Part shown: piece by piece, positions 1 to 64,000 of the stretch
How positions within the stretch are numbered: the stretch's first letter is position 1
How the letters are laid out: the number at the start of each line of letters is the position of its first letter
NCBI GenBank assembly: GCA_964633825.1
Contig: CAZWHE010000002.1
Span: forward strand, 4,653 to 68,652
Source of the DNA: an uncultured Phycisphaerales bacterium
Lineage (GTDB): Bacteria; Planctomycetota; B15-G4; CAYZWU01
Direction: 5' to 3'
DNA length: 64,000 bases
Made by a program: the position numbers and the translations under genes
Notes under the pieces: generated by a model
Told to the model about the DNA's origin: nothing
Seen by the model: only the letters and a program-made list of their open reading frames with translations
Databases searched by the model: none

Positions 1-712
1 CGGCACAGACGTAGAGGACTACCTGGGCTATTCCGTCTCGGGCGCCGGTGACGTGAACGGCGACGGCTTAGACGACATCATCATCGGAGCGCCCTGGGCC
101 GATCCGGGCGGCAACAATTACGCCGGTTCGGCCTTCGTCCACTCGGGTGCGGACGGAACTCTCCTCCATGAATACAACGGCGCCGCATACGACTACCTGG
201 GCACCTCCGTTTCGGGCGGGGGAGACGTGAACGGAGACGGCCTCGCCGACCTGATCGCCGGGGCGAACGGCGCCGCCCCCAACGGGAACGACGATGCCGG
301 TTCGGCTTTCGTGTTCGGTTACGACACGTTCTTCACTGCTTCTGCGACGAGCATATCCTCCGCCGCGGGCGGCACGGTCGTCTACGCCATGAACTTCCCC
401 GGCTCAGAGGGGAACCGGCAGTATGCCATGCTCGGTTCGGCCGCCGGAACCGGCCCGACCACGATGCAGGGCGTGGACATTCCCCTGACCCAGGACTGGC
501 TCTTTCAAAAGATGGCGAGCGGCAATGCCCCGGGAGCCTTCAGCAATCCTTACGGCGTCCTGGACGGCTCGGGCGGCGGCTCCTGCACACTGACCATTCC
601 GCCGGGAGCCGCTTCATCTTTCATCGGCCGAACACTCTGGTTTGCAACCGTGTCCTATACACCGCCGCTGCGCCTTTCCTCCGCGGCGATGCCGCTGACC
701 ATCGACCCCTAG
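1..712 (+). CDS. FG-GAP (integrin-alpha-like) repeat protein; 5' end runs off the window
   Basis: Repeated 'VNGDGLDDIIIGAP...GSAFVF' FG-GAP/calcium-loop motifs. The reading frame continues upstream of the listed Met to the window edge. Confidence 0.6.
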   Translation, partial: GTDVEDYLGYSVSGAGDVNGDGLDDIIIGAPWADPGGNNYAGSAFVHSGADGTLLHEYNGAAYDYLGTSVSGGGDVNGDGLADLIAGANGAAPNGNDDAGSAFVFGYDTFFTASATSISSAAGGTVVYAMNFPGSEGNRQYAMLGSAAGTGPTTMQGVDIPLTQDWLFQKMASGNAPGAFSNPYGVLDGSGGGSCTLTIPPGAASSFIGRTLWFATVSYTPPLRLSSAAMPLTIDP

Positions 713-734
713 CGGTTTTTTGTGGAGGCGTTTC

Positions 735-1013
735 ATGATCGAACACGTCCGCTATCGAGTGACCGGCCGGGTGCAGGGTGTTTTTTTCCGCGCCTGCACT
801 CAGGACGCGGCGCGCGCCGAAGGCATCACGGGATGGGTGCGCAATCACTCCGACGGCAGCGTAATCGGCGAAGCGTGCGGTGAAACCGGCGCCCTCGACC
901 GATTCATCGCCTGGCTCCACGAAGGTTCGCCTCACAGCCGGGTCGATCGCGTCGAGCTGAAGGAGCGTGAAGAGACGGATGAAGGTCCCGGCTCCTTCGA
1001 GGTCCGTTATTAG
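735..1013 (+). CDS. acyP: Acylphosphatase
   Basis: Both acylphosphatase signatures 'VTGRVQGVFFR' and 'GWVRNHSDGSV' in a ~92 aa protein. A GGAGG sits 7 nt before the ATG at 735; the ORF-track start at 720 is TTG. Confidence 0.8.
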   Translation: MIEHVRYRVTGRVQGVFFRACTQDAARAEGITGWVRNHSDGSVIGEACGETGALDRFIAWLHEGSPHSRVDRVELKEREETDEGPGSFEVRY

Positions 1014-1216
1014 CCGGCTGCGCCGCAGAAAAGGGACAGCCGGCGCGTGTCCCCCACGTGCCGGCTGCCTGGTTTTCCCCTATCCCCTTCCAACTCCCCG
1101 TTTGGGTACTGGAACTTCGCCTTTCCTTATCTCTCTCTATCTATTTCGATCATCCGAGTGTCCTACTTGAGAGATATTCTTGTAACTCCTTAAATGAGGA
1201 AAAATACCTAACCGGG

Positions 1217-1918
1217 TTAATTGCCGAACATTGTGGATGTCGCTCGAACCACCGGAGTCACCCCCACCGGGTCGGGTACGTAGGGGTTTTCCCAGCCGTC
1301 CGTATCATAGGTCGTGTCTCCCAGGGGCAGATAACCCTTCTGAACCAGTGCCTGCAGGATCCATGTCCAATTCGGCAGCAGCGGTTCCGATCCGATGTAT
1401 ACCTCGTTGTAGGACGTGATCGCACTGTTGATGACCTCCAGCTCTTCGACTGTTTTTTCCCTCCGGATATACTCGACGTTCGCCTCGACAAATATATCGT
1501 CGTTCGAATTGAAGACGGCATCGAGCCCGGAGCTCCGCACTTCATACAGCGAAAACCCGAGGGGCCTCGCCCTGTATCTGTTCCCCCATACATCGGTGTC
1601 ATATCCCGCGCCCCCGCTCCATAACACCGATGGACGGGGTAAATAATAGGGCCCCACCCATCCCGAAACGCCGGCAGTGTTGAGCCTGAGCTCGCCCATG
1701 TCTTCCGGAAATATGGAGGTGTCGTGGAAATAGTTTTCGATCCCCGTTCTGATCGCGTCCATCTCGCCGATCTGGACGTTCACCTTCTGCCTCTTGACCT
1801 CGGTGGTCAAGGCAGGAACAGCGATCCCGACCATGATCGACATGATCGAAATAACAACAACAAGCTCAATGAGAGAAAACCCTTTTCGGCTCATGGCCGC
1901 CCCCTGTTCTTTCCTCAT
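1217..1918 (-). CDS. Long GspG-like pseudopilin / type IV pilin-like protein (fourth copy, translationally coupled to GspF)
   Basis: Prepilin N-methylation motif 'GFSLIELVVVISIMSIMVG' and 'DGWENPY' GspG-like motifs. Start/stop overlaps the upstream platform gene. An alternative start at 1894 (MSRKG) follows a GGGGG Shine-Dalgarno. Confidence 0.7.
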   Translation of the reverse strand: MRKEQGAAMSRKGFSLIELVVVISIMSIMVGIAVPALTTEVKRQKVNVQIGEMDAIRTGIENYFHDTSIFPEDMGELRLNTAGVSGWVGPYYLPRPSVLWSGGAGYDTDVWGNRYRARPLGFSLYEVRSSGLDAVFNSNDDIFVEANVEYIRREKTVEELEVINSAITSYNEVYIGSEPLLPNWTWILQALVQKGYLPLGDTTYDTDGWENPYVPDPVGVTPVVRATSTMFGN

Positions 1919-3114
1919 AACGCCTCGTACATGGAGTAAATCGGCATCAAGGCCCCCAAAAGAATGAACCCCACCAGAACACCGGCAAGAATAATTATTG
2001 TGGGTTCGATGAGCGATATCATTTTGCTGACCTTCCTCGGAATCATCCTGTCGAAAAAGTTATAGGCGCAATCCAAGGATTCGACGATTTTTCCCGTTCT
2101 CTCGCCGATGGAAATCATCCTCGTAAAGAGGATGTTCATTCCCGAAAACCTTTCGAACGCCGCGGAAAGCCTGCATCCCTTTGTGATCTGTTCGATCGCA
2201 TCGGCCGTCAGCTTTTCAAAATACATGTTCCCGCTCGCCGTGCCCGATATTTGGATCGACTTGACGATCTCAACCCCCGACGCGATCAGCGTCTTGAAGA
2301 CGACGATAAATCTCGCAAGAGTAATGTCCTGAATAATCGAGCCCAGCACCGGGATTTTGAGCACAAGCCTGTCGATGCCGACCCGGCCCTTCTCGAACCG
2401 CTTGATGATGAAAATGCTTACGGGGACGGCCACGACACAACCGAGCAGGACCATCCAGTTTCCCCTGAGGAAATCGGACGCCGCGATCAGAACCTTCGTA
2501 ATACCGGGCAGCTCGATATCCGATTCGTTGTAAATCCCCATGACCCTGGGCAGCAGGAACGTGAGAAGCAGCACGACGAGACCCGTGACCGCGAAACAGA
2601 GAAAGGCGGGGTAGATCATGACCTGCTTCAGCGTCGATTTAATCTTCGCCTGCCACTCGATCTGCGTTCTCAGCTTGTCCAGAACCAGATCGAGCGCACC
2701 CGTTTCCTCCCCTGCCCTGACAACGTTGACCAGAATCACGCCGAAAAACTTCTGGTGCTCGGCGAGGGCCTCGGAGAGACTCAATCCCTGTTTGACGTTG
2801 ATAAGAACATTCGACAGGACTTTCTTCAGGTTTTCGTTTTTGGCCTGTTCGATGAAATCCTCGAGCGCAACGATCACGGATATTCCCGAGGCGTTTGTGA
2901 TCGAAAGGTAGATCAGGAAATCCGTCAGCTCAGCGACCTTGATCTTTCCGGAGCCGACGAACTTGCCCTTTTCCCCTTTCTTTTCCTTGGCGGCCGCCAG
3001 CACCATCCCTTCCTTTTCGAAGAATTTATCGAGAGCATCCCTGTTGGGAGCAGCACGCTCTCCGCTCTCGACTCCGCCGTTCTCGGATATCACCTTGTAT
3101 TTAAAAACCGGCAT
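1915..3114 (-). CDS. Type II secretion / type IV pilus inner-membrane platform protein (GspF/PilC family)
   Basis: Two tandem GspF domains, predicted TM helices, 399 aa, and a typical N-terminus 'MPVFKYKVISENGG'. Confidence 0.85.
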   Translation of the reverse strand: MPVFKYKVISENGGVESGERAAPNRDALDKFFEKEGMVLAAAKEKKGEKGKFVGSGKIKVAELTDFLIYLSITNASGISVIVALEDFIEQAKNENLKKVLSNVLINVKQGLSLSEALAEHQKFFGVILVNVVRAGEETGALDLVLDKLRTQIEWQAKIKSTLKQVMIYPAFLCFAVTGLVVLLLTFLLPRVMGIYNESDIELPGITKVLIAASDFLRGNWMVLLGCVVAVPVSIFIIKRFEKGRVGIDRLVLKIPVLGSIIQDITLARFIVVFKTLIASGVEIVKSIQISGTASGNMYFEKLTADAIEQITKGCRLSAAFERFSGMNILFTRMISIGERTGKIVESLDCAYNFFDRMIPRKVSKMISLIEPTIIILAGVLVGFILLGALMPIYSMYEAL

Positions 3115-3131
3115 CGAAAAGCCGCACCCCG

Positions 3132-4796
3132 TTACAATTCCGTATCGTTACACACCCTCAACACTTCCGCGATGCTCGTCGTTCCGTTCAGGGCCTTCTT
3201 CTTCCCGTCATCGAGCATGAAACTCATGCCCTTCTCTTTTGCCAGGTCGGTAACGTCCTTGTCGCTGCAATCCCGGGACAGGAGGTCCACAAAATCGTCG
3301 TCCATGACGAAGAGCTCGAAAACCACGGTCCTTCCCGAGTACCCCGTGTTGTGGCAGGCCCCGCACCCTATCCCGCGATAGAGGTTGACCTCTTTACCAT
3401 CGATTCCAAGCCAGTTCCGTTCCGCCTTGGTCGCCGGGTACGGCTCCTTGCATTTGGGACAGATCACTCTGACGAGACGCTGCGCCAGGACCGCCGTCAG
3501 GGTCGACGAGATGAGGTATTTTTCCACTCCTAGATCGTTGAGCCTCCTGATCGACGCGATCGCACTGTTCGTGTGGATACTGGAGAAGACCATGTGCCCG
3601 GTCATGGACGATTTGACGGCGATATCACCCGTCTCGGGATCCCTGATCTCACCCACGAGGATAACGTCCGGGTCCTGCCTCAGAATCGTTCTCAGCCCTT
3701 CCGCAAAGGTGTAGCCGATCTCGTGATCCACCTGGGACTGCCTGATGAGGGGGAGCTTGTATTCGATGGGATCCTCGACGGTGATCACTTTCCTGGCCAG
3801 GGAATCTATCATGAGAATCATGGAATAGAGCGTTGTCGTCTTTCCCGACCCCGTGGGTCCGGACACGAGCAGCATTCCGTGCGACAGGTTGACGATTTTC
3901 GAGACTTTTTCGACGGAATCTTCGTCGACGCCGAGGCTTCTCAAATTGAGATTGACGCTCCCCCTGTCGAGGAGGCGTATAACGATGTTCTCGCCGTAAG
4001 CCGTCGGCATCGTCGAGACACGGAAGTCGACCCTCTGTTTCCCCTTCATTCTGGAAAAACGTCCGTCCTGGGGCCTCCTCCTTTCGGTGATGTCCATGGC
4101 GGATATGAGCTTGAACCTTGTGAGAACCGAGGATGTCGTTTCGTTGGGCAGGCTTTCACCCTGCTGGAGGATGCCGTCCATTCTGTATCGGACGCGCAGC
4201 AGTTTCTCCTCGGGCTCGATGTGAATGTCCGTCGACTGCCTCGCAATCGCCTTGTCGATGATTTCGTCGACCTTGTCGACGGCCGAAAAACCGATCAGCT
4301 CCGGATCGTCGGCTTTCCCCGTCCCATCCTGTTCGTCATCATTTGCCTTGAAGACGGTACCGATCGTTTTGAGGATATCTTCGTTCGTGGCGGCGAGTAT
4401 GTTGATGCTCTTCCCGAAACGCTCCTGAATGGCATCGATTGTAAAGATATTGGATGGGTCCGCCATGGCGACTGTGATGATGCCGCTCTCTTCTTTCCGG
4501 ATGGGAATGAACATGTGCTGCCTGGCGAAAACCTCATCGATCTCGTTGACCAAACCGACATCGAGATCGATATCCTTGATTTTGACAAACTCGACTCCGA
4601 GCTCTTCTGCGATGGTCCTGCTGAGCTTCTCCTCGTCGATAAAGCCCAGATTGATCAGAATCTGACCGAGAGGTTCCTTGACCCTCTTCTGCTCTTTGAG
4701 AGAGATGTCGAGCTGTCTTTTCGTGATGTAGCCCGCCTGAATCAGGCGGTCGCCGATCCTCATTTTTTTTACAGCGGTCTTTTCAACAGTGCCCAT
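3132..4796 (-). CDS. Type II secretion / type IV pilus assembly ATPase (GspE/PilB family)
   Basis: N-terminal GspE_N-like domain, Walker A 'SGPTGSGKTTTL', and a C-terminal tetracysteine 'CPKC...CGAC'. Start chosen at MGTVEK, preceded by GGGGAG. Confidence 0.9.
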   Translation of the reverse strand: MGTVEKTAVKKMRIGDRLIQAGYITKRQLDISLKEQKRVKEPLGQILINLGFIDEEKLSRTIAEELGVEFVKIKDIDLDVGLVNEIDEVFARQHMFIPIRKEESGIITVAMADPSNIFTIDAIQERFGKSINILAATNEDILKTIGTVFKANDDEQDGTGKADDPELIGFSAVDKVDEIIDKAIARQSTDIHIEPEEKLLRVRYRMDGILQQGESLPNETTSSVLTRFKLISAMDITERRRPQDGRFSRMKGKQRVDFRVSTMPTAYGENIVIRLLDRGSVNLNLRSLGVDEDSVEKVSKIVNLSHGMLLVSGPTGSGKTTTLYSMILMIDSLARKVITVEDPIEYKLPLIRQSQVDHEIGYTFAEGLRTILRQDPDVILVGEIRDPETGDIAVKSSMTGHMVFSSIHTNSAIASIRRLNDLGVEKYLISSTLTAVLAQRLVRVICPKCKEPYPATKAERNWLGIDGKEVNLYRGIGCGACHNTGYSGRTVVFELFVMDDDFVDLLSRDCSDKDVTDLAKEKGMSFMLDDGKKKALNGTTSIAEVLRVCNDTEL

Positions 4797-4972
4797 AGTC
4801 TCCCCTCGACAACAATGGTACAACCCCTTTCCGGGCAATCCGTCACTTCTATTTATCGACGTTTGAAAAGGACTCCCTTTAGCCGAATTCACGCGACATT
4901 TGCACATTCCGGCAAAAGATCCTTCCACAGACAGCCTAGACGCACACCGGCCGGAACGATTGATCTCGATCT

Positions 4973-5007
4973 AAAAAAAACCGCCGGTGTCGCAATGACA
5001 CCGGCGG
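4973..5007 (-). terminator. Rho-independent terminator for the secretin-pseudopilin transcript
   Basis: Perfect 11-bp stem 'ccgccggtgtc/gacaccggcgg' with a 5-nt loop, followed on the minus strand by T8. It lies 50 nt downstream of the pseudopilin A stop. Confidence 0.7.
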
Positions 5008-5056
5008 TCCTGCTTGCCGGAAGAATCCCGGCAATTTCTGACTTTCCCCTCAGCTA

Positions 5057-5602
5057 TTACCAGCGTCCTCCTTCACCAACGAACATCCTCAGATAGGAAT
5101 AGCCGTCGTGCCTGATAACTCCCGTGTACCTGTTGCCGTCATCGAGATCCCCGTCGATCCTGTTCAGGATATCGGCGGTGAAATAGTTCCTGACGGTCAG
5201 GAAGACTTCGTTACCCCAGGTTCCGTCGTAGTTGAAGTCCGAGTTGCCCCAGTACTCGTAGTCATAAGTGCCGCCCCAGGGATGGGTCGTCGGCCAATGA
5301 TCGAGATAGGGACCGCTCCACTCGTCGCGATAAGTATAGGGCACGCGACCGTCGGTCATGAGGCCCGGATCTTGGGACGTTCCCACGTCGCTGGGATAGA
5401 CGCCCAGGTCCGCATAGACCGAGCTAATACCCGTTTTGAGCGCGGCGAGTTCGTTTTCGAGTCTGCTGATCTTGGCTTTCTCCACAAGCTTGGTGACCTG
5501 CGGGCTGATGACAGCGGCCAGGATCGACAGAACCGACACAACGATGATCAGCTCGATCAATGAAAAGCCCCCTTCGCTCTTACGCCTCTTCAATCTATTC
5601 AT
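5057..5602 (-). CDS. GspG-like major pseudopilin, tandem copy A
   Basis: Leader 'MNRLKRRKSEGG|FSLIELIIVVSVLSILAAV' and a GspG-like 'HPWGGTYDYEYWG' motif. The C-terminal tail is longer than in GspG. GGAGG RBS. Confidence 0.8.
   Translation of the reverse strand: MNRLKRRKSEGGFSLIELIIVVSVLSILAAVISPQVTKLVEKAKISRLENELAALKTGISSVYADLGVYPSDVGTSQDPGLMTDGRVPYTYRDEWSGPYLDHWPTTHPWGGTYDYEYWGNSDFNYDGTWGNEVFLTVRNYFTADILNRIDGDLDDGNRYTGVIRHDGYSYLRMFVGEGGRW
5492..5558. repeat. 67-bp segment identical to 6195-6261 (pseudopilin A/B N-terminal coding region)
   Basis: Read directly: 'gtgacctgcgggctgatgacagcggccaggatcgacagaaccgacacaacgatgatcagctcgatca' occurs in both genes. A diverged third copy lies near 6940-7010. 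Confidence 0.75.
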
Positions 5603-5758
5603 CTCATTACCTCCATACAACTGTAAAATAACTGACAAGAAGCTCCTTGTTAGCGTCTCGCTCCCCATTCTTCGGAATTTCTGAAAACAAAACTTGACGA
5701 CAAATGCATATTTTCTGCTTTTTTTTAAGTCCGGGATCCGGAGTCTCTGACGGATCAC

Positions 5759-6313
5759 TTACCAGCTTTCACCTTCAGCGATAAACATTCTGAGATAGGA
5801 ATAACCGTCGTGCCTTATGGTCCCTGAATACCTGTTGCCGTCATCGAGATCCTTGTCGATTCTGTTCAGGGTCTCGACGGTTAAATTGTCTCTGACGGTG
5901 ACAAAAGCCTCGTTGCCCCAGGTGCCGTCATAGTTGAAGTCCGAGTTGCCCCAGTACTCGTAATCGTATTCCCCGCCCCAGGGGTGTTCTTCCGGCCAGC
6001 GGTCGATATAAGGGCCGTCCCACTTGTACCTGTGCGGGTAGGGGACGATGCAATCCTCAGCCAGCGCGGGGTCCCGGCCCGATCCCCGCTCGGCGGGAAA
6101 GAGACCTATGTCGGCGTAGATCGCGCCTACAGCCGTTTTGATCGTACTCAGATCGTTCTCGAGGCGGCCGATTTTCGATTTCTCGACGAGTTTCGTGACC
6201 TGCGGGCTGATGACAGCGGCCAGGATCGACAGAACCGACACAACGATGATCAGCTCGATCAGTGAGAATGCCTTCTGGTTTCCGCTCTTCTTTGTTTTCC
6301 CTTTCCCACTCAT
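5759..6313 (-). CDS. GspG-like major pseudopilin, tandem copy B
   Basis: 'MSGKGKTKKSGNQKA|FSLIELIIVVSVLSILAAV' with Ala rather than Gly at -1. It shares the C-terminal 'WGNSDFNYDGTWGNE' and 'DxDDGNRY.G.IRHDGYSYLRMF' motifs with A and C. GGAGG RBS. Confidence 0.8.
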   Translation of the reverse strand: MSGKGKTKKSGNQKAFSLIELIIVVSVLSILAAVISPQVTKLVEKSKIGRLENDLSTIKTAVGAIYADIGLFPAERGSGRDPALAEDCIVPYPHRYKWDGPYIDRWPEEHPWGGEYDYEYWGNSDFNYDGTWGNEAFVTVRDNLTVETLNRIDKDLDDGNRYSGTIRHDGYSYLRMFIAEGESW

Positions 6314-6507
6314 TTTCAGCACCTCCGGATCGTTACGAAAAAGCACCTGAAAATCGATGCGTGCACCTTTCACTTTTCCATTTATTCGAATCATCGGCAG
6401 GAAAGACTTGATCTAAAAATCGGTTTGCCGGCATTTTTTCGGACACGGCCGCTCGCTGACTTCAGAATCCTCGCCGGCTTCTCAGGAACAATGAACGCGC
6501 TCGAGGG

Positions 6508-7050
6508 TTACCACGAAGGACCTTCGGCGAGGTAGTATCTCAAATAAGAACCGCCGTCGTGCCTCAGGTTGCCGCTGTTCCGGTTACCGTCGTCGAGGTC
6601 CTCGTCAATTGCGTCCAGCACGTTGGATGTGAGGTAGTTTCTGGCAATGATGAAAACCTCGTTCCCGTACTGGCGATCGTAATTGAACGCCGACTCGCTC
6701 CCGTACTCAAAATCGTAAGATCCGCCATAGGGATGGCTTTCCGGCCACCGGTCGAGATAAGGGCCTTGCCAATCATCGCGGCGCTGGTAAGGCACTCTCG
6801 AGCTCGACATGAGGCCCGGATCCGCGCTCTGCGGGGCATTGTTGGGGAAAACCCCCATGTCGACGTAAAGCGCACTGACGGCGGTCTTGATTGCCTGAAG
6901 ATCGGTCTCCATCCGGCTGATCTTCGCTTTATCAACAAGCTTGGTGACCTGCGGAGTGACAATGGCGGCCAAAATCGACAGAACCGACACAACGATGATC
7001 AGTTCGATGAGCGAAAATCCCCCTTCATTTCCGCGTTTCATGTCCTTCAT
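6508..7050 (-). CDS. GspG-like major pseudopilin, tandem copy C (more diverged)
   Basis: 'MKDMKRGNEGG|FSLIELIIVVSVLSILAAIV' and 'HPYGGSYDFEYGS'. Start chosen at the Met preceded by GGGAAGG. Confidence 0.75.
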   Translation of the reverse strand: MKDMKRGNEGGFSLIELIIVVSVLSILAAIVTPQVTKLVDKAKISRMETDLQAIKTAVSALYVDMGVFPNNAPQSADPGLMSSSRVPYQRRDDWQGPYLDRWPESHPYGGSYDFEYGSESAFNYDRQYGNEVFIIARNYLTSNVLDAIDEDLDDGNRNSGNLRHDGGSYLRYYLAEGPSW

Positions 7051-7316
7051 TTGCCTTCCCACTTTCGTCTGCTTCCCCATAGAGACATGCACTTCCCAAA
7101 TATTGATTCCTTCCCCGATCCTTTTCGGGGCTTTGCGGACAGAAACTTAATGACAAAGTGATTTTTTTTTATATTTGCAAATAGGTTATTTATGGAAATC
7201 CGATCCGGAACCCGAATGGAGAGACGATTGTTCCATTGCTCTCGGTGTAAGGGGTTAAATATTGGCTGGTTTCGAGAGCAATTTTTCCTGTGTTGCCCGG
7301 GAAGACGGTTTATCGG

Positions 7317-8783
7317 CTACTCTTCACCCTTCTCTTCGTGAGCCTCTCCCTTTTCATTCCTCTTGAGTTTTGCGCGATATTGGGAACTGAAATTCGCCAC
7401 GGCTTGGGAGTCGACGATTCTGGGAGTGATCATGACAACAAGCTCGATCTTGTCCTTGATCTTTGTCACGCCCCGAAAAAGAGCACCGAGAAGGGGAATG
7501 TCCTTCAAAACGGGGATGCCCTTTTCCTCTTCGAAAACATTCTCCTTGATCAACCCACCGATGATGATCGTTTGGCCGTTCTCGGCCTGAAGGGTCGTGA
7601 TGATATGACGGTGGTTGATGACCGGTATCTCCTTGTAGGTATCGACGTGCTCGCTCACATCCTGGTCGATGGTCAGGGAAACGACTCCGCTCTTGATAAT
7701 CGTGGGGGTCACGACCAGCGTGATCCCCACGTCCTTGAATTCGACCTGTTCCACAGTGGAAGAACCGACTCCCGCGCCCACGTCTCCCGTCGTGGTCACC
7801 GTCGATTCCACATAGGGTATCTCTTCGATAATCTCGATTTTGGCTTCATGCTCGTTCTTGGCCATGACCGTGGGGCGGGAAATGATATTGAGCTTCGTCA
7901 GCTTGCTCAGCGTGTTGATTGCTCCGTCGATGTTGGCTTTGTCCCCGGCGATCGTGAAATCCACATCGTGCGTTGTCGTCAACAGCCCAGAAACGAGCGT
8001 CGCCGTTGCATCGTCGACGTGGATATTGTTGAGGTTAATTTGGGTGCCGAACTCGTACAGGTCGGTCAAAGAGAACTCCAGGATCTGAGTCTCTATGAGG
8101 ACCTGCCTTTCGCTCGTGTCCACCGAATTCACGAACTTTCTCACCTTCTTCACCACGCTCCGGGGTGCGGTGACAACGACGATGTTGCTCGATTCGTTGA
8201 CCACGACCGTTCCATCCTCCCCGACAAGGCTCGCGAGGTCTTCGGCGATGTCCTTTGCCGGAATCGATGCGAGCTGGAAGAGCTCGGTCTGACTTTCAGT
8301 CGTGCTGGACCGGGAGACGACGTAGACCCCCTCCTCCTTCTGAACATTGCACTTGTGCACGTAACAGAGAGACGAAAACGCTTTACTGAGATCGACCTGA
8401 TTGAATGATGCTTCGATCCTATCCGAGAAGTCGCCGTCCAGCAGCAGGTTGATGTCCGCCATATCGGCGATCATGTTGACCGCGTTGGCCAGGGTCGCCC
8501 CCCTCAGTTCGAAAGAAAAGACTTCTCCACCCGCGATCGGTATCTCATCCCAGGAGAGAGCTTCCTCCTCTTCCTCGCTTGTGCCGAACGGGCCTGTCGC
8601 GGCCTGTTCATCAATCCCCTTTTCGCTTTCGGATTCACAGTTTTCTTTGAAAGACTCGTGGTACTCGTTGATCCTTCGAGAAAGAATGTCATCCTCGCTG
8701 GACAGGCTCCGGCAGCTTCCTCCCATCAGGAGGAGAAGCAGAAAACCGGATAACGCCAGTATCCGTTTCGCTATTTTCTCCAT
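7317..8783 (-). CDS. Secretin (GspD/PilQ family), short lipoprotein form
   Basis: Signal peptide with Cys ('LLMGGSC'), an N0-like domain, one N domain, and a secretin domain with the C-terminal 'IPVLKDIPLLGALFR...ELVVMITPRIV' motif. Confidence 0.85.
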   Translation of the reverse strand: MEKIAKRILALSGFLLLLLMGGSCRSLSSEDDILSRRINEYHESFKENCESESEKGIDEQAATGPFGTSEEEEEALSWDEIPIAGGEVFSFELRGATLANAVNMIADMADINLLLDGDFSDRIEASFNQVDLSKAFSSLCYVHKCNVQKEEGVYVVSRSSTTESQTELFQLASIPAKDIAEDLASLVGEDGTVVVNESSNIVVVTAPRSVVKKVRKFVNSVDTSERQVLIETQILEFSLTDLYEFGTQINLNNIHVDDATATLVSGLLTTTHDVDFTIAGDKANIDGAINTLSKLTKLNIISRPTVMAKNEHEAKIEIIEEIPYVESTVTTTGDVGAGVGSSTVEQVEFKDVGITLVVTPTIIKSGVVSLTIDQDVSEHVDTYKEIPVINHRHIITTLQAENGQTIIIGGLIKENVFEEEKGIPVLKDIPLLGALFRGVTKIKDKIELVVMITPRIVDSQAVANFSSQYRAKLKRNEKGEAHEEKGEE

Positions 8784-9005
8784 TGAATCACCGCCGCATT
8801 CATAAATGAAATCACCGCTTCAAAAAAGAGATGATCAAACACCGTACAGACGGATCCCGCCCATAAATAACTGCTCCGTCTATCGTCATTAATTCCCGGG
8901 ATAATTAGCATCGATTCATCAAAAATTGATATAAACCTATTCCGATGAATCTGTTGCGGTCAGGACAGCAGGAAAAAAGAAGATGTCCGGCCGGCGATTA
9001 TTCCG

Positions 9006-9767
9006 TTACTTCGCCTCTTCCGTTGCTTCGACCGGGGCTTCGCTGGCGCCGGCATCGGAATTGTCGCCTGTGCCGCCGCCGGAATTGCTGCTCCGGGGTT
9101 CGATCAGCTTGACGATCTCGTTTTCTTCGCCTTCTTTTTTGAGAACAATCGACTTTCTGTCGATTTTAATGACCCGATATCCTCCGGGAAGGAGGTCCCC
9201 TTCTTTAAGGATGTAACCATCTGCAAGAACACTCGAACGATCTTCCCCCAAGAGAATCCCCCTCACCTTGAGGCTCTCTATCGGGTTTTTGGGGGTTTTC
9301 TTCTCTCGTCCCAACCCGTCTTCGCTTGTTTTCGCGTCCGGCCGAGCCGCCGCTTCCGCTGCCGTATTCTCGTCTTCCGCCCTCACGGTATTGTTCCGGG
9401 GAAGCTCATTTCTCTGTTTCATGATCTTTGTCATGATATCGTCGATTCTTTTGATGATCGACTCCTGTTCTCCTTCTCCTTGGCTATCCCACGCGATTGT
9501 TTTGGTGCTCAAGTCAGGTTCGGCTGTTCCCTCACTGCCATCACCGCTTCCATGACTCACAATCGGCTCCGGTCCCGGTCCCGGACCCTGGTCCTGCTGC
9601 TGATAATTTTCTTCCACCGGTTCTTCGGCCCGGTATTCCGCTTGCCCGCCGCCTTCCGGCGAGCCTCCATCGTCTTTATTCAGGAAGCTGAACGTGTAAT
9701 ACAGAGAGGCCAGCGCCGCTGGAACGAGCACGAAAGTGGCCATCGTTTTTTTGTCCATATTCACCAT
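9006..9767 (-). CDS. PilP/GspC-HR-like protein (N-terminal TM, acidic low-complexity linker, C-terminal beta domain)
   Basis: C-terminal 'LKVRGILLGEDRSSVLADGYILKEGDLLPGGYRVIKIDRKSIVL' resembles the PilP / GspC homology region. Positioned immediately upstream of the secretin. Confidence 0.45.
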   Translation of the reverse strand: MVNMDKKTMATFVLVPAALASLYYTFSFLNKDDGGSPEGGGQAEYRAEEPVEENYQQQDQGPGPGPEPIVSHGSGDGSEGTAEPDLSTKTIAWDSQGEGEQESIIKRIDDIMTKIMKQRNELPRNNTVRAEDENTAAEAAARPDAKTSEDGLGREKKTPKNPIESLKVRGILLGEDRSSVLADGYILKEGDLLPGGYRVIKIDRKSIVLKKEGEENEIVKLIEPRSSNSGGGTGDNSDAGASEAPVEATEEAK

Positions 9768-9769
9768 TT

Positions 9770-10372
9770 CTAAGGTCCTCCCCTCTCCATTCCTTCGCGC
9801 CTCTGGTTTCTGACATCGGCGACGAAATATCCCTGCAGAGAGAGCGTGAATGCGGATAACCCTCGTTTCTCTCTAGACTCCATCACCGAAAACGCCGTGA
9901 CTTGCAAACCGATATCGATTCTTTCGAGAAGGGTGATAAAAAGAAACAAGTCCTCGATAACGGCGTTTCCCTTCATTTCGATTTGAGTGCTGAACAAATC
10001 TTTCCTGCCGATGGCCGTACCGCCGCCGCTGCCCGTTAACTGCTTGATGTTCGTGAACACACATGACTGTGATTCGATCGCGCAGCCTCCGGCAAATTTG
10101 GCGACCATGTTGCGCAGCACGAGAGCGCTGTTGATGCCTTCGAATTTCGTTTTCAAAATGTGTTTTGTGGTTTCTCTTTCACACTTCATCACCCTCTTTT
10201 TTTGATCGAGATCGCTCTTTCTGTTCACGAGCATGTCCAGTTTGTTGTTCGAGTCTTCGAGCTTGCTCTTCGTCGAACAGTAGGACAGAATCGTCGGAAG
10301 GGGAGACAGCGTCACAACAATCAGCAACGGAAGCAGCACAAAAAGAAACCTGTTGCCGATAAACATGGTCAT
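9770..10372 (-). CDS. PilN/PilO/GspM-like bitopic inner-membrane assembly protein (weak)
   Basis: Single N-terminal TM 'FLFVLLPLLIVVTL' followed by a coiled-coil-like segment. It is the first gene of the minus-strand operon. The assignment rests on architecture and position only. Confidence 0.35.
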   Translation of the reverse strand: MTMFIGNRFLFVLLPLLIVVTLSPLPTILSYCSTKSKLEDSNNKLDMLVNRKSDLDQKKRVMKCERETTKHILKTKFEGINSALVLRNMVAKFAGGCAIESQSCVFTNIKQLTGSGGGTAIGRKDLFSTQIEMKGNAVIEDLFLFITLLERIDIGLQVTAFSVMESREKRGLSAFTLSLQGYFVADVRNQRREGMERGGP

Positions 10373-11234
10373 TGCTCCGGTTAACGTTTTAAAACTTCAG
10401 CTTAATATTCGCCTCTTCGAGTGTTTTTTCCACCCGTGCAGACCCCGCGCCTCTTCCTATCGTATATTCGACGCTTTTAAAGAGGCCGCACTCTCTGAGG
10501 TGGGCGATGCAGTTTTCAAAAACAGAAGAATCACCCATGAAATCATCCTTGATCTTTACCGCAAGAACAACATCACGCCCGTCATCGAGCTGCAGTCGAG
10601 CGCGCCGCGAGAAGTGAGCCTGGCCCCCGGCGATGTGATCGATATCAAGTTTTATTACGCCCCGGAGCTCAACGAGAGCCAGCCCGTCCGCCCGGACGGC
10701 GCCGTCTCACTTCAGCTCGTGGGAGACGTCTTCGTACAAGGGCTGAATCCCGCCGAATTACGCAAGAAACTGATGGACCTCTTCGCCCCGCATCTCAGAA
10801 ATCCCGACGCGGCCGTGGTCGTCAGGTCGCTCGTCAACCGCAGGGTCTTTGTCGGGGGGCAGGTCAATGCGCCCGGCCTGATCGAGATGCCGGGCCGGCT
10901 GACCGTTCTCGAAGCCATCATGCAGGCCGGCGGGTTTCACCTCGAGACCGCCGAGGTGTGCAATGTGGTGGTTATCCGCCACAAAGACGGCCGGAGGTAT
11001 GGATGCGCTCTCGATTTCGGCAAGGCCCTGGAGGGAGAGGAATTCCTTCCCTTCTCGCTCGAACCCTATGACATCGTCTATGTGCCGGAAACAACGATCA
11101 CCCGAGTCACCAAGTGGATCGATCAGCATATCAACCAAGTGATTCCAATCGGATTCGTGTCCACTGTATCCCGCGGCGATTCGACATTCGGACTCTCTAC
11201 GGGGACAGGCCCCCGCACCGTTTACCTGCGTTGA
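10353..11234 (+). CDS. Polysaccharide export protein (Wza/GumB-like Poly_export + SLBB); true start unresolved
   Basis: 'SLAPGDVIDIKFYYAPELN...VRPDGAVSLQLVGDVFVQGLNPAELRKKL' and 'VFVGGQVNAPG'. The listed start overlaps the divergent gene by 20 bp and no signal peptide is seen in this frame. Confidence 0.7.
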   Translation: MPINMVIAPVNVLKLQLNIRLFECFFHPCRPRASSYRIFDAFKEAALSEVGDAVFKNRRITHEIILDLYRKNNITPVIELQSSAPREVSLAPGDVIDIKFYYAPELNESQPVRPDGAVSLQLVGDVFVQGLNPAELRKKLMDLFAPHLRNPDAAVVVRSLVNRRVFVGGQVNAPGLIEMPGRLTVLEAIMQAGGFHLETAEVCNVVVIRHKDGRRYGCALDFGKALEGEEFLPFSLEPYDIVYVPETTITRVTKWIDQHINQVIPIGFVSTVSRGDSTFGLSTGTGPRTVYLR

Positions 11235-11253
11235 GGAACAGGATGGAAAACGA

Positions 11254-12918
11254 ATGGCTGAACAATTGATGATCAAAAAGAAGCCGCCGACCTATTCCTC
11301 GCTGAGGGACTATTGCTACGTTGTTTTCCGGCACAAGTGGAAAGCCCTCCTCATCTTCTCGGTTATCTTTACAGCCGCGACTTCTTTCGTTCTGCTTTCC
11401 ACCGACACCTACAGGTCTGAAGCCAAGCTCCTGGTCCGGCTCGGCTGGGAAAGCGTGAACGTCGATCCCACGGCGACAACGGGTGAAAGGGCCGGAAGCG
11501 TTCACCAACCCCAAACGATCCAGCTGAACACGGTGCTCGATATCCTGAAAAGCCAGGCCCTGGCGGGAGAGATCGTGGACAGGATCGGGCCGGAAACGTT
11601 TTCCAGGCCCCTCGAATACAAAAATCCCTACAACAGCGGCGCGGGCTCCGAAAAAAGCGAGCCGATCCTCGTTACGGTCCGTAACTTCCTGAAGAAGGCG
11701 AAGGACGAAGCCGGTGATTTTGTGAAAGGATTGATCACCGGAATCGGAAGCGGTCGGGAACTGAGCCGCCGCGAAAAAGCAATCGGGATACTGATGAACT
11801 CCACGGAAGCCCAGCTTCTGAGAAACACGCATATCATCTCCATCGCCTATACGGCCCAGATCCCGGAGCTGGCCCAGGACGTTGTCAAGGTGCTGACGGA
11901 CCTCTACCTCGAAAAACACAAGCTCGTCTACCGCAATCCGGGCTCCTATGAGTTTCTCAACGAACAATACCAGAAGTCCCGGGCCGAGGTGGACAGGATC
12001 GAATCACATCTGAGGGATTTGAAAAAGGAAAACGGCATTGTGTCGGTGGAACAGAGGCTCGATTTTGTCGAAACCCACGCCCTGACCATAAAGAAAGAGC
12101 TGAACCAGGCCACGGCCGACCTGGCCTCATCGGCGGCCAAGATCGCGGACCTGAAAAAGAAACTGGCCGCGCTTCCGGAAAGGCAGCTGACGGGCGAATC
12201 GACGAGCAAGGATTTCTCGACGATCGACAGCCTTCTCGAACGGCTTCATTCGCTCCGGAACGAGGAACAGGAAGCGCTCGCGAAATTCACCGACGACTCG
12301 GAACCGGTCCGCGTGGTGCGCCGGAAGATCGCCGAGGTCCGGGAACTGCTGAAAAACGAGAAACCGAGAGAGATCAAGTTGGAAACCTGGGGGATCAACA
12401 TGGCCCACCAGGAAGTGGAATCCTCCCTGCGCGCAGAGGAAACAGCTTTGATATCAATGGAGGCCAAGACGGGAGAACTGAAAAAACAGCTGGTCCTCGC
12501 AGAGAAGGAACGGGGGGATCTGCTCGACATGAAATACCGCTTTTGTCAGCTCGAGCTCGATCTGAGCAAAGAAAAGGAGAATTTTTCTCAAATCGCCAAG
12601 AAACTGAACCATGCCAGCATGGAACAGACGCTGGAAGACAAGAGGATCTCGAGCGTCAGCATCATTCAACCCGCCACCTTTCCTTTGCAGCCTGAGGATT
12701 CCAAGAAGATCGTCGTCCTGCTCGTCGGATTCATCGGAGGCCTTGTTGGCGCCGGTGTTCTCGTTTTCGTTTTCGAATCGATGGACCACACGTTCAAAAC
12801 GCTCGAAGAGGTGGAAGAAAACCTGCAGATACCGGTGCTGGTAGCCATTCCACGGGGACGGGTGAATAAAATTTCCATCCCGGCAGAGATGAAGGAACAA
12901 ACAAATGCCAGTGCATGA
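11254..12918 (+). CDS. Polysaccharide chain-length determinant (Wzz/Wzc N-terminal domain, GumC-like)
   Basis: N-terminal TM 'ALLIFSVIFTAATSFVLL', a long coiled-coil periplasmic region, and a C-terminal TM 'IVVLLVGFIGGLVGAGVLVFV'. Confidence 0.75.
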   Translation: MAEQLMIKKKPPTYSSLRDYCYVVFRHKWKALLIFSVIFTAATSFVLLSTDTYRSEAKLLVRLGWESVNVDPTATTGERAGSVHQPQTIQLNTVLDILKSQALAGEIVDRIGPETFSRPLEYKNPYNSGAGSEKSEPILVTVRNFLKKAKDEAGDFVKGLITGIGSGRELSRREKAIGILMNSTEAQLLRNTHIISIAYTAQIPELAQDVVKVLTDLYLEKHKLVYRNPGSYEFLNEQYQKSRAEVDRIESHLRDLKKENGIVSVEQRLDFVETHALTIKKELNQATADLASSAAKIADLKKKLAALPERQLTGESTSKDFSTIDSLLERLHSLRNEEQEALAKFTDDSEPVRVVRRKIAEVRELLKNEKPREIKLETWGINMAHQEVESSLRAEETALISMEAKTGELKKQLVLAEKERGDLLDMKYRFCQLELDLSKEKENFSQIAKKLNHASMEQTLEDKRISSVSIIQPATFPLQPEDSKKIVVLLVGFIGGLVGAGVLVFVFESMDHTFKTLEEVEENLQIPVLVAIPRGRVNKISIPAEMKEQTNASA

Positions 12919-13603
12919 CGAGAAAGCAGCCGGGGATGCCGCAGCGGTATTGAACCTCCCCGTCGAGATCAGGGAGTATTATATCGCTCTCAGGGACCGC
13001 CTTCTTATGTCCGCCGGCGACTCCCGGAACAGGCCGCGCCTGGTCGCCGTCATGAGCTGCAACAGCGGGGAAGGCGTCAGCACGGTCGCCGCCAACCTCG
13101 CCGTGATCCTTGCCCAATACGAAAACGTTCTTCTCGTGGATGCAAACACGAACAACCCCTCGGTACACAACACGTTCGGGATGAATCCTTCTCCCGGGCT
13201 GGTCGATATTCTGCAGTCCGATGAGCAGAAGATCGCGTTGAACAATGTTGCCTGGAACCTCGACGTTCTTTGCGCCGGCCGCATCGACGGTTACGCGCCG
13301 GTCGTGCTCGAATTCCAACAGAGCCTCAACCGGCTCCTGACAGAGTGCAAAAATGACTACAAGTTCATCATACTCGATTCGCCTCCCGTCAACGGAAAGA
13401 GCACGGCGATCCGCCTGGCGAGCCTGGTGGATGACGTGATTCTCGTTATCGAGGCGGAGCGGACAAGGCGGGAAACGGTGCGGCGAGCCAAGGAACAGCT
13501 TCTTCAGGTAAGAGCGAACATACTCGGAATCGTGCTGAACAAGAGACGATTTCCCATTCCGAACTATCTCTATCGCAAGCAAACAGAAATTCGGAGTTAT
13601 TGA
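12905..13603 (+). CDS. Bacterial tyrosine kinase (BY-kinase)-like ATPase domain (CapB/Wzc-C type) with a lysine-less Walker A
   Basis: Aligns to the BY-kinase P-loop region, but 'GEGKST' is replaced by 'GEGVST'. Walker A' is 'VLLVDANTN' (second Asp replaced by Asn). Walker B 'FIILDSPP' is present. The C-terminus 'NYLYRKQTEIRSY' is Tyr-rich. Confidence 0.7.
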   Translation: MPVHDEKAAGDAAAVLNLPVEIREYYIALRDRLLMSAGDSRNRPRLVAVMSCNSGEGVSTVAANLAVILAQYENVLLVDANTNNPSVHNTFGMNPSPGLVDILQSDEQKIALNNVAWNLDVLCAGRIDGYAPVVLEFQQSLNRLLTECKNDYKFIILDSPPVNGKSTAIRLASLVDDVILVIEAERTRRETVRRAKEQLLQVRANILGIVLNKRRFPIPNYLYRKQTEIRSY

Positions 13604-13615
13604 TCAGTAAGAGTC

Positions 13616-14758
13616 ATGGATATGGTTACCGGTAAAATCTGGAAAATCCTGGGTTCCATCTTCCGCCCGGCGCGGGCGCGGAAGGAATTCGGCATCCATT
13701 CCATCGAAGAGTTCGAAACACTGCTCGATCGCGAGAGAACACGCTGTGAACGGAATTCACATCTTTTAACACTCGTAGTCTTCGACGTTTTCGACGCAGT
13801 CGACGTCTCCGACGCAGTCGACGCGGCCCGTGCCGGGAGCTCGTCGGTGAAGCGGATATCGAAAGCCATCACCGGACGGATTCGCTGTATCGACGAAGCC
13901 GGATGGATCGCCGGAGGACGGATCGGCGTCATCCTTCCCGACACTCCCGCAGAGGGTGCGCGGAAATTCGCCGACGACGTGATCGACAGGATCGCATCCC
14001 TGTCGCTGATTCCGCCGAAATACACCATATCGACCTACCCCTCGCAGCGCCGTCCCGGTCGTCGCGCCGGCGCTTCCGATTCCGCCGGGAGTCAAGCGGA
14101 GCCGATGGCTAAACGCGACATGTTCACCTTCCGTATCGTGCCGGCCTGGAAACGCGCCCTCGACTGCACGGCCGCGGCGCTCCTGGTAATTCTGTGTCTC
14201 CCGATCCTCGCGGCCATGGCCCTTTGGATCGCGATCGTCTCGCCGGGGCCCGTCTTTTTCAAACAGGAAAGGATCGGGGCCTGGGGGAGGCCGTTCACCT
14301 GCTGGAAATTCCGCACCATGAAGGTCAACGCCGACAATTCAACGCACAGAGAATATGTCAGGAATCTGATCAAGGACGATCCCGGATCAAGCGGTAATAA
14401 ACCGATGACCAAGCTCGATTCCGGCAGTTCCCTGATCATTCCTTTGGGAAAGCTCATCCGCAAAACCGGTCTCGACGAGCTGCCGCAGCTTTTCAACGTG
14501 CTGCGCGGCGAGATGAGCCTCGTCGGACCCCGCCCCTGCCTTCCATACGAGTACGAAGAATATCGCCTCTGGCACACCAGGAGGTTCGATGCTGTTCCCG
14601 GCCTGACCGGTCTCTGGCAGGTCAGTGGAAAGAACAGGACCACATTCAAGGAAATGATGCGCATGGACATCAATTATTCGAGACGGACATCTCTCTGGCT
14701 CGATTTCAAGATCCTTGTGATGACCATGCCGGCCATCATCGGTCAAATTCTCAGATAA
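13616..14758 (+). CDS. Priming sugar-phosphate transferase (Bac_transf, WbaP/PssY-like) fused to an N-terminal degenerate GGDEF-like domain
   Basis: C-terminal 'LDELPQLFNVLRGEMSLVGPRP' sugar-transferase signature and a TM 'LLVILCLPILAAMALWIAIV'. The N-terminal ~130 aa align to GGDEF ('RCIDEAGWIAGGRIGVILPDTPAEGARKFADDV' versus 'RAIDLPCRYGGEEFVVIMPDTALADALRIAERI'). Confidence 0.75.
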   Translation: MDMVTGKIWKILGSIFRPARARKEFGIHSIEEFETLLDRERTRCERNSHLLTLVVFDVFDAVDVSDAVDAARAGSSSVKRISKAITGRIRCIDEAGWIAGGRIGVILPDTPAEGARKFADDVIDRIASLSLIPPKYTISTYPSQRRPGRRAGASDSAGSQAEPMAKRDMFTFRIVPAWKRALDCTAAALLVILCLPILAAMALWIAIVSPGPVFFKQERIGAWGRPFTCWKFRTMKVNADNSTHREYVRNLIKDDPGSSGNKPMTKLDSGSSLIIPLGKLIRKTGLDELPQLFNVLRGEMSLVGPRPCLPYEYEEYRLWHTRRFDAVPGLTGLWQVSGKNRTTFKEMMRMDINYSRRTSLWLDFKILVMTMPAIIGQILR

Positions 14759-14830
14759 GTTATTTTCTCGTTCTACCGATACAAATCCTGAGAGGAAACT
14801 TTTCGAAAAGGGTTTGAAGGGGACTATGAG

Positions 14831-15850
14831 ATGTCTCAACAGGTGGCAATCGGAGTTGTGGGTGCGGGCTACTGGGGACCGAACCTGATCAGGAATTTTC
14901 GAGCCGTACCCGGATTCCGGGTCAAGTATATCTGCGATATCGATCCCGCCCGGTTGGAGCACATGAACCGGCTCTATCCCGATATCAAGGCAGTCGAGGA
15001 TTTCGAGGTTCTCATCAACGACGACGATCTCGACGCCGTTGCCATTGCCACACCCGTCTCGCTCCATTTCGAGCTGGCCAAGATGAGCCTGCGGGCCGGA
15101 AAACACACCTTCATCGAAAAACCGATGGTCTCGTCGTCCGCCGAAGGACGTGAGCTGATCGATCTGGCCGAGGAAATGAAACGGACGCTCATGGTCGGCC
15201 ACGTCTTCATCTACACCTCGGCGGTCAGAAAAATCAAAGAGATCGTGAACAGCGATGATTTCGGAGAGATCTACTACATCAGCGCGAGGCGCCTGAACCT
15301 CGGCCTGTTTCAGAAAGACATCAATGTGGCATGGGACCTCGCACCCCATGACATTTCGATCATTCTCCACCTCATGGGCCGGCCTCCTAAATCGGTGAAC
15401 TGCCAGGGCAAAGCCCACGTGACACGCGGCATCGAAGACGTGACCAACATGTCGCTCAACTTCTACAACGGGGAATTCGCAACGATCCAGAGCAGCTGGC
15501 TCGATCCCAACAAGATCCGGATCATGACGATTGTGGGCAGCAAGATGATGATCGTCTACGACGACACGGAACCCCTGGAAAAGATCAAGATATACGATAA
15601 AAGGGTCGAGGTCCCGCCCCACTACGACTCGTTCGCCGAGTTCCAGTACTCTTACCATTACGGCGACGTACACTCACCCTATCTCAAGCAGACGGAACCC
15701 CTTCAAGTGGAATGCTGGCACTTTCTCGACTGCATCAAATCCGGCGCCCGGCCGGAATCGGGAGGGCGGGAGGGCCTCGAAGTGATTCAGATCCTCGAAG
15801 CGGCGCAGAAGTCGATCGGGAACTGCGGCGGCAGTGTCGATATTTCGTAA
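14831..15850 (+). CDS. Gfo/Idh/MocA-family NAD(P)-dependent sugar oxidoreductase (WbpB-like)
   Basis: Rossmann motif 'IGVVGAGYWGPNL' and the family-typical 'EKPM' motif. Confidence 0.85.
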   Translation: MSQQVAIGVVGAGYWGPNLIRNFRAVPGFRVKYICDIDPARLEHMNRLYPDIKAVEDFEVLINDDDLDAVAIATPVSLHFELAKMSLRAGKHTFIEKPMVSSSAEGRELIDLAEEMKRTLMVGHVFIYTSAVRKIKEIVNSDDFGEIYYISARRLNLGLFQKDINVAWDLAPHDISIILHLMGRPPKSVNCQGKAHVTRGIEDVTNMSLNFYNGEFATIQSSWLDPNKIRIMTIVGSKMMIVYDDTEPLEKIKIYDKRVEVPPHYDSFAEFQYSYHYGDVHSPYLKQTEPLQVECWHFLDCIKSGARPESGGREGLEVIQILEAAQKSIGNCGGSVDIS

Positions 15851-15931
15851 AAGCCTCTGTTCAACTCATTTCCGGTAAATGCCGATATGAATCGGAAGAA
15901 CCGATAAGTAACAAAAACGGGATGCTCTCTC

Positions 15932-16435
15932 ATGAGTGATGGTGTGCCGGCGACATGCAAGATCGCGTCCGATGTCAAGCTCGGCGACGGCGTGAAGATA
16001 TTCGAATTTGTCAACCTCTACGGGTGCGAGATCGGCGGCGGAACGAAAATCGGCACTTTCGTTGAAATACAGAAGGGCGCCCGGATCGGCAGGAACTGCA
16101 AGATATCGAGCCACACCTTCATCTGCGAAGGCGTTTCCATCGAAGATAACGTTTTCGTGGGCCACAACGTCACTTTCATCAACGACGCTTTTCCAAGGGC
16201 GACGAGAGAAGACGGCTCCCTCCAGACGGAAGAGGACTGGGTCTGCATCGAAACACTTGTCAAGAAGGGCGCCTCGATCGGTTCGAGCGTCACTTTGCTT
16301 TGCGGGATCACGATCGGCGAAAACGCCGTCATCGGAGCGGGGAGTGTCGTGACGGGGAATGTTCCGGCGGACACGATCGTCGCCGGCAATCCCGCACGGG
16401 TGCTCAGAAAAATTAACAAGGTAGAAATCAAATGA
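15932..16435 (+). CDS. Hexapeptide-repeat N-acetyltransferase (WbpD-like, left-handed beta helix)
   Basis: Repeated [LIV]-G-x-x-x-x hexapeptides and a C-terminal 'VAGNPARVL'. Confidence 0.8.
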   Translation: MSDGVPATCKIASDVKLGDGVKIFEFVNLYGCEIGGGTKIGTFVEIQKGARIGRNCKISSHTFICEGVSIEDNVFVGHNVTFINDAFPRATREDGSLQTEEDWVCIETLVKKGASIGSSVTLLCGITIGENAVIGAGSVVTGNVPADTIVAGNPARVLRKINKVEIK

Positions 16436-17565
16436 AAGTTCCATTTCTCGATCTGAAAGCTCAATACGAATCGATCAAGGGCGAAATTTCGGCCGCGCTT
16501 CAGGAGGTGCTGGACAACACGGCTTTCGCCGGCGGCCCCTTCGTGGCACGCTTCGAAGAGGAATTCGCCGCGTTCTGCCGCTGCGAAGACGCCGTCGGCG
16601 TGGGGAGCGGCACCGATTCTCTCTGGATGGCACTCCAGGCGCTCGGCGTTGGCGAGGGCGACGAGGTGATCACCGTTCCCAACACGTTCATCGCCACGGC
16701 CGAAGCGATCAGCTTCTGCGGCGCACGGCCTGTTTTTGTCGACGTCGACGAGCGGACATACACGATGAACCCCGCTCTGATCGAAGACGCCGTCACGCCG
16801 CGGACGAAATGCATCATTCCCGTTCACCTCTACGGCCAGACGGCCGACATGGGCGCCATTATGGAAATCGCCGACAAAAGAGGACTCTTTGTCGTTGAAG
16901 ACGCCTGCCAGGCCCACGGCGCCGAATACAAAGGCCGGCCGGCGGGATCGATCGGCGACGCGGGGTGTTTCAGCTTCTATCCGGGGAAGAACCTGGGAGC
17001 CTACGGCGAAGCAGGCGCGGTCGTGACCAACGACACCGAACTGGCCGAAAAGATACGCATGCTGCGCGACCACGGGCAGTCGAAAAAGCACTACCACTCG
17101 AAGATCGGCTGCAACTCGCGTATGGACGGCTTCCAGGGCGCCGTGCTCGGTGTGAAACTCAAATACCTCCCCGCCTGGAACGCCGGGCGGAGAAAAATCG
17201 CCAAGATGTACGGCGAACTCCTGGCCGAGACGGACGGCATCGTTCTCCCCCAGGTCGCGGACTATGCAAAACACGTCTTCCATATCTACGCGGTACGAAC
17301 AAGAAAGCGCGACGAGTTCATGAGCGCTCTGGCCGCCGAGGGCGTTGCCAGCGGGATTCACTATCCCATTCCCGTGCACCTCCAAGAGGCCTACGGCTTT
17401 CTGAAACTGAAAAAGGGGTCATTCCCAGTCGCTGAAAAGTGCGCCGAGGAACAGGTTTCGCTCCCCATGTTCGCGGAAATGACCCGGGATCAGGTCAAAT
17501 ACGCGGCCAAGACGATCGGTCGCTTCAGCTGGCGCAGAAGCGGCACTCTCATTTCGTGGAGCTGA
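16432..17565 (+). CDS. DegT/DnrJ/EryC1/StrS PLP-dependent sugar aminotransferase (WbpE-like)
   Basis: 'MKVPFLDLKAQY' N-terminus, 'GSGTDSL', and the 'SFYPGKNLGAYGEAGAV' lysine region. Overlaps the upstream gene by 4 nt. Confidence 0.85.
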   Translation: MKVPFLDLKAQYESIKGEISAALQEVLDNTAFAGGPFVARFEEEFAAFCRCEDAVGVGSGTDSLWMALQALGVGEGDEVITVPNTFIATAEAISFCGARPVFVDVDERTYTMNPALIEDAVTPRTKCIIPVHLYGQTADMGAIMEIADKRGLFVVEDACQAHGAEYKGRPAGSIGDAGCFSFYPGKNLGAYGEAGAVVTNDTELAEKIRMLRDHGQSKKHYHSKIGCNSRMDGFQGAVLGVKLKYLPAWNAGRRKIAKMYGELLAETDGIVLPQVADYAKHVFHIYAVRTRKRDEFMSALAAEGVASGIHYPIPVHLQEAYGFLKLKKGSFPVAEKCAEEQVSLPMFAEMTRDQVKYAAKTIGRFSWRRSGTLISWS

Positions 17566-17643
17566 TGAAATCCTCGCCGGCCGGAGCGCCGAAATCGCCG
17601 GCCGGAGCACTCGGAACAACACACTCCATTACAGCGGAATCCG

Positions 17644-19035
17644 ATGAACCAGGACAGCGTTGACCAATTGTTCGACAGGATCAGGGAAGGGGTCGGGCTC
17701 ACCTTTAACCAGACATCCCTCTCTTCCCTCGGCCTGGCCGTCATCGTTCTCCTCGGCTTGGCCGTGCTGACCCTTCCGCGGCGCTACGCTCTTCTTCCGC
17801 TGCTGGTCGGCGCATGCTTCATACCGGCCGGGCAGCGCATCGCGGTTTTCACACTCGATTTCACGCTGCTGAGAATCATGGTTCTCTTCGGCTGGGCGAG
17901 AATCATTCTCAAGAAAGATAACCGCGACTTTCACTGGAAAACGATCGACGTTCTCATCATCGCCTGGGTCTTGTCCCGATCGGCCGCGTATATCCTGCTC
18001 CACGGCACGATGTCGGCCGTCATATACAGGCTCGGCGGGATGTTCGACGCCCTCGGCATGTACTTTCTGTTCCGAATGCTGATCGAGGACTGGGACGATG
18101 CCTACAGGATCGTCAAGGTTTTCATCATCCTCAGCATCCCGGTGGCGTTCTTCTTCCTGATCGAGAACGGGACCGGCCGCAATCTTTTTTCCATATTCGG
18201 AGGAGTTCCCGAAGCCGCGAGGATCCGCGGGGATGATCTGCGATGCCAGGGCGCTTTCGTACACCCCATCGCGGCGGGGTGTTTCTGGGCTTCGCTCATG
18301 CCGGTGATGTTGTTCTTCCTCTGGCGCAGCGGAAAAGAAAAGATCCTGGCCATCGCCGGGCTCTGCTGTTCCGCGCTGATCATTCTCTTCTGCGCCTCCT
18401 CGACACCGGTCGTCGCCGCCCTCGCCGGCCTCGGAGCGGCCTGCCTCTTTCCAGCCAGGAGGCTCATGAAATGGATCAGGTGGGGAGCTCTCTGCTCGAT
18501 CGTGGGACTCCACCTCGTAATGGACGGGCCCGTTTGGGCGCTGATCGCAAAAACGGACATCGTGGGAGGTTCCACCGGTTACCACAGATATCAGCTCATC
18601 CAGCAGGCGATCACCCGGATCGACGAATGGTGGCTTATCGGAACGACGACCACGGCACACTGGGGACATTTCCTCTTCGATGTGGCCAACAATTATGTTT
18701 CGGAAGGGGTCCGGGGCGGATTGATCGCACTCGTCTTCTTTCTGGCGATCATCGGATTTGCGTTCCTGGGGATCGGGCGATCGCTCCGTCTGAACAGCGG
18801 CGATTCCATGAAAACACTCTTTGCATGGCTTCTGGGGGGGATGGTTTTCGCTCACTGCACATCCTTCATCGCACTGAATTACTCCGAACAGAACACGATG
18901 ATCTGGTTTCTCACCCTCGCCATCGTGGGGCGCCTGACGCCCCTCGTCGTGAAAGAGGAAGCCCTGGTCGAACAGGGTCCGTTTGCACTGGGACGAGAAG
19001 CGGAGCTCGTGAACAGGAAAGGCTTGCTGCGATGA
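17644..19035 (+). CDS. O-antigen ligase / Wzy-type polymerase-like polytopic membrane protein
   Basis: At least 10 predicted TM helices with a large loop containing 'RIRGDDLRCQGAFVHPIAAG', as in Wzy_C / O-antigen ligase-like proteins. Confidence 0.65.
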   Translation: MNQDSVDQLFDRIREGVGLTFNQTSLSSLGLAVIVLLGLAVLTLPRRYALLPLLVGACFIPAGQRIAVFTLDFTLLRIMVLFGWARIILKKDNRDFHWKTIDVLIIAWVLSRSAAYILLHGTMSAVIYRLGGMFDALGMYFLFRMLIEDWDDAYRIVKVFIILSIPVAFFFLIENGTGRNLFSIFGGVPEAARIRGDDLRCQGAFVHPIAAGCFWASLMPVMLFFLWRSGKEKILAIAGLCCSALIILFCASSTPVVAALAGLGAACLFPARRLMKWIRWGALCSIVGLHLVMDGPVWALIAKTDIVGGSTGYHRYQLIQQAITRIDEWWLIGTTTTAHWGHFLFDVANNYVSEGVRGGLIALVFFLAIIGFAFLGIGRSLRLNSGDSMKTLFAWLLGGMVFAHCTSFIALNYSEQNTMIWFLTLAIVGRLTPLVVKEEALVEQGPFALGREAELVNRKGLLR

Positions 19036-19973
19036 CGGACGTCGATCTTTCCATAATCATCGTCAGCTTCAACACGAGGAGCCGGACCCTCGAATGCCTG
19101 CGCTCGGTGTATGATCAGACAAGGGACACTCGCTTCGAGGTCATCGTCGTCGACAACGCATCGAGCGACGGCTCCGGAGAGGCTATCGCGTCCGAATTTC
19201 CCAAGCTGAACCTTATCGAGCTCGAGGACAACATCGGTTTTGCCAGGGCCAACAACCTCGCCGCCGAGCGCGCGGCCGGAAAATATCTCCTGCTGCTCAA
19301 TCCCGACACCCTTGTGCTCGACGGCGCCGTCCAGAGACTCCATGCATTCGCCGAGTCTCGCGGAAACGCCGGGATCTGCGGGGGCAGGTCGATTTTTCCG
19401 GACGGAACGCTCAATCCCCTCTGCTGCAGGCGCAGCCCCACCCCCTGGAGCATGTTCTGCATCGCCACGGGCCTGTCCCACATCTTCAAGGAGAGCCGGC
19501 TGTTCAATCCGGAGGCCTACGGAGCGTTTCAGCAGAACAGCGTTAAAGAAGTGGACATTATTCACGGAAGCTTCCTCCTCATCGGGAGCGGGCTCTGGAA
19601 GGAGCTGGGAGGATTCGATCCCGCCTTTTTCATGTACGGAGAAGAAGTCGATCTCTGCACGCGCGCCCGGAAAAAAGGATTCCCCTGCTTCTACACCCCC
19701 GGCGCAACGGTCATCCATTACGGCGGGGCGTCCGAAAAGATCTTTGCCGACAAGATGGTCCGTCTCCTTTCCGCTAAATCGACATTCATCAGGAGACACT
19801 GGCCCGGCCGTTCTTCCTGGTTCGGCATCTCCATGCTCTGGTTGTGGGTACTGCGTAGGTATCTGTTTACGATCTTGTCGTCTCTCTTCCCCACCCATGG
19901 CGACAGGCGGAACGTCTCGGAAATGAAAAAGATCTGGAAGCACCGATCAAATTGGCTTGTAGGATATAGATGA
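19031..19973 (+). CDS. Family 2 glycosyltransferase
   Basis: 'LSIIIVSFNTRSRTLECLRSV...EVIVVDNASSDGS' and a 'DxD'-like motif. The ATG overlaps the upstream stop. Confidence 0.8.
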
Positions 19974-20038
19974 CAAATCCCTTAAACTACATGGAAGGAC
20001 GGACCTTACAAGGGCATCTATGTTCAAGGAGACTTTCG

Positions 20039-21496
20039 ATGACAAGAACAAGCCATCTAATCATCCTCTCAGCCATGCTTCTCGCTTTTTTCCTGTGCCA
20101 CTCGGCCGTCTCGTGCAGCTGGGCGAAACTGTATTACGTGGACAGCGAAGCGAGCGGAACAAATGACGGATCATCCTGGAACAACGCCTGGACGAGCTTC
20201 GGCGATATCGACTGGAATTCGGTAAAGGCCGGCGACACGATCTTCATCTCCGGAGGAAAATCCTCCAGGACTTATCTCGAAACTCTCGACGTGAAAACAT
20301 CAGGGAGCCCGGGCAGCCGGATCAGGATTCGCGTGGGACAGGACAGAAACCATTGCGGCAAAATCATCATCGACGGACAGAAAACCCGAAACCACTGCAT
20401 TGTCCTGAACCAGCACGTCGCCATAGACGGGAAATACGACGGCGAAATACGCATCATCTGCAGGAACTCCAAATGGGCCGGGATCAAGTCTGGCAGAGCC
20501 GTAGGGAACTTCATCCGGTACGTCGAAATCCATGATTGCGGCGACGGAACGGCTGCCGGCGGCTTCAACCACGGGATCCACCTGAACAAAGCGGATGGAT
20601 GCGAGGTCTCACACTGCCACATCCACCACAACCACCAGGACGGGTACAACGCAAGCGGCAGCGTCGGTGATTCGTTCGGCAACAACAAGGTCCACCACTG
20701 CAAGATCACGGATAATTCCGATGACGGGATCGCCTGCCGGAGCGGGCACGACATCTACAACAATGTCATCGCCGACTGCTTTCGCCATCCCGACGGGGGC
20801 GAGGGGCATCCCGACGGCATCCAGGCGCAGGGTTCCTTCACCCGCATATGGAACAACAAGATCTACGACTGCCACACCCATGCCATATTCGCCGATCCTT
20901 TGAGAAGCGGCGACGCCGAATACATATGGATCTGGAATAACCTCGTCTACAGGACCAGCGAATCCCTTCGCATGCACGGCATCAAGGTGAAAAAAGAGAC
21001 CGGCACGAACTCGATCAGCAACATCCTCATCGCCAACAACACGGTCGTCGATACCGGTTACGGCGCGATCGAGATCAAATGCGACGCCACATCGGACGTG
21101 ATCGTGAAGAACAACATCGTCTATAACTGCAGGTTGCTCGGCAAGCAGGGCTTCGTGATGGGAACCAACGACGACAACGGGCTTATCGATTACAACTGCG
21201 TCAACGGCAGAAAGCTGGGCAGCACGAGAATGAAATGGGACGGGAATGTCTACGATTACGCAGATTTCGTCTCCATCGGATTCGGGCAGGAGCACGGACA
21301 GACGGACGATCCCTTTTTCGCCGACTACTCCGAAATGGACTACAACGGGAACGGCCAGGATTTCAGGCTCACGGGCAAGAGCAAGTCGTGCAGGGGCAAG
21401 GGGGACGATCTCTCCGAGTTTTTCACCACCGACATGGAAGGCGCGACGAGATCGGTGTGGGATATCGGGTGTTACGCGTATACGAAAGGGGAATAA
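20039..21496 (+). CDS. Lipoprotein with right-handed parallel beta-helix (pectate-lyase-like) repeats; candidate polysaccharide lyase, epimerase or depolymerase
   Basis: Signal peptide plus lipobox 'LLAFFLCHSAVSC'. Repetitive Asn/His/Gly-rich rungs ('HHNHQDGYNASG', 'IWNNKIYDCHTHAIFAD', 'IWIWNNLVY'). Confidence 0.6.
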   Translation: MTRTSHLIILSAMLLAFFLCHSAVSCSWAKLYYVDSEASGTNDGSSWNNAWTSFGDIDWNSVKAGDTIFISGGKSSRTYLETLDVKTSGSPGSRIRIRVGQDRNHCGKIIIDGQKTRNHCIVLNQHVAIDGKYDGEIRIICRNSKWAGIKSGRAVGNFIRYVEIHDCGDGTAAGGFNHGIHLNKADGCEVSHCHIHHNHQDGYNASGSVGDSFGNNKVHHCKITDNSDDGIACRSGHDIYNNVIADCFRHPDGGEGHPDGIQAQGSFTRIWNNKIYDCHTHAIFADPLRSGDAEYIWIWNNLVYRTSESLRMHGIKVKKETGTNSISNILIANNTVVDTGYGAIEIKCDATSDVIVKNNIVYNCRLLGKQGFVMGTNDDNGLIDYNCVNGRKLGSTRMKWDGNVYDYADFVSIGFGQEHGQTDDPFFADYSEMDYNGNGQDFRLTGKSKSCRGKGDDLSEFFTTDMEGATRSVWDIGCYAYTKGE

Positions 21497-21555
21497 ACTG
21501 ATTCGACCCGAAAGCTCTTTCCGAAAATAGGTGGTCGGATCGGCAAATCGGAACA

Positions 21556-23508
21556 ATGTGCGGCATCGCCGGGACAATCAGGCTTGACGGGGAAAAAGCC
21601 GACCGCGGTCTTCTGGAAAGAATGATCGACCGGATCAGGTACCGGGGACCGGACGAGACAGGGTTTTTCATCGACGAGAACGCCGGGATGGCTCACGCGC
21701 GGCTCAGCATCATCGACCTGTCCACGGGGAGCCAGCCCATTCACAACGAGGACAAGACCCTGTGGATCGTATTCAACGGCGAGATCTACAATTATGTGGA
21801 GCTGAGAAAGTCCCTCGTGGAGCGGGGCCACCGCTTCACCACAAAGTCCGACACGGAAGTGATCGTCCATCTCTACGAAGAAAAAGGAGAGGATTGCGTC
21901 AACGATTTCAACGGCCAGTGGGCCTTCGCGATCTGGGACACGCGGAAGAGAAAGATCTTCCTCTCGAGGGACCGCCTGGGAATACGGCCCCTCTTCTACA
22001 CGGTCTCAGACAAGGCATTCCTTTTTTCCTCGGAGATCAAGTCGCTGTTCGCCGCCCCGGAAGTGAGACGGGAGCTCGATCCCCGGGCGCTCGACCAGAT
22101 ATTTACGTTCTGGGTCACCATTCCGCCGAAGACGGCTTTCAAGGGAATCCGGGAGCTCCCGCCCGGCCACTCGATGACCATGAAAGACGGCGACGTAAAA
22201 GTACGGCCTTACTGGAAGCCCGATTTTTCCCATATCCCCCGGAAGGTGGACGACAACGAATGCGTCGACAGGCTTCGCTCCCTCCTGATCGATTCGACAC
22301 GCCTCAGGCTCCGCTCCGACGTGCCCGTCGGCGCCTACCTGAGCGGCGGGCTCGATTCGTCCGTCACGACCGCGCTGATCAGAAAATTCAGCGACTCCCG
22401 CCTGAGCTCCTTTTCGATCGTCTTCGACGACGCCGAGTTCGACGAGAGCGGTTTCCAGCGGGACGTGATCGACATGCTTCGAACCGATCACCGGGAGATT
22501 TGTTGTTCCGCGACCGACATCGGCGGGGTTTTCCCCGATGTAATATGGCACTCCGAAAAACCGGTCGTGAGAACGGCCCCTGCGCCTCTCTACCTCCTCT
22601 CCCGCCTCGTGAGAGACAGCGACTACAAGGTCGTCCTCACCGGCGAGGGATCGGACGAGATTCTGGGGGGTTACGATCTGTACAAGGAAGCCAAGATCAG
22701 GAGATTCTGGGGAGCATATCCCGACTCGAAGATCCGCCCGCTCCTTCTGAAAAGACTCTACCCCTACCTGCAGAACATACAGGCGCAGCCCGAAGCCTAT
22801 CTCAAGGCCTTTTTCCACGTGAGGCCCGACGACCTGACCCACCCGTTTTTCTCCCACCTCCCCCGCTGGGAGATGACATCGAAGCTCAAGATCTTCTTCA
22901 GCGACCGGATGAAGTCCGAGCTCAATGGATACAACGCATATGAAGAGCTCGAAAACCTGATTCCGAATGAATACTTCGAATGGGACGGCTTCTGCAGGGC
23001 CCAGTTTCTCGAAAGCACGACCCTTCTCCCCGGCTACATCCTTTCTTCGCAGGGAGACAGGATGGCCATGGCCCACTCGGTGGAGGGAAGGTTCCCTTTT
23101 CTCGACCACCGCGTCGTCGAATTCGCGGCCAGCCTTCCTCCCCGCCTCAAGATGAAGGCTTTGAACGAAAAATTCATCCTGAAGCGGGCCGCCGAGGACC
23201 TGATACCGGCATCGGTCGGGAAGAGGCCGAAGCAGCCCTACCGCGCGCCCGAGGCCGTCAGTTTCATCGGTATGGGGGAACGTTCGAACGGCCGGGATTA
23301 TGTGGAGGAGCTCCTCTCCCGGAAACGCATCGACGAGGCCGGAATATTCAATGCATCGGCAGTGGAAAAGTTGATTGGAAAGATCAAGAGAAGGAAGGCC
23401 ATCGGCATCAAGGACAACATGGCCCTGGTCGGAATTCTTTCCACCCAGCTTCTCTTGGAACAGTTTGTCACTCGATTGGGGAAGATTTCAAACCATGGAA
23501 AAGATTGA
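21556..23508 (+). CDS. asnB: Asparagine synthetase (glutamine-hydrolysing) family amidotransferase
   Basis: 'MCGIAG' class-II glutamine amidotransferase N-terminus and PP-loop 'YLSGGLDSS'. 650 aa. Confidence 0.9.
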   Translation: MCGIAGTIRLDGEKADRGLLERMIDRIRYRGPDETGFFIDENAGMAHARLSIIDLSTGSQPIHNEDKTLWIVFNGEIYNYVELRKSLVERGHRFTTKSDTEVIVHLYEEKGEDCVNDFNGQWAFAIWDTRKRKIFLSRDRLGIRPLFYTVSDKAFLFSSEIKSLFAAPEVRRELDPRALDQIFTFWVTIPPKTAFKGIRELPPGHSMTMKDGDVKVRPYWKPDFSHIPRKVDDNECVDRLRSLLIDSTRLRLRSDVPVGAYLSGGLDSSVTTALIRKFSDSRLSSFSIVFDDAEFDESGFQRDVIDMLRTDHREICCSATDIGGVFPDVIWHSEKPVVRTAPAPLYLLSRLVRDSDYKVVLTGEGSDEILGGYDLYKEAKIRRFWGAYPDSKIRPLLLKRLYPYLQNIQAQPEAYLKAFFHVRPDDLTHPFFSHLPRWEMTSKLKIFFSDRMKSELNGYNAYEELENLIPNEYFEWDGFCRAQFLESTTLLPGYILSSQGDRMAMAHSVEGRFPFLDHRVVEFAASLPPRLKMKALNEKFILKRAAEDLIPASVGKRPKQPYRAPEAVSFIGMGERSNGRDYVEELLSRKRIDEAGIFNASAVEKLIGKIKRRKAIGIKDNMALVGILSTQLLLEQFVTRLGKISNHGKD

Positions 23509-23746
23509 AAAGAACATTCGGCAGTTTGTTGTGGACAACTTCCTCTTTGGACAGGACGACGACCAGCTTGCAAGCGACACGTCTCTCCTGCAGGCCGGCA
23601 TCATTGATTCGACGGGAGTCCTCGAGATCGTCGTTTTTCTGGAAGACGGCTACGACATCAAGGTGGAAGACAGCGAGCTCATACCCGAAAACCTCGATTC
23701 CATCAAGAACCTGGCGGCATTCATCACCACCAAGTCCGCCGGCTGA
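23492..23746 (+). CDS. Acyl carrier protein-like (phosphopantetheine attachment)
   Basis: 84 aa. 'GIIDSTGVLEIVVFLE' matches the ACP 'DSL' Ser-site helix. The preceding ~115 nt of the listed ORF overlap asnB. Confidence 0.6.
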   Translation, partial: TMEKIEKNIRQFVVDNFLFGQDDDQLASDTSLLQAGIIDSTGVLEIVVFLEDGYDIKVEDSELIPENLDSIKNLAAFITTKSAG

Positions 23747-23804
23747 TAGACGCCGGACCCACTCTCTCCAGGCGGTTGATCGGATCGGACGAGGGAGCCT
23801 GATC

Positions 23805-25271
23805 TTGTTTTCGAAGATATTAAACCTGGTTAATTCCAACGAACTGAAGGGGAAGTTCGCACGGGGCGGACTCGTTCTCACGAGCGCCTCGGCCTTCGAG
23901 ATCGGCGCCCGGTTACTGCGCAACGTCATCCTCACCCGCCTGCTCGTCCCCGAGTATTTCGGTCTCATGGCGATGATCATGTCGGTGATGGCTTTCTTCG
24001 AAGCCTTCACCGAGGTCGGGGTCCGGCACGTCGTTATCCAGAACAAGAAGGGGGGATCGGAAGAGTTTCTCAATGTGGCTTGGTGGTTCTCCAGCATCCG
24101 CGGCGCATGTCTTTTTGTTGCGGCTTTTTTCGCCGCCCCCCTTGTCTGCGATTTTTACTGCGCGCGGGAGCTCCTTCTTCCCATTCGGGCGGCCTTTGCC
24201 GCCCTGCTGCTCAACGGCATCGTCAGCCCGAGAATACACGCCCTCGAAAAAGAGCTTAAATACCTGAAATTCGTCGCCATGAAACAGGGTTCGGCCGTGC
24301 TCAACGTGGTGACGGCCGTTGTCCTGAGCCTCTTCATCAAGAGCGTCTGGCCCCTCGTGATCGGGCTCGTCATCGAGTACGCCGGGATCTGTCTCCTCTC
24401 CTACGTCCTGATACCTTTCCGGCCGAAGCTGCGGATCAATAAAACGTACATGGGTGAGATCTTACGGTTCGCCCGAGGAATGTTCGGCCTTCCCATACTG
24501 ACTTTCACATTTTTCCAGTTCGACATTTTCATCATCGGCAAGCTCCTCACCAGAGAGGAGCTGGGGCTCTATTCGATCGCGAGATCGCTCGCGCTCGTTT
24601 CCATACTGGCCTTTTCCAAGATCGTCAGGCCGCTGGTCCTTCCCGCGCTTTCCAAGATCAAAGACTCGAAGAAATCGCTGAAAATGGCCCTGCTCAACAT
24701 AACGGACCTGATCTGTGTCGTCTGCATGCCCTTCACGGCTTTTTGCGTCGTCTTCGCCGAGCCCCTCCTGTCGTTCGCTTACGGACCCAGGTACGGAACC
24801 GTATCCGCCTCGTATTCCATCCTGGCTGTCTACGTCCTGTTCAGGCTCCTCGGCATCATCCTGATGCAGCTTTTCTATGTGCTGGCAGCGCCCCACCTGC
24901 AGAGGCGATTCGCCCTGATCAGGGCCCTCCTCGTTCTCGCCGTCGCCTACCCGGTCGTCAACACATTCGGCCTGGTCGGAGCCGCCATGACCGTCCTGGC
25001 CGGCATGCTGTTCATGCATTCCATGCAGCTGGCCTGCGCGGGAAAGCTCGTGGCGCTGCGCCTGTCCGAATACGCGGGGTGTCTCATACGCGGGGCCGGT
25101 TATTCCTGTATCGTGATTATCCCGGGCCTGGCCGTCCGGTCCTATCTTCCCTATTCCGATCTCCAGACACTCATCATCGGAGTTCTTCTCTGCTTATGCG
25201 CCTGGTGCTTTGCCGCCCGAACCGATCACTACCAGGCGATCGTCCTGGGCGACCAGACCCTGAGTTCATAA
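23805..25271 (+). CDS. Wzx-type polysaccharide flippase (polysaccharide biosynthesis protein family, MOP superfamily)
   Basis: 'LRNVILTRLLVPEYFGLMAMIMSVMAFFEAF' N-terminal motif and ~12 TM helices. An in-frame TTG start follows a GGGAG RBS; upstream in-frame sequence is non-membrane and probably untranslated. Confidence 0.7.
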   Translation: MFSKILNLVNSNELKGKFARGGLVLTSASAFEIGARLLRNVILTRLLVPEYFGLMAMIMSVMAFFEAFTEVGVRHVVIQNKKGGSEEFLNVAWWFSSIRGACLFVAAFFAAPLVCDFYCARELLLPIRAAFAALLLNGIVSPRIHALEKELKYLKFVAMKQGSAVLNVVTAVVLSLFIKSVWPLVIGLVIEYAGICLLSYVLIPFRPKLRINKTYMGEILRFARGMFGLPILTFTFFQFDIFIIGKLLTREELGLYSIARSLALVSILAFSKIVRPLVLPALSKIKDSKKSLKMALLNITDLICVVCMPFTAFCVVFAEPLLSFAYGPRYGTVSASYSILAVYVLFRLLGIILMQLFYVLAAPHLQRRFALIRALLVLAVAYPVVNTFGLVGAAMTVLAGMLFMHSMQLACAGKLVALRLSEYAGCLIRGAGYSCIVIIPGLAVRSYLPYSDLQTLIIGVLLCLCAWCFAARTDHYQAIVLGDQTLSS

Positions 25272-25284
25272 AGGATTTCGAACA

Positions 25285-26163
25285 ATGAGCTTCAATAAAA
25301 CTCTCACAGGAAGGCTGCCCGATTTCTTCATCATCGGCGCGGCCAAATCGGGCACGAGCGCTTTGTTCAATTACCTTGTCAAGCACCCCCAGGTTTTCAT
25401 GCCCGCCGTCAAGGAGACCGAGTATTACAGCAGGGATTCCGTATTCTCCCGGGGAGAAGGCTGGTACAAAAACCTCTTCGTTGATGCGGAAGAGAACCAG
25501 CTCTGCGGAGAGGCCTCGACGACCTATTCGCGATGGCCCCACACACCGGACGCGGCGGCGCGCATCCATCACGACGCGCCCCGGGCCCGGTTGATCTATA
25601 TCCTGCGCCACCCCGTGGAACGCACCTATTCTCACTACGCACACCATATGCGCCGGGGGATCACAATGACATTCGAGGAAGCCCTCGACAGGGACGGCAT
25701 ATACGTCGACTGCAGCATGTACATGAAACAGATCGAAAGGTACCTCCGGTTCTTTCCGAAGGAGCGTTTCCTCATCCTCTTTCAGGACCGGCTCAGGAAC
25801 GATCCCGAGACGGTCCTCGGCAGCGTGGAAAGGCACCTGGGGCTCAGCGAAATCGACCTGACCACAGAAGGCCGCGTGACGAAAAACGTGAGCGGGTCCG
25901 ACTTTTACCTGAGGTCGCAAACAACGGAGAAGCTCAAAAAATTCAAGGCCCTGTCCTGGGTGGCCGACCGGATTCCGCCCGGGATCAGGAAAGGCGCTTT
26001 TTCCGTTTTCAAAAAATCCTGTTTCGGCAAACGCCTCGAAGCCCAATACCGGCTTCCTCCGCTGACGGACAAAACCCGCGAAGAACTGCTCCGCCTGTTC
26101 GAGGAACCGAACAAAAACCTGGAGGACTTTCTCGGCGCGAAGCTCCCCGAATGGAGATCGTGA
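25285..26163 (+). CDS. Sulfotransferase
   Basis: 5'-PSB-like 'FFIIGAAKSGTSALFNYL' and 3'-PB-like 'ILRHPVERTYSHY' PAPS-binding motifs. Confidence 0.75.
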   Translation: MSFNKTLTGRLPDFFIIGAAKSGTSALFNYLVKHPQVFMPAVKETEYYSRDSVFSRGEGWYKNLFVDAEENQLCGEASTTYSRWPHTPDAAARIHHDAPRARLIYILRHPVERTYSHYAHHMRRGITMTFEEALDRDGIYVDCSMYMKQIERYLRFFPKERFLILFQDRLRNDPETVLGSVERHLGLSEIDLTTEGRVTKNVSGSDFYLRSQTTEKLKKFKALSWVADRIPPGIRKGAFSVFKKSCFGKRLEAQYRLPPLTDKTREELLRLFEEPNKNLEDFLGAKLPEWRS

Positions 26164-26220
26164 CGGATCGAGGCAACCGTTTTTGATGTACCTCGTTCCG
26201 CGTTCGAAGACAGAAGAGAT

Positions 26221-27477
26221 ATGGCAAACAAGAACACGACCCCCTTAAAAATCGGCATGGTTCTCTTTTCCCATTACCCGGGGGACGCGAGGCCGCGCCG
26301 CGAATGCGAGGCGCTGACCGGCGCCGGCATGTCGGTGGACATGATCTGTCTCAAAGGCGAGAAGGAACCCCGCAGGGAGACGGTGAACAACGTCTCCGTC
26401 TACAGGATTCCGGTAAGAAAAAAACGGGGATCGAAAGCGCGGTTTCTTTTCGAATATATCCTCTTCTTCATCCTGGCGTTCATCAAGCTGAGCCTCCTCC
26501 AGCTGAGAAGAAGATATCACGTGGTTCAGGCTCACAACATGCCAGACTTCCTCATCTTCACGGCGATCATTCCCAGGCTGATGGGAGCAAAGCTGATACT
26601 CGATCTCCACGATCCCATGCCCGAAGTTTTCGCGGCCAAATACGGGGTGAGCCGCACCGGCTTGTTTATGAAAATCCTCCGCCTCTCGGAAAAACTGAGC
26701 ATCCGGTTCGCCGACCTTGTCCTCACGCCGAACAAGGCGTTTCGCGACATTTTCGCCTCGCGAAACGGGGGAGGGGATAAGATTCGGATCGTCATGAACT
26801 CACCGCAGGAGACCCTTTTTCAGAAACGTGCCGGCCCGAACCCGCGAACGAGTCCGGTCCGGGAGAGATACGTCATGATGTGCCACGGGACCATTGTGGA
26901 ACGCCACGGGATCGACATCGCGCTCGAGGCGTTGAACAGGGTGAAAGAGCGGATAGAAGGAGTCGAGCTCAACGTATACGGAAAGGGCGATTTCGTCGGC
27001 GCCTTTCTGAAGAAAAGGGACGGCCTCGGCCTCGGTGAAATCGTCCATTACCACGGCCACATACCCGTCGACGAGATACCGGGCGAAATCGAGAAATGCC
27101 ACATCGGCCTGATCCCCAACAGGAAAAGCGAGTTCACTGACCTGAATTTCCCGACGTGAATATTCGAGTACATCTGCATGGGCAAACCCGTGATCGCTCC
27201 CAGGACGAAGGGGATATCGGACTACTTTGACGAGAGCTCCATTCACTTTTTCGAAGCCGGAGACGCGCAGAGCCTGGCCGGCAAGATTCTCCATGTCTAT
27301 GGGAACAAGGCCGAAAGCCGGGAAGTCCTCGAGAGGGGCTTCTCCGTCTACAATAAATACAGGTGGGAGAATCAAAGCAGGCGATATAGGAACCTCGTGG
27401 CTTCCATCGCGGGAGCTAGGGATTTCGGATTGAAAGGGGATTGCGGCGCCAGAGCCCCCGAAGAACAAGGCGTTTGA
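26221..27477 (+). pseudogene. GT4 glycosyltransferase interrupted by a single in-frame TGA at 27157-27159
   Basis: ORFs 26221-27159 and 27178-27477 are in the same frame. Translation across the stop reads 'NFPT*IFEYICMGKPVIA', the conserved GT4 motif where Lys is expected. Confidence 0.6.
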
Positions 27478-28732
27478 GCGTTCCGGCGATTGTTTTCCAT
27501 CTCACATGGAGGGGATTTCGCTTCCAGATCTCAAAGAGGCGAAACCCCGTATAGCAGGGCGTGGGCGCCATAAGCATTCTCATTGCCCAGAGCCGTCCGA
27601 AAACGAGCATCCGCTTGCGAACCAGTCCCTGGGCGGCGATGACGTCCGGCGCTGCGGCCGGCGCCAGGTCGAGATAACCGGCGCTTTCGGCGCGATCGAT
27701 GTACTCCCGGCCCCTCTGCGAGCGGACGATGACGAGGGACCGCCCTGCGTCTTCGTTGGAAACGGCGTCTTCGTTGGAAACGGCGTCTTCGTTGGAAACG
27801 GCGTTTTGCTCTTTTCCATAGCGATGCCAAGCATCGCCGCACGAGATGTCGCCCGTCTCGCCGAGTCCGTCGGGGCAGAGATGGCACCGGAAGGGACGGT
27901 GCTTCTGAAGGCTTCCCCATGACTCTTTATAGGTCATCGATTTTTGGTCCGACTCTTCGTTGAAGAGAGCCCTGAATTCCCCCGGCCAGCCGTTGCCCCG
28001 GTAGCGGAGTGTGTTGATTTTTTCGAGGGGAACGTTCATCCGGCGAAGAAGATCGAGGGTTCCCGAGGTGCTCGGCGTGCCGGCGCAGAAAAAGCTGAGC
28101 ACAAGGCCGAGGTTCCTGTCCAGAGCGGGGCGCTTTTTTCTCAGATAGGAAACAGCCTCGACGTCGCAGGGCTTGCCGATGAACACGCAGGGCCCGTCGC
28201 TCTTCTCGATGAGATCGAGGCCGTCGCAGGGAGAGGCCGGGGCGTACCGGGAGCCCGCGTTTTTTATGACCTCGGCCCTCGTCCGGCTCCGCACCGTCAT
28301 GTTGGTCCACGGCTTGGAGGGATTCATTCCCGTATGAAGGAGAAAAGACATTCCTTCTTTTTCAAGGCAATAGAGGGCGAGCGCCGACAGGCACCCGCCG
28401 GACGAAGCGGTGTGCCTCAGCTCCCCGTCGGCAGCGCTTCCCTCCCTGATTTCGAGATACGGACCGAGAAAGAGATCGCCCTCGCTGCGGCCCGGCCCGG
28501 CCGTATCGCTGGAAACGACGTTTTCGCTGCAAACGACGATGCCCGGGCAGATGGAGAGGCATTCCCCGCATCCCGAACAGACCGTGTCGCTGAAACGGGG
28601 CCTGATGCCGGCGGACTCCACGTCAGCGAGCGCGACGGCGTCCTTGTCGCAATAATAAAGGCAGGCGCCGCAGCCGACGCAGAGCCCCCACTCCACGACA
28701 TCGCGCATCGACTTAATTCGACGTGCCGGCAA
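27416..28732 (-). CDS. Coenzyme F420 hydrogenase/dehydrogenase beta-subunit-like Fe-S flavoprotein (FrhB/FdhB family)
   Basis: N-terminal 2x[4Fe-4S] ferredoxin motifs 'CVGCGAC...C' and 'CSGCGEC..C', followed by FrhB-like N and C domains. An alternative start at 28708 (MRDVV) avoids overlap with the upstream gene. Confidence 0.7.
   Translation of the reverse strand: MPARRIKSMRDVVEWGLCVGCGACLYYCDKDAVALADVESAGIRPRFSDTVCSGCGECLSICPGIVVCSENVVSSDTAGPGRSEGDLFLGPYLEIREGSAADGELRHTASSGGCLSALALYCLEKEGMSFLLHTGMNPSKPWTNMTVRSRTRAEVIKNAGSRYAPASPCDGLDLIEKSDGPCVFIGKPCDVEAVSYLRKKRPALDRNLGLVLSFFCAGTPSTSGTLDLLRRMNVPLEKINTLRYRGNGWPGEFRALFNEESDQKSMTYKESWGSLQKHRPFRCHLCPDGLGETGDISCGDAWHRYGKEQNAVSNEDAVSNEDAVSNEDAGRSLVIVRSQRGREYIDRAESAGYLDLAPAAAPDVIAAQGLVRKRMLVFGRLWAMRMLMAPTPCYTGFRLFEIWKRNPLHVRWKTIAGTLKRLVLRGLWRRNPLSIRNP
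27747..27800. repeat. In-frame 18-bp tandem repeat x3 (encodes AVSNED x3 on the minus strand)
   Basis: 'gcgtcttcgttggaaacg' is repeated three times with a degenerate fourth unit, inside the FrhB-like CDS. Confidence 0.8.
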
Positions 28733-30062
28733 CCGTCTCCTCCCCGTTCGCCAGGATTTCTTTGAAAGTTTGAAACACCGTTTCCCTCGAAGACGCGATG
28801 ATCTCTTTCATGCGGAGGCTTGCTTCTTTCCGGTTTTCATAACAGGACATCACCTTCTCGAGAGCGGATTCCGAATCGAGGCGGCGCGCATCGACCACCA
28901 TGTCGCCCAGGCCGATCAAGTTGAAAACACCGGCGAACTTCTTGCTGTACGCCACCCCGACGGTCGGAATTCCCTGGGACAGCGCCGCGATGCACGAATG
29001 CATGCGCGACCCGATAAAGAAATCGCAAAGGCCGATGATCCCTTTCATGCCGCATTGATCATGTTTTTCCATCACGAGATGGACCCTGTTCTCGAGGCCG
29101 TCCGGAAGAGATTCGAGAGCGCTTCTGCAGGCATCGGGATCGCTGTTGATGTTTCCGGGCGGGCCGAAGGTGTGGGGAACGAGAAGGACATCGCCCGGGC
29201 TCTTTTCGAGCACCCTCTTCAGGAGGAGGGAGATGAAATCCCTGTAATCGAGCTCGAGATCGAACATGTTGTCCTTCGAATACCCGCCGTTGTACATGAG
29301 GCCGTTGACATTGATTCCGATCACGGGCTTTTCGCCGCCGCGGCTTACGGGAGGGTGGATGTCGATCTTGTCGGGAAGGACGGATTCGAGCGTGAACGCC
29401 ACGTCGGGACAGAATCGAATGTTTTTCCGGGAGGAATGCTTCCCCAGAAGCTTTGTGACGATTTCGGCGCTTTCCCTGTCGCGGGAGATGATGCGGGCGG
29501 AGCGTTTCAGGATGAACCGCGCAACCGCCCTTGCGACAAACGATTTGTACGGGCCGTAAGTCTGGGGAAGAAGGACGAGATCTTTTTTCAAGACGAGGGC
29601 GGTCACGGCCGGCATGGAGCCGACGATAAAGCGCCTCAGCCCGTAGATATCGCTGAAGCTGTCGCCGCCGTTGATGTCGCCGACGAAATCAGCGGCAGCG
29701 AGCGTTCCGATCCACCTGTTCCTTCGGGCGACCCACTTTCGGAAAGCCCTGAAGGGGAGGGCGCGGCAGGCGCAGGCGAGCAGAAAGATCACGACGAGGT
29801 GCTCGTGGATTTTCGACCGCGGGCTGAGCCTGTAGTTCACGACATCGACCGATATTGTCCCGCCCCTTGTGCGGAGCTCCTGGGGCCGGGAGCTCCTGTT
29901 TCCAATGAGCAGGCAGATGTTCGATTCCGGCCTGGAGCGGAGGACGAGCTTGATCAATGACGCCGCCAGGGCGGACACGCCCATGTTTCCCGTGTCGAGC
30001 GAAGCCCCCAGGAGGCAGACAGCGCCTCTTCGGGCAGCGGAGCTTTCGACATTCCCGTTCAT
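28713..30062 (-). CDS. Polysaccharide pyruvyl transferase (WcaK/CsaB/ExoV family)
   Basis: 'GASLDTGNMGVSALA...LIGN', 'FVGDINGGDSFSDIYG', and a C-terminal 'GSRMHSCIAALSQGIPTVGVAYSKKF' typical of PS_pyruv_trans. Confidence 0.8.
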   Translation of the reverse strand: MNGNVESSAARRGAVCLLGASLDTGNMGVSALAASLIKLVLRSRPESNICLLIGNRSSRPQELRTRGGTISVDVVNYRLSPRSKIHEHLVVIFLLACACRALPFRAFRKWVARRNRWIGTLAAADFVGDINGGDSFSDIYGLRRFIVGSMPAVTALVLKKDLVLLPQTYGPYKSFVARAVARFILKRSARIISRDRESAEIVTKLLGKHSSRKNIRFCPDVAFTLESVLPDKIDIHPPVSRGGEKPVIGINVNGLMYNGGYSKDNMFDLELDYRDFISLLLKRVLEKSPGDVLLVPHTFGPPGNINSDPDACRSALESLPDGLENRVHLVMEKHDQCGMKGIIGLCDFFIGSRMHSCIAALSQGIPTVGVAYSKKFAGVFNLIGLGDMVVDARRLDSESALEKVMSCYENRKEASLRMKEIIASSRETVFQTFKEILANGEETVAGTSN

Positions 30063-30065
30063 TGG

Positions 30066-30650
30066 CTATTCCCGGTGGAACTGAAAAGCTTTCGACATGT
30101 CCCGGGCGGGATTGCCGAGCATGAAGGCGTTGTCGGGAACATCCTTGGTGACGACCGAGCCCGGCCCGATGACAACATTATCGCCGATCGTGATCCCCGA
30201 CAGGATGATCGCGCCCGTGCTCACCCAGACATTGTTCTTGATGACCGTTTTCTTGTACTCGCCCCTGTCGTACCCGAAGACGGCGTGCCTCGGACCGAGA
30301 ATGCTCACATGCGGCCCCGTGGAAAAGTGATCGCCGATCTCGAGCGGTCCCATGAGGATGTTGTGAAGCCCGAAGAGGCAGTTGTTTCCAGCGGTGATGT
30401 CGCCGTTCTTGGCGTTCCAAACGTTGAACTCTTCGATAAAAACATTGTCGCCCACGCGGGCGGAGAAAGGCTCTTTCCTGGAAAGCCTGAAACGATGCCC
30501 GATATCAACGAACCTGCCGCGCTTCAAATACTTGAACCGATAGTACCTGCGCGTCACCATAAAAACGGTTTTCTTGATCATTCCCCTGACGAAGTTATTG
30601 GTGACAAAAGGGAGTTTCGGGCCGGTCGGCGGATTGAAGAGTTCTGCCAT
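30066..30650 (-). CDS. Hexapeptide-repeat O-acetyltransferase (WcaF/NodL/maltose-acetyltransferase-like)
   Basis: C-terminal LbH repeats 'VWVSTGAIILSGITIGDNVVIGPGSVV' and a 'GNPAR' motif. Confidence 0.75.
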   Translation of the reverse strand: MAELFNPPTGPKLPFVTNNFVRGMIKKTVFMVTRRYYRFKYLKRGRFVDIGHRFRLSRKEPFSARVGDNVFIEEFNVWNAKNGDITAGNNCLFGLHNILMGPLEIGDHFSTGPHVSILGPRHAVFGYDRGEYKKTVIKNNVWVSTGAIILSGITIGDNVVIGPGSVVTKDVPDNAFMLGNPARDMSKAFQFHRE

Positions 30651-30784
30651 TGCCCTTTCCTCATTCGTTCAGAAACGGAACAACAAAACAGAGGATTCGC
30701 AACGATTCAGGCAGCACCGGAAGCGATCAACGTCGTCCATGATGTGATGAATATTCCAACGCCGCCAAGAGAGTATAGCAGCGG

Positions 30785-30813
30785 TTGACATTTGGCAATA
30801 AACATTTATATCA
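30785..30813 (+). promoter_or_regulatory. Candidate sigma70-type promoter for the acyl-CoA ligase / nadE-like operon
   Basis: TTGACA, a 16-17-nt spacer, then TATATC. It lies ~25 nt upstream of a GAAAGG RBS and the ATG at 30838, in a divergent intergenic region. Confidence 0.35.
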
Positions 30814-30837
30814 GTAGCGGAAGTTGAAAGGCAAACT

Positions 30838-32382
30838 ATGATCATTTGCGACTATCTCACGAGATCGTGCGAAAGAGACCCCTCAAAGATCTCGGTTTCG
30901 TCCGAATCGGAAAGCATCGACTACGCCGCGCTTCTGAGCCGCGCGCGAAGATTTTCATGCGCCGCCAGGGCCGCCGGGCTCCGACAAGGAGACCGGGTCG
31001 TTCTCTTCACCGACAACTCCGTGGGATACGTTGTCTCCTATTTCGGCGTGCTCCTCGCCGGGGGCGTGGTCGTGGGACAGTCGACGGCCAACAAAGAGCG
31101 GCACCTCAAGAACATCATCAACCACTGCGAGGCCGCCGGCGTCGTCACCTCGGGCCGGAGCATACGAACACTCCACAACGTGGCTGCCGAGTGTCCGTCC
31201 TTGAAATTCCTGTTCTACGACGGATCGTTTCCCAGGGAAACGGTTTTCCAAGGAATGACCTGCCGGGAACTGGGCGACATCTACGGCGGCCGGTATGACG
31301 ACGGGTTCCGGACGACAACAAGCCCGGACGATCTGGCCCAGATCATATACACGTCCGGAACGACGGGAAATCCCAAGGGAGTCATGCTCTCCCACAAAAA
31401 CCTCCGCGCCAACACGGAATCGATCATCGAATACCTGAAGCTCACCCCCGACGACCGCGCCATGGTCGTCATGCCTTTTTACTATTCCTACGGAAACAGC
31501 CTCCTTCTCACACACATCGCCTGCTCGGGGAGCCTGGTCATCGACAACCGCTTCGCCTTCCCGCGAAAGATACTCGAGCGCATGGCCGAGGAAGAAGCGA
31601 CCGGTTTCGCCGGCGTTCCCTCGACCTTCGCCATCCTCCTGCACAAGGCCGGGCTGGGCGGGTTCGGCCTCCCCTCTCTCCGGTACGTGACCCAGGCGGG
31701 GGGCGCCATGTCCCCGGCCCTGACCAAGGAGCTGAGGGACGCCGTCCCGGGCGCCGACATCTACATCATGTACGGCCAGACCGAAGCCTCGGCGCGCCTG
31801 TCCTACCTCGAACCGGAGAGGCTGGCGGACAAACTGGGCACCATCGGCAAGGCCATTCCGGGAGTGACCCTCGACGTGAAAAACGAAAAGGGCGCCCCCG
31901 TCGTTCCGGGAGAGGCCGGCGAGATCGTCGCCCGGGGCGACAACATCATGATGGGCTACTGGAAAAATCCGCGGGAGACTCAAAAAGTGATCAGGGAAGA
32001 CGGCCTCCACACGGGCGATCTCGCCACCGTCGACGACGAGGGATTCATATACATCGTGTCGAGAAAGTCGGACATGATCAAATCGGGCGCCCACAGGATC
32101 AGCCCAAAGGAAATAGAAGAAGTGATCATGGAGGACGATCGGGTCCACGAAGTCGCCGTCGTGGGCGAGCCCGACCCCGTGATGGGCGAAACCATCGTCG
32201 CCCTCGTTGTTTCGAAGGCAGGCGCCCGGCTGGACGCCAACGACCTCTCCCGGCTCTGCAACAGGCACTTGCCCCTTTACAAGATGCCGAAAAGGATCGA
32301 GTTCAAAAAAGAGCTCCCCAAGACGGCTTCGGGCAAGATCAAGAGGGACCTCCTGCGCAGAGAGTTGAACCTATCTTCCTAA
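30838..32382 (+). CDS. AMP-dependent synthetase/ligase (acyl-CoA or acyl-ACP ligase-like)
   Basis: AMP-binding motif 'IIYTSGTTGNPKGVMLSHKNL', 'YGQTE', 'GDLATVDDEGFIYIVSRKSDMIKSGAHRISPKEIE', and the terminal Lys region 'LPKTASGKIKR'. Confidence 0.85.
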   Translation: MIICDYLTRSCERDPSKISVSSESESIDYAALLSRARRFSCAARAAGLRQGDRVVLFTDNSVGYVVSYFGVLLAGGVVVGQSTANKERHLKNIINHCEAAGVVTSGRSIRTLHNVAAECPSLKFLFYDGSFPRETVFQGMTCRELGDIYGGRYDDGFRTTTSPDDLAQIIYTSGTTGNPKGVMLSHKNLRANTESIIEYLKLTPDDRAMVVMPFYYSYGNSLLLTHIACSGSLVIDNRFAFPRKILERMAEEEATGFAGVPSTFAILLHKAGLGGFGLPSLRYVTQAGGAMSPALTKELRDAVPGADIYIMYGQTEASARLSYLEPERLADKLGTIGKAIPGVTLDVKNEKGAPVVPGEAGEIVARGDNIMMGYWKNPRETQKVIREDGLHTGDLATVDDEGFIYIVSRKSDMIKSGAHRISPKEIEEVIMEDDRVHEVAVVGEPDPVMGETIVALVVSKAGARLDANDLSRLCNRHLPLYKMPKRIEFKKELPKTASGKIKRDLLRRELNLSS

Positions 32383-32405
32383 CCCGGTTATTTAGAGGAT
32401 TGACA

Positions 32406-33365
32406 ATGGAATTTTCCAAAGACTCACTCAAACTGGATTGCGAACAAGAAGTCGGCCGCCTCGTCACGCAGATGAGAGAGAGCGTCCGCGCGTTCAAGCG
32501 CGGGGGAGCCGTCATCGGGATCTCGGGCGGCATCGACTCCAGCGTGGTGCTGGCCCTGTCGGCCCGCGCCTTCGGCCCGGAGAAGGTCATCGGGATCTCC
32601 ATGCCCGAAAAGGAGACGTCCACTGTCTCGTCCCCGCTGGCCGAAGAGCTCTCCCGCAGGTTCGAAACGACCTACATCGTGGAAGACATCACGCCCACCC
32701 TGGAAGGAGCCGGCACCTATCGAAAGAGGGACGACGCGATCCGTGAGCTGATTCCGAGCTACGGACCGGGCTGGACGTGCAAGATCGTGCTGCCCCAGAA
32801 CCTTCTCGAAAAGGGCGGGCTGAACATCTTTTCCGTTGTCGTCGAATCGCCCGACGGTGAGAGCATCTCGAAGAGGCTCTCTCCCAAGAGCTACCTCCAG
32901 ATCGTGGCCGCGTCGAATTACAAGCAGCGCACGAGGATGATGACCCTCTACTACCACGCCGAGAAGAATAACTATGCCGTGATCGGCACGGGGAACAAGA
33001 ACGAGCACGACCAGGGGTTCTTCGTCAAGTACGGCGACGGCGGCGCCGACATCAAGCCGATCGCCCGCTATTTCAAGACCCAGGTCTACCAGCTCGGCGA
33101 ATACCTCGGCGTCACCGAGGAGATACTGAAGAGAACGCCCACGACGGACACCTATTCGGCCGAGGTCACCCAGGAGGAGTTTTTTTTCCGCCTCGACTTC
33201 GAGAAGCTCGACCTGATCTGGTACGCCTTGGATAAGGAAATCCCCGCGGAAAAAACGGCCGACGTGCTGGGCCTGACGGCCGAGCAGGTCGAGAGGGTTC
33301 AGAACGACATCATCCAGAAAAAGCGGACCACCGAATATCTCAGGGCGAACCCCGTCGAGCTCTAA
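32406..33365 (+). CDS. nadE: NH3-dependent NAD+ synthetase-like PP-loop ATPase (NadE family)
   Basis: PP-loop 'GISGGIDSSVV', and 'GFFVKYGDGGADIKPI' matching the NadE 'GFFTKYGDGG.DI.P' motif. ~45 aa longer than typical NadE. Confidence 0.7.
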   Translation: MEFSKDSLKLDCEQEVGRLVTQMRESVRAFKRGGAVIGISGGIDSSVVLALSARAFGPEKVIGISMPEKETSTVSSPLAEELSRRFETTYIVEDITPTLEGAGTYRKRDDAIRELIPSYGPGWTCKIVLPQNLLEKGGLNIFSVVVESPDGESISKRLSPKSYLQIVAASNYKQRTRMMTLYYHAEKNNYAVIGTGNKNEHDQGFFVKYGDGGADIKPIARYFKTQVYQLGEYLGVTEEILKRTPTTDTYSAEVTQEEFFFRLDFEKLDLIWYALDKEIPAEKTADVLGLTAEQVERVQNDIIQKKRTTEYLRANPVEL

Positions 33366-33374
33366 CGGCCGATT

Positions 33375-34280
33375 TTATGAACCGCGCCCCCTTCCCCACA
33401 GGCGCTTCAGCCATTGAACGGCGTTTCTCCGCTGTTGTTTCTTCAAAGCTTTTCTGAATTCCGGGGATTCCGTCTCTTCGCCCCCGGCCAGGGCGCGAAA
33501 ATATCCCTTCAACATATAATAGCCGATCCTCGGGCTCCTGTTGAACACGACCTGCTTCGCCGCGTGGAGCAGGAAATGCCAGAAGTACCCGCCCATGTAG
33601 CGACTCGTGTTCCCGTACTTGAGCCCCGCTTTTTTCAGGCCCTCCCCCTCGGCCCGGCCCGTGGGCTTCAGATGGATGATCTTCAGGGAGTCGATCTGGC
33701 CTGTTTTCCATCCCTTCATGCCTGCCCGGATCGTGTCGACCCCGTCCCAGCCCGACCGGCTGATGAGACCTCCGATCTCTTCGAAGCACTTCTTCCTGTA
33801 GAACTTGCACGCACCGCTCACAAAACCCTCGGGAACGATCACCTCCTTGAGCGGCCCCGAATCCCTTATCCTCTCGAACCGCGTTCCCCCCGTGACGCCG
33901 AGCTCGGGATCGTCGCGGAAGGCTTTGCAGATCCTTTCGATCGTGTCGTCGGGAAACTCCAGGTCACCGTCGAACTTGGACACGATGTCGTACTCGAGAT
34001 CGCCGATCTCGGCGAGCCCCCTGTTGAACGACTCGATCACGCCCTCGGCCGGTTTCCGGCATCCCCTGTCGGGAAGAGAGACATATTCCACGAAAGAACG
34101 GCCGGCCGTTCCCTCCTGGACGATCCTTCCCGTTTCGTCGGTGCTCCCGTCGTCAACGACGATCCACTTGACGGGCTTGTGCGTCTGCCCGACCATGCAT
34201 CGAACGGTCGTTCCGATGTGGCGCCCCTCGTTTCTGACGGGAGTTATGATGACGACTCGCATTCCCGTATTTTCGCCCAA
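33375..34280 (-). CDS. Family 2 glycosyltransferase
   Basis: 'MRVVIITPVRNEGRHI...WIVVDDGSTDET' and a 'DGD' motif. The likely start is the Met at 34262. Confidence 0.75.
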   Translation of the reverse strand: MGENTGMRVVIITPVRNEGRHIGTTVRCMVGQTHKPVKWIVVDDGSTDETGRIVQEGTAGRSFVEYVSLPDRGCRKPAEGVIESFNRGLAEIGDLEYDIVSKFDGDLEFPDDTIERICKAFRDDPELGVTGGTRFERIRDSGPLKEVIVPEGFVSGACKFYRKKCFEEIGGLISRSGWDGVDTIRAGMKGWKTGQIDSLKIIHLKPTGRAEGEGLKKAGLKYGNTSRYMGGYFWHFLLHAAKQVVFNRSPRIGYYMLKGYFRALAGGEETESPEFRKALKKQQRRNAVQWLKRLWGRGRGS

Positions 34281-34524
34281 AGTCCGCGGCTGACTGAAAG
34301 AAATATTCTACCGGGATAGAGAGACCGCGGGAAGAGGGGTCGGCCTCGAGCGGGACTGCTCCGGCCGGGACAATAATATGTTATATTTATTTGCATTGTT
34401 GCTTTGTTTGCATTACACTCTTTAATTGCCTTCGCCCGAAACCGGGACACGGAAAGCCTGTTAATAACATCATCATGCCTAAACAAAACAGACATTCCCA
34501 GATCTCGAAAGGAGGCCGTTTTCC

Positions 34525-36195
34525 ATGAAACAAATTACCGCAATCCTGTTGTGCCTGTCCTTTCTTTTCCTGACAGCTTCCGCACAGCCGGACCAATCCC
34601 GACAGCCCGGCCGCCAGCCGATCCGCGTGGTCTATGTCAACCACGTGGAAGTGGAGAGCGTCATCGACAATATCGGCCCTCTGGTCAATGGAACGACCTA
34701 CACCGCCACGCCTTCCCGCTACGCCTACACACAGGGCCAGATCGACTGGGAGATCGCTCGGACCGAATCGGTCGGCGCCGTGATCTCCTTTCACATGAGC
34801 GGGGCGTTCGCCGAGATGGCCGATCTGATGGGCCACAAACCGGTCTGGAGCTTCCGCCTCGACCGGGGCCACACCGTGGGCGTTCACACACACAAGTTTC
34901 TGCGCGCCGGACCCCGCCTCTGGACCTATGAAACCAACGCCGCTCAGCCGGAGATCAACCAGCACTGGCAGGACAACTATGATCTGGCCGGCAGCCTCGT
35001 CGGGACTTCGAACCTCTGGGTGGGCGAATCGCACTACTTTAGTCAAACCATGTGGACCCTGCTCGGTTACAGTCTCAAAACGACCGAGGCCATGGCCCTC
35101 CTCCCCGCAGACCAGCACATTGTCTGGCTTGTGGAACGCGATCAGCAGGGCACTGTCACCTACCCTCATTTCCCCCAGATCGGCCAGGCTGGCTGGCACG
35201 GACCCGTGGGCAGCCAGATCTACTTTGATCTGCGCACTCCCCAGCTCAAAAAGGAGTTCCTCATGCTCCTCATGGAATGGCTGGAACGGGAGAGGCTCGG
35301 CCTGGAGCCCCAGGTCTGGGCCTGGGGATGGTGCAATCACGGCGGCCATAGCACGGAGTTCTACGCCGCCGAAATCGAGGAGATGCTTAACTGGCTGGAG
35401 AGCGAATTCATCGACAGAACATCGCCGCGGGGAAACACGATCGCTCTGTTCGCCGGCGACCACGGCCTCAAGGACGCCTACGAGGATTATGAACAGGCCG
35501 GCGGACAGCCTCTTCCGTCGCCCCAGACAAATGTGAACGACCAGTTCCCGTACATGGCCGAAGCCCTGGCCGATGCCGGCGTCACCGTCGACCTGACGGG
35601 CGATCTCGGTCTGCCCGGCGTCCGTCTCTTCGAGATGGAGCGGGACTCGGCAGACAACCCGCCCGCCGGAGACCCGCCCCGCCTCTATCTCGTCTTTCGG
35701 GAGAACGACGGAAGCGATCCCATCGACCTCGGACCCATTCTCGCGAGCCAGGGCATCTACGGCCCCTTCGCCCGCTCGTACGACGTGGTCAACGGCGGCT
35801 GGAGCACGGCGCGCGTCGACGATCTCATCATCGGTTCGGCACCGCTCGTCGTGGAACCGATGCCGGGCCTCGAGGTGTCGCCTCTTCAGCTCGGGCAGCC
35901 GGCCTTCTTCAGGGCGACCAACGGCGAGCCGGGCGGCACGGTGCACTTCATATACAGCCTCGCCGGCCCCGGCTCCACCTGGGTGCCCCAGCTCGACGAT
36001 TTCGTCGACCTCGCCTCGCCCCTCTACAATCCGGGAAGCGCTTTTGTCGATGCCCAGGGAGAAGCCATTCTCAGCCGGAACGTTCCCCCCGGCGCGCCGC
36101 TGATCGATGTTTCGTTCCAATCGATCCAGCTCACTGCGGACGGTTTGAAAAAGTCAAATGTTGTGACCGCTTCGGTCACAAGGGAGTCCCCATGA
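34525..36195 (+). CDS. Secreted protein of unknown function
   Basis: Strong RBS AAAGGAGG and signal peptide 'MKQITAILLCLSFLFLTASAQ'. The long antisense ORF 34387-36120 is treated as an artefact. Confidence 0.6.
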   Translation: MKQITAILLCLSFLFLTASAQPDQSRQPGRQPIRVVYVNHVEVESVIDNIGPLVNGTTYTATPSRYAYTQGQIDWEIARTESVGAVISFHMSGAFAEMADLMGHKPVWSFRLDRGHTVGVHTHKFLRAGPRLWTYETNAAQPEINQHWQDNYDLAGSLVGTSNLWVGESHYFSQTMWTLLGYSLKTTEAMALLPADQHIVWLVERDQQGTVTYPHFPQIGQAGWHGPVGSQIYFDLRTPQLKKEFLMLLMEWLERERLGLEPQVWAWGWCNHGGHSTEFYAAEIEEMLNWLESEFIDRTSPRGNTIALFAGDHGLKDAYEDYEQAGGQPLPSPQTNVNDQFPYMAEALADAGVTVDLTGDLGLPGVRLFEMERDSADNPPAGDPPRLYLVFRENDGSDPIDLGPILASQGIYGPFARSYDVVNGGWSTARVDDLIIGSAPLVVEPMPGLEVSPLQLGQPAFFRATNGEPGGTVHFIYSLAGPGSTWVPQLDDFVDLASPLYNPGSAFVDAQGEAILSRNVPPGAPLIDVSFQSIQLTADGLKKSNVVTASVTRESP

Positions 36196-37418
36196 TTGCG
36201 ATCCTCATCCCTCTGATTCTGGCATTTCCCCAATGGGAGCCGGGAACCAACCTCGGCCCGAACATCAACACGGCCGGCACGGAAAAAGCGTCGGACATCT
36301 CGGCCGACGGCCAAACCCTCTATTTCAGCAGCCAGACCCTGTCGGGCGACATCAACATCTACATGTCCACCTGGACCGGCGCCGAATGGAGCACCCCTGT
36401 CGACCTCGGCCCCCCGGTCAACTCCATCCACAACGACTGGGGGCCTTCGATCTCCGGAGACGGCATGACGCTTTACTTCGGTTCCGACCGGCCGGGAGGG
36501 TACGGCAGTTACGACATCTATTCCAGCACCAACGCGGGCGGCGTCTGGCAGACGCCGGTCAACCTCGGGCCCTCCATCAACACGAGCGAGGGCGAGCTCG
36601 GCCAGGACATCCGCCCCGACGGCGCGGTCCTCTTCTTCGCCCGGGGCTGGCCGCCCCAGGGAGGATCTTCTGACGAAAACATTTACTGGTCCGAATACAC
36701 CGGGGGCTCGTGGACACAGGCGCAGCCCTGGGAACAGAACACGTCCGAGATCGAAGACAACCCCAACATCTCCGACGACGGCACGCTGCTCTATTTCTCG
36801 GCCCGCTATACGAGCGGCGGCTACGGCGATTTCGACATTTACGTGTCGCGCTATGAAAACGGCCGTTGGCAGACGCCGATCAACCTCGGGCCCGGCATCA
36901 ACACGGAGCATCACGACGCCAATCCCTCGGTCACGACGGACGGGCGGCAGCTTCACTATACGAGCAAGGACCCGTCGGGCTACGGCTACTTCGACCTCTA
37001 CGTCTCCGACAAATCGGACGAGGTGGGCGAATACGGCTCGGGTCTGGCCGGAAGCGGCGGGTTCGTTCCGCGGCTCGAGGCCGACACGCCCGTGATCGGC
37101 GGCGCCTTCCAGCTCTCACTGCTCGACGGCCTGGGCGGCGCAGCGGGCCGGCTGCTCGCTTCGCGGGCTGCGGACAGCCAGCCCTTCGGAGGCGGGACGC
37201 TCCTCGTGGACACGGCGCAGCTCACGCACAACGTGCCTCTTCATCTCGACGGAACACCCGGCGCGCCCGGAGCGGGCACGGAGACCCTGTCGACCCGGAT
37301 TCCGTCCAATCCCCTGCTCTACGGGACCGAATATTACCTCCAGGCGATTCTGTTCGACGGGGGGGCGGTGGGCGGATATTCCATGACGGCCGGCACCAAG
37401 CTGATCCTGACCTACTGA
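36192..37418 (+). CDS. Periplasmic PD40 / WD40-like beta-propeller repeat protein (TolB-like repeats)
   Basis: At least 6 repeats of 'NLGPxINTxxxExxPSISxDGxxLYFSSDRxGGYGxYDIYxS'. Confidence 0.65.
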   Translation: MIAILIPLILAFPQWEPGTNLGPNINTAGTEKASDISADGQTLYFSSQTLSGDINIYMSTWTGAEWSTPVDLGPPVNSIHNDWGPSISGDGMTLYFGSDRPGGYGSYDIYSSTNAGGVWQTPVNLGPSINTSEGELGQDIRPDGAVLFFARGWPPQGGSSDENIYWSEYTGGSWTQAQPWEQNTSEIEDNPNISDDGTLLYFSARYTSGGYGDFDIYVSRYENGRWQTPINLGPGINTEHHDANPSVTTDGRQLHYTSKDPSGYGYFDLYVSDKSDEVGEYGSGLAGSGGFVPRLEADTPVIGGAFQLSLLDGLGGAAGRLLASRAADSQPFGGGTLLVDTAQLTHNVPLHLDGTPGAPGAGTETLSTRIPSNPLLYGTEYYLQAILFDGGAVGGYSMTAGTKLILTY

Positions 37419-37585
37419 TTAGCCGCCTTCATGCACCCGCACCATACACCTTTCCGGGTTCCGGTGCAGGAGAGAAAAGGGGTTCCCCGAATTCGGCATT
37501 AATGCTAACATCCCCTTGAATATCCTTTTTACAGGGCTATTCATACCTTCGCGTCTTTTCGATCCGAGAAATGAGATAAATCGCA

Positions 37586-39064
37586 ATGAAGATCGCCATG
37601 CTCAATGTCTCCGGACGGCTCTCATCCGAAGGCTCCCGGCTCATCTCGTCCCTCCTGAAGAAGGACGGTCATTCGATCACAAACATCTTCCTGGCCCGGG
37701 GCTTCCCGATCCAGTACGAGAGAGAGGAGCTCGAACAGCTTCACGAGATCCTGAAGAACGTCGATCTCGCCATGGTGGCCGTCTACAGCCAGTTCTCCTA
37801 CAGGGCGGTGCAGGTCACCGAGTTCATTCACAAGCACTATCCCGGCATGAAAGTGATCTGGGGCGGACCCCACTGCGTCGCCTCGCCCGAGCTCAGCCTC
37901 GACATCGCCGACGGCGTCTGCTTCTCCGAAGGCGATATCTGCGTCCCCGAGTTCGTCAAAAAGCTCGAGGCCAACGACGAAAGCTACCTCGAGACGCCGA
38001 ACATGGCTTTCAGGGTGAACGGATCCAACATCGTGAACGAGATCCTGCCCCCTTTCAAGGACCTCAACAGCCTCCCTTTCTGCGACTTCACCCTTGACGG
38101 GAACTTCATCCTCGACAAAACGCTGAAACCGCTCTCCAAGGAGCTGATGCAGACCTACCTCTCCACCTTTCCCTACGGCGGGCCCACGTTCCACACCGTC
38201 ACGTCCCGCGGCTGCCCCCACCGCTGCTCGTACTGCAACAACTGCCGTTACATCGCCATGTTCGGCAGAAACGCCATCCGCAAACAGAGCGTTGACCGGT
38301 TCATGGACGAGCTGGAGCACCACCTCGGCATCGTGGAATCGGTGAAGGGTATCTGCCTCTCGGACGACGACTTTCTCATCCGCCCGGTGAGGGAGCTCGA
38401 ACAGTTCGCCGAGCGATACAAGAAGAACATCGAATTCCCCTTTCTCGTCTGCATGAGCGCCAAGACCTACCGGAAGGAGAAGATCGACGTTCTCCTCGAC
38501 GCGGGGATCAAGTTCGTCGTCATCGGCGTCCAGTCGGGAAGCGACCGGACCCTGGAAGAGGTTTTCGACCGGCCGATCCCGCTCACCAAGATCAAGGAGA
38601 TCGTCCGCGAGCTGGAGCCCTATTACAAAAAACACGACCTGCGGATGTCGCTCGACTTCATCACCGACGTCCCCTACGAGACGCGGGAAGATCTCGCCGA
38701 CACGTACAAGTACATCCTCGACCTGCCCCGGCATTCGAGGATCCAGTTCTACACCCTCTACTTCTCGCCGGGAACGCCGATCTACGACAGGGCGCTCAAG
38801 GACGGCATCATCGAGCCCTTCAGCGACAAGACGTTCCGCTCCCTCGACGACAAGATCACGTACCAGAAAAACTACGAGACCTTCCTGATCTTTTTCTTCA
38901 TCTTCCTCCACCGCCGCCGGCTGAGGCGGTTCATCCCCACTTTCCTCCTCCGCCTCATGGCGGCCCGGCCGCTGCGCGCGGCCGTAAACCTCCTGCCGTG
39001 GAAAGCGATCCAGGCTCCCCTGATTGTCGTCCGGAAGCTGACGCCCGACACGTCGGTGACATAG
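37586..39064 (+). CDS. B12-binding domain / radical SAM protein (class B radical SAM, possible methyltransferase)
   Basis: N-terminal cobalamin-binding-like Rossmann segment, radical SAM 'CPHRCSYC' (CxxxCxxC), and a 'VIGVQSGSD' glycine-rich motif. Confidence 0.85.
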   Translation: MKIAMLNVSGRLSSEGSRLISSLLKKDGHSITNIFLARGFPIQYEREELEQLHEILKNVDLAMVAVYSQFSYRAVQVTEFIHKHYPGMKVIWGGPHCVASPELSLDIADGVCFSEGDICVPEFVKKLEANDESYLETPNMAFRVNGSNIVNEILPPFKDLNSLPFCDFTLDGNFILDKTLKPLSKELMQTYLSTFPYGGPTFHTVTSRGCPHRCSYCNNCRYIAMFGRNAIRKQSVDRFMDELEHHLGIVESVKGICLSDDDFLIRPVRELEQFAERYKKNIEFPFLVCMSAKTYRKEKIDVLLDAGIKFVVIGVQSGSDRTLEEVFDRPIPLTKIKEIVRELEPYYKKHDLRMSLDFITDVPYETREDLADTYKYILDLPRHSRIQFYTLYFSPGTPIYDRALKDGIIEPFSDKTFRSLDDKITYQKNYETFLIFFFIFLHRRRLRRFIPTFLLRLMAARPLRAAVNLLPWKAIQAPLIVVRKLTPDTSVT

Positions 39065-39179
39065 CCCCTGTCCGCCAAAAATATCATCATCGACCTGTTA
39101 ATTTAAAAAAAGCTCTATAATCCGGGAACATTTCCATCGTCTCTAGCGTTACCCCAATGATTGAAAAGGTGCGCATACC

Positions 39180-39803
39180 GTGAATCCCATGGAGGAGACC
39201 TGCAACGAAGAGCTGATCCGGGCCCATCTGAACGGGTCCGCAGAGGCCTTCAAGAGACTGCTCGAGCGCCATGCGCCCGAGCTCGTCTCCCTCCTGGAGC
39301 GCATGCTCAATGACCACCACCTGGCTCTCGATATCACCCAGGAGGTTTTCATCAAGCTGCACGGCATGCTTCCGCGGTACAGATTCGAGGGACGCTTCAG
39401 ATCGATGCTTTATTCCATGGCACTGAACCGGGCGCGCGACGCACTGAGGAAAAAGAAACGATCCCGCACCGTGTTTCTCGGCGATTCCCGGAAACACCGG
39501 GACGAAGCGCTCGTCCCGGATCCCGCAGAGAAGCACGACCTGCGAACCCTCATCGAGGAAGCCCTCGACAAGGTGCCCGATCCCTTTCGGCAGGCCCTCT
39601 ATCTCCGCGACGTGGCCGGCCTCTCTTACAGCGAAGCGGCCGAAACACTCGGATGCAGCCTGGGCACCGTAAAATCACGGGTCAATCGCGGGCGGCTCGC
39701 TTTCCGCGACATCTATTTGAGCCTGACAAAAGACAACAACTTCCGGTCCAAAGGAGAAAGTCCAAAAGGAGAACTTCCAAAGGGAGGACGCTATGCCCCC
39801 TGA
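39180..39803 (+). CDS. ECF-type RNA polymerase sigma factor
   Basis: Region 2 'LLERHAPELVSLLERMLNDHHLALDITQEVFIKL' and region 4 'LYLRDVAGLSYSEAAETLGCSLGTVKSRVNRGR'. The listed start at 39180 is GTG; the first ATG is at 39189. Confidence 0.8.
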   Translation: MNPMEETCNEELIRAHLNGSAEAFKRLLERHAPELVSLLERMLNDHHLALDITQEVFIKLHGMLPRYRFEGRFRSMLYSMALNRARDALRKKKRSRTVFLGDSRKHRDEALVPDPAEKHDLRTLIEEALDKVPDPFRQALYLRDVAGLSYSEAAETLGCSLGTVKSRVNRGRLAFRDIYLSLTKDNNFRSKGESPKGELPKGGRYAP

Positions 39804-40845
39804 CAAACAAGATTTGACATGCAAAGAAATGGAAGCGCGTTTCTCGGCCTTTCTGGAAGGCGAGCTCCCGGAAAAAGAGACGGCATCCTTCGACGCTCAC
39901 CTGAAAGCCTGCCCCACCTGCGAGGCCGGGTTCGGGCGCTTTCAGAAAGCCCTGAAAGCGCTCTGGTCCTACAGCGCCCGGCCGGTTTCCGAAAGCTTTC
40001 TCGATTCGGTGAACCGGGCCGCTCTCGCCCGGGAAGCGATCGGCCAAACCGCCGCAGCCGAAAAAGAAAACAAGCGAAGAGGTTTCTTTCTCATTCTGGG
40101 CTGGGGCGCGGCGGCGGCGGCCGCAGCGGCGGCGCTCCTGATCTACCTGTGGCAGCCCGGACCCATGCTGGTCAAGGTGCCCGTTCCCGTTCAGGAGAGC
40201 TATCTCGAAGTGGTCGGTGCGGACACGATCATCAAACAGGAAGGCTTCTTCGAGGTGATCCGCGAGAACACGACCATCAAAGTGGCTGCCGGGGAGAGCT
40301 TTGTATTCAAGAAGGGCGACGTGATCCGAATCGGTCCGGCGAAAGGGTTTTATCCGCTGGCGAAAGCGACGCCAAAACGGGAGACAACAAGACCGGAACC
40401 GATCCCGCACCCGTCGCAGCGCGACATGTTGAAACCCGCTTTCCTGCGGCACGAAAGATTCGGACGGCAGATCCCGGCGCCGGCCGTGGCCCTCGTGTGG
40501 GAACCGAACGGAGCTCTTTCCCTGGAAACAGCCGGCCCGGACCACGAAGTGATACCCGAGCTCCTCGGCCTGCTCGACAGCGACGATCCCCAGATCAGAG
40601 CCGCCGCCCAGGGAAGGCTGGAAAGCATTCAGAACCGGCTGCATCGCGAACACGGCATCCATGCGCCGCGGGAACCGGTTCCTGTAAAAGAGAGCCCCGG
40701 CGGCTTGGAGGCGATAAAAAAAATCTTCCAGGGAGAAAAGATAGAGGAGCCGGCGCAGGAGTCCCCGCCGTCCGAGCTCTGGCAAAAGTGGTGGACGGCC
40801 AACCAGGAATCGATTCTGTGTTACGCCGGGAAGCTCAGGACGTGA
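39793..40845 (+). CDS. Putative zinc-finger (zf-HC2) anti-sigma factor with a TM helix and a periplasmic domain
   Basis: 'MEARFSAFLEGELPEKETASFDAHLKACPTCEA', a TM 'FFLILGWGAAAAAAAAALLIYLW', and overlap with the sigma gene consistent with co-translation. Confidence 0.6.
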   Translation: MPPDKQDLTCKEMEARFSAFLEGELPEKETASFDAHLKACPTCEAGFGRFQKALKALWSYSARPVSESFLDSVNRAALAREAIGQTAAAEKENKRRGFFLILGWGAAAAAAAAALLIYLWQPGPMLVKVPVPVQESYLEVVGADTIIKQEGFFEVIRENTTIKVAAGESFVFKKGDVIRIGPAKGFYPLAKATPKRETTRPEPIPHPSQRDMLKPAFLRHERFGRQIPAPAVALVWEPNGALSLETAGPDHEVIPELLGLLDSDDPQIRAAAQGRLESIQNRLHREHGIHAPREPVPVKESPGGLEAIKKIFQGEKIEEPAQESPPSELWQKWWTANQESILCYAGKLRT

Positions 40846-40919
40846 TCGCCTTTCCGCATCGACGGAACCGGCATATCCCTCCTTCCCGATGAAGGAGGAT
40901 TAACAAAAGGAGACGAGAG

Positions 40920-42023
40920 ATGAAACAGCTCAAATGGATGATCATATTCCTGCCTTTTCTGATGCTTGCGGGCTGTGTTTCCGTATGCAAGACGTCCGTG
41001 TACAGCGACGGTTCCGTTGAGCTCGCCCGTGTGGAGAACGAAAAGGGCGTCGACATCTACGAACTGAAGCGGACGGGAAGCAAGATGAACATGACCCTCG
41101 TCGTTCGATCGGAGCGCAACAGCGACCGCAGAGACCTGGGCTTGACTCTCAACGAGGTTACCAAGGATCTGGGCCAGACAAAGATGCTTTCGCCCTACCG
41201 GGGGCTTTACGTGAAGGAAGTGAAGGACGGCGGCGCAGCGGCTCGGGCCGGCATTCTGCCGGGCGATATTCTGACCATGGTCAACGGAATCGAGATCATG
41301 TACCTGGACCAGTACAACTACATCCTGAAAAACGCCACGGCCCCGGAGAGCGAGGTGGAGCTCGTCCTGCTGCGCGGCTTCGAGAACAAAGAAGAGCTCG
41401 TTCTGAAGGTGGTTCCTGATTCGATAAAAGTCACCATTCCGTCCACCCGGGCCATCCGGCTCGAACCGCCCGGGATCGAGGGGCCGTCCTACGCGGGAAT
41501 CGTGATCGGAACCCTGCCCGCCGAGTGGACCCAAAAAATATACGGAGAGGACCGGTCCACCGTGCTCATCAGCGGCGTCGTGATCGGCTCCCCCGCCTAT
41601 CTCGGCGGCCTCCGCAGCGGAGACCGCATCCTCTCGGTGAACGGCGCCCACTTCGAAACGGCAACCGAGCTGAAAGAATGGATCATGGAACACGGCCCCC
41701 AGGGTGAAACGGTTCTCTTCGAAGTTTTCCAGAGACAGGGAGGCAAGTTCAGCGCCGAAGTCGACCTCGAAGAATACGACGGCAGCACCGATATGGACAT
41801 CCCATTTCTGTTCGAGCTCGATCACGATGCGATCGAAACCGAATGGGACTTCGGCCCCTTCGGCTGGATCGTCGAATACGACGGACGATATTGCCGCTCG
41901 AAATCGCGTGATGCGAATTACCGGCGGAGAGTATCCTGTATTATCGGGCTCTTCAAATACCGTTGGGGGCCGGACTACGGCAGAGTCCGTCTGCTCTGGT
42001 TTCTGACCTTCGGCTCCGATTGA
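40920..42023 (+). CDS. Lipoprotein with two PDZ domains and a C-terminal domain of unknown function
   Basis: Lipobox 'LMLAGC' and PDZ motifs 'GLYVKEVKDGGAAARAGILPGDILTMVNG' and 'ISGVVIGSPAYLGGLRSGDRILSVNG'. No protease domain. Confidence 0.7.
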   Translation: MKQLKWMIIFLPFLMLAGCVSVCKTSVYSDGSVELARVENEKGVDIYELKRTGSKMNMTLVVRSERNSDRRDLGLTLNEVTKDLGQTKMLSPYRGLYVKEVKDGGAAARAGILPGDILTMVNGIEIMYLDQYNYILKNATAPESEVELVLLRGFENKEELVLKVVPDSIKVTIPSTRAIRLEPPGIEGPSYAGIVIGTLPAEWTQKIYGEDRSTVLISGVVIGSPAYLGGLRSGDRILSVNGAHFETATELKEWIMEHGPQGETVLFEVFQRQGGKFSAEVDLEEYDGSTDMDIPFLFELDHDAIETEWDFGPFGWIVEYDGRYCRSKSRDANYRRRVSCIIGLFKYRWGPDYGRVRLLWFLTFGSD

Positions 42024-42083
42024 CCGCGCAGTCGAAGAACAAGGGGCCGAGCTGTTCGGGGAAAAAAAAGGGGTTCTCACACA

Positions 42084-42119
42084 AAGGGGGCGCTCATATG
42101 CAATGCATGAGCGCCCCCT
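42084..42119. other. Strong GC-rich hairpin (12-bp stem) without a flanking U-tract
   Basis: 'gggggcgctcat' and 'atgagcgccccc' flank a partly palindromic loop. A second small hairpin 'cccattgaatggg' follows immediately. Confidence 0.4.
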
Positions 42120-42166
42120 TCCCATTGAATGGGGAATAAAAAAAGTGAAAAAGCCCATTGTAATCA

Positions 42167-42184
42167 ACTACCATGGTAGTACTA
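42167..42184. promoter_or_regulatory. Palindromic candidate operator upstream of the BlaI-like repressor gene
   Basis: 'ACTACCATGGTAGT' is a perfect 14-bp palindrome (TAC-N4-GTA core, as in BlaI/MecI TACA/TGTA boxes). It overlaps the 'TAGTACTA' palindrome and lies ~60 nt upstream of the ATG. Confidence 0.3.
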
Positions 42185-42242
42185 TAAGGGTAGTTGGTGT
42201 CCCGGCCGGGCCGAGATCATATCTTTTGGAGTGACGATCCTC

Positions 42243-42641
42243 ATGAAACACCCACACCGCCTCGGAGACCTGCAGCTCGCCATTATGCGCGTCCTTTGGG
42301 AGCGCAAGGAGGCAACGGCAGCCGAAGTCCACGCCGCCCTGCTGCCCGAACGGGGCCTTGCGCCCACTACGATCGCCACCATGCTGCGCAAGATGGAAGA
42401 CAAGCGCGTTGTGACTCACCGAACCGAGGGGCGCCAGTTCGTCTACAGCTCCCTGGTCACCGAGAAAGAAGTCCGGCGTTCCATGGTGGCCGAGCTAACG
42501 AACCGCCTCTTCGAGGGCGACGCCGCCGCCCTGGTCAGTCATCTGCTCAATGAACGCGATATTGATCGAAGCGAGCTCAACCGCCTCAAATCCCTGATCA
42601 GAAAGAAGGAAAAAAAGACGGGGACCCGCCATGGTCGATAA
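42243..42641 (+). CDS. BlaI/MecI/CopY-family transcriptional repressor
   Basis: Winged-helix 'LGDLQLAIMRVLWERKEATAAEVHAALLPERGLAPTTIATMLRKMEDKRVV'. Confidence 0.8.
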   Translation: MKHPHRLGDLQLAIMRVLWERKEATAAEVHAALLPERGLAPTTIATMLRKMEDKRVVTHRTEGRQFVYSSLVTEKEVRRSMVAELTNRLFEGDAAALVSHLLNERDIDRSELNRLKSLIRKKEKKTGTRHGR

Positions 42642-44181
42642 TGCCATGATTTCGGACAGTTGGCTCATGATCGCCGGAGCATGGATCGGAACCTACATGC
42701 TCCACAGCACACTCCTTCTCCTGGGTGTCTTTGCGATTACGAGCGGAATGTCTCACTCCCGGGGGCAGCTCAAGGAGACGCTGTGGAAGCTGGCTCTCGT
42801 CGGGGGATTCGTCACGGCAACGATTCAGATATCAAGCGGACACGAGCCCTGGAGCGGCAGGATCGACCTTTTGGACAGCACGGTTTCTGAAGAGACCCGG
42901 CCCTCAAGAAAAACCGCCGGAGCCACGCCGGCCGTTGACCGGTCGTCCCTTCCTGATGGAACAATGGAAGCTCTTCCAACGGGAGAGTCGGATTTTTCGG
43001 AGACGATGGTTTCGTCGGAGACGGCGACTTCGTCGGAGGTGACAGTTTCGTCGGAGGTGACGGCTTCATTAACCGGAACGGACCACCCCCCGGCCGGGCG
43101 GCAGACGGATTGGAAACGCCTGCTCGCCTCCACCGTCCTGGCGGCGCTGCTCGTTGGGCTCGGTTTTATCGTTCTGGACCGGACACGCCTCTTCAGGCGC
43201 TTCTCCGGCCGGAACATCGTCACCGACGATTCCGTGCGAAACGTCCTCGACGGGCTCCGCCTTCGAGCCGGCCTGCGCAGGCCCGTGAAACTGACATGGA
43301 CCAAGCGGATCCGCATCCCTGTCGCTCTCGGTTTCTTCCGGCCCGAAATCTGCCTGCCCCGGCGCGCCCTGACCGACCTGAATCCCTCGGAACAGACGAG
43401 CATGCTCGCCCACGAGCTGGCCCATCTCAAACGGCACGATCCGGCCTGGCTCGGCCTGGCTCACTGCATTGAACGTCTCTTCTTCTTTCAGCCGCTCAAC
43501 CGAATCGCACGGCGGCGCCTGCAGGAGATCGCCGAATATTCCTGCGACGGCTGGGCCGCCCGGCAGGTGGGCGAGCCCCTGATCCTGGCTCGATGCCTCA
43601 CCGAAGTGGCCGAATGGGCTTCCCTTCCACCGCTTCGCGCAGCCTGTCCGGCGCCGGCGGTAATGGTGGCAAACCGGTCCGCCTTGGCGCGCCGGGTCAC
43701 GCGGCTGCTCGAAGACAATGCGTCCACGGAAACCGAACTGAGCCCTTCGTTGCGTCTCTTCTGCACCGCCGCTCTTCTGACCGGCATCACACTTGCTGCG
43801 CCCGGGATTTCGGCGGCCGGGAGGCCGAAAACGGAGATTCGGCCGGAGGAATCAGCCGCGTGGCAAGGGCTCGACTCCGGCGCGACATCCATCGGGCCGG
43901 TCGCCGGCGCTCCTTCCCCCCTCCCGATCCCGGAATCATTCGAGGCTCTACAGAAAGAACTGCACAGTTTGGAACAAGAAGCCGCTTCGCTTTACGAGGC
44001 TATGGATATATCGCCTCACCGAAATAACTGGGCCGACCTGCTTCCGCTCCTCGAACAAGAAATCGCCGACCTGCGCCGGAGGCGGGATTCCGCGAAAGCC
44101 CTTGTTGACGAAATATTGAACGACCCTGGGAGCGTTCCCTTCGTTTCCGCAACCGAACACTCAATGGAGGAACAGCCATGA
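42631..44181 (+). CDS. BlaR1/MecR1-like M56 peptidase signal transducer lacking a penicillin-binding sensor domain
   Basis: N-terminal TM helices and the M56 zinc motif 'HELAHLKRHD'. There is a Ser/Thr/Val-rich low-complexity tract and a C-terminal coiled-coil. Overlaps the blaI-like stop by 11 nt. Confidence 0.75.
   Translation: MVDNAMISDSWLMIAGAWIGTYMLHSTLLLLGVFAITSGMSHSRGQLKETLWKLALVGGFVTATIQISSGHEPWSGRIDLLDSTVSEETRPSRKTAGATPAVDRSSLPDGTMEALPTGESDFSETMVSSETATSSEVTVSSEVTASLTGTDHPPAGRQTDWKRLLASTVLAALLVGLGFIVLDRTRLFRRFSGRNIVTDDSVRNVLDGLRLRAGLRRPVKLTWTKRIRIPVALGFFRPEICLPRRALTDLNPSEQTSMLAHELAHLKRHDPAWLGLAHCIERLFFFQPLNRIARRRLQEIAEYSCDGWAARQVGEPLILARCLTEVAEWASLPPLRAACPAPAVMVANRSALARRVTRLLEDNASTETELSPSLRLFCTAALLTGITLAAPGISAAGRPKTEIRPEESAAWQGLDSGATSIGPVAGAPSPLPIPESFEALQKELHSLEQEAASLYEAMDISPHRNNWADLLPLLEQEIADLRRRRDSAKALVDEILNDPGSVPFVSATEHSMEEQP
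43006..43068. repeat. In-frame approximately 21-bp tandem repeats (x3) encoding 'VSSE(T/V)T' within the BlaR1-like gene
   Basis: 'ttcgtcggagacggcgac / ttcgtcggaggtgacagtt / tcgtcggaggtgacggctt'. Confidence 0.55.
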
Positions 44182-45236
44182 TCAAATACCTACTCACCAT
44201 CCCGGCTCTCATTATCTGCACGGCCGTGCTCTACGGGGCCGGCGGAACGGGAGAAGCCCAGGAGCCGCCGCCGCGGCCGGACGAAGAAAAAACACAGCAA
44301 GACGCTTTGCAAGCGCACGAAGAGGCTTTGCGAAAGCACAAGATGGCGCTGCAACAACACGAGACCGCAGTGGAAATTACCCAACTCAAGGAAAAGCTGG
44401 CCAAGCTCATCGCACTCGAGCGTTTCGAAGAAGTGGCTGTTGTGAAAGTCAAGATTTCATTACTGGAAGAACTTCTTCAGCAGAAACAGAAAAAGCTCCA
44501 ATATCAAAAAGCCATCGAGGACTACAAAAAAGCCAAGCGCACGGCCGATCTGTTTCGCGAAGAAGGCCCCTTCGAAGAGCCGGACCATGGCCGGATCATG
44601 GACAAGGAGATCCACGAAATCGAGATATACTTTAACGACCTGAAGCGCAAGGCCGGCACCCTCCACGAGGTGGGCCGGCACGATGATGCGGAAGAGGTCG
44701 AGCGGAAAGCCCACGAAGTGGAAAGAATACTGGATCGCCTCCACCGCAACAGGGAAGAAGACCGCGACCGCAAAGCCCGCGAGTTCGAGGAGCAGGTCCG
44801 GCAAATGCAGCATAAGGCCGAAACCCTTCACGCCGTCGGCGAGTATGAAGCGGCGAAGCTCATCAAAATGAAAATCGATGACGCAATGGGAAAGCTTGAA
44901 AGCCTCCGCCATGGCGAGGATGCTCTTGAAGAGGAATTCGCAGAGCTGGAGCGCCGGATCCACCACGTCGTCGAAGCCGCCGAAAACCTCCATGCCGCCG
45001 GCTTGCACGATCATGCCGAAGAGCTAGAGAGGGAAGCCGAGGGGTTTGAACGGGAGCTGAACAAGCGCGCCATGCACCGCCACCTCGAAGAGCTGCCGAT
45101 CCGTTTCGAAGAACTGGCCGAGATGGTTCATGGCCTGCGGTGCGAGATGCAGGAACTGAAGACCGTGATCATGGATCTGAGAAAAAGGGTCGATAATCTT
45201 TCCGCTCCAAGCGATACAAGATCCGCAACAAGATGA
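44178..45236 (+). CDS. Secreted coiled-coil repeat protein
   Basis: Signal peptide 'MIKYLLTIPALIICTAVLYGAGG'. At least 4 repeats of 'LH.VG.HDDAEE.ER.A' and a charged heptad-like sequence. Overlaps the upstream gene by 4 nt. Confidence 0.55.
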   Translation: MIKYLLTIPALIICTAVLYGAGGTGEAQEPPPRPDEEKTQQDALQAHEEALRKHKMALQQHETAVEITQLKEKLAKLIALERFEEVAVVKVKISLLEELLQQKQKKLQYQKAIEDYKKAKRTADLFREEGPFEEPDHGRIMDKEIHEIEIYFNDLKRKAGTLHEVGRHDDAEEVERKAHEVERILDRLHRNREEDRDRKAREFEEQVRQMQHKAETLHAVGEYEAAKLIKMKIDDAMGKLESLRHGEDALEEEFAELERRIHHVVEAAENLHAAGLHDHAEELEREAEGFERELNKRAMHRHLEELPIRFEELAEMVHGLRCEMQELKTVIMDLRKRVDNLSAPSDTRSATR

Positions 45237-45335
45237 TATTATAAAAGAGCGCAAACATCGGACTCATCCGCACTATCGACCGGATGCATGCCGTATTTTT
45301 CCGGCGCGAACCATGTCAATGGAGATCGAAACCGG

Positions 45336-45962
45336 ATGGACGATCACGGAGACCGTCTCGACGACAAAACGAGAGACATGGTTTCCCGGGCCCGAAAGGG
45401 CGACCGCGAAGCCTTCGGCGCTCTTTACAAGCTGTACGAAAAACGGCTGAAAGCGGCGGTCCGAACCCGGATCGGACAAAAGCTGCGCGGAAAGATCGAA
45501 ACGGCAGACCCCGTACAGTCGGTCTGGAAGGACGTCCTCTCCGGCCTGGACGGCTTCGAGTACAGGGGACCCGACTCGTTCTTCCGCTGGATTCTTGTTC
45601 GCGTCATCAGGAAGATCCAGGACAAAGCGAGATATTTCAGCGCGGAAAAACGAAACGTCGACAAGGAAAAGAGGCTCGGCAACGGCTCCAAAGCCGGCGT
45701 CCGCCTGCCCAACGCCTCCGGTCCGACGCCGAGCCAGGCCGTCATGGCCGACGAGGACCTGGACCGCCTCCTCCGGCTGCTCGACAGGCTCCCCGACTCG
45801 CAGCGCCGGGCCGTGGTTCTCCGAATGAGGGATAAGAAGGATTTCAACGAAATCGGAAAAATCATGGGCAAATCATCCGTAGCGGTGCGCAAGCTCTGCG
45901 GCCGGGGCCTGAAGAGGCTGGGAGAGCTCATCCTCGAGGAGAGGCGCTGCAAAGGGGAATGA
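45336..45962 (+). CDS. ECF-type RNA polymerase sigma factor (second copy)
   Basis: 'MVSRARKGDREAFGALYKLYEKRL' region 2 and 'VLRMRDKKDFNEIGKIMGKSSVAVRKLCGRGLKRL' region 4. Start chosen at the Met preceded by GGAGA. Confidence 0.75.
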   Translation: MDDHGDRLDDKTRDMVSRARKGDREAFGALYKLYEKRLKAAVRTRIGQKLRGKIETADPVQSVWKDVLSGLDGFEYRGPDSFFRWILVRVIRKIQDKARYFSAEKRNVDKEKRLGNGSKAGVRLPNASGPTPSQAVMADEDLDRLLRLLDRLPDSQRRAVVLRMRDKKDFNEIGKIMGKSSVAVRKLCGRGLKRLGELILEERRCKGE

Positions 45963-46176
45963 ATCCCGGCCACACCCACCCCTAACTCATTGCGATCAAA
46001 AGCATTACACGCCACCATTTATTTAATTTTTCGGTAAACAAATTGGGGGGTTCCAGCCGAAAAAACTTTCGTTGAATTCCAATGATGCGCTATCGCAGGA
46101 TCGGGCACACTGCTCCCGGGCTGTTGCCCGCGATTTCTCCTTGATAACCGGCCGATCCTCACGAAAGGAGAGTTCC

Positions 46177-48318
46177 ATGAAGATTTGGAGTCGTGTCTTC
46201 GTTCGTTTAAACGAAAGCAGTCCCCCCAATTTCTCGGTCACCGCCGAACCGCCTGTGATCGGTGAAAGACAAACCTTCTACAGAATGCTCCCCCTTGCCC
46301 TGGCGGTGATCGTGGTTCTTCTTTTATTCATTCAAGCCCCGCCAACGGCCCGGGCTTTCCCGGAAGAACAGGAAGAATCCCCGACCGCTCTCAAACAGCT
46401 CAGCCTGGAAGAGCTGATCAACATCGAGATCACGTCGGTCTCCAAGAAAGCGGAGAAGCTCTCCGAGACGGCGGCGGCTGTTTACGTCATTACCCAGGAA
46501 GACATCAGGCGATCGGGCGCCACGTCGATCGCCGAAGCCCTCCGCATGGCGCCCGGCGTCCAGGTCGCCCGGATCGATTCCAGCACTTGGGCGATTTCGG
46601 CGCGCGGCTTCAACTCCCAGTATGCCAACAAGCTTCTCGTCCTGATGGACGGCCGGAGCGTTTATACGCCGCTCTTCTCCGGGGTCAACTGGGAGCTCCA
46701 GGACACGATGATCGAGGACATCGAACGGATCGAGGTGATCCGCGGACCCGGGGCTTCCGTCTGGGGGGCCAACGCCGTCAACGGTGTGATCAATATCATC
46801 ACCAAGCACGCCCGCGACACCCAGGGCGGGCTGTTCACCACCCAGGCCGGAAACGAAGAACTGATATACGACGGAATCCGCTACGGCGGGGCCATCAATG
46901 ACAACGCCTGGTACCGGGTCTACGCGAAGTTCAAAAGGAACGACAATTCCGATCTCGCCGACGGCCGCCACACGGACGACGGATGGAAAGTGCTCCAGGG
47001 GGGGTTCCACATCGACTGGGACCTGTCCGAGACCGACACCTTCACGTTCCAGGGGGATTCCTATGAGTTCGACGGCGACAGCATGTACACCGCGCCGACG
47101 CCGCCCTTCACCCTCTTCGACAATGACACGGAAACGCGGGGCAGCAACATTCTGGGGCGATGGAGACGCACGCTCTCCGACAGCTCAGTTATGACGGCCC
47201 AGATCTACTACGACCGGGTCGATATCAACAAGCCCGTCTTTCCACGGGTGCACGACACGATCGATTTGGAGCTCCAGCACGAGTTTTCCTGCGGCGAAAG
47301 CCACGATATCGTCTGGGGGATCGGATACCGCACCCTGAGAGAAAGCGTGGACAACACGATCTTTTTCGCCATCACGCCGGACAGCCGCCACGACAGCCTG
47401 ATCAGCGCCTTCGTCCAGGACGACATCACCATGGCCGAGGACCTGATGCACGTGACCGTCGGATCGAAGGTGGAACACAACGACTACACGGGATTCGAGG
47501 TTCAGCCCACGCTGCGGTGTCTCTGGACACCCCATGAGAAGCACTCTGTTTGGGCGTCCGTTTCACACGCCGTCAGAACCCCGTCGATCATCGAAAGCGG
47601 AGACCGGGCCAATGTGGGCCTCGTCGGATATGCGCCCAACTTCCTTCCTCCTTTCAATCTCCTTCCCGTTGTCTCCACCATGACGGGCAACAGGGATCTC
47701 GATTCGGAAGATCTCATGGCCTACGAGCTCGGCTACCGCGTCCAGCCGACGGAGCGCCTCTCCCTCGACGCGGCCGCTTTTTACAACAACTACGATGACC
47801 TCCGGACCCTGGAGCTCGTCGGTACGGCGCCCGACGCCATTCCGCCGACCTTCTACACAATGACCCTGAACGCCGACAACAAGATGACGGGGCGCACATA
47901 CGGAGCGGAGCTCGCCGCGGACTGGCAGGCGGCGGAGTGGTGGCGCCTGCGAGGGGCCTATACCTTTCTGCAGATTCAGCTCGACCCGGCCACGAGCAGC
48001 CGCGATGTGCCCTCGGAAGACGCCGAAGGCGAGAGCCCGCACAACCAGGTCTCCCTCCGATCTCTCATGGATATCTCGGAGACCCTTGAATTCGACACGG
48101 GAATCCGTTATGTAGGCCGCCTTTCCAGCCTCGACGTGGGGAACTATGTCGGCCTCGATCTCCGCCTGGGCTGGAAGCCTGTCGAGGATCTTGAAATCTC
48201 GCTGGTCGGCCAAAACCTGACCAGAAGAAAGCACACGGAGTTCGAGCCCTTTTTCAACACCACGGAAACAACGGAAGTGGAGCAGAGCATTTACGTGAGA
48301 TTGACGTACCGTTTCTAA
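46177..48318 (+). CDS. TonB-dependent outer-membrane receptor
   Basis: Plug domain 'ITQEDIRRSGATSIAEALRMAPGVQV...LVLMDGRSVYTP', 'IEVIRGPGASVWGANAVNGVINIITK', a beta-barrel, and a C-terminal 'YVRLTYRF'. No N-terminal signalling extension. Confidence 0.85.
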   Translation: MKIWSRVFVRLNESSPPNFSVTAEPPVIGERQTFYRMLPLALAVIVVLLLFIQAPPTARAFPEEQEESPTALKQLSLEELINIEITSVSKKAEKLSETAAAVYVITQEDIRRSGATSIAEALRMAPGVQVARIDSSTWAISARGFNSQYANKLLVLMDGRSVYTPLFSGVNWELQDTMIEDIERIEVIRGPGASVWGANAVNGVINIITKHARDTQGGLFTTQAGNEELIYDGIRYGGAINDNAWYRVYAKFKRNDNSDLADGRHTDDGWKVLQGGFHIDWDLSETDTFTFQGDSYEFDGDSMYTAPTPPFTLFDNDTETRGSNILGRWRRTLSDSSVMTAQIYYDRVDINKPVFPRVHDTIDLELQHEFSCGESHDIVWGIGYRTLRESVDNTIFFAITPDSRHDSLISAFVQDDITMAEDLMHVTVGSKVEHNDYTGFEVQPTLRCLWTPHEKHSVWASVSHAVRTPSIIESGDRANVGLVGYAPNFLPPFNLLPVVSTMTGNRDLDSEDLMAYELGYRVQPTERLSLDAAAFYNNYDDLRTLELVGTAPDAIPPTFYTMTLNADNKMTGRTYGAELAADWQAAEWWRLRGAYTFLQIQLDPATSSRDVPSEDAEGESPHNQVSLRSLMDISETLEFDTGIRYVGRLSSLDVGNYVGLDLRLGWKPVEDLEISLVGQNLTRRKHTEFEPFFNTTETTEVEQSIYVRLTYRF

Positions 48319-48342
48319 TAAATCGAGGAACGCCTTTTTGCA

Positions 48343-49026
48343 ATGAGACCGGGCCGGAAAAAAATCAGGCGCATACCTAAAAGGGACAAGACAGCCTGTC
48401 TTGTATTCCTTGCCGCGATCATGCTGCCGTCCCCCGCCATGTCTCAGAGCGGTTTCGCCGAAGCCTCCGGTCCGCTTCCCGACACGGAGCTCCTGCGGGT
48501 CGGACAACCAGGTCCCGGGAAAGAAAAAATCACCACTGAGTACAAGATCAAGGCGGCATGTCTTTTCAAATTCTGCAACTTCGTGAAATGGCCCGAGGAG
48601 GCGTTCAAAGAGAACGAGGAGGCACTCAAAGAGAAACCAAGCCCCATTGTGATCGGCATTCTCGGCAAAGATCCCTTCGGCGCCTATCTCGACGATCTCG
48701 TCAAAGGAGAAAGGATCGGCAAACGGGATCTCGTTGTGGTCCGCTTCAAGCGGTTCAAGGACCTGAAACCATGTCACATTCTCTTTGTTTCCTCGTCGGA
48801 AAAACCGCGCTTTCGACAGATACTGAAAAAACTCGAGAAGACATGGACACTGACCGTGGCGGATACAGAGGGTTTTGCTCGGCTCGGCGGTATTGTAAAC
48901 TTTTACGTCGACAAGAAAGTCCGTTTCGAGATCAACTCCGGAGCCGCGGAAAAAGCCCGCCTCAAGATCAGCTCTAAGCTCCTGAGGCTTGCCAGGATCG
49001 TCAAAACGAATAAAAAAGAGACGTGA
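48343..49026 (+). CDS. YfiR-family periplasmic protein (DUF4154)
   Basis: 'KAACLFKFCNFVKWP', 'IGILGKDPFG', 'CHILFVSSSE', 'TLTVADTEGFARLGGIVNFYVDKKVRFEIN' match the DUF4154/YfiR pattern. Signal peptide present. Confidence 0.7.
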   Translation: MRPGRKKIRRIPKRDKTACLVFLAAIMLPSPAMSQSGFAEASGPLPDTELLRVGQPGPGKEKITTEYKIKAACLFKFCNFVKWPEEAFKENEEALKEKPSPIVIGILGKDPFGAYLDDLVKGERIGKRDLVVVRFKRFKDLKPCHILFVSSSEKPRFRQILKKLEKTWTLTVADTEGFARLGGIVNFYVDKKVRFEINSGAAEKARLKISSKLLRLARIVKTNKKET

Positions 49027-49075
49027 CGGGAGCCGGGATTGACAACGACATCGACCATGACAACCGGGAGTCAAA

Positions 49076-49714
49076 ATGACTGTCACGATCGTGAGCGCGC
49101 TGGTTCTTTTTTTATTCATGGCCTACGAGAGCTTCAAGCTCCTGGCGGGTAAGGTTTTCTTTTTCCGAACAAAACTCTGGAGCTTCCTGACGATCCTGGT
49201 GGTCTTCTCACCCAGTATTCTTTACTCTCTTTTTCTCCCCGATACACTCGACTCCTGGAGATTCGGCGAGATCACTCTCCTGGTGGGAGCGGTTTTTGTC
49301 CTTTTCTTCATTTTTATCATGGCGAAAGCCCCTCCCATGATCACGGCCGGCAACATCACCAAGGACATTCTCCGGGAGAGCCTGCGCAAAGCCCTCACTG
49401 ACAACGGGATCGAATTCGACGAAGAGGACAAGCCCTTCTATAGGGGACAGCGCGCTCTCTTTTCGATGAACATCAAAAACACGGATGCCCGTATCCTCGC
49501 CGGCGAGCGTTTTTCCAATTCGCTCATCACATTCGCTCTTGTCGGCTGCAAAGATGTGCCCGCCTTCGGGAAAGCGATGAAGGATCTCGAAAGCTCCCTG
49601 GCGGGAAAGAAGCTCGGCGTGAGAACGACCGACGGCGTCTGCCTCATCATCCTCGCCCTCATCCCCCTCTCCATGGTTTTTCTCATCTACCTTCTGATGG
49701 CGTTTTTTGTCTGA
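49076..49714 (+). CDS. Four-TM membrane protein of unknown function
   Basis: Hydrophobic helices at the N-terminus and C-terminus flank a ~110-aa soluble loop. Confidence 0.5.
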   Translation: MTVTIVSALVLFLFMAYESFKLLAGKVFFFRTKLWSFLTILVVFSPSILYSLFLPDTLDSWRFGEITLLVGAVFVLFFIFIMAKAPPMITAGNITKDILRESLRKALTDNGIEFDEEDKPFYRGQRALFSMNIKNTDARILAGERFSNSLITFALVGCKDVPAFGKAMKDLESSLAGKKLGVRTTDGVCLIILALIPLSMVFLIYLLMAFFV

Positions 49715-49741
49715 CAAGCCGTTCGCGGAGACCGTTCCGGC

Positions 49742-51166
49742 ATGACAGCGCAGCATAAATCTCTCGTGATCACGGCGGTCGTGCTGATCGTTCTGACCGC
49801 TCTCTGGCTTCTCAAGGAAGAAACCCGGCCCGACGAAAGCCGCGACCTGCGCGGAGCGGTTCTCATCCTCCTCGACACGGTCCGGGCCGACCACCTCTCC
49901 TGCTACGGATACGAGCGCGAGACAACGCCCGTCCTGACCGAACTTGCCAAAGAGGGCGTTCTCTTCGAAAAGGTGGTCGCCTACGCGCCCTGGACACTCC
50001 CCTCCGTGGTGAACATCCTTTCGGGTTGCCCGCCCGATGATCTCCACGTCTTCGACCAGAGCTCGGGGGGTCTGAAGCAATCGATCGTCCAATCGATCCA
50101 GAACGCCGGGTACACAACGGCGGCCGTGACGGAAGGGGGATTCGTCTCGCGCCACTTTGGCTTCGATCGCGGCTTTTCGGAGTACTACGAAGAAGAAGGG
50201 AAGGTGAAGCTCAATCTTCCCGGTGGCCCAAAGGACTCGACATCAGCGGGCGGCATCGAAAACACCTTCCGCCGGGCCGGGGAATGGATCGAGAAGCACA
50301 AAGACGAGAAGTTCTTCCTTTTCATCCAGACCTACGAGCCGCACACGCCCTACACGCAAAGGACTTTCACGGAAGGCCTCGATCCGGGAGCGGTGGGCGA
50401 GATCTTCACCGGAGAGACGGCCCCGCTCCTCCGCAGCGGCGAGCTCGCTTTCAATGACAGCGAACTGGAGTACCTCGAAGCCCTTTACGACGGCGGAATC
50501 CGGGAGAGCGACCGCCGGGTGGGCCTTTTTCTCGATTTCCTCGACGCCATCGGTCTCGGGGAGCAAACGCTTGTCGTGGTGACGAGCGACCACGGCGAGG
50601 AGCTGGGCGCCCACTATCCCCCGCACTGCGGCAGCCACGGCCATTCCCTGCGCGACGACCTCGTTCTCGTGCCCCTGATCATCCATAATCCCTTAAAGTC
50701 CTACTCAATGAAAAGAGTCGCCCACCAGGCCAGGCTCATGGACGTGATGCCCACAATCGTCGAGATCCTGGGGGTGCAACCGGAACAGCCCACATCGGGC
50801 CGGAGCCTCCTTGGCCTCATGGAAGAGACGGAAAAAACGAACCGCCTCGCCTACGGCGGGGCCGCAAAAAAAGGTCCTCGAAGAATCTTCCTGCGCTGGA
50901 TGGGTTACAAGTACATCAAGACAACCGGTCCCGCGCCGATCATGTATCCGATCAATCCACTTCCCCCCGCGGTCCAGCTCTACGACCTCCAGGCCGCCCC
51001 CCAGGAACAGAAAAACCTCGCCGGAGCGAAACCCGACATCGTCCGCCGGATGCACGAGATTCTGACTCAAACAAAAGAACCGGGCAGCCAGGGCAAGATC
51101 GAAGTGGACACGGACGATATGGACGAAACACTGCGCGAGCGTCTCGAATCCCTGGGATATCTCTAG
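49742..51166 (+). CDS. Sulfatase-family (alkaline-phosphatase superfamily) protein with N-terminal TM anchor; canonical C/S-x-P-x-R motif not evident
   Basis: 'VLILLDTVRADHLSCYGYERETTPVLTELAKEGVLF' metal-binding N-terminal region, 'VVTSDHGEELGAH', 'GLDPGAVGEIFTGE'. The expected nucleophile position reads 'APWTLPS'. Confidence 0.7.
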   Translation: MTAQHKSLVITAVVLIVLTALWLLKEETRPDESRDLRGAVLILLDTVRADHLSCYGYERETTPVLTELAKEGVLFEKVVAYAPWTLPSVVNILSGCPPDDLHVFDQSSGGLKQSIVQSIQNAGYTTAAVTEGGFVSRHFGFDRGFSEYYEEEGKVKLNLPGGPKDSTSAGGIENTFRRAGEWIEKHKDEKFFLFIQTYEPHTPYTQRTFTEGLDPGAVGEIFTGETAPLLRSGELAFNDSELEYLEALYDGGIRESDRRVGLFLDFLDAIGLGEQTLVVVTSDHGEELGAHYPPHCGSHGHSLRDDLVLVPLIIHNPLKSYSMKRVAHQARLMDVMPTIVEILGVQPEQPTSGRSLLGLMEETEKTNRLAYGGAAKKGPRRIFLRWMGYKYIKTTGPAPIMYPINPLPPAVQLYDLQAAPQEQKNLAGAKPDIVRRMHEILTQTKEPGSQGKIEVDTDDMDETLRERLESLGYL

Positions 51167-51263
51167 CCCGGAACCGGAGATTGAGCAGCGGCGTACAGCC
51201 GTCGGCTCCAATATCTGGTATAATCCGGCGGTTATTCGCATCAACAACGGATACTAACGGGAA

Positions 51264-51596
51264 TTGAACATGAACAAGCAAGGTTACATAAAACTATCCC
51301 TCATTTTTTTCATCATCTCCATTGGGTTGCTGGTTGTCGGAATTTTAGCCAAGCTCAAGTTGGATGACATAAAAAACGAAAACTTGAACAATGCAAGGCT
51401 TATGGAAGAAGGACACCCCATGGGGGGCCGTTTTGCAGATGAGTCGGAATCACGCAATCTGTTGATTATATTGATAATTTCATGCGTAGGCTTCGCAACA
51501 ACTCTATACCTGGCATCTTCACTCTATCACAAAGATAAACTCATGGCCGCTAAATCGAATGAACACCATGGCGATCGAAATCGTTGCGTTCGATAA
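51264..51596 (+). CDS. Small two-TM membrane protein encoded in a low-GC islet
   Basis: ORF-track protein with TM helices 'LSLIFFIISIGLLVVGIL' and 'LLIILIISCVGFATTLYL'. Local GC is clearly below the window average. Confidence 0.4.
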   Translation: MNMNKQGYIKLSLIFFIISIGLLVVGILAKLKLDDIKNENLNNARLMEEGHPMGGRFADESESRNLLIILIISCVGFATTLYLASSLYHKDKLMAAKSNEHHGDRNRCVR

Positions 51597-51779
51597 CATG
51601 AGCCATCGAGACCAGGCGGTCGGCCTGTGGGAGCGTGTCTTTGCATACAAAGCACCGCACAACGCTCCCGAGGGGGATGGATCTACTCGATCGCCGTGCA
51701 TCCGGACCGCCGAAAGCACGGGATCGGCTCGCAATTGCTTTCTTTCGCAGAGCGCCGGCTCGTCAGGAGAAACCAATGA
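51559..51779 (+). pseudogene. Truncated and frameshifted GNAT acetyltransferase remnant
   Basis: Frame A 'MAIEIVAFDNMSHRDQAVGLWERVF...' shifts to frame B 'GWIYSIAVHPDRRKHGIGSQLLSFAERRL*', which carries the GNAT acetyl-CoA-binding motif. The total is too short for an intact GNAT. Confidence 0.4.
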
Positions 51780-52123
51780 ACGAAATCGTTGCGAATCCGA
51801 AGCTTGTAGCCTTCTGCGGCCTTTATTGCGGCGCTTGCAAGCGGTACATCAAGGGCGGCTGTCCGGGCTGCCACGAAAACGAAAAAGCAACCTGGTGCAA
51901 GATACGGAAATGCTGCTTGGAAAACGAGTATTCGTCCTGCGCCGTGTGCGAAGAGTTCGACGATCCCAGGGGTTGCGGCAAGTTTCATAACTTTTTCTCG
52001 AAGCTCATCGGCTGGCTCCTCAGATCGGATCGCCGCGCGTGCGTTTTGCAGATCAAGGAGCTCGGCCTGGAGGGGCACGCCAAAGCCATGGCCGAGCTGG
52101 GGCGCTCATCGATCAAGCCGTAA
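51776..52123 (+). CDS. Cys-rich DUF3795-like putative zinc-binding protein
   Basis: 'FCGLYCGACKRYIKGGCPGCHEN...WCKIRKCC...CAVCEEF' cysteine pattern. The start overlaps the GNAT-remnant stop (ATGA). Confidence 0.55.
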   Translation: MNEIVANPKLVAFCGLYCGACKRYIKGGCPGCHENEKATWCKIRKCCLENEYSSCAVCEEFDDPRGCGKFHNFFSKLIGWLLRSDRRACVLQIKELGLEGHAKAMAELGRSSIKP

Positions 52124-52158
52124 ATCGCAGCCGCTCAGACCACGAACGGAGGAGGACC

Positions 52159-52836
52159 ATGACCCAACAGCCAGGCGCCGACAACCCGCTCGTCCTTTCC
52201 TATCTCGGCATGCGTAAAGCCATCGGAATTATCGGGATCTCGCTCCCCTTTGTTCTGGCGTTCGGCAAGATCCTTCTCGAAAGCCCGGGGATACAAAGCT
52301 CGATCAGCGACTACTACTACACGGGGATGAGAGACGTTTTCGTTGGAAGCCTGTGCGCAATCGCCGTGTTCCTCATGTCATATCGAGGTTACGAGCGCAA
52401 AGACGACATGGCCGGTGATTTCGCTTGCATCTTCGCGCTCGGCGTCGCGCTGTTCCCCACCACGCCGGAGGTGAATCCCTCTTCTCTGGAAAAAACCATC
52501 GGCGCTCTGCACCTGATCTCTGCGGCCGGCTTCTTCCTTACGCTGGCCTTTTTCTCCCTTGTGCTGTTCAGGAAAACCGATCCGAACAAGACCCCGACTC
52601 GAAGGAAACTGCAAAGAAATGTGGTCTACACGATATGCGGATATTCCATTCTCGCCTGTCTTGCCTTGGTCGCCCTTTCGGCGCTGATTCCAGGCGACTC
52701 GCCCGTGAAGAAGCTCGATCCCGTTTTTTGGCTCGAGTCCGCCGCTACGGTCGCCTTCGGCGCATCATGGCTCACAAAGGGTGAAGCGATCTTGAAAGAT
52801 GCAGCGGCCCCGGTCCCATCGCTAAAGAAAGGATAA
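52159..52836 (+). CDS. Polytopic membrane protein of unknown function
   Basis: GGAGG RBS and 6 predicted TM helices. Confidence 0.55.
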   Translation: MTQQPGADNPLVLSYLGMRKAIGIIGISLPFVLAFGKILLESPGIQSSISDYYYTGMRDVFVGSLCAIAVFLMSYRGYERKDDMAGDFACIFALGVALFPTTPEVNPSSLEKTIGALHLISAAGFFLTLAFFSLVLFRKTDPNKTPTRRKLQRNVVYTICGYSILACLALVALSALIPGDSPVKKLDPVFWLESAATVAFGASWLTKGEAILKDAAAPVPSLKKG

Positions 52837-52838
52837 AC

Positions 52839-53036
52839 ATGAGCTCTAACAAAACAAACGACGTCACAGTCGAAGAAGCTCCCGAGGGAACGGTTCCGAA
52901 ATGCCCCTATTGCGGCAAGGAGCTCGATAAGGTCTGGATCCAAAAGAAGGGCATTGGAATCTTGGAGCAAAAACAAATTATCATGTGCCCCTATTGCCGG
53001 TCACTTCTCGGATATGGGGTCTTTGGCTCTCGTTGA
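52839..53036 (+). CDS. Small zinc-ribbon protein
   Basis: 'CPYCGKEL...(27 aa)...CPYCRSL' double CxxC. 65 aa, RBS-like AAAGGA upstream. Confidence 0.45.
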   Translation: MSSNKTNDVTVEEAPEGTVPKCPYCGKELDKVWIQKKGIGILEQKQIIMCPYCRSLLGYGVFGSR

Positions 53037-53060
53037 TTTCAGAGCAGAAGAGGAGAAAGA

Positions 53061-53408
53061 ATGGGTATCTGCAGCACCGTCGCGAGCCTGGCGGAAGCGG
53101 TCTCAAAAGCGAAAGCACCCCTGGAACCCCGCCACCGACTGCAGGTGGATATTCTCAAGCTCATGCCTCTTTACAGCGAGATATGGAATCTCTCTCCCTG
53201 GGAACACGCCTTTCAAGACGTGGTCAAGGAACCTGACGACGAATCCGAGACGGGCCTCCTCTTGTGGGAGATCTTCGATTTCGGCAGGTACAACATGTAC
53301 TCGGCGTTCGACCCGGCCGGTACCCGCGACTGCTACATCGCGCTGACCGACCTTCTCAAAGAGAAGGGCGTGGCCCTATCCGGAAAGCACGACATCGATT
53401 CATGGTAG
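53061..53408 (+). CDS. Hypothetical protein
   Basis: ORF with GAGGAG RBS and no recognisable motif. Confidence 0.4.
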   Translation: MGICSTVASLAEAVSKAKAPLEPRHRLQVDILKLMPLYSEIWNLSPWEHAFQDVVKEPDDESETGLLLWEIFDFGRYNMYSAFDPAGTRDCYIALTDLLKEKGVALSGKHDIDSW

Positions 53409-53701
53409 GTGTGCCCGACCGGCTCCCGGGGAAACAAATCTCTTCCCACTAAATAAGCGAACCCTCCTGTGATGTTTATCTGTGGTAACCCCCGGCGGTA
53501 AGAGATGGGCAAACTCACCCGCGCCGGTCTCTCGATTAATCGGGCAATCCCTTGCCACAAAAGAATTAAGAGAAAACAACTCGAAGCGCGTTACTCCCGG
53601 CACTCTATTCGCTTAAAAGAGGTGCAGGGCGAAGTTCTCAGAAGAAGCAGAGAATGGATTGCCGGGTTTCGTCGACAGAAAGTTCGGCAGGATTTTTAAC
53701 A

Positions 53702-55357
53702 ATGAGTTCGACCCGCCAAAACAAACGCCGGAAGAGAAAAGGCAAGCCCGCCCCCAGCAGGCACCCCGAAACCACCCCCGAAACAGCGCCGCTCAACATC
53801 CGGCTGACACTCTACTTCACCGTCTTCGTCACCGGCGGGGTGATCATGATGCTCGAGATCCTGGGAACCCGAATCATAGGATCCTTTTACGGCGTCAGCC
53901 TCTTTGTCTGGTCTTCGCTCATATCGGTCACGCTGATCTCGCTCGCCATCGGCTACTACCTGGGCGGGCTGACGGCGGACAAGCTCGATTCGTTCCGTCT
54001 TTACAGGATCGTGGCCCTGGCCGGTTTTTTTACCGCGCTGACCCCCGCGATCAAGGGCCCGATCCTTTCCCTGACGAACCCGCTCGGCATACGCATGGGT
54101 TCCTTTGTGAGCGCCCTCGCCCTCTTCAGCATTCCGCTGACGCTGCTGGCCATGATCGGTCCCCGGGTCATCAAGCTCTTCACCCACAAGCTGGAGAAAG
54201 TCGGACTCGCTTCGGGCTCGGTCTTCGCCTTCAGCACGGTGGGTAGTGTTCTGGGAACGCTGCTGCTCGGTTTTTTCCTGCTCCCGCTCCTGGGCACGCG
54301 CTTCATCCTCTGCAGCATCAGCGCCTCGCTCTTCGCGCTCGCTTTTGTTCTCTGGATCATGGAACGGCCACAGGTGAATCGATTTGAAATCTATCCAAAG
54401 AAAATCGTACTCCCTCTTTTTATTCTCGTCCTTGCGGCCGCGGCGGGGATTCCCGTCGCAACGGGCAGCGGACCTTCACAAACAGGAACGGATCGATTCC
54501 GGGTTGTGGGCGAGTCTGAAAGCATATACGGGAAGGTCCGCGTCATCGACGACGAGGAAAACGGAATCCGATGGCTTCTGTCCGACATGTCCGCCATCAG
54601 CGCCGTGTACACGAGTACGGGGGAACCGATCTTTTCCTACCTCGCCCTTCTCGAAACGCTCCCGTGCTTTCACCCCGAGGGGCGCAGCGCCCTCATGATC
54701 GGCCTGGGCGCCGGGCATCTTCCGACGAGACTGAGCGAGCTCGGCGTCGAGACCGACGTGATCGAGATCGATCCGGCTGTCGAGCATGCCGCAAAAAAGT
54801 ATTTCGCCTTCGATCCTCCGGGGAGGCTGATCGTGGGAGATGCCCGGTACGAGATCAAAAAAATCAAAAAGAAATACGATTTCATCATCCACGACTGCTT
54901 CAGCGGAGGTGCCATTCCCCCCCACCTTTTGAGCGTTGAAATGATCCAGGAGCTCAAGTCGCTTCTCAAGGACGACGGTCTTTTCGCTCTCAACTTTGTC
55001 GGCTTCACAGAAGGACATCGCGCCGAGGCGCTGGCCGCCGTCGACAGGACGTTGAAGTCCGTTTTCACCTACCAGAAGGCTTTTGTCTCCGCCGCGGGCG
55101 AGAACCTCATCGACAACATCTACCTCGCATCCATGAAACCGATCACAGTCGATGCCGATTCGAAGGATCACGCACTCTCCAAAAGCGCTCGCAGGATGCT
55201 CCACAGCCTGAGCAGCCTCGAACGAACACTCCAGCCGGGACAAGGTCCCGTCATCACCGATGATTTCAATCCCCTTCAAAACATGCAGGCCGGAATGGCC
55301 GAAGAGTACAGGGAAATGATGCTCTCGCGGCTGGGCGGTGAAATGCTTTCGCGGTGA
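53702..55357 (+). CDS. Fused polytopic membrane domain / spermidine-synthase-like (polyamine aminopropyltransferase family) protein
   Basis: ~7 N-terminal TM helices, then the class-I methyltransferase-fold spermidine synthase signature 'ALMIGLGAGHLPTRL...DVIEIDPAV...FDFIIHDCFSGG'. Confidence 0.75.
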   Translation: MSSTRQNKRRKRKGKPAPSRHPETTPETAPLNIRLTLYFTVFVTGGVIMMLEILGTRIIGSFYGVSLFVWSSLISVTLISLAIGYYLGGLTADKLDSFRLYRIVALAGFFTALTPAIKGPILSLTNPLGIRMGSFVSALALFSIPLTLLAMIGPRVIKLFTHKLEKVGLASGSVFAFSTVGSVLGTLLLGFFLLPLLGTRFILCSISASLFALAFVLWIMERPQVNRFEIYPKKIVLPLFILVLAAAAGIPVATGSGPSQTGTDRFRVVGESESIYGKVRVIDDEENGIRWLLSDMSAISAVYTSTGEPIFSYLALLETLPCFHPEGRSALMIGLGAGHLPTRLSELGVETDVIEIDPAVEHAAKKYFAFDPPGRLIVGDARYEIKKIKKKYDFIIHDCFSGGAIPPHLLSVEMIQELKSLLKDDGLFALNFVGFTEGHRAEALAAVDRTLKSVFTYQKAFVSAAGENLIDNIYLASMKPITVDADSKDHALSKSARRMLHSLSSLERTLQPGQGPVITDDFNPLQNMQAGMAEEYREMMLSRLGGEMLSR

Positions 55358-55367
55358 CCCGCCCGGC

Positions 55368-57272
55368 TCAGGGCCGATACTCGAAAGCACCGATGCTGGG
55401 CGGATTGTTGAACAACACACCGTCGAAGTCGAGATACTGCTCGCCCATGTAGAAACCGGCATAGAGGCAGGGCGATCCGATGGTGATGTGGTAATCGCCG
55501 CCGGCGTAATTCACGCAGAGGGGATCAGCCGCGATGTTGTCCTGGAAAACATCGTCGAACGCGGCGTTGTTGTTCGCCTCGGAAACAGTGTACGCCGCGT
55601 CCTTGTACCAGATCAGCTTCGTCACACCGCTCCTGTAGAGACAGTTGTTGAGAAAGAGATTGTCCCGGGGCGACGTGGTGTTTCCCTGGTCGTCTTCGAC
55701 GGCGATCTGGTAATACTCCCCGAGCTCGTAATCGCAGTCGATGATGATGTTGTTGGCAATGATGTTGTCGTGAATATCGAGGGCCGCGCTCCACGAGTCG
55801 TTGAGGATGATGCCCGGAGCCTGCGTGTTGATGATCGTGTTGTTGAAAACCTCGTTGTGGTGGCAGACCATGTCCTCCCCGCTGTTTTTGCTGACCCACG
55901 TGCTCATGTTCAGCCCGCGGGAAGGATATTTGTAGTCGTCCCTCATGTTCTCGATGATATTGCCGTAAAACTTGTTGCGGCTGCCGTTGCAGTGGCTGGC
56001 CGTCGGCATGTCGTGGCCGTAATTCCAGCGGAACACGTTGTTCGTGTTTTTCCCCTCCGCTCCGACGCACGTCCAGGGGTAGCCATGCAACGCATCGGGC
56101 GCCGTCATTTCGTTCGATTCGACAATAATATTAGAAACGCCGAAAGCGCTGCTGTACTTGCCGTTGACCTGGATCGACGAGTGGCTGAAGTTCTTGACGA
56201 AGTTGCCCCTGACGATCACGTTGGAAGCGGCGCGGTCGATCTCGATGCCGTCGGACAGGCCCGTGTTGGGAAAGGTGTAGCCGGAAGAAGGAATATAAAC
56301 GATCTCGTCGGGATCGAGCATGTAATCGACATGATTGTTCTCGATCAGCACGTCGGTGATGCCCACGCCCGTGTAGTCGCGGAGGACAATTCCGGCCTTG
56401 ACCGGGTACTTGATCACACAGTTCCGGATCGTAAAACCCGTTCCCGAACCATTGATCCTCAAGGCGCTGTGGAACCCGCCGTAGAGGGCCAGGTTTCTCA
56501 AGGTAATGTAATTAGCGTCTTGCAGGATGACCACCCAGCCTCCCGTGGGCTGGCCGTATATGTCTGTGTTCCCGGGGAGCGTCTCGATCTTCGATCCGTT
56601 GGGATCGTCCATGCTGAAGACATAGAGATTACCCGCTGTATCGTCGTAGCACCATGTGTCAACGCTGTTCAGGTCGAAGATGGTGTCCGCTCTCCCCTGC
56701 CCCACGCCGTCGAAAAAGCAGCGGTTCACCCTGTTCTCCACACCGGTCCGCTTCCAGGCATGCTTGACCGTGGGATGAATGTATTCCTCCCACCCGCTCT
56801 CCCACAGCTCGAGGGTCGTCAGGAGCGGCGGTTCGGGCGCCGTGCCGTAATCGGTGATCACGATCCTGTGTGCCGCCGTACCGTTTTTTCCATCGATCTC
56901 CCAACAGTTATCCTCAGTGCCCGCCATGCCGGTGAGGCGCCAAACCTCGCCCCTCTTGAAGCGGATCACGATACCGGGGCCGAGCACGCCATCCACGTTT
57001 GCGAGCGTTTTCCAGGGAGAGCGGGGCGTGAGGCCGCTGTTCGAGTCGTCGCCGCCGCTGTTATCGATGTAATAGCAGACAGGGCTCTCGAAAACCTCGG
57101 GTACGGCGGCGGCCGCCCGGCCCGTCTGGCCGGAAATCGCCCGGCCATTCTGGCCGGAAATCGCCCGGCCCGCCTGCCGGCCGGCTGCAACCGAAATCGG
57201 CGGACAAAGCAGGACAGCCCCCACCACTGCTATATATATAGTGGTAGGGAAAAGATGTTTTCTGCGGAACAT
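55368..57272 (-). CDS. Secreted right-handed parallel beta-helix (pectin-lyase-fold) protein
   Basis: Signal peptide 'IYIAVVGAVLLCPPISVAA' and beta-helix rungs ('IRNCVIKYPVKAGIVLRD', 'IENNHVDYM', 'IVRGNFVKNFSHSSIQVNG', 'VFNNTIINTQ', 'IHDNIIANNIIIDCD'). The plus-strand ORF 55338-57311 is treated as an artefact. Confidence 0.7.
   Translation of the reverse strand: MFRRKHLFPTTIYIAVVGAVLLCPPISVAAGRQAGRAISGQNGRAISGQTGRAAAAVPEVFESPVCYYIDNSGGDDSNSGLTPRSPWKTLANVDGVLGPGIVIRFKRGEVWRLTGMAGTEDNCWEIDGKNGTAAHRIVITDYGTAPEPPLLTTLELWESGWEEYIHPTVKHAWKRTGVENRVNRCFFDGVGQGRADTIFDLNSVDTWCYDDTAGNLYVFSMDDPNGSKIETLPGNTDIYGQPTGGWVVILQDANYITLRNLALYGGFHSALRINGSGTGFTIRNCVIKYPVKAGIVLRDYTGVGITDVLIENNHVDYMLDPDEIVYIPSSGYTFPNTGLSDGIEIDRAASNVIVRGNFVKNFSHSSIQVNGKYSSAFGVSNIIVESNEMTAPDALHGYPWTCVGAEGKNTNNVFRWNYGHDMPTASHCNGSRNKFYGNIIENMRDDYKYPSRGLNMSTWVSKNSGEDMVCHHNEVFNNTIINTQAPGIILNDSWSAALDIHDNIIANNIIIDCDYELGEYYQIAVEDDQGNTTSPRDNLFLNNCLYRSGVTKLIWYKDAAYTVSEANNNAAFDDVFQDNIAADPLCVNYAGGDYHITIGSPCLYAGFYMGEQYLDFDGVLFNNPPSIGAFEYRP
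57126..57173. repeat. 24-bp in-frame tandem duplication encoding GRAISGQ(N/T) just after the signal peptide of the beta-helix protein
   Basis: 'tctggccggaaatcgcccggccat' is followed by a near-identical copy. Confidence 0.6.
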
Positions 57273-57383
57273 GGGAGGCCTCCTCTCGGCTCGCAGGGTA
57301 TTATATCATAATTCTTTGTTGCATCGCAATAGCAAGCCCGAGAGCCGTTGGGAACTGAGGGACAGGCGGCGGCTCACCCCTGG

Positions 57384-59795
57384 TCACTGTTTGGGGGCCT
57401 TCTTCCCTTCCACTTCGTTCAAAGCCTTGCGAAAGGAGAGGACGATGGGATTTTCGGGGGGCAGGTTTTTCTCGGCGAGGTCAAGGCCTTCTTTCAACAG
57501 GGTTCCGGCTTCGTCGAGCCGGCCACGGCCGTAAAGCAGTTTCGCCAGGTTGCGCATCATCAGAAGCGTATCGCGGTGTTCGTCTCCCAGGATTCGGCGT
57601 TGAATATCGAGCGCTTTTCGGAAGAGCTCCTCCGCCTCGGCGAGCTCACCCTTGGTCTTGAGCAGTTCCGCCAGGTTGTACATCACCAGAAGCATGTCCG
57701 AGTGTTCGTCTCCCAGAACGCGGTGCTGGATCTCGAGCGTTTCTCGAAGGAGCTGCTCCGCTTCGGGAAGCCGGTCCTGTTTGTACAGCACGAGACCGAG
57801 GTTGGCTATCGATGTGATGGTATCGGGATGTTCTTCGCCCAGGAGGCGGCGGCGGGCCTCCAGGACTTCGCGCAGAAAAACCTCGGCTTCGGAGAACAAT
57901 CCCTTTCTTATCTGCACCAAGGCGAGGTTGCTCAGCGACGTGAGCGTGTCCGGGTCCTCCCTGCCCAGAGCCCGGCGGCGAATCTCGAGGACCTTGCGGT
58001 AAATCGGTTCGGCCTCGGAGATCCTGCCCTGGGTCCTGAGCGCATTGGCGATGTTGTTCATCGTGGTCAGCGTGTCGGGGTGCTCCTCTCCCAGAACGGA
58101 CCGCTGAATGCCAAGGGCGCGGCGATAGAGCCCTTCGGCATCGGAATAGAGGCTCTGTTTCCGCAGCACCATGCCGAGGTCGTTCATCGATTGGAGCGTA
58201 TCGGGATGCTCCTCTCCCAGCTCACGAGCGCGAATTTCCAATGCCGCCTTGTGCCGGCGTCCGGCTTCATCGTACAAGCCGAGCCTGTAATAGGTACTGC
58301 CGATCGTCCTCAGCAAAAAAGCCTGGATTTCGGGCTCATCGGGAAAAGCGGTATCGATCTCGGCGGCGGCTTTCCCCAGAACATCGACGACCTTCACCTC
58401 CCGGCCGTCTTCGCCGGGATCGGGAGAGGAGAACATGGTCTCGAGAAACTCATTGACCATATTGGCTTTCTTTGCTTCCGTCTCCGCCTCGTCTCTCTCC
58501 CCCCTTATCTGGATGATATACCAGGGTATGGACAGAATCAGAGCGCCCACGGCCAGAAGGGTGACGGTCAGGGCGGCGCTCAGGGCGGGATTGCGTCTAA
58601 CCCGCTTCCACAGCCGGCCGGCGGCGCCGATCGGCCTGGCGTGGATCATTTCACCCTGGAGGAGCCGGTCGATGTCATCGGCGAAATCGGCCATGGTCGG
58701 GTAACGCCGGCCGGGATCCTTTTCCAGGGCGGTGAGGATCACCGTTTCCAGATCGCGGGAGATGGCCCTGTTCAAGCGTCGCGGCGGCGCAGGATCCCTT
58801 TCCAGGATCTGGCGGAACACCTGCTCGTAGGTCTCTCCCTCGAAGGGCACGCGGCCCGTGACGGCTTCGTACAGCGTCACCCCGAGAGCGTACACATCGG
58901 TGCGCGCGTCGATGGTGCGCGCCTTGGCGTCGACCTGTTCCGGCGCGGCATAGTGCGGTGTGCCGCGGAACTCGCCGGTGAGCGTCATCTTCGACAGCTT
59001 CATGTTTCGCGCAACACCGAAGTCCATGAGCTTGACCCGGTCCTCGGGATCGATCCGGATATTCGTGGGCTTCACGTCCCGGTGAATGATTCCCGCCTGA
59101 TGAGCGGCGGCGAGAGCCCGGGCGATCTCGCGGATCCAGGCCAGCGACCTGGAAGGGGCGATCCGCTCCCCTCGGGACGCCGCTTCGGCCAACACCTCGT
59201 TCAGGTCTTGTCCGGGCACGAGCTCCATGGCGAAGTAGCGGACTCCCTTCTCCTCGCCGCTGCCGAAGAGGGTGACGATGTTGGGATGCCGCAGCTTGGA
59301 GACCGCCTCGATTTCACGCCAGAACCGTTTTTCCGCTTCGAACGACGCCGCCTGGTCCGTGCGCAGAACCTTTAAAGCCACCTGTCGGCCGAGCCGCTCC
59401 TGGACGGCCAGATAGACCACGCCCATGCCGCCTTTCCCCAACCGCCGGATCAGCCGGAATTCGCCCAAGCGCTCGAAAGGCAGGCCCGGCTCCGCTTCCA
59501 GACCAGAGTTGCCGGCGCTGTCGCTTTTCTCGGACTCAACGAAGGATCTCCAGGCGGGCTGCTCGAACAGCCTGGAAGCTTCGGCCCCGGCGGAAAGGAG
59601 GGAGGCGACTTTTTCCTTCAATTCCGGATCATTGGCGCAGGCTTCGTCCAGGTATGCCCGTCGCTCCTCGGGATCGCGCTCCAGCGCCGCCTGATAGAGG
59701 GCCCGAACCTTGTTGATTTTTTCCGATTCCACTGCTGTCCCCCTACGATTCAACCCGCTTTCGGCGGTATTGCACACACCTGGAAGAAACATCAT
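57384..59795 (-). CDS. Serine/threonine protein kinase with a TM segment and C-terminal TPR repeats
   Basis: Kinase motifs 'LGKGGMGVVYLA...ALKVL', 'HRDVKPTNI', 'DFGVAR', 'APE'. A TM 'ALTVTLLAVGALILSIPWYII'. Multiple TPR units ('LGEEHPDTL...' x6). Confidence 0.85.
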   Translation of the reverse strand: MMFLPGVCNTAESGLNRRGTAVESEKINKVRALYQAALERDPEERRAYLDEACANDPELKEKVASLLSAGAEASRLFEQPAWRSFVESEKSDSAGNSGLEAEPGLPFERLGEFRLIRRLGKGGMGVVYLAVQERLGRQVALKVLRTDQAASFEAEKRFWREIEAVSKLRHPNIVTLFGSGEEKGVRYFAMELVPGQDLNEVLAEAASRGERIAPSRSLAWIREIARALAAAHQAGIIHRDVKPTNIRIDPEDRVKLMDFGVARNMKLSKMTLTGEFRGTPHYAAPEQVDAKARTIDARTDVYALGVTLYEAVTGRVPFEGETYEQVFRQILERDPAPPRRLNRAISRDLETVILTALEKDPGRRYPTMADFADDIDRLLQGEMIHARPIGAAGRLWKRVRRNPALSAALTVTLLAVGALILSIPWYIIQIRGERDEAETEAKKANMVNEFLETMFSSPDPGEDGREVKVVDVLGKAAAEIDTAFPDEPEIQAFLLRTIGSTYYRLGLYDEAGRRHKAALEIRARELGEEHPDTLQSMNDLGMVLRKQSLYSDAEGLYRRALGIQRSVLGEEHPDTLTTMNNIANALRTQGRISEAEPIYRKVLEIRRRALGREDPDTLTSLSNLALVQIRKGLFSEAEVFLREVLEARRRLLGEEHPDTITSIANLGLVLYKQDRLPEAEQLLRETLEIQHRVLGDEHSDMLLVMYNLAELLKTKGELAEAEELFRKALDIQRRILGDEHRDTLLMMRNLAKLLYGRGRLDEAGTLLKEGLDLAEKNLPPENPIVLSFRKALNEVEGKKAPKQ

Positions 59796-59910
59796 AGTAG
59801 AAGAAAAGGCTCAAGAAAATCGGAAACCCCGCAGCAGGGAGATCCGCTGCAGGACGACTTTTGATATCATTCCGGTTTCTGGCAATGCCTCTCGTAATCG
59901 GGACGGGTCC

Positions 59911-61095
59911 ATGGCTGAAGAACCTTTGTCTTCCCACATGATCATGCACGTCGACATGGACGCTTTTTTCGCCGCCGTCGAGAAGCACGACAATCCCGAC
60001 CTCGAAGGCCGGCCCGTGATCGTCGGCGCCCGGCCCGGTTCTCGCGGTGTCGTGGCCGCGTGCAGCTACGAAGCGCGCCGCTTCGGCCTCCACTCGGCCA
60101 TGCCGATCTCGACGGCATACAAGCTCTGTCCCCACGGGGTGTACATCCGCCCCAGAATGAAACGCTATGCCCATGTGTCGCGCCGCGTGATGGCGGCGCT
60201 GGCCATGGTCTCGCCCCATGTGGAGCCCACGTCGATCGACGAGGCTTTCGTCGACGTCACCGGCCTCGACCGCCACTCCGGGGGGCTCGAGGAAACGGGG
60301 CGCCGCACCAAGGACGCTGTCTTCAAGGAGACGGGACTCACCTGCTCGGTCGGCATCGGGCCCAACCGCCTGATCGCCAAGATCGCTTCCGACTTCGAAA
60401 AACCGGATGGCCTGACCGTTGTCCGGCCCGGGGCTGTTCTCGATTTCCTCGCCCCGCTGAGCGTTTCCGTCCTGCGCGGCGTGGGAAAAAAGCTCGGGCA
60501 ACAGCTCGAAGGCGCCGGCATCCGCACCGTGCTCGATCTGCGGAAACGGACAGAGCCGGAACTGGCCCGCCGATTCGGCGCCGCTGCCGGCAAAAAGCTT
60601 TTCGCCCAGGCGCGCGGAATCGCCTCGGATCTGGTGGGAGGTACGGGGACCCGGAAATCGATTTCAAAGGAAACCACCTTCAACGAGGACGTGAGGGACC
60701 GCGACGTGGTCCGCGAAACGATGCGGTCCCAGGCCACCGCCGTCGGCTCCATTGCGCGGCGGGAAGGGACGGCGGGCCGCACCGTCAATGTCAAGATCCG
60801 GCTCGCCGGATTCGAAACGCACACGCGCAGCAGGACGTTCGAAAAAGCGACCAACCTGGACGGCGAGATCTTCAGGCAGGGATGGACGCTCTACCAAAAG
60901 AGCGGCTTCACGAACCGGCCCGTGCGCCTCATCGGCATCGGGATCTCCAACCTCGAAAAAAAGAGCCAGCTCGAGCTCTTTTCCGAAAAGAGCGATAAAG
61001 AGAGGCGGCTGGCCGAAGCCAAGGACAGGATCGTGGCCCGCTTCGGGAAGAACGCCGTGGGGCTCAGGTCTCCGCGCCGCGACCCGCTCACCTGA
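59911..61095 (+). CDS. dinB: DNA polymerase IV (Y-family)
   Basis: 'MIMHVDMDAFFAAVE', 'SYEARRFGLHSAMP', 'SIDEAFVDVTG', and a little-finger domain. Start chosen at the upstream ATG; an alternative is 59938. Confidence 0.85.
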   Translation: MAEEPLSSHMIMHVDMDAFFAAVEKHDNPDLEGRPVIVGARPGSRGVVAACSYEARRFGLHSAMPISTAYKLCPHGVYIRPRMKRYAHVSRRVMAALAMVSPHVEPTSIDEAFVDVTGLDRHSGGLEETGRRTKDAVFKETGLTCSVGIGPNRLIAKIASDFEKPDGLTVVRPGAVLDFLAPLSVSVLRGVGKKLGQQLEGAGIRTVLDLRKRTEPELARRFGAAAGKKLFAQARGIASDLVGGTGTRKSISKETTFNEDVRDRDVVRETMRSQATAVGSIARREGTAGRTVNVKIRLAGFETHTRSRTFEKATNLDGEIFRQGWTLYQKSGFTNRPVRLIGIGISNLEKKSQLELFSEKSDKERRLAEAKDRIVARFGKNAVGLRSPRRDPLT

Positions 61096-62329
61096 TATAG
61101 CCGAGGGAACGGAGGTGCTCTTCTATCTGCCTGTCCGCCGGGGATTTTAAAGCCTCCCCTTCCCCGGAAAGCGATCCCTTCTCTTCATAGGTCGAGACGA
61201 AGGTCTCCCTGCGGGCGCTCAAGAATTCCTCGTCAAAGGCGTTTTTCAGAATCCGTCCGTCCATGTCTTCCGCAACGGGAAGGCCGAGGCAATAGAGGAG
61301 CGTTGGTGTGATATCGAGCACGCCCGCCTCGATCGAGGTGCCTTTCCTGACACCCGGCCCCTTGATGAGGAGGAGGCCCTCACCGCGGTGCTCGCCCGAA
61401 GGAGCGGGCTTCCCCTCGTACTCCATCCCCTTCATGCCGTGATCGGAGAGAACGATCAGCAGGGTGTCGTCCCCGGCGAATTCCATGTATTTTCCGAGCA
61501 GCCCGTCGATGGTGCGATAACTCCCCTCGAGCACGCCGCCGAAAAGCTCCTATTCCGCCTCGGGCCATGGGTCGGCATCGCGGAAGGGGCTTCCGGGATC
61601 GTAATACTTCCAGAACCGGTGGCCGCACACATCGGTCACGGCAAAATAAACGGCCGAGACCCGGGGGTCGTACTTCTCCAAAAGATAGAGCCCCATGTGG
61701 GAGTACGCTTCGTCGGCGGACACGATCCAGCGAAGATCGTCGAGGAGAACGGCCGCATCGCGGGAAGGGAATGTCTTTCTCGATGGTGCCTTTTTTGGGA
61801 GTGCCCGCCGCAACGCCGGCGGACTTGGACGAGCTCTTCTTGTCGTGAACAAATGGGAGGTAGGACGAGACCATGTATCCGTTGACCTCCTCCACGGGCC
61901 ACGTGACGAGCTACCCCACGATTCCGACGGGAATGCCCTGCTCGGAGAGGATGTTCCAGAAAGCCTTCACCCTTCTCAGGTTTCTCGTCACCGGAATTCT
62001 TCTGTCGTCAATCCGATCGACGACGAAGTCGAAAATGCCGTGCTTCTCCCTCCTCTTTCCCGTGGCGATGCTGGTCCAGATGAGGGGCGAGCGGAGAGGG
62101 GTTTGGATTTGCATGCGGGCTCTCACGCCCGATTTCCGGAGCTCGGCGAAGTGGGGAAGCTCCCCCGCTCGATCAGGGAATCGACGACGTTCCAGTCCGC
62201 GCCGTCCACTCCGATGATCATCACCCTTGTCTTGGAGAGGACGGATTCTTTCTCCCCGCAGGAAAGCAAAACAAGAATCGGGATGATAAGGATCCTATTG
62301 ATCACGCATTTCTCCGCGGTGTCCGGCAT
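61088..62329 (-). pseudogene. Decayed alkaline-phosphatase-family / type I phosphodiesterase-nucleotide pyrophosphatase (PF01663-like) lipoprotein gene with several frameshifts and an in-frame stop
   Basis: Homologous segments lie in different frames: 62123-62329 ('VMIIGVDGADWNVVDSLIERG'), 61911-62126 ('WTSIATGKRREKHGIFDF'), a third frame ('WPVEEVNGYMVSS'), and 61550-61852 plus 61088-61534. The last two are in the same frame but split by a TAG. Confidence 0.6.
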
Positions 62330-62602
62330 GTCTCTTGATCAGATCATGGTTTATCGAACCGTGAGAAACAAGTCTTTGGGCGTCTGTGCCGGAGTCGGTG
62401 CAGCGGTTTGTACAGTCCCAAATTTTCTACAACAGTTTTGTTGTAAAACCATATTGTCTTATTCTCACCGACTTTCAACATCGACCATGGTCCGCCGACC
62501 GCCCCATCCCAAAAAGCGGGAGCCGGAATCCATTTCCCGACCCCCGCTTGCGGGTTGAAACCGGTCATGCGATCATAAACCGGTCAAGGAATCGCACTGA
62601 CA

Positions 62603-63904
62603 TCACGGGAAAAGAATATATCCCACAAAGCCCGTGTTCTGGTCGTCGTAGACGATAATGTTCTTTTCGAGGCTGTCGCCCGAGTCGCAAAATCCGGCCA
62701 CCCCCGTGGAGGTGAAAGCCCCTGTTTTCGTGTCGTAGTAGCAGACGATGTGGTCGCCGGGAAAGCCGTTCCCGTTCAGTTCGGTGCCCTGGGCCGGAGC
62801 GAGCGAGAAGCCGAGGTAGATCTCCTCCAGATCGAAGGCGATGTAGCGCCCCTTGATCGTGGGTGTGGAGGTGATGGGAAGCATGGGCCGCGTCCAGGTC
62901 CAGAGATTGACGTCGAAAATCTGGAGAACGAGATCGATCGTGTCCATGTCGGAATCGGCGTCAAGAGGACCGTCGTCATCGTTCTCGTCGAACCCGTAAG
63001 CCACGCCGTTCCCGTCGATCGTCGGCTTGATGCAGTCTCTTGTGGTGAAGGTGTTCATCCCCGTGCTGATCGTGTGGTAACGGAGAATGTAATCGGTCAG
63101 GTCTCCATCTCCATTCAGGTCGGGGGGATTGGGAACAAAGGGCTCGGTCGCCCCGGCGCCGTTCCAGCAATAGGTTTCCCACGTGGAAAAGGCGATGGTG
63201 TCCCCTGATACGGAGGGGCTGAATCCGGCCGCCCAGGTCGAGGTGGTGACACCGGTGGAAATTGTGTGATAGCGGACCACGGGGTCCTGCATGTCGAGGT
63301 CGCCGTTGAGGTCGGTGCCCGGCAGAGGACCGACGCTCGATTCCCACGTGTAGAAGGCGATGACATCCCCGTCGATGTCGGGATAGCGGCCGTCAACGAG
63401 CGTGTCCGTCGTGGTTCCCGTGGAAATATCGTGGTAGGCGATCAGGTCGTCCTGGAAATCTCCGTCGGAATTCCAGTCAATGTTCATCCCGCCGTTTTGC
63501 TCCCAGCGGACAAAGGCGAAGAGATTGTTCGATCCCTTCGAAATGCTCGGGTAGAGCCCCTCCTCGCTCGTGTTGACGAGAACCCCGGTCGCGAGATCCC
63601 AGTACTGGATGACGTACATCCCCGGGGTGATGAAGGTGTCGCCGTTGAGATCCATGTTGGCCGCCCCTTCGTCGGTGTGGAAAACGATCACCTTCCTGTC
63701 CGTGGCCGGAAACTGACCCGGCACATTGGTGCTGAACACCTTGATCCCCGTGCGCGGGACCTGGAATGGAAGGTTGTCGAATGAGCCCTCCTTGCCGGCC
63801 GACCAGGACTGGGCACCGCCCGCGGCTTGGATGCTGCCCGCGACCGCCGCGAAAAGGAGAAGCCCGACCGCCGCAACCGCGATGCTCAAATATTTCGTAT
63901 TCAT
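62603..63904 (-). CDS. Secreted repeat protein (Asp/Gly-rich 'DLNGDGD...YHxISTG' repeats; probable beta-propeller or beta-sandwich repeats)
   Basis: Signal peptide 'LSIAVAAVGLLLFAAVAGSIQA'. At least 4 repeats of ~55 aa with the motif 'D[LW]N[GS]DGDxxDxxxxYHxISTGxxT'. Confidence 0.6.
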   Translation of the reverse strand: MNTKYLSIAVAAVGLLLFAAVAGSIQAAGGAQSWSAGKEGSFDNLPFQVPRTGIKVFSTNVPGQFPATDRKVIVFHTDEGAANMDLNGDTFITPGMYVIQYWDLATGVLVNTSEEGLYPSISKGSNNLFAFVRWEQNGGMNIDWNSDGDFQDDLIAYHDISTGTTTDTLVDGRYPDIDGDVIAFYTWESSVGPLPGTDLNGDLDMQDPVVRYHTISTGVTTSTWAAGFSPSVSGDTIAFSTWETYCWNGAGATEPFVPNPPDLNGDGDLTDYILRYHTISTGMNTFTTRDCIKPTIDGNGVAYGFDENDDDGPLDADSDMDTIDLVLQIFDVNLWTWTRPMLPITSTPTIKGRYIAFDLEEIYLGFSLAPAQGTELNGNGFPGDHIVCYYDTKTGAFTSTGVAGFCDSGDSLEKNIIVYDDQNTGFVGYILFP

Positions 63905-64000
63905 GATGAACCTCCTCTTAAAAACAAAGGATCAAAAACGCAAGCTCTCTACAAGCACCGGGCACGGCCGTAAAAAAGCTTTCACGAAAAAACGAAAAAA

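Follow-up and report, generated by a model that had tools for sequence, protein, structure and literature searches.

A tandem trio of GspG-like prepilin genes in a putative type IV filament locus of a Phycisphaerae-like planctomycete

Tandem major-pilin paralogues are well known, and their partial homogenization is a fairly ordinary route to pilus variation. For example, the tandem major pilins of Streptococcus sanguinis, pilE1 and pilE2, both enter one heteropolymeric filament. Gene conversion between pilin paralogues also occurs in Neisseria (pilE/pilS), where 5'-truncated silent cassettes serve as donors and it is the variable surface region that changes. Type IVa major pilins (PilA/PilE) carry a disulfide-bonded C-terminal D-region and come with the PilT retraction ATPase and PilMNOP, while GspG has a calcium loop (PulG/OutG residues 114–125, with the side chains of D117 and D125). 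In PulG, the residues of this loop are L114, D117, V119, S122, and D125 (PMC13081927). Other tandem major pilins are those of Stigmatella aurantiaca (pilA) and Pseudomonas stutzeri (pilAI/pilAII) (PMC6060248), and the MshE ATPase and its MshEN c-di-GMP-binding domain have been described as well (PMC5013675; PMC4624765).

Surface appendages are barely studied in Phycisphaerae-like Planctomycetota, and here we document an uncharacterized, rare pilin subfamily in an apparently compact secretin/MshE-type filament system. The window (i.e. the whole 64-kb stretch of DNA that was analysed) holds, head-to-tail on its minus strand, three intact, co-oriented prepilin ORFs (A, B, and C, from ORFs and their translations), and this array is flanked by genes for a secretin and an MshE-type ATPase. 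The locus resembles those of S. sanguinis, S. aurantiaca, and P. stutzeri in that its pilus gene cluster contains neighbouring, complete paralogues whose N-termini are conserved and whose globular parts have diverged. It differs from them in its three copies, its lineage (Planctomycetota), and its pilin family, in a short conversion tract that appears demonstrable here, and in that the trio is known from genes alone. As such, it is another case of a known pattern, duplicated major pilin genes, which opens no new question by itself.

The three prepilin genes and their transcription

Pilins A (5057–5602, minus strand; 181 aa) and C (6508–7050, minus strand; 180 aa) have Gly at position −1 of the cleavage site. 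Pilin B (5759–6313, minus strand; 184 aa) has Ala there, as an earlier sequence-only reading had noted, and its leader is longer than in A and C. Ala or Ser at −1 is seen again in family members P0010, P0021, P0024, P0047, and P0100. A GGAGG-like ribosome-binding site lies 7–8 nt upstream of each likely coding region (GGAGG is 7 nt 5' of the ATG in A and 8 nt in B), and pilin C has an alternative ATG at 7080 that would yield a 190-aa product. The prepilin motif (G/A)FSLIELIIVVSVLSILAA is present in all three, with the cleavage context ...GG/KA-FSLIELIIVVSVLSILAA. The other motifs ascribed to all copies by the earlier reading ('HPWGG.YDYEYWG', 'WGNSDFNYDGTWGNE', and 'DLDDGNRY.G.IRHDGYSYLRMF') match exactly in A and B only, whereas their counterparts in C (HPYGGSYDFEYGS, GSESAFNYDRQYGNE, and DLDDGNRNSGNLRHDGGSYLRYY) are homologous yet diverged. 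There is no cysteine in A or C and one in B, and pilin A is identical in sequence to database protein P0001. The proteins are 61–67% identical in pairs, the copies diverge by 27–35% at the nucleotide level, and a repeat search finds direct repeat families of three copies each across the array, spaced 702 and 749 nt apart. The tandem triplication of GspG-like prepilins proposed from the letters alone thus stands, and we regard A, B, and C as probably intact paralogous genes of the major-pilin type; this judgment applies jointly to the whole explanation developed below.

Collapsed or misjoined reads are an extremely unlikely source of the triplication or of the identical block that A and B share. 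The contig is of metagenomic origin, an ENA assembly is fragmented around pilin A (793-nt contig), and the window differs from an independent JGI assembly (L001, 5660 nt) at exactly two bases, both in that block. However, L001 spans the same three copies plus flanks in one contiguous assembly (5658/5660 bases identical), and copies that differ by more than a quarter of their nucleotides are easily separable. An artefact origin of the triplication is largely refuted.

Directly after pilin A and ahead of the ATPase gene lies an intrinsic-terminator-like hairpin (4977–5011, minus strand; 15-bp stem, 9 G-C pairs, U8 run; consensus scan), and the RNA of 4950–5060 folds at −46.8 kcal/mol (z = −4.4). 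The RNA fold scan finds no comparable hairpin after B or C, and no sigma-70 promoter is found in 4600–7500 by a scan that is uninformative for Planctomycetota. That the one strong terminator stands after A suggests transcription of the array as a single, highly expressed unit.

Pilin family, predicted fold, and C-terminal domain

All three proteins match Pfam N_methyl (PF07963; 29.3–29.4 bits, cut-off 21.2) and TIGR02532 (25.6–27.2 bits, cut-off 16.3). They also match Pfam T2SSG (PF08334; A 28.8, B 25.2, and C 31.0 bits, gathering score 21), though over profile positions 2–86 of 108 only, and score below the cut-off of the GspG equivalog TIGR01710 (A 53.8, B 53.9, and C 60.8 bits vs 88.85). 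The likeness to GspG (PulG, EpsG, and XcpT) lies in the class III signal peptide with F+1 and E+5, in the signature 'W.GPY...P..PWG..Y.Y' of the αβ-loop and first β-strand, and in the lack of a disulfide in A and C. Besides the low equivalog score and the partial T2SSG match, the differences are a longer mature protein (about 168 aa, compared with about 135 in GspG), a C-terminal stretch of ~60 residues modelled as an extra helix and two strands, and the lack of gspC and gspH-M genes here.

An AF2 model of pilin A from a 76-sequence alignment reaches a pLDDT of 95.7; it supersedes a run on a shallow 18-sequence alignment (pLDDT 68), for which Foldseek gave no meaningful matches. The model has a helix at 15–66 and strands at 112–118, 132–138, 163–165, and 170–177, i.e. 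a predicted lollipop fold with a long α1 helix packed on a 4-stranded antiparallel sheet. Its best PDB fold matches are Clostridioides difficile PilA1 (6t8s; E 9.6e-5, TM(target) 0.59), the ETEC CFA/III pilin, and C. difficile PilW (7t31; E 4.9e-3), followed by GspGs, and a profile of the globular domain only, run against the PDB, has GspG structures as its sole significant matches (E 3e-4). By class III signal peptide and predicted fold, A, B, and C class as type IV pilins (prepilins). The resemblance to the C. difficile pilins is one of fold, with a sequence identity of 16–19%, and those pilins come from monoderm Firmicutes, which lack a secretin. The PilW domain, PilW_C (PF22434), is not matched locally by A, B, or C at E <= 0.01; the precomputed family annotation lists it, and 12 of 76 family members match it. 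Compared with type IVa major pilins, A and C differ by having no cysteine and B by having one, and MshA of Vibrio cholerae (9lab_B) matches only the N-terminal helix (query positions 6–74).

The sequence-only reading had described an extended C-terminal tail absent from canonical GspG. The last ~55–60 residues are indeed not alignable to canonical GspG, but they are no tail: they are predicted to form a helix and two strands that complete the β-sheet. This region is conserved over a broad, widespread family of 170–200-aa pilins, and low-complexity sequence was rejected in favour of a confidently folded, conserved domain (AF2 model and family alignment). Within the module D150, D154, and G161 are invariant, and in the 18 closest members so is D126. 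The family conserves the loops 'F.xDG...NE' and 'ID..LDDG'; profile alignments to EpsG and PulG end after β1 and give no alignable counterpart of the GspG calcium loop in A, B, or C. The calcium site that the earlier reading had suggested for the Asp-rich part is speculative. The H-X9-DG/DUF1559 planctomycete pseudopilin family was also considered and rejected, no such model being among the NCBIfam or Pfam matches.

Age of the copies and the 67-nt identical block

A recent duplication had been proposed as one possible origin of the shared block, but synonymous divergence is near saturation (dS of 0.92 for A–B, 1.84 for A–C, and 1.28 for the third pair), and the duplications are therefore old. 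With dN/dS at about 0.16–0.26 among the three pairs, all three copies were probably retained under purifying selection. The A+B+C clade has a bootstrap of 83% at full length and 50% without the helix. In the α1-N helix, A and B are 100% identical and C is 89% identical to either, while αβ-loop identity among the three is 51–60%.

The filament gene set is conserved in the relatives L002, L008, and L011, which have two, one, and one copies in the corresponding slot, so that copy number is three here and in L001 and one or two in these relatives. The gene order in L011 is secretin, one pilin, MshE, GspF, and pilin D, while the two tandem copies of L002 lie in a locus that is arranged differently. 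In relatives, one copy is accompanied by a divergent 185-aa member of the family. Judging from these sequences, the trio is likely to have arisen by in-situ tandem duplication in the slot that holds one gene in the closest organized relative.

A and B share an exact 67-nt identity, with arms at 5493–5559 in A and 6195–6261 in B (both minus strand). This block had been noticed before and is real, although its copy-A coordinates had been placed one off, at 5492–5558. It encodes LIELIIVVSVLSILAAVISPQVT of the N-terminal assembly helix and amounts to 21 consecutive identical codons (permutation p about 1e-4), whereas over the genes as a whole just 63% of degenerate codons for the same amino acid are identical. 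In C, a 29-nt stretch (6974–7002, minus strand) is identical to 5523–5551 in A and 6225–6253 in B, and C is 84% identical to A or B at the nucleotide level in the block vs 63% in the remainder of the gene. Selection acting on the block at the nucleotide level (e.g. on mRNA structure or codon bias) was rejected: the same peptide is encoded with 72–80% nucleotide identity between genomes, and also between L002a and L002b. Because these orthologues and paralogues use other codons for it, no nucleotide-level constraint explains the block.

The two differences of L001 fall at 6215 and 6245. Both are synonymous and lie within the copy-B arm, and one of them restores the base of copy C. The probability of both landing in this arm by chance is (67/5660)^2 = 1.4e-4, and their position there means that the exact identity might in principle reflect a consensus or polishing artefact of the window assembly. 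The block is best explained as a short tract of gene conversion within the N-terminal assembly helix. This is one of two origins proposed at the outset, and the codon run, the differing codons of the orthologues, and the confinement of the L001 differences all point to it. Specifically, a very recent conversion probably transferred from A to B the ~22 codons with which the mature assembly helix begins, and an older exchange would have left the 29-nt trace in C; both belong to the joint explanation. A codon-run test finds no conversion signal in the two-copy array of L002.

The sequence-only reading had also seen in the block a substrate for recombination, and programmed or high-frequency switching of copy number or pilin sequence, i.e. 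phase or antigenic variation, would be one use of it. Direct repeats of 67 nt set 702 nt apart could delete one unit and leave a B-leader/A-body chimera, and the polymorphism of the block between two assemblies implies that exchange happens. We nonetheless consider such switching very unlikely, as the genes are complete, with their own ribosome-binding sites and leaders, and there are no silent cassettes; apart from the two bases, L001 matches the window, three copies included; and L002 has no trace of conversion. Moreover, the identity is limited to the invariant helix, so exchange there alters no amino acid. Gene conversion between paralogues is what the array has in common with Neisseria pilE/pilS; its complete copies and its synonymous tract in an invariant helix set it apart, and antigenic variation cassettes of that type were rejected for these reasons.

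The filament machine and its possible subunits

The secretin gene (7317–8783, minus strand; 488 aa; Pfam Secretin 149.7 bits, Secretin_N 39.5 bits) is immediately upstream of the array. On the other side, the GspE/PilB-type assembly ATPase (3132–4796, minus strand; 554 aa, start as in the JGI gene call; T2SSE 413 bits) has an N-terminal MshEN domain (PF05157, 59.3 bits; NF053729 c-di-GMP motif, 61.8 bits vs cut-off 38), which is a predicted c-di-GMP-binding domain. It is accompanied by a GspF/PilC-type platform protein (1915–3114, minus strand; 399 aa; Pfam T2SSF 142.6 bits; TIGR02120 271 bits, below cut-off) and by pilin D (1217–1918, minus strand; 233 aa; N_methyl 28.2 bits). The earlier reading had counted a fourth, longer paralogue after GspF. 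This gene exists, but it encodes a second pilin type and is no close paralogue of the trio: a GspG-like N-terminal half is followed by a C-terminal extension of ~90 aa, and the identity to the trio (28–33%) extends over the N-terminal ~110 residues only. Pilin D is 58% identical to a 223-aa and 43% identical to a 229-aa pilin of L008, both of which match Pfam T2SSG, and its sequence identifies it as the orthologue of the relatives' 223-aa pilin.

The customary four minor pilins (GspH-K or FimU/PilVWX) are missing from the locus. One copy could be the true major subunit and the two others low-abundance priming or tip pilins that replace GspH-K or PilVWX, a division of labour that would suit the lack of any recognizable minor-pilin set besides pilin D, relatives that manage on one copy and the divergent 185-aa protein, and the unusual Ala and longer leader of B. 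We find it rather unlikely. A, B, and C are equally GspG-like, have the same length, and have their conserved core residues in common; P0010 and P0021 are examples of single-copy relatives that have Ala at −1 too; and minor pilins are usually structurally distinct, whereas these three remain close in sequence.

Further upstream, a 253-aa protein (9006–9767, minus strand) has a PilP/GspC/SctD-like C-terminal domain (weak matches to Pfam Y4YQ_C, T2SSB, and CdsD_C and to TIGR02500 and pilP_fam) and is a homologue of the relatives' 251-aa gene (29% identity to the L008 protein, tblastn). Next to it, a 200-aa single-pass membrane protein (9770–10372, minus strand) with no Pfam match is a homologue of the relatives' 195-aa gene (L008, 31% identity, E 4e-28, tblastn), and by its position we infer a PilO/GspM-like component. 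An exact protein look-up returned nothing on record for either. A platform gene of 506 aa, full length in every relative, is represented here by a C-terminal remnant of about 60–73 codons (10392–10610, minus strand; tblastn, L008 residues 428–506, 32% identity). It has an in-frame stop codon upstream and is cut where a plus-strand Wza-like gene begins; in the latter ORF the Poly_export domain begins at residue 84, and the gene is 5'-truncated. The filament system adjoins a large sulfated-polysaccharide locus.

Since only this remnant is left, the machine may lack components in this genome or be completed by genes located elsewhere. That the locus is a relic, with the 506-aa platform protein lost and the pilin array out of use, is quite unlikely: the remnant does abut a truncated gene, but the other components and the three pilins are intact and without frameshifts, the junction could stem from a chimeric join in the assembly, and the gene may lie elsewhere on the genome, outside the window.

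Whether the product is a surface fibre at all bears on a second alternative, in which the products of the array are endopilus (pseudopilus) subunits of a divergent, protein-exporting type II secretion system. T2SS models score slightly higher than type IV pilus models for the ATPase (502 vs 497 bits), GspF (271 vs 225), and the secretin (203 vs 173). There is no PilT in the 64-kb window, A and C are cysteine-free as is GspG, and at the sequence level GspG is the only solved structure matched by the globular head. MshEN-type ATPases occur in type II secretion systems too (PMC4624772). However, every T2SS equivalog score is below its cut-off, and gspC, gspH-K, gspL, and gspM are found by neither Pfam nor NCBIfam in the window and relatives. 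In addition, the GspG calcium loop cannot be aligned, the top fold matches are true pilins, and multiple, diversified copies of a major subunit are typically seen in exposed filaments. We therefore consider an endopilus possible but doubtful, and slightly prefer a surface pilus over a periplasmic endopilus of the T2SS type.

Among described pili, V. cholerae MSHA (MshE, MshA, and MshL) is similar in its ATPase with an N-terminal MshEN domain (c-di-GMP binding being predicted here), its secretin, its several pilin genes in an operon, and the lack of a dedicated PilT in the locus. It differs in its accessory genes and in the secretin, which here reaches 137 bits against an MshL cut-off of 250 and scores lower as MshL than as GspD or PilQ. 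PilM, PilN, and PilO have no Pfam matches, the only PilP-like ones being the weak matches on the 253-aa protein.

Our preferred reading is that the trio probably represents major subunits, transcribed together and either alternative or co-assembling, of a filament with an MshEN-bearing ATPase, by analogy with the tandem pilins described above. The secretin, MshE-type ATPase, GspF-type platform protein, pilin D, and pilins A–C would form a compact type IV filament machine, whose steps we take from the known workings of type IV pilins. Each prepilin would be inserted into the inner membrane and cleaved after Gly/Ala(−1) by a prepilin peptidase (PilD/GspO) that may be encoded elsewhere in the genome; no Peptidase_A24 gene is found among the scanned ORFs of the window. 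The ATPase/GspF motor would then polymerize the subunits via their nearly identical N-terminal helix, and the filament would exit through the secretin. Given the common helix, and an αβ-loop and C-terminal sheet that are only 51–60% identical, three subunits could use one machine while differing in surface. One machine would thus make filaments that mix the subunits or alternative filaments that differ in surface. A heteropolymeric fibre, which had been suggested from the sequence, is a plausible leading interpretation by analogy. The truncated 506-aa gene and the minor pilins, prepilin peptidase, and PilT missing from the window count against this reading, as do the weaker A+B+C clade once the converted helix is left out and the possible assembly artefact in the block.

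A bolder version is modular concerted evolution, in which conversion keeps the docking helix identical while exposed surfaces diverge, giving a c-di-GMP-gated mixed filament with a tunable surface and a calcium-stabilized C-terminal module. We judge it unlikely. If true, the module would be a new calcium-stabilized substitute for both the disulfide loop of T4a pilins and the calcium loop of GspG, and the polysaccharide-locus neighbourhood might point to a module for pilus-EPS adhesion in Phycisphaerae. Independently of it, the locus offers a clean, small example of a putative gene-conversion tract caught between two near-identical strains. The pilins themselves are rare: close homologues number only about 14 among 5.8 billion clustered proteins, and a metagenome scan with the generic FSLIEL pattern has two more close relatives among the matches listed.

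Tandem pilin genes within a filament-machine operon

ORFs combined with Pfam and NCBIfam models outline a filament-machine operon on the minus strand of the window. In transcription order, it encodes a 200-aa membrane protein (9770-10372), a 253-aa protein with a PilP/GspC-like C-terminal domain (9006-9767), a secretin (7317-8783), three GspG-like prepilins—i.e. pilins C (6508-7050), B (5759-6313), and A (5057-5602)—a GspE/PilB-type ATPase (3132-4796), a GspF/PilC-type platform protein (1915-3114), and a further pilin, D (233 aa; 1217-1918). For A and B, the ORF finder proposed longer versions from upstream GTG/ATG codons, and the shorter starts were adopted. A GGAGG lies 7-8 nt ahead of each adopted pilin start, and the resulting leaders are basic and normal, with 11-15 residues.

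The sequence-only reading had described a tandem trio of prepilin paralogues, and we confirm three intact genes with the same prepilin motif, (G/A)FSLIELIIVVSVLSILAA, in A, B, and C, and with Ala at position -1 in copy B. An independent repeat search also recovers three-copy repeat families spaced by 702 and 749 nt. The C-terminal motifs quoted for the trio are exact in A and B, but C is homologous yet diverged. The proposed fourth paralogue, pilin D, is present, but it resembles the trio, at 28-33% identity, only across its first ~110 residues; in the relatives its orthologue is a distinct 223-aa pilin (58% identity).

L001, a 5660-nt JGI assembly made independently from a different data set, also contains the array: it spans window positions 1721-7380, including all three copies, and is identical to the window at 5658 of 5660 bases. 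As copies A, B, and C also differ from each other by 27-35% at the nucleotide level, an assembly collapse is not credible. A third assembly offers just a 793-nt contig around pilin A.

Nei-Gojobori estimates for A-B (dS 0.92, dN 0.22), A-C (dS 1.84, dN 0.30), and B-C (dS 1.28, dN 0.33) contradict the recent duplication suggested earlier: the trio are old duplicates under purifying selection. A neighbour-joining tree of the window copies and those of five related contigs places A, B, and C in one clade (bootstrap 83% at full length, 50% without the N-terminal helix), with A and B as sisters (72-87%); the two copies of the related locus L002 pair with each other with weak support. The number of pilins in this slot varies from one (L008 and L011) to two (L002) and three (the window). 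Because the gene order in the Phycisphaerales MAG L011 (secretin, one pilin, MshE, GspF, and pilin D) has one pilin there, the triplication arose in situ, at a single-copy slot. In L011 the secretin match (8436-9849) is broken in two by a change of frame (tblastn segments 8436-9191 and 9193-9849), through either a frameshift or a sequencing error in that MAG.

A conversion tract in the assembly helix

The longest exact match between A and B is the 67-nt block noticed earlier (5493-5559 and 6195-6261), although its copy-A coordinates had been placed one base off; C has a 29-nt exact stretch common to both. The block codes for LIELIIVVSVLSILAAVISPQVT, the invariant N-terminal assembly helix. Nearly the same peptide occurs in orthologues from other genomes and in the L002 paralogue pair, with nucleotide identity of just 72-80% in the segment, so amino-acid conservation alone does not explain the block. 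Across the slightly wider segment tested, A and B are 97% identical, and C is 84% identical to either. Among degenerate codons for the same amino acid, 71/113 are identical between A and B, and their run of 21 identical codons was matched in ~1 of 10,000 permutations; the same test found no comparable run in the L002 pair.

Over 5.66 kb, the window and L001 disagree only at 6215 and 6245; both changes are synonymous and both fall within copy B's block (chance of two random differences landing in this 67-nt stretch, ~1.4e-4). At both positions the window's B has copy A's base, and at 6215 copy B of L001 has that of copy C. These differences, the codon run, and the lower identity elsewhere bear out gene conversion behind the block. 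They are most simply read as B having very recently received at least 31 nt from A by conversion, in the lineage of the window; the exact identity is much less probably a consensus artefact of the window's assembly. As the tract is synonymous, the protein is unchanged. Recombinational switching between copies, as raised in the sequence-only reading, would be an unlikely alternative.

Fold and family of the pilins

Pilins A, B, and C score above the gathering thresholds of Pfam N_methyl and T2SSG, with the T2SSG match limited to profile positions 2-86 of 108, and reach 54-61 bits against the 88.85-bit cut-off of the GspG equivalog TIGR01710. AlphaFold2 with a 76-sequence alignment (pLDDT 95.7) predicts a helix (15-66) followed by a long αβ-loop, then strands 112-118 and 132-138, a helix (143-153), and strands 163-165 and 170-177. 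Given this layout, the C-terminal "tail" of the sequence-only reading is no appendage but makes up the C-terminal half of the globular domain, with a predicted fold rather than low-complexity sequence. Residues W95, G97, P98, Y99, D154, and G161 are invariant in the alignment, and the C-terminal "ID..LDDG....TG.VR" motif is widely shared.

In a Foldseek search of the PDB, the top match is C. difficile PilA1 (E 9.6e-5), followed by the ETEC CFA/III pilin and C. difficile PilW, with XcpT, PulG, and EpsG next (~100 aligned columns). When the profile is restricted to the globular part, it matches GspG structures only (E 3e-4 to 9e-3), in an alignment that stops after the "PWG..Y.Y" strand. Profile alignments reveal no segment in the window pilins matching the GspG calcium loop (PulG/OutG residues 114-125, with side-chain ligands D117 and D125; PMC13081927). 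Because A and C have no cysteines, a putative calcium site in the acidic loops, as proposed earlier, is possible.

The tight family is rare: in 5.8 billion clusters, ~14 homologues reach ≥ 51% identity, and every one comes from a metagenome or MAG. At E ≤ 1e-30, an exhaustive profile search finds 25 cluster representatives, and at E ≤ 1e-10 it finds 1839, of which many have 170-200 aa and align across almost their full length. Among genomes, close relatives are found in Planctomycetota (Phycisphaerales, 58% identity), and more distant ones in Omnitrophota, Atribacterota, Synergistetes, and Firmicutes. Three related loci also carry a second, divergent member of ~180-185 aa (L005 11756-12310, L008 11745-12299, and L011 17378-17911), 42-45% identical to pilin A and with no counterpart in the window; the L005 and L008 copies are Cys-rich with a short C-terminal extension, and that of L011 has a degenerate N-terminal motif (GLTRYEII).

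Assembly, control and neighbourhood of the filament

The α1-N helix is 100% identical between A and B and 89% between C and either, while within the trio the αβ-loop is divergent (51-60% identity) and the sheet partly so. From established pilin biology, one machine could process and polymerise A, B, and C, which may co-assemble or replace one another, giving filaments with different surfaces; an alternative is a division of labour, with major plus minor pilins within the trio. The closest precedent is Streptococcus sanguinis, in which a pair of tandem major pilins co-polymerise. In Stigmatella aurantiaca and Pseudomonas stutzeri, too, tandem pilA genes have been described (PMC6060248). The window adds, in an unstudied lineage, to the known cases in which major pilin genes are duplicated and their conserved module evolves in concert.

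A less likely alternative is that the trio would be T2SS endopilus subunits, and an unlikely one that the locus would be a relic. The ATPase, the platform protein, and the secretin all score slightly better with T2SS than with T4P models, with all equivalog models under their cut-offs; GspC, GspH-M, PilT, a prepilin peptidase, and Pfam matches to PilM/N/O were found neither in the window nor among the relatives' accessory genes.

Two RLGxxLL..G..-type motifs lie in the N-terminal MshEN domain of the ATPase, and the protein passes the NCBI c-di-GMP-motif model (61.8 bits; cut-off 38), so second-messenger control of the filament by c-di-GMP is a reasonable inference. Such control is described for MshE-type ATPases (PMC5013675, PMC4624772).

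Between pilin A and the ATPase gene, directly behind the pilin, lies a strong intrinsic-terminator-like hairpin (4977-5011, minus strand; a 15-bp G+C-rich stem, then U8), preceded by a second, 9-bp hairpin; RNA folding of the region gives z = -4.4. As a terminator scan and RNA folding detected no comparable hairpin after B or C, the pattern suggests that the pilin transcription unit ends ahead of the ATPase gene. Major pilins made in large amounts often have such a unit.

All the relatives have a 506-aa gene ahead of the 195-aa and 251-aa genes. Its product has no Pfam match and one hydrophobic stretch at about residue 340, by which it might be GspL- or PilM-N-like. The window retains only its last 60-73 codons (10392-10610, minus strand), with an in-frame stop codon upstream, and a Wza-like ORF on the opposite strand (10353-11234) starts inside this remnant; its Poly_export domain begins at residue 84 (about 10,602), and the residues before it include no credible signal peptide. 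Both genes appear cut at one point, through either a real rearrangement that brought the pilus operon up against a large polysaccharide locus or a chimeric contig join; exact look-ups of the 200-aa and 253-aa proteins found no second assembly across this ~10.6-kb junction.

The exopolysaccharide locus (10600-37400, mostly plus strand) directly adjoins the pilus operon and encodes the Wza-like exporter, a ParA/BY-kinase-like ATPase, a Bac_transf priming transferase, a DegT aminotransferase, a hexapeptide acyltransferase, an asparagine synthase, a Polysacc_synt flippase, a sulfotransferase, a GT4 glycosyltransferase, a pyruvyl transferase, and an AMP-ligase, a content that suggests a sulfated or pyruvylated polymer. 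A 554-aa ORF without a Pfam match sits where a Wzz-type chain-length protein would be expected, a guess from position. A regulatory/uptake cluster (42631-49026) encodes a BlaR1-type M56 peptidase, an ECF sigma factor, a TonB-dependent receptor, and a YfiR/HmsC-like DUF4154 protein, with a zf-HC2 anti-sigma-like protein and a PDZ protein further upstream (39.8-42.0 kb) and an adjoining sulfatase (49742-51166). The ECF sigma, BlaR1 signal-transducer, and sulfatase genes are in keeping with a planctomycete genome. Farther along, a Ser/Thr protein kinase fused to a long TPR array (57384-59795, minus strand) adjoins a DinB/ImpB-family translesion polymerase (59710-61095, plus strand).

Follow-up and report, generated by a model that had tools for sequence, protein, structure and literature searches.

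A truncated, degenerate GGDEF-like domain with a predicted I-site, fused to a small monotopic phosphoglycosyl transferase in a Phycisphaerales exopolysaccharide locus

The locus and the transferase half

We analyzed a stretch of 64,000 nucleotides from an uncultured Phycisphaerales bacterium (contig CAZWHE010000002.1), hereafter referred to as the window, in which a gene at 13616..14758 on the + strand starts with ATG and encodes a protein of 380 aa (ORF listing and translation; exactly the position given in an earlier sequence-only reading). The protein is predicted to consist of an I-site-only GGDEF-like domain followed by a small monotopic phosphoglycosyl transferase (monoPGT). A GGDEF-like N-domain (residues 24-145; 13685..14050, + strand, as are all features below) is joined through a low-complexity, predicted disordered linker (residues 143-175; 14042..14140; pLDDT below 50-65), inside which split-gene variants of the protein break, to the catalytic domain (residues 177-378; 14144..14749; Pfam Bac_transf, Foldseek). 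AlphaFold2 returned a pLDDT of 85.7 for the full length and 87.6 for the N-domain alone. A gene-fusion artefact or frameshift was ruled out, as the two-domain architecture is common to at least 144 fetched homologues and the identical 380-aa protein recurs on three independent metagenome contigs.

The gene is part of an operon-like cluster. The upstream genes (10353..13603, Pfam) encode a Wza/OPX protein (10353-11234, Poly_export/SLBB), a PCP/Wzz-like protein (11254-12918, a weak GNVR/Wzz match), and a BY-kinase-like P-loop protein (12905-13603, ParA/AAA_31). The downstream exopolysaccharide (EPS) genes (14831..27159; Pfam scans) encode a GFO/IDH/MocA oxidoreductase, a hexapeptide acetyltransferase, a DegT aminotransferase, a Wzy candidate with 12 TM segments by hydropathy count (17644-19035), a GT2, a beta-helix protein, an AsnB-like amidotransferase, a Wzx flippase, a sulfotransferase, and a GT4. 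On this sequence evidence, the gene is assigned as the predicted initiating enzyme of a Wzx/Wzy-type EPS pathway. Homologues of the same neighbors were found near fused loci of the wider family (BY-kinase in 38/79 loci, PCP in 32/79). The ORFs scanned in the window included no GGDEF, EAL, or PilZ genes, no c-di-GMP riboswitch precedes the cluster, and no Rfam family was detected in the window. Given a T2SS/T4P-type ATPase with an MshEN domain ~9 kb from the gene, c-di-GMP signalling in the host organism is plausible.

The C-terminal half matched Bac_transf (PF02397) over residues 179-375 (200.6 bits, E = 2e-59, profile positions 1-178 of 179), in agreement with its earlier identification as an initiating transferase. 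Foldseek matched the predicted structure to PglC (8e37, E = 4e-14, TMt 0.80) and to WbaP (8t53, 9e-12). A re-entrant membrane helix is predicted at residues 177-208, with helices 177-193 and 195-208 broken at P196 (AlphaFold2 model). The Asp-Glu dyad D287-E288 (14474-14479), which we take to correspond to the catalytic residues of PglC, was invariant among 103 homologues, as were P196 and the PRP motif. Judged by sequence and predicted structure, the PGT half thus looks active. The same half had also been labelled WbaP/PssY-type, a label that we revise. Large monoPGTs (WbaP/WcaJ) carry four N-terminal TM helices and a cytosolic nucleotide-binding-like domain before the catalytic domain. Hydropathy revealed a single hydrophobic segment in the window protein, at ~180, and the large monoPGT models (TIGR03022, TIGR03023, and TIGR03025) were matched only in their C-terminal catalytic part (e.g., 256-439 of 445), with scores below the cut-offs (249.5 vs 295.55; 208.8 vs 403). 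The single segment and the low scores rule out a WbaP-type large PGT, and the protein is better described as a small, PglC-like monoPGT with a soluble N-terminal domain.

A GGDEF domain stripped of its catalytic machinery

We then compared the N-terminal region with known structures. Residues 1-175 searched against PDB sequences (phmmer) best matched the diguanylate cyclase 3IGN (E = 3.8e-8), with WspR and further GGDEFs next in rank, and a profile of 41 family sequences retrieved only GGDEF domains from the PDB, with 3IGN at 2.2e-12 and the Geobacter Hypr GGDEF 6D9M as the third-best match. The AlphaFold model of the N-domain alone gave the same picture, with GGDEF domains making up 50/50 of the best 50 Foldseek matches (E down to 2.4e-7, TMq 0.65-0.79); for this region the full-length model, too, matched GGDEF structures only. 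The model follows the order a1-b1-a2-b2-b3-a3-b4 and stops after b4, so that it covers about two-thirds of the GGDEF fold (TMt 0.5-0.7). In the profile matches, the N-domain spans only positions ~14-116 of GGDEF profiles of 161-168 positions. The alignment of the N-terminal ~130 aa with the GGDEF fold, put forward in the sequence-only reading, is thereby borne out, and the computational tests set there as decisive for a degenerate GGDEF were favorable on both sequence (3IGN) and predicted fold (Foldseek).

PF00990, the profile against which a search had been proposed, found no match at E ≤ 10 on residues 1-165 and remained below threshold on the trimmed residues 24-145 (12.3 bits against a cut-off of 23.8, E = 0.14), while matching 24/41 family members at E ≤ 1 (best 5.4e-7). 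The NCBIfam model TIGR00254 reached E ~ 1e-5 on the window copy, also below its curated cut-off (25.1 vs 37.4 bits). Since Pfam does not recognize the N-domain, Pfam-based architecture surveys would label such proteins plain sugar transferases. Sequence comparison and fold prediction together confirm that the N-terminal ~120 aa form a predicted truncated, degenerate GGDEF domain.

The catalytic signature is gone. In alignments, AGGRI (A99-G100-G101-R102-I103; 13910..13924) sits under the GGEEF of 3IGN and WspR in place of the catalytic GG(D/E)EF; the replacement had previously been read as GGRIG, which is the wrong register. Across 292 family copies, the GG(D/E)EF columns are unconstrained save for a hydrophobic residue at the last position, and the family profile alignment shows a ~9-residue deletion in the FK..ND..GH GTP-binding loop. 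The equivalent of the metal-binding Asp, D57, varies among family members, and the model lacks the C-terminal third of the fold. The unconstrained motif, the deleted loop, and the truncated fold rule out an active cyclase, in line with the earlier view that cyclase activity is improbable.

The window copy also carries a private insertion. An 18-nt tandem repeat at 13782..13823 (2.3 copies, 91% match, Tandem Repeats Finder) adds 10 aa (…AVDVSDAVDA…) to the loop where active cyclases would have the GTP-binding motif, and this insertion is missing from the closest homologues. The loop measures 31 aa in the window copy against 21 aa in 218/292 family copies. The stretch VVFDVFDAVDVSDAVDA, which contains this repeat, is no remnant of a metal or GTP site; VVFDVFD…, which had been offered as part of the match to GGDEF, is a tandem-duplication (slippage) product of the 18-nt unit.

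Conserved I-site residues and the N-domain family

As judged from alignment and conservation, the N-domain appears to keep the inhibitory, allosteric site. Its two elements are the primary RxxD (R90/D93) and, in helix a1, the arginine R46, whose counterpart in WspR and PleD completes the site from a second domain. Position by position, the motif RCID (R90-D93; 13883-13894) falls on the RxxD of the 3IGN (RQSD) and WspR (RSSD) I-sites in the alignments. It had been described as lying at the I-site position six residues upstream of the catalytic motif; the position is indeed canonical, but the distance from D93 is the canonical five residues, because AGGRI rather than GGRIG underlies GGEEF. RCID belongs to a family signature, R88-I-R90-C-I-D93-E-A-G96-W97 (13877..13906; from conservation and alignment, with codons read directly). 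Among the 292 family copies, R90, D93, and G96 are each found in 289/289 (entropy zero), at an average column identity of ~43%; W97 is kept in 273/289, and position 88 holds R in 269 and K in 15. The question of secondary arginines had also been raised, and one is found in the helix a1 motif E40-x2-R43-x2-R46 (13733..13753), which is conserved in the family (E40 280/287, R43 265/287, R46 283/287) and aligns with the E-x-x-R-x-x-R of WspR, 3IGN, GcbC, DgcR, and GacA. R46 is equivalent to WspR R198 and presumably to PleD R313. The third I-site arginine position, in a3 (which we take to be R390 in PleD and R402 in PelD), is occupied by D121, which is not conserved in the family; charged residues occur nearby at 117 (K/R, 210/291) and at 88 (R/K) and might stand in for it. 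In WspR, R242 and R198 both contact the I-site c-di-GMP, R198 completing the site; the mutants R242A and R198A purify nucleotide-free, and mutation of R198 abolishes c-di-GMP co-purification (PMC2270323).

The survey of other PGTs for the same fusion, as suggested in the sequence-only reading, uncovered a large family. A word-indexed search with the N-domain alone gave no matches, and an exhaustive HMMER search was needed; family loci were collected with a hand-written degenerate DNA pattern (105/105 true hits). Clustering at 50% identity divides the N-domain family into at least 1,158 clusters, for the most part from Planctomycetota, Desulfobacterota, and Myxococcota, with Acidobacteriota also among the carriers. 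It includes 144 fused N-PGT proteins, 19+1 tandem N-N-PGT forms, and six genuine pairs in which a separate N gene lies directly upstream of a small PGT gene, together with free-standing N-domain proteins of ~150 aa. Assembly frameshifts were ruled out for the split loci, as the PGT ORFs all have a Met of their own and the N ORFs all stop just past Y-P-S. Tandem members carry two or three N-domains; the extra length of longer members consists of more copies of the N-domain, and Pfam detected no additional sensory domains (REC, PAS) in them. PelD_GGDEF (PF16963) matched 1/41 family members (E = 0.1), with no GIL match listed. These comparisons indicate that the N-domain family is an independent degenerate GGDEF lineage with no specific homology to PelD or GIL. 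Our literature search found no published description of the N-domain/PGT fusion; the fusion survey of O'Toole et al. 2021 was outside its coverage.

Proposed function and comparison with known systems

The N-domain probably serves as a c-di-GMP receptor module reduced to the I-site, through which the committed step of a Wzx/Wzy-type EPS pathway would be controlled; ligand, dimerization, and effect on activity are what we infer here. In the proposed mechanism, the small monotopic PGT moves a sugar-1-phosphate moiety from UDP-sugar to polyprenyl phosphate, and its cytoplasmic N-terminus carries the minimal putative receptor module, which derives from a diguanylate cyclase GGDEF domain. Intercalated c-di-GMP would be bound between R90/D93 on one N-domain and R46 on a second, cross-linking the two either in trans between enzyme molecules or, in tandem-N-domain members, in cis. 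Ligand-dependent ordering could then shift the position of the N-domain on the transferase domain, to which it is tethered by the ~35-residue flexible linker, and pathway flux would thereby be set where the pathway first commits itself and consumes Und-P. High c-di-GMP would most likely activate, as it does in all characterized EPS systems.

The selective conservation of the I-site in a dead GGDEF domain counts in favor of the receptor reading. Both N-domain copies of N-N-PGT proteins retain the R46/R90/D93 triad, which fits a two-domain sandwich like that of BcsE REC*-GGDEF*, and the coexistence of fused, tandem, and split forms suggests a functional linkage of the two halves. Weighing on the other side are the unconserved D121 at the position of the third I-site residue of PleD and PelD, the 10-aa insertion of the window copy, the sub-cut-off PF00990 and TIGR00254 scores, and the lack of GGDEF, EAL, and PilZ genes among the ORFs scanned in the window and of a c-di-GMP riboswitch. 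A wider proposal, which we advance only tentatively, is that the mini-GGDEF of ~120 residues represents a distinct, widespread class of cyclic-dinucleotide receptor that dimerizes or clamps with dimeric c-di-GMP and so directly switches the first committed step of Wzx/Wzy pathways. We know of no solved receptor as minimal as this N-domain, which is short of a third of the GGDEF fold. Small monoPGTs have been reported to act in monomeric form (PMC12802240), so a dimerization-based switch would be without precedent in this enzyme class.

The N-domain could instead be a ligand-independent structural module, a fossil GGDEF that offers a docking or oligomerization surface for partners such as the PCP/BY-kinase complex, Wzx/Wzy, or other glycosyltransferases, its invariant Arg and Asp forming salt bridges within or between proteins. 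The frequent co-location with PCP and BY-kinase genes is compatible with such a role, as are the split-gene forms, which imply an interaction between N and PGT made as two proteins, the missing third I-site arginine, and the full-length AlphaFold2 model, whose pTM of 0.78 in spite of the disordered linker may point to domains in a fixed relative position. We nevertheless regard this as unlikely, for the most constrained residues are exactly those that contact c-di-GMP in WspR, and stand-alone N-domain copies far from any PGT also retain the RxxD motif. RxxD is dispensable for the GGDEF fold, and many active cyclases lack it; its invariance in a family whose catalytic residues have drifted is therefore hard to explain structurally.

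If the site does bind a ligand, another guanine nucleotide (3',3'-cGAMP, (p)ppGpp, or GTP) might couple EPS initiation to a different signal. Desulfobacterota and Myxococcota, in which the family is common, are lineages that use Hypr-GGDEF cGAMP signalling, and the high rank of the Hypr GGDEF 6D9M in the profile search would agree with this, as would PDB entries 9G85 and 9G86, which by their titles are PleD with (p)ppGpp as well as c-di-GMP. Yet the documented c-di-GMP I-site consists of RxxD and the a1 arginine, and the loop of the GTP (A-site) is deleted; we consider a non-c-di-GMP ligand improbable. Still less credible is a domain whose main role would be to be tyrosine-phosphorylated by the neighboring BY-kinase, or to act as an adaptor in this phosphorylation. 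Its candidate target, Y141 (276/285, followed by P142 in 275/282, within V-Y-T-Y-P-S), is well conserved, the window and 15/55 loci have a BY-kinase gene immediately upstream, and the arrangement is analogous to phosphorylation of the small PGT CapM by CapB1, CapM and WcaJ being precedents (PMC12802240). On the other hand, the window BY-kinase-like protein reads GEGVST, by eye, where Walker A has GEGKST and may thus be a pseudokinase, Y141 lies in the modelled strand b4 and is probably structural, and phosphorylation, while compatible with c-di-GMP reception, would leave the I-site conservation unexplained. The sequence has already effectively refuted an active or residually active diguanylate cyclase making c-di-GMP locally: its homology to GGDEF domains speaks for it, and the AGGRI replacement, deleted GTP loop, unconserved metal Asp, and absent C-terminal third leave it next to no credence.

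Among synthase-dependent polysaccharides, cellulose, alginate, Pel, and PNAG are well-established cases of direct c-di-GMP control at the post-translational level. How Wzx/Wzy pathways are controlled through their initiating enzyme is described as poorly understood, with two known examples, tyrosine phosphorylation of CapM and the response regulator EpsW acting on EpsZ (PMC12802240). If the c-di-GMP receptor reading is true, no earlier case would be known of a phosphoglycosyl transferase with a second-messenger receptor of its own, and direct c-di-GMP control would extend from synthase-dependent to Wzx/Wzy systems in Planctomycetota, Desulfobacterota, Myxococcota, and Acidobacteriota. A receptor inside the priming transferase would let the cell gate the scarce Und-P carrier by a second messenger, a simple and testable mechanism in a family found mainly in poorly studied, polysaccharide-rich phyla. 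The cultured carrier Fontivita pretiosa B-254, with its complete genome, offers an experimental entry point. The minimal N-domain would also be the smallest known I-site scaffold and could serve c-di-GMP biosensor design.

Among known systems, the transferase half resembles the PglC-type small monoPGTs (PF02397) in its re-entrant helix, Asp-Glu dyad, and PglC fold; PglC, however, is the ~200-aa catalytic domain alone, whereas the window protein adds a 175-residue N-terminal extension holding the receptor-like module. This module shares with WspR and PleD the RxxD five residues before the GG(D/E)EF position and the helix-a1 arginine, positions that in those proteins cross-link two GGDEF domains via intercalated c-di-GMP. 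In the active cyclases WspR and PleD, the I-site serves feedback inhibition; with no such activity left in the window protein, the fused transferase would have to be the output.

PelD and BcsE provide precedents for EPS machines under the control of a degenerate GGDEF with an I-site (PMC8892547). PelD of Pseudomonas aeruginosa likewise combines a dead GGDEF with an intact RxxD I-site (R367GLD) in post-translational EPS control (PMC8892547), but PelD forms a TM-GAF-GGDEF* subunit of its own, with the GGDEF fold at full length, within a synthase-dependent machine, whereas the window module is cut to ~120 aa, is fused or adjacent to a PGT in the family, and belongs to a Wzx/Wzy-type pathway. BcsE of enterobacterial cellulose synthesis (GIL / REC*-GGDEF*) has a degenerate GGDEF with RxxD (R415TGD), and its dimeric c-di-GMP is sandwiched by two RxxD-bearing domains, which resembles what the tandem N-N-PGT proteins suggest (PMC8892547). 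It differs in being a soluble accessory regulator of the synthase that is not fused to an enzyme, and its second site comes from the REC* domain rather than from a second GGDEF-like copy or an a1 arginine. A parallel at the level of the pathway is with EpsW-EpsZ of Myxococcus xanthus and REC-fused small monoPGTs, in which a small signalling domain directly controls the initiating PGT of a Wzx/Wzy pathway; for EpsW-EpsZ the input is receiver-domain phosphorylation and the target a large monoPGT dimer (PMC12802240), whereas the window protein has an input domain derived from GGDEF and would presumably respond to a cyclic dinucleotide.

A reduced GGDEF domain ahead of a phosphoglycosyl transferase

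The ORF at 13616..14758 (+) emerged from ORF listing and translation where the sequence-only reading had placed it, and encodes 380 aa, in which Bac_transf is the sole Pfam domain (residues 179-375, E=2e-59). That reading also related the N-terminus to GGDEF domains. A PF00990 search did not bring this out, giving no match for the long N-terminal fragment and just 12.3 bits for the trimmed domain; nine diguanylate-cyclase NCBIfam models matched the N-domain below threshold, all at residues ~30-131 (TIGR00254, E~1e-5). The relationship was borne out by a PDB sequence search with residues 1-175, which ranked 3IGN first among GGDEF domains (E=3.8e-8), ahead of WspR and others, and by the GGDEF fold recovered with Foldseek. 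In a full-length AlphaFold2 model built on 103 homologues (mean pLDDT 85.7, pTM 0.78; N-domain core pLDDT 90-97), residues 30-141 fold as a1-b1-a2-b2-b3-a3-b4 and residues 143-175 are disordered, followed by the PGT domain, whose first element is a helix-break-helix (177-208). In the PDB, Foldseek matched the N-domain of this model to GGDEF domains only, and the C-domain to PglC (4e-14) and WbaP (9e-12). When residues 24-145 were modelled alone (pLDDT 87.6, pTM 0.83), all 50 top matches were again GGDEF domains, with TM scores of 0.65-0.79 query-normalised but just ~0.5-0.7 target-normalised. Such exclusive matches, with high query and lower target scores, indicate that the modelled N-domain is a GGDEF fold ending after b4. 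Just positions ~14-116 of the 161-168 in GGDEF profiles were matched, and we regard the GGDEF-derived assignment as near-certain. The homologue alignment of the PGT half revealed that the DE dyad, the PRP motif and the re-entrant-helix Pro are all invariant, so that the C-domain is a competent-looking small monoPGT with a predicted PglC fold.

The RxxD noticed earlier, RCID (R90-D93), indeed aligns under the I-site RxxD, which is RQSD in 3IGN and RSSD in WspR, and its spacing to the GGEEF-equivalent motif is the canonical five residues in the PDB alignments. Two details needed correction. A99-G-G-R-I103 aligns under GGEEF, and the proposed 'GGRIG' was therefore one residue out of register. The match of 'VVFDVFD…' to a GGDEF metal site was largely fortuitous, as this stretch is the product of an 18-nt tandem repeat in the coding DNA (13782-13823 (+), 2.3 copies, 91% match), which adds a private 10-aa Asp/Val/Ala-rich insertion to the degenerate A-site loop. 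The closest homologues lack the insertion; the b1-to-a2 segment has 21 residues in 218/292 family copies and 31 in the window copy, and a loop this long occurs in just 2/292.

Conservation and spread of the family

Searching with the full-length protein gave at least 120 clusters (42-54% identity, >90% of the query covered); with only the N-domain as query, exhaustive HMMER searching yielded 1,158 representatives at 50% identity (E<=1e-3). Across 292 aligned domain copies, R90, D93 and G96 were present in 289/289 (entropy 0), R46 in 283/287 and E40 in 280/287, followed in rank by Y141, P142, A115, R88 and W97. The five positions under GG(D/E)EF were free, with the last hydrophobic, and D57, the equivalent of the metal Asp, was variable. 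Searched against the PDB, the family profile matched GGDEF structures only (3IGN 2.2e-12, GcbC 9.5e-9, GacA 6.8e-8, DgcR 1.5e-7, WspR 2e-6), each alignment carrying a ~9-residue deletion at the FK..ND..GH GTP-binding loop of active cyclases. The family E40-x2-R43-x2-R46 aligns under the helix a1 motif E-x-x-R-x-x-R, so R46 corresponds to WspR R198 and is the candidate for the secondary I-site arginine that the sequence-only reading had sought. In WspR, R242 binds the I-site c-di-GMP together with R198, which a neighbouring GGDEF domain contributes, and replacing either by Ala (R242A, R198A) gives protein that purifies without nucleotide (PMC2270323). With catalytic positions free and I-site residues kept, the alignments argue that the family dropped the catalytic half of GGDEF, the two parts of the allosteric c-di-GMP site being retained. 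The N-domain is a mini-GGDEF that is catalytically dead; of its presumed surface residues, those of the I-site are the only ones under strong constraint.

The earlier suggestion to survey other PGTs for the fusion proved fruitful. Architectures of 268 fetched proteins, called with local HMMs of both halves, comprised N-PGT (144), N-N-PGT (19, including P0007, P0010-P0013, P0015, P0021 and P0022), N-N-N-PGT (1; P0121, 648 aa), N-N (3) and N-only (101, many of them contig-end fragments). The triad R46/R90/D93 is present in every tandem copy, other positions differing systematically between copies, such as position 102 (Q in first copies, H in last). We further scanned one genome per species with the degenerate DNA pattern R-x-R-x-x-D-[DE]-x-G-W-x5-h-G-x-x-L-P-x-T (~42 bits by our estimate, <1 chance match), and all 105 matches encoded the N-domain. 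Main carriers were Planctomycetota (Pirellulales, Thermoguttaceae, Phycisphaerales), Desulfobacterota, Myxococcota, Acidobacteriota, Lentisphaerota and Calditrichota MAGs; the closest relatives of the window protein (P0002, P0003) lie on Phycisphaerales MAG contigs. The single cultured carrier among the matches was Fontivita pretiosa B-254 (class Phycisphaerae), whose homologue is 36% identical, retains the triad and lies downstream of a Wzc-like gene. Tandem-type loci (L027, L039, L073, L091) were also found. At six loci (L006, L037, L069, L077, L088, L102; Desulfobacterales, Calditrichota and unclassified MAGs), an N-domain ORF of ~150-170 aa is immediately followed by a small PGT of ~240 aa with its own Met; here the fusion is split into two genes. 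Stand-alone N-domain proteins of ~140-170 aa (L016, L024, L056, L068, L080, L100, L108) have no adjoining PGT, and the module may therefore act on targets other than PGTs. Several of these share the N-terminus …RLRVGFFKSSRNSS.DLL.GKEAFQQAIAKERYRSDR…. A Pfam scan found no extra domains in longer family members.

The EPS cluster and candidate c-di-GMP signalling in the window

Pfam scans and hydropathy placed the PGT gene within a Wzx/Wzy-type cluster of Wza/OPX, PCP, a BY-kinase-like P-loop protein and then the PGT, with a WbpB/D/E-like oxidoreductase, acetyltransferase, aminotransferase, 12-TM Wzy candidate, GT2, AsnB-like amidotransferase, Wzx, sulfotransferase and GT4. Within 8-kb slices, 38/79 fused family loci had a BY-kinase homologue nearby and 32/79 a PCP homologue. 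By eye, the BY-kinase-like protein directly upstream (12905-13603 (+)) has SGEGVST in place of Walker A GxGK[ST] (Lys->Val) and DAN rather than DxD as Walker A', and may be a pseudokinase, as is M. xanthus EcpK. The Wzy candidate, a 463-aa ORF without a Pfam match (17644-19035 (+), ~12 hydrophobic segments), overlaps the 5' part of a long ORF (18243-19973) whose GT2 domain begins only at residue 270, so the true GT2 start is probably near 19040. Likewise, the first ~530 nt of the Wzx (Polysacc_synt_3) ORF (22980-25271 (+), listed as 763 aa) overlap the AsnB-like gene and its domain and TM segments begin at ~residue 294-316, and the true start is therefore probably internal. Given a sulfotransferase in the cluster (25285-26163 (+)) and a sulfatase ~24 kb downstream (49742-51166 (+)), the polysaccharide probably carries sulfate groups, in keeping with a Planctomycetota/Phycisphaerae-like source.

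No Rfam family reached the gathering threshold in the whole 64-kb window (1-64000), and hence no c-di-GMP riboswitch; the window also has no tRNA genes, and no GGDEF, EAL or PilZ genes were found among its scanned ORFs. A divergent T2SS/type IV pilus-like cluster lies ~9 kb upstream of the PGT gene (1915-8783 (-); T2SSF, T2SSE ATPase, three pseudopilin genes, secretin). Its ATPase (3132-4928 (-)) carries MshEN, a known c-di-GMP-binding module (Pfam E=3.8e-16), whose tandem motif, RIGDRLIQAGYITKRQLDISLKEQ then PLGQILINLGFIDEEKLSRTIAEE, looks intact by eye and resembles the published binding motif. At ~9 kb from the PGT, this ATPase would add a second candidate receptor for c-di-GMP.

Putative c-di-GMP gating and known receptors

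As far as computation reaches, these results support the reading of a c-di-GMP-gated priming enzyme, with minor corrections to the underlying observation. We consider it fairly probable that the N-domain binds c-di-GMP or a related dinucleotide. The titles of PleD entries 9G85 and 9G86 name ppGpp or pppGpp alongside c-di-GMP in the complex, which indicates that GGDEF-type domains can bind other guanine nucleotides; that such a nucleotide, rather than c-di-GMP, occupies this site seems improbable. With c-di-GMP as ligand, the dimeric form would bridge R90/D93 of one N-domain and R46 of another, in trans or, within tandem proteins, in cis, as in WspR, PleD and BcsE. Since a flexible linker tethers the PGT domain to the mini-GGDEF, bridging could alter the relation of the N-domain to the catalytic domain and thereby the initiation rate; by analogy, high c-di-GMP would be expected to activate. 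We favour this full gating mechanism somewhat less firmly than binding itself. One weak point is the a3 arginine present in PleD and PelD, whose equivalent is not conserved in the family and is D121 in the window copy. Another, for bridging, is that enzymes of the small monoPGT class are considered to act as monomers (PMC12802240).

Pfam does not recognise the N-domain in the window protein, as a trimmed domain or in longer members; JGI automatic annotation calls a few members 'GGDEF domain-containing', and pipelines have thus already registered the resemblance. Full-text literature searches turned up no account of either a GGDEF-like/PGT fusion or a c-di-GMP-binding PGT. A 2025 paper on EpsW/EpsZ considers post-translational regulation at the PGT step incompletely understood, names just two mechanisms, Tyr-phosphorylation and the response regulator that it describes itself, and places c-di-GMP control with synthase-dependent systems (PMC12802240). 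This large, unremarked family makes that gap in polysaccharide regulation directly testable. The principle is well known, because PelD and BcsE are already established as degenerate GGDEF I-site receptors (PMC8892547). What appears to be new is the partner, a phosphoglycosyl transferase, the Wzx/Wzy rather than synthase-dependent pathway class, and the extreme reduction of the GGDEF domain.

Follow-up and report, generated by a model that had tools for sequence, protein, structure and literature searches.

A conserved four-gene cassette with a NadE-like member in the surface-polysaccharide locus of an uncultured Phycisphaerales bacterium

Embedded in a surface-polysaccharide locus of an uncultured Phycisphaerales bacterium is one conserved cassette of four genes, encoding an AsnB-type amidotransferase, a carrier protein, an AMP-forming ligase and a NadE-like protein. 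Its product is probably an acyl group with an amide and not NAD, and the explanation of the whole that we favour, if only somewhat, is that the cassette supplies such a group as a substituent within a Wzx/Wzy-dependent locus. Neither an experiment nor a publication on the cassette came up in the literature, and this unstudied set of genes occurs in uncultured Zixibacteria and as far away as the model symbiont Sinorhizobium meliloti. The stretch of DNA analysed, 64,000 nucleotides in length, is called the window here, and all positions refer to it.

21556-23508, + strand: cassette gene 1, AsnB-type glutamine amidotransferase (Asn_synthase 298 bits, GATase_7 165 bits)
23495-23746, + strand: cassette gene 2, phosphopantetheine carrier protein, 83 aa (PP-binding, PF00550, 23.6 bits against 20.8)
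30838-32382, + strand: cassette gene 3, AMP-forming adenylating ligase (profile match)
about 32400-33365, + strand: cassette gene 4, NadE-like PP-loop ATP pyrophosphatase (profile, structure and context)

The initial annotation had named these four functions, and profile searches place the amidotransferase, the ligase and the NadE-like protein as claimed. A free-standing carrier protein exists as well, as the small ORF that overlaps the AsnB stop codon and carries its serine in GIIDST; the 99-aa ORF at 27178-27477 was rejected for this role, being the C-terminal part of an interrupted glycosyltransferase. The top NCBIfam match of the carrier protein, NF052616, scores 74.8, under its cutoff of 130, and the amidotransferase scores 537 against TIGR01536 (cutoff 267). 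The catalytic motifs of the cassette proteins are all intact, including the N-terminal MCGI of AsnB with its glutaminase Cys2, its SGGLDS PP-loop, and the SGGxDS PP-loop and GTxNxxE...KYGDGGAD core of the NadE-like protein. Here the cassette lies in two halves, AsnB-carrier (21556-23746) and ligase-NadE (30838-33365), with about 7 kb of polysaccharide genes between them, an arrangement also seen in the close relatives L007 and L015.

The surrounding genes make up a normal-looking bacterial cluster, a Wzx/Wzy-dependent exopolysaccharide locus spanning 10353-34280, whose backbone genes are the following.

10353-11234, + strand: Wza-like exporter (Pfam, NCBIfam)
11254-12918, + strand: Wzz/GNVR chain-length protein (Pfam, NCBIfam)
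12905-13603, + strand: tyrosine autokinase (Pfam, NCBIfam)
13616-14758, + strand: polyprenyl glycosylphosphotransferase with an odd N-terminal cytosolic domain (Pfam, NCBIfam)
14831-17565, + strand: amino-sugar trio of a GFO/IDH/MocA 3-dehydrogenase-like protein, a hexapeptide N-acetyltransferase (15932-16435) and a DegT aminotransferase
17644-19035, + strand: Wzy-like membrane protein, the polymerase (11 predicted TM segments)
true start near 19029, end 19973, + strand: GT2 glycosyltransferase
19970-21496, + strand: beta-helix protein with a signal anchor
23805-25271, + strand: Wzx/MOP flippase (profile matches, gene call in L001, 15 hydrophobic segments)
33375-34262, - strand: GT2 glycosyltransferase (profile match)

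The first four genes (10353-14758) constitute an export and initiation module that belongs to the same locus as the polymer genes, and the module scores 112.7 against TIGR01007 (cutoff 108, NCBIfam). The top NCBIfam match of the amino-sugar trio is UDP-GlcNAc 3-dehydrogenase, at 176 bits under a cutoff of 450. The polymerase, earlier described as interleaved with the tailoring genes of 21556-39064, is present but lies upstream of them, and the GT2 gene at 33375-34262 probably marks the 3' end of the locus.

The tie between the NadE-like gene and its partners extends across genomes. GTDB species representatives were scanned with an alignment of the NadE-like protein, and the best 80 of 259 relatives were used, with loci from Zixibacteria, Ignavibacteria, Calditrichota, Acidobacteriota and Chloroflexota; pooled with one further Acidobacteriota locus (L008) they give 81 loci, 49 of which hold at least 5 kb on both sides of the NadE-like gene. 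In this full-flank subset of the best 80 plus L008, a carrier protein lies within 5 kb in 34 of the 49 loci, a ligase in 36, an AsnB in 20 and a second NadE-like paralogue in 11, so that at least one partner is found in 45 and at least two in 37. Across all 81, a carrier protein orthologue adjoins the NadE-like gene in 52. The order of the genes varies (AsnB-ACP-Lig-NadE, ACP-Lig-AsnB-NadE, NadE-ACP-Lig-NadE2 and NadE-ACP-Lig-AsnB), which points to functional linkage and not to inherited synteny, and the second NadE-like paralogue sometimes stands in for AsnB. As the set was limited to the best 80 out of 259 relatives, more distant members may behave differently.

In cultured Proteobacteria the same four genes, with overlapping stop and start codons, form an operon, on S. 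meliloti pSymB and in Mesorhizobium, Nitratireductor, Roseateles and Azospirillum. The window proteins share 52% (AsnB, the value for S. meliloti), 47%, 39% and 50% identity with this proteobacterial cassette, whose NadE-like gene is annotated "NAD(+) synthase" in S. meliloti pSymB, Mesorhizobium and Azospirillum. The suspicion of the initial annotation that the NadE-like gene is no bystander is strongly borne out, its genomic ties to AsnB, ligase and carrier protein extending over many phyla. Judged from this conserved context, it is very probable that the four genes serve a single pathway and that the NadE-like protein is not the housekeeping NAD synthetase of the cell.

A mechanism can be sketched from the chemistry of the families, and we offer it tentatively. 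The ligase would activate a carboxylic acid that has no amino group, possibly a small dicarboxylate, by adenylation and attach it to the carrier protein as a thioester. Both amidating enzymes, AsnB with glutamine and the NadE-like enzyme with ammonia, would adenylate a free carboxylate and turn it into an amide. A neighbouring acyltransferase, for which the hexapeptide (LbH) transferase at 30066-30650 is the candidate here, would then move the amide-bearing acyl group to the sugar chain. Among solved structures, the ligase is nearest to fatty-acyl-, malonyl- and oxalyl-CoA synthetases. It carries PFYYSYG in the place of the FDxS motif of amino-acid-activating adenylation domains and so, compared by motif and not by alignment, appears to lack the Asp typical of domains that activate alpha-amino acids.

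Small free-standing carriers paired with adenylating ligases are familiar from surface-polymer loci: RfbK/RfbL of Vibrio cholerae O1 serve the tetronate on perosamine, and DltA/DltC form the D-alanylation pair, in which the acid is loaded on the carrier and then passed to the polymer. The window proteins differ from these, as the carrier fails the DltC model (25.9 against 68), the ligase appears to be without the Asp of amino-acid-activating domains, MBOAT/DltB or Rfb-type tailoring genes are absent, and the cassette has two ATP-dependent amidating enzymes as obligatory partners. AsnB-family enzymes that act on substrates other than asparagine are likewise known, among them OxyD (malonamyl starter unit), AsnO (NAGGN), TsnB9 and LtsA/AsnB1 (peptidoglycan amidation). 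Like them, the window AsnB is a paralogue with intact Cys2 and PP-loop, and the hydroxyamidotransferase 7ylz is among its solved relatives with a score almost equal to that of E. coli AsnB. The resemblance of the ligase to malonyl-CoA synthetase is what an OxyD-like scheme would require, although no polyketide synthase is present here; the NAGGN amidotransferase model TIGR03104 is missed by AsnB (396 against 570).

Alternatively, the cassette could make a small molecule that stays free, for instance a metabolite with an amide, an osmolyte or a signal, with its place in polysaccharide loci due to co-regulation or horizontal transfer. We consider this unlikely, even though the polysaccharide-substituent reading is weakened by cassettes that sit apart from sugar genes: the operon of S. 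meliloti pSymB stands alone, adjoining minCDE, that of Nitratireductor stands alone beside Tn7-like genes, and the ligase-NadE pair occurs in a non-polysaccharide context in L003, where it is isolated, and in L011. Nor is any transferase universally linked, the LbH transferase being found in 10 of the 81 loci (best 80 of 259 plus L008). On the other hand, in most loci of Zixibacteria, Ignavibacteria, Calditrichota and Chloroflexota, as well as in Azospirillum and Roseateles, the cassette is embedded among polysaccharide genes (glycosyltransferases, flippases, Wzz, UDP-sugar dehydrogenase, epimerase), and it is retained in the window and its close relatives despite being split by such genes. 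A thioesterase or exporter conserved with the cassette was not found among its neighbours.

It is less probable still that AsnB and the NadE-like enzyme amidate the uronic-acid carboxylates of a precursor or repeat unit, with ligase and carrier separately supplying an acyl decoration. Being a nucleotide-diphospho-carboxylate, a UDP-uronic acid would mimic NaAD, a UDP-sugar 6-dehydrogenase (c16, 10 loci) and an NAD-dependent epimerase (c11, 15 loci) recur beside the cassette, and the AsnB paralogues LtsA/AsnB1 and WbpS amidate cell-wall or O-antigen carboxylates. However, the window ORFs that were scanned include no UDP-sugar 6-dehydrogenase, and it would be left unexplained why carrier and ligase stay with the amidating enzymes in operons without sugar genes.

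A housekeeping role of the NadE-like gene is unlikely, and we give very little weight to the reading in which it is an ordinary ammonia-dependent NAD+ synthetase and the ligase a fatty-acid CoA ligase, the two forming a housekeeping pair at the edge of the locus. The protein resembles NadE (PF02540; NCBIfam NF002048/PRK00876) in motifs, in fold (target-normalised TM-score 0.82-0.85) and in the expected chemistry of carboxylate adenylation followed by ammonia attack, and it exceeds the curated cutoffs of the NAD(+) synthase models (445 against 313 for NF002048; 152 against 64 for TIGR00552); NAD synthetase activity is therefore possible for it. The ligase-NadE pair also lies at the locus edge in L005-L007, besides its non-polysaccharide setting in L003 and L011. 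Yet the NadE-like protein shares just 18-28% identity with the solved NadEs, and about 58 of its residues form a conserved insertion, a helix and three strands at residues about 104-157. Its company is the carrier protein, ligase, AsnB or second paralogue, in shuffled orders and at least five phyla, and no NAD-pathway gene is among its conserved neighbours in the scanned cassette loci. In 16 species a single carrier-ligase pair has a NadE-like paralogue on either side, both paralogues of one cassette pass the NAD synthase model, and in rhizobia the gene is in a coupled operon with asnB and ACP. The initial annotation had proposed checking for a grouping with housekeeping orthologues: by sequence the NAD synthase model is passed, but the context conserved elsewhere is the cassette and not NAD metabolism. 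Moreover, S. meliloti without the whole pSymB grows in minimal medium (PMC4207669), so the NadE-like orthologue on this dispensable replicon is not the essential NAD synthetase.

The earlier assignment of AsnB, ACP and ligase to the exosortase-A type is not supported, as AsnB scores 463.5 against TIGR03108 (cutoff 816.9) and the ligase 387.2 against TIGR03098 (cutoff 592.35). There are likenesses: both proteins match these models near full length, as top-two matches, an exosortase lies 5 kb from the cassette in one Acidobacteriota locus (L008), and related loci have FemAB-like and DUF3473 deacetylase genes nearby. But XrtA-specific models are all far under cutoff in the window and in cassette representatives, and all under cutoff for the 10353-14758 module in the NCBIfam profile search. 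The window has no exosortase domain match in the roughly 66 ORFs scanned and no PEP-CTERM-like tail in any ORF of at least 80 aa, as previously noted, and no decarboxylase; the founding paper of the XrtA system does not mention a NadE-like member.

The view of the locus as rich in tailoring enzymes holds, with sulfo-, pyruvyl- and acetyl/acyl-transferases and the amidotransferase all recovered by profile searches. Its tailoring genes are three units: the sulfotransferase, the pyruvyl transferase with its FrhB-like flavoprotein, and the four-gene cassette.

25285-26163, + strand: sulfotransferase (Sulfotransfer_1, 66 bits; PAPS-binding KSGTS motif)
26221-27477, + strand: GT4 glycosyltransferase, its reading frame broken by a TGA at 27157-27159
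27416-28732, - strand: FrhB/FdhB-like Fe-S flavoprotein (profile matches), overlapping the pyruvyl transferase gene
28713-30062, - strand: polysaccharide pyruvyl transferase, PS_pyruv_trans (PF04230, 79.4 against a cutoff of 25.3)
30066-30650, - strand: hexapeptide (LbH) acyl/acetyltransferase, divergent from the ligase (profile matches)

The sulfotransferase and the pyruvyl transferase with its redox partner had been correctly recognised, and of the two hexapeptide acetyltransferases claimed, both real, only that at 30066-30650 lies among these genes, the other (15932-16435) being upstream. In the orthologous loci L005-L007, L010 and L015, the sulfotransferase likewise adjoins Wzx, the flavoprotein-pyruvyl transferase pair is kept and the LbH transferase holds the same position. 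The top matches of the pyruvyl transferase, WcaK and CsaB, are both under cutoff. Sulfate, pyruvate ketal, N-acyl and amide groups on the polymer are the predicted chemistry.

The GT4 gene is probably a pseudogene. Its in-frame TGA aligns with an Arg (CGA) in an intact 401-aa orthologue and is shared with the JGI contig L001, and 14 of 21 neighbouring genes end with TGA as their ordinary stop codon. With this gene broken, this particular locus may be decaying.

Beyond the probable 3' end lie three further genes on the + strand.

within 34525-39064, + strand: secreted protein of 556 aa, of no assigned family
36192-37418, + strand: PD40 beta-propeller protein
37586-39064, + strand: B12-binding radical SAM protein (CxxxCxxC present)

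These are probably neighbours and not part of the system, and all three are missing from the orthologous loci L005-L007, L010 and L015. The radical SAM gene reported earlier is real, but it is not conserved with the locus, and its reading as a polysaccharide-tailoring enzyme is not supported by the unrelated contexts of its homologues, which at 53-64% identity sit among housekeeping or lipid A genes.

Profile searches and transmembrane prediction delineate a Wzx/Wzy-type surface-polysaccharide locus from 10353 to ~34280 of the window, and the closest relatives of the proteins encoded in the window belong to Zixibacteria and similar metagenome-assembled genomes. Because the high G+C content (~58%) yields many antisense ORFs, genes were assigned through profile matches together with the gene calls of L001, a JGI metagenome contig identical to the window, in the following order:

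5' end of the locus: Wza-like exporter, Wzz/GNVR protein, tyrosine autokinase and polyprenyl glycosylphosphotransferase (export and initiation)
Next: amino-sugar trio of a 3-dehydrogenase-like protein, a hexapeptide (LbH) N-acetyltransferase and a DegT aminotransferase
Then: 11-TM Wzy-like protein, GT2, beta-helix protein
21556-23508: AsnB-type amidotransferase
23495-23746: carrier protein, 83 aa, overlapping the AsnB stop codon
Then: Wzx, sulfotransferase, GT4
Between GT4 and the ligase, minus strand: FrhB-like protein, pyruvyl transferase, LbH transferase
30838-32382: AMP-forming ligase
32406-33365: NadE-like PP-loop protein, 319-aa form, followed by a GT2 on the minus strand
Downstream of the locus: 556-aa secreted protein (no family match), PD40 propeller protein
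37586-39064: B12-binding radical SAM enzyme, downstream of the locus, after the PD40 protein

No family matches were obtained for the long ORFs at 27506-29960 (+), 33414-34319 (+) and 34387-36120 (-), which were rejected as antisense, given that their opposite-strand partners have family matches or are called genes. For the NadE-like protein, the start is called two codons inside a 321-aa ORF; the 319-aa form matches database entries and the 321-aa form none exactly. All the enzyme types listed in the initial annotation are present, score above the Pfam gathering thresholds and have intact catalytic motifs. Its treatment of 21556-39064 as a single locus stands only in part: the 3' end is not demonstrably included, and orthologous polysaccharide loci (L005-L007, L010 and L015) have the NadE-like gene as their last gene, with unrelated genes following. 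Only one of the two hexapeptide transferases assigned to that span lies inside it, the second being upstream, and the Wzy-like polymerase also proves to lie upstream. It would nonetheless be reasonable, from the gene content, to interpret the product as a heavily decorated polysaccharide.

The main value of the finding lies in a cassette formed by the AsnB, carrier, ligase and NadE-like genes, and in the probable misnaming of its NadE-like member. A scan of GTDB species representatives with the NadE-like family alignment gave 80 loci (the best 80 of 259 relatives) from Zixibacteria, Ignavibacteria, Calditrichota, Acidobacteriota/Aminicenantes and Chloroflexota, which were pooled for statistics with L008, an Acidobacteriota locus where the ligase and NadE order is reversed, 5 kb from an exosortase. 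When every ORF within 7 kb was clustered de novo, only four neighbours proved widely conserved among these 81 loci (best 80 of 259 plus L008): the carrier protein (87 aa, 52 loci), the ligase (519 aa, 48 loci), AsnB (663 aa, 29 loci) and a second NadE-like paralogue (16 loci). Where at least 5 kb of flank was available on both sides (49 loci), at least one cassette partner lies within 5 kb of the NadE-like gene in 45 and at least two in 37, and both counts are lower bounds because AsnB in the window itself is 9 kb from the NadE-like gene. The ligase adjoins the NadE-like gene in every context viewed for the closest NadE-like relatives, including L003, where the surroundings are not those of a polysaccharide locus, and the four intact enzyme genes of the cassette are co-inherited across phyla.

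The gene order varies by lineage (AsnB-ACP-Lig-NadE, ACP-Lig-AsnB-NadE, NadE-ACP-Lig-NadE2, NadE-ACP-Lig-AsnB and AsnB-NadE-ACP, with NadE'-(SGNH-like lipoprotein)-NadE-Lig in Acidobacteriota). Without AsnB, the fourth position is filled by the second NadE-like paralogue, which is full length and 37-47% identical, and both paralogues pass the NAD synthase model. AsnB-ACP-Lig-NadE is contiguous in the other Zixibacteria loci L023, L029 and L074 and split in the window, L007 and L015, with ~7 kb between the halves holding Wzx, the sulfotransferase, GT4, the FrhB-like/pyruvyl transferase pair and the LbH transferase. The other recurrent neighbours belong with polysaccharide genes: Wzz, UDP-sugar 6-dehydrogenase, an NAD-dependent epimerase, an LbH transferase, a FemAB-like GNAT protein and deacetylases. 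The ~300-aa lipoprotein between the two NadE-like paralogues of Acidobacteriota (cluster c14; L008, L019, L035, L036 and L039, and for example L027 3360-4298) has no Pfam or NCBIfam match; by eye it carries SGNH/GDSL-like motifs (GHQSVG ... DGGH), on which it could be an extracytoplasmic transferase of the cassette system.

Cultured bacteria have the cassette as well. When plasmid and chromid records were searched in translation, 117 proved to encode a full-length relative (36-52% identity), 76 of them from Sinorhizobium and the rest from Ensifer, Mesorhizobium, Shinella, Azospirillum, Rhizobium, Nitratireductor and Roseateles. In the annotated regions, asnB, an acyl carrier protein, a class I adenylate-forming enzyme and "nadE: NAD(+) synthase" make up one operon, whose stop and start codons often overlap in the proteobacterial examples. 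This operon sits within a glycosyltransferase/flippase/O-antigen-ligase locus in Roseateles and Azospirillum thermophilum, and stands alone on S. meliloti pSymB (NC_003078.1, 1450582-1455388) and in Nitratireductor. Between the window and S. meliloti, AsnB is 52% identical, the carrier 47%, the ligase 39% and the NadE-like protein 50%; conservation of the four-gene module at this level (39-52%) across Zixibacteria and rhizobia implies that its chemistry is constant, whether on the cell surface or in metabolism. When pSymB is removed from S. meliloti and its essential genes are relocated, the bacterium grows well in minimal medium (PMC4207669), which excludes the pSymB NadE-like protein as the essential NAD synthetase. 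In S. meliloti 1021 (L092, L096) the operon lies ~2.5 kb from minCDE and belongs to the conserved backbone of pSymB, with DNA identity of 95-100% across S. meliloti. A ~370-aa hypothetical protein without a Pfam match occurs beside proteobacterial cassettes; it and a methyltransferase adjoin the cassette in Mesorhizobium ciceri, and their homologues are 10 kb off in S. meliloti.

How far does the cassette belong to systems already described? The initial annotation had placed the AsnB, carrier and ligase combination with exosortase-A (XrtA)-associated loci. The resemblance is real, and the matches to the XrtA-associated models are long. AsnB scores 463.5 bits against a cutoff of 816.9 for TIGR03108 (XrtA/PEP-CTERM amidotransferase; 427.7 for the AsnB of cassette representative L063), and the ligase 387.2 against 592.35 for TIGR03098 (exosortase A-associated acyl-CoA ligase; 385.6 and 385.1 for cassette-representative ligases). 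The export and initiation proteins of the window likewise score under the cutoffs of pepcterm_export (89 versus 180), pepcterm_ChnLen (124 versus 279), pepcterm_TyrKin (112 versus 231) and EpsB_2 (134 versus 393). According to its description, the TIGR03098 family has a PLP-dependent decarboxylase (TIGR03099) adjacent; no decarboxylase domain was found in the ORFs scanned at 7-45 kb of the window, nor did the conserved neighbours of the 81 loci include one. The absence from the window of an exosortase gene and a PEP-CTERM tail, observed earlier, was borne out by searches for PF09721 in the window ORFs scanned and for tails in every window ORF of at least 80 aa. Given these sub-cutoff scores and the lack of exosortase, decarboxylase and PEP-CTERM tail, membership of the XrtA system is not supported.

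The carrier protein ORF was located through the L001 gene calls and then confirmed by Pfam (PF00550, 23.6 against a gathering cutoff of 20.8 bits; GIIDST motif, Ser39), a strict motif regular expression having given no match. It scores 25.9 against a cutoff of 68 with the DltC model NF003464, and neither the window nor the set of conserved neighbours from the 81 loci yielded an MBOAT protein of the DltB type. An identity as the OlsH/OlsI ornithine-lipid ACP was rejected on a score under the cutoff and the absence of a GH3-like enzyme.

From family chemistry, the ligase would form an acyl-adenylate and then a thioester, the carrier protein would bear the acyl group, and AsnB and the NadE-like enzyme would each turn a carboxylate into an amide at the expense of ATP. 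The nearest solved relatives of the ligase are fatty-acyl-, malonyl- and oxalyl-CoA synthetases. NRPS adenylation domains have an FDxS motif whose Asp binds the alpha-amino group; at this site the ligase reads PFYYSYG and so appears to be without that Asp. Together with the solved relatives, this favours a non-amino acid substrate, possibly a small dicarboxylate, which would be amidated on its free carboxylate in the carrier-bound state. The amidated acyl product would then be handed to the polymer by a nearby acyltransferase, for which the candidate here is the LbH transferase, divergent beside the ligase in the window and in L005-L007 and L015. We offer this scheme, from loading through amidation to transfer, tentatively, and consider it rather less probable than not. 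That the cassette instead makes a free small molecule is unlikely, and it is quite improbable that uronic acids are amidated directly with acylation a separate matter.

The NadE-like protein scores above the cutoffs of NF002048 (445.4 versus 313), TIGR00552 (151.6 versus 63.65) and PF02540 (168 versus 21), with the PP-loop SGGIDS at residue 40 and the KYGDGGAD core kept, and the best Foldseek matches of its AF2 model (pLDDT 86) are the NadE structures 2e18, 3fiu and 1xng (probability 1.00). It is 18-28% identical to solved NadEs and contains a conserved ~58-residue insertion with residues invariant across 26 sequences; the WbpG/WbuX/PseA N-acetyl-sugar amidotransferase family is absent from its NCBIfam matches at E <= 1e-3. 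A grouping with housekeeping orthologues, which the initial annotation had named as counting against its reading, holds as far as the NAD synthase models go, but the genomic context that is conserved is that of the cassette partners. A true housekeeping NadE, with which the profile scores and the fold agree, is very improbable in view of a cassette partner within 5 kb in 45/49 loci, the tandem paralogues and the dispensable pSymB copy, all of which argue against a role as the cell's NAD synthetase. Most probably, judging from context, the enzyme applies NadE-type chemistry, where a carboxylate is adenylated and ammonia displaces the adenylate, to a different substrate.

A broader proposal, plausible to us at somewhat below an even chance, is that ~320-aa proteins named "NAD(+) synthase" through NF002048, at least in the clade at least 50% identical to that of the window, are not NAD synthetases. 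They would instead be the signature enzyme of an undescribed carrier-dependent pathway (AsnB or a second NadE-like paralogue, a small carrier and an adenylating ligase) that puts a new amide-bearing acyl group on surface polysaccharides from Zixibacteria and Acidobacteriota to rhizobia. At least 8000 relatives of the NadE-like protein are found at E <= 1e-20, thousands of them automatically named NAD(+) synthase. If the cassette reading is right, the clade bears a wrong name and a wrong GO term ("NAD biosynthetic process"), and metabolic reconstructions of uncultured phyla that rely on the name for NAD synthesis would be misled. To our knowledge, the biosynthesis of amide and unusual acyl substituents on bacterial polysaccharides is poorly known. 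The rest of the locus is ordinary, and the new part is the cassette with its NadE-like member; our literature search found no publication on the cassette, nor on NadE in PEP-CTERM or pSymB contexts. With the operon on S. meliloti pSymB, a question arising from an uncultured organism becomes answerable by standard genetics and polysaccharide chemistry.

The sulfation, pyruvylation and acetylation genes are ordinary in kind, and AsnB-type genes are known from O-antigen loci. The sulfotransferase (PF00685, 66.4 versus 22; PF13469, 60.3 versus 27) has a PAPS-binding motif, GAAKSGTS, near its N-terminus and is kept beside Wzx in relatives. The pyruvyl transferase (PF04230, 79.4 versus 25.3 bits; under the WcaK and CsaB equivalog cutoffs) is encoded by a gene overlapping the FrhB-like gene, the two being conserved as a pair. 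The GT4 gene (26221-27477) is split by an in-frame TGA at 27157-27159; the intact 401-aa orthologue in L005 has Arg there, and the change is thus a CGA-to-TGA nonsense mutation. The identical stop occurs in L001, and recoding was rejected, TGA terminating 14/21 neighbouring genes. The 99-aa ORF at 27178-27477, tried as a carrier protein, is the C-terminal piece of this broken GT4. Because of the nonsense codon, the polysaccharide locus may be partly inactivated or impaired in the source population.

The role in polysaccharide tailoring suggested earlier for the radical SAM enzyme is not supported: its gene is absent from the orthologous loci, and the three homologue contexts examined (53-64% identity) are non-polysaccharide, L089 lying among triose-phosphate isomerase, secG and guanylate kinase genes, L090 adjoining a lipid A acyltransferase and L091 among tRNA synthetase genes. 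The enzyme has a CPHRCSYC motif (CxxxCxxC) and scores 65.4 against 29.5 for Radical_SAM and 30.0 for B12-binding, just under the cutoff of 32.1; it reaches no equivalog, the best being HpnJ (90 versus 578). L089, which comes from the metagenome sample of L001, carries at 5250-8235 a tandem pair of B12-binding radical SAM paralogues among the housekeeping genes tpiA, secG, gmk and rpoZ, and one member of the pair matches the window enzyme at 64% identity; the family is widespread, at ~50-55% identity across phyla.

Several neighbouring genes merit mention. The polyprenyl glycosylphosphotransferase (13616-14758) has one hydrophobic segment only, and a ~130-aa cytosolic domain replaces the usual N-terminal membrane domain; a sub-threshold GGDEF-like match (TIGR00254, 23.5 versus 37.4) hints that it could be a c-di-GMP-sensing module. 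Directly upstream of the polysaccharide export genes and divergent from them is a type II secretion/type IV pilus-like cluster (1217-10372, minus strand), with three prepilin-type N-methylation-motif proteins (two with a T2SS-G domain), GspF, a GspE/MshE-N ATPase, a secretin and a T2SSB/SctD-C-like protein. The region 39180-51166 encodes two ECF sigma factors, one with a zf-HC2 anti-sigma partner, a double-PDZ protein, a BlaR1-type M56 peptidase, a TonB-dependent receptor, a YfiR/HmsC-like protein and a sulfatase, which could be tied to turnover of a sulfated polymer. Finally, the 556-aa secreted protein (34525-36195) appears in another assembly of the population (L099, 1-610) as two gene calls (387 aa, cut off by the contig end, and 136 aa), pointing to a frameshift variant or to a difference between assemblies.
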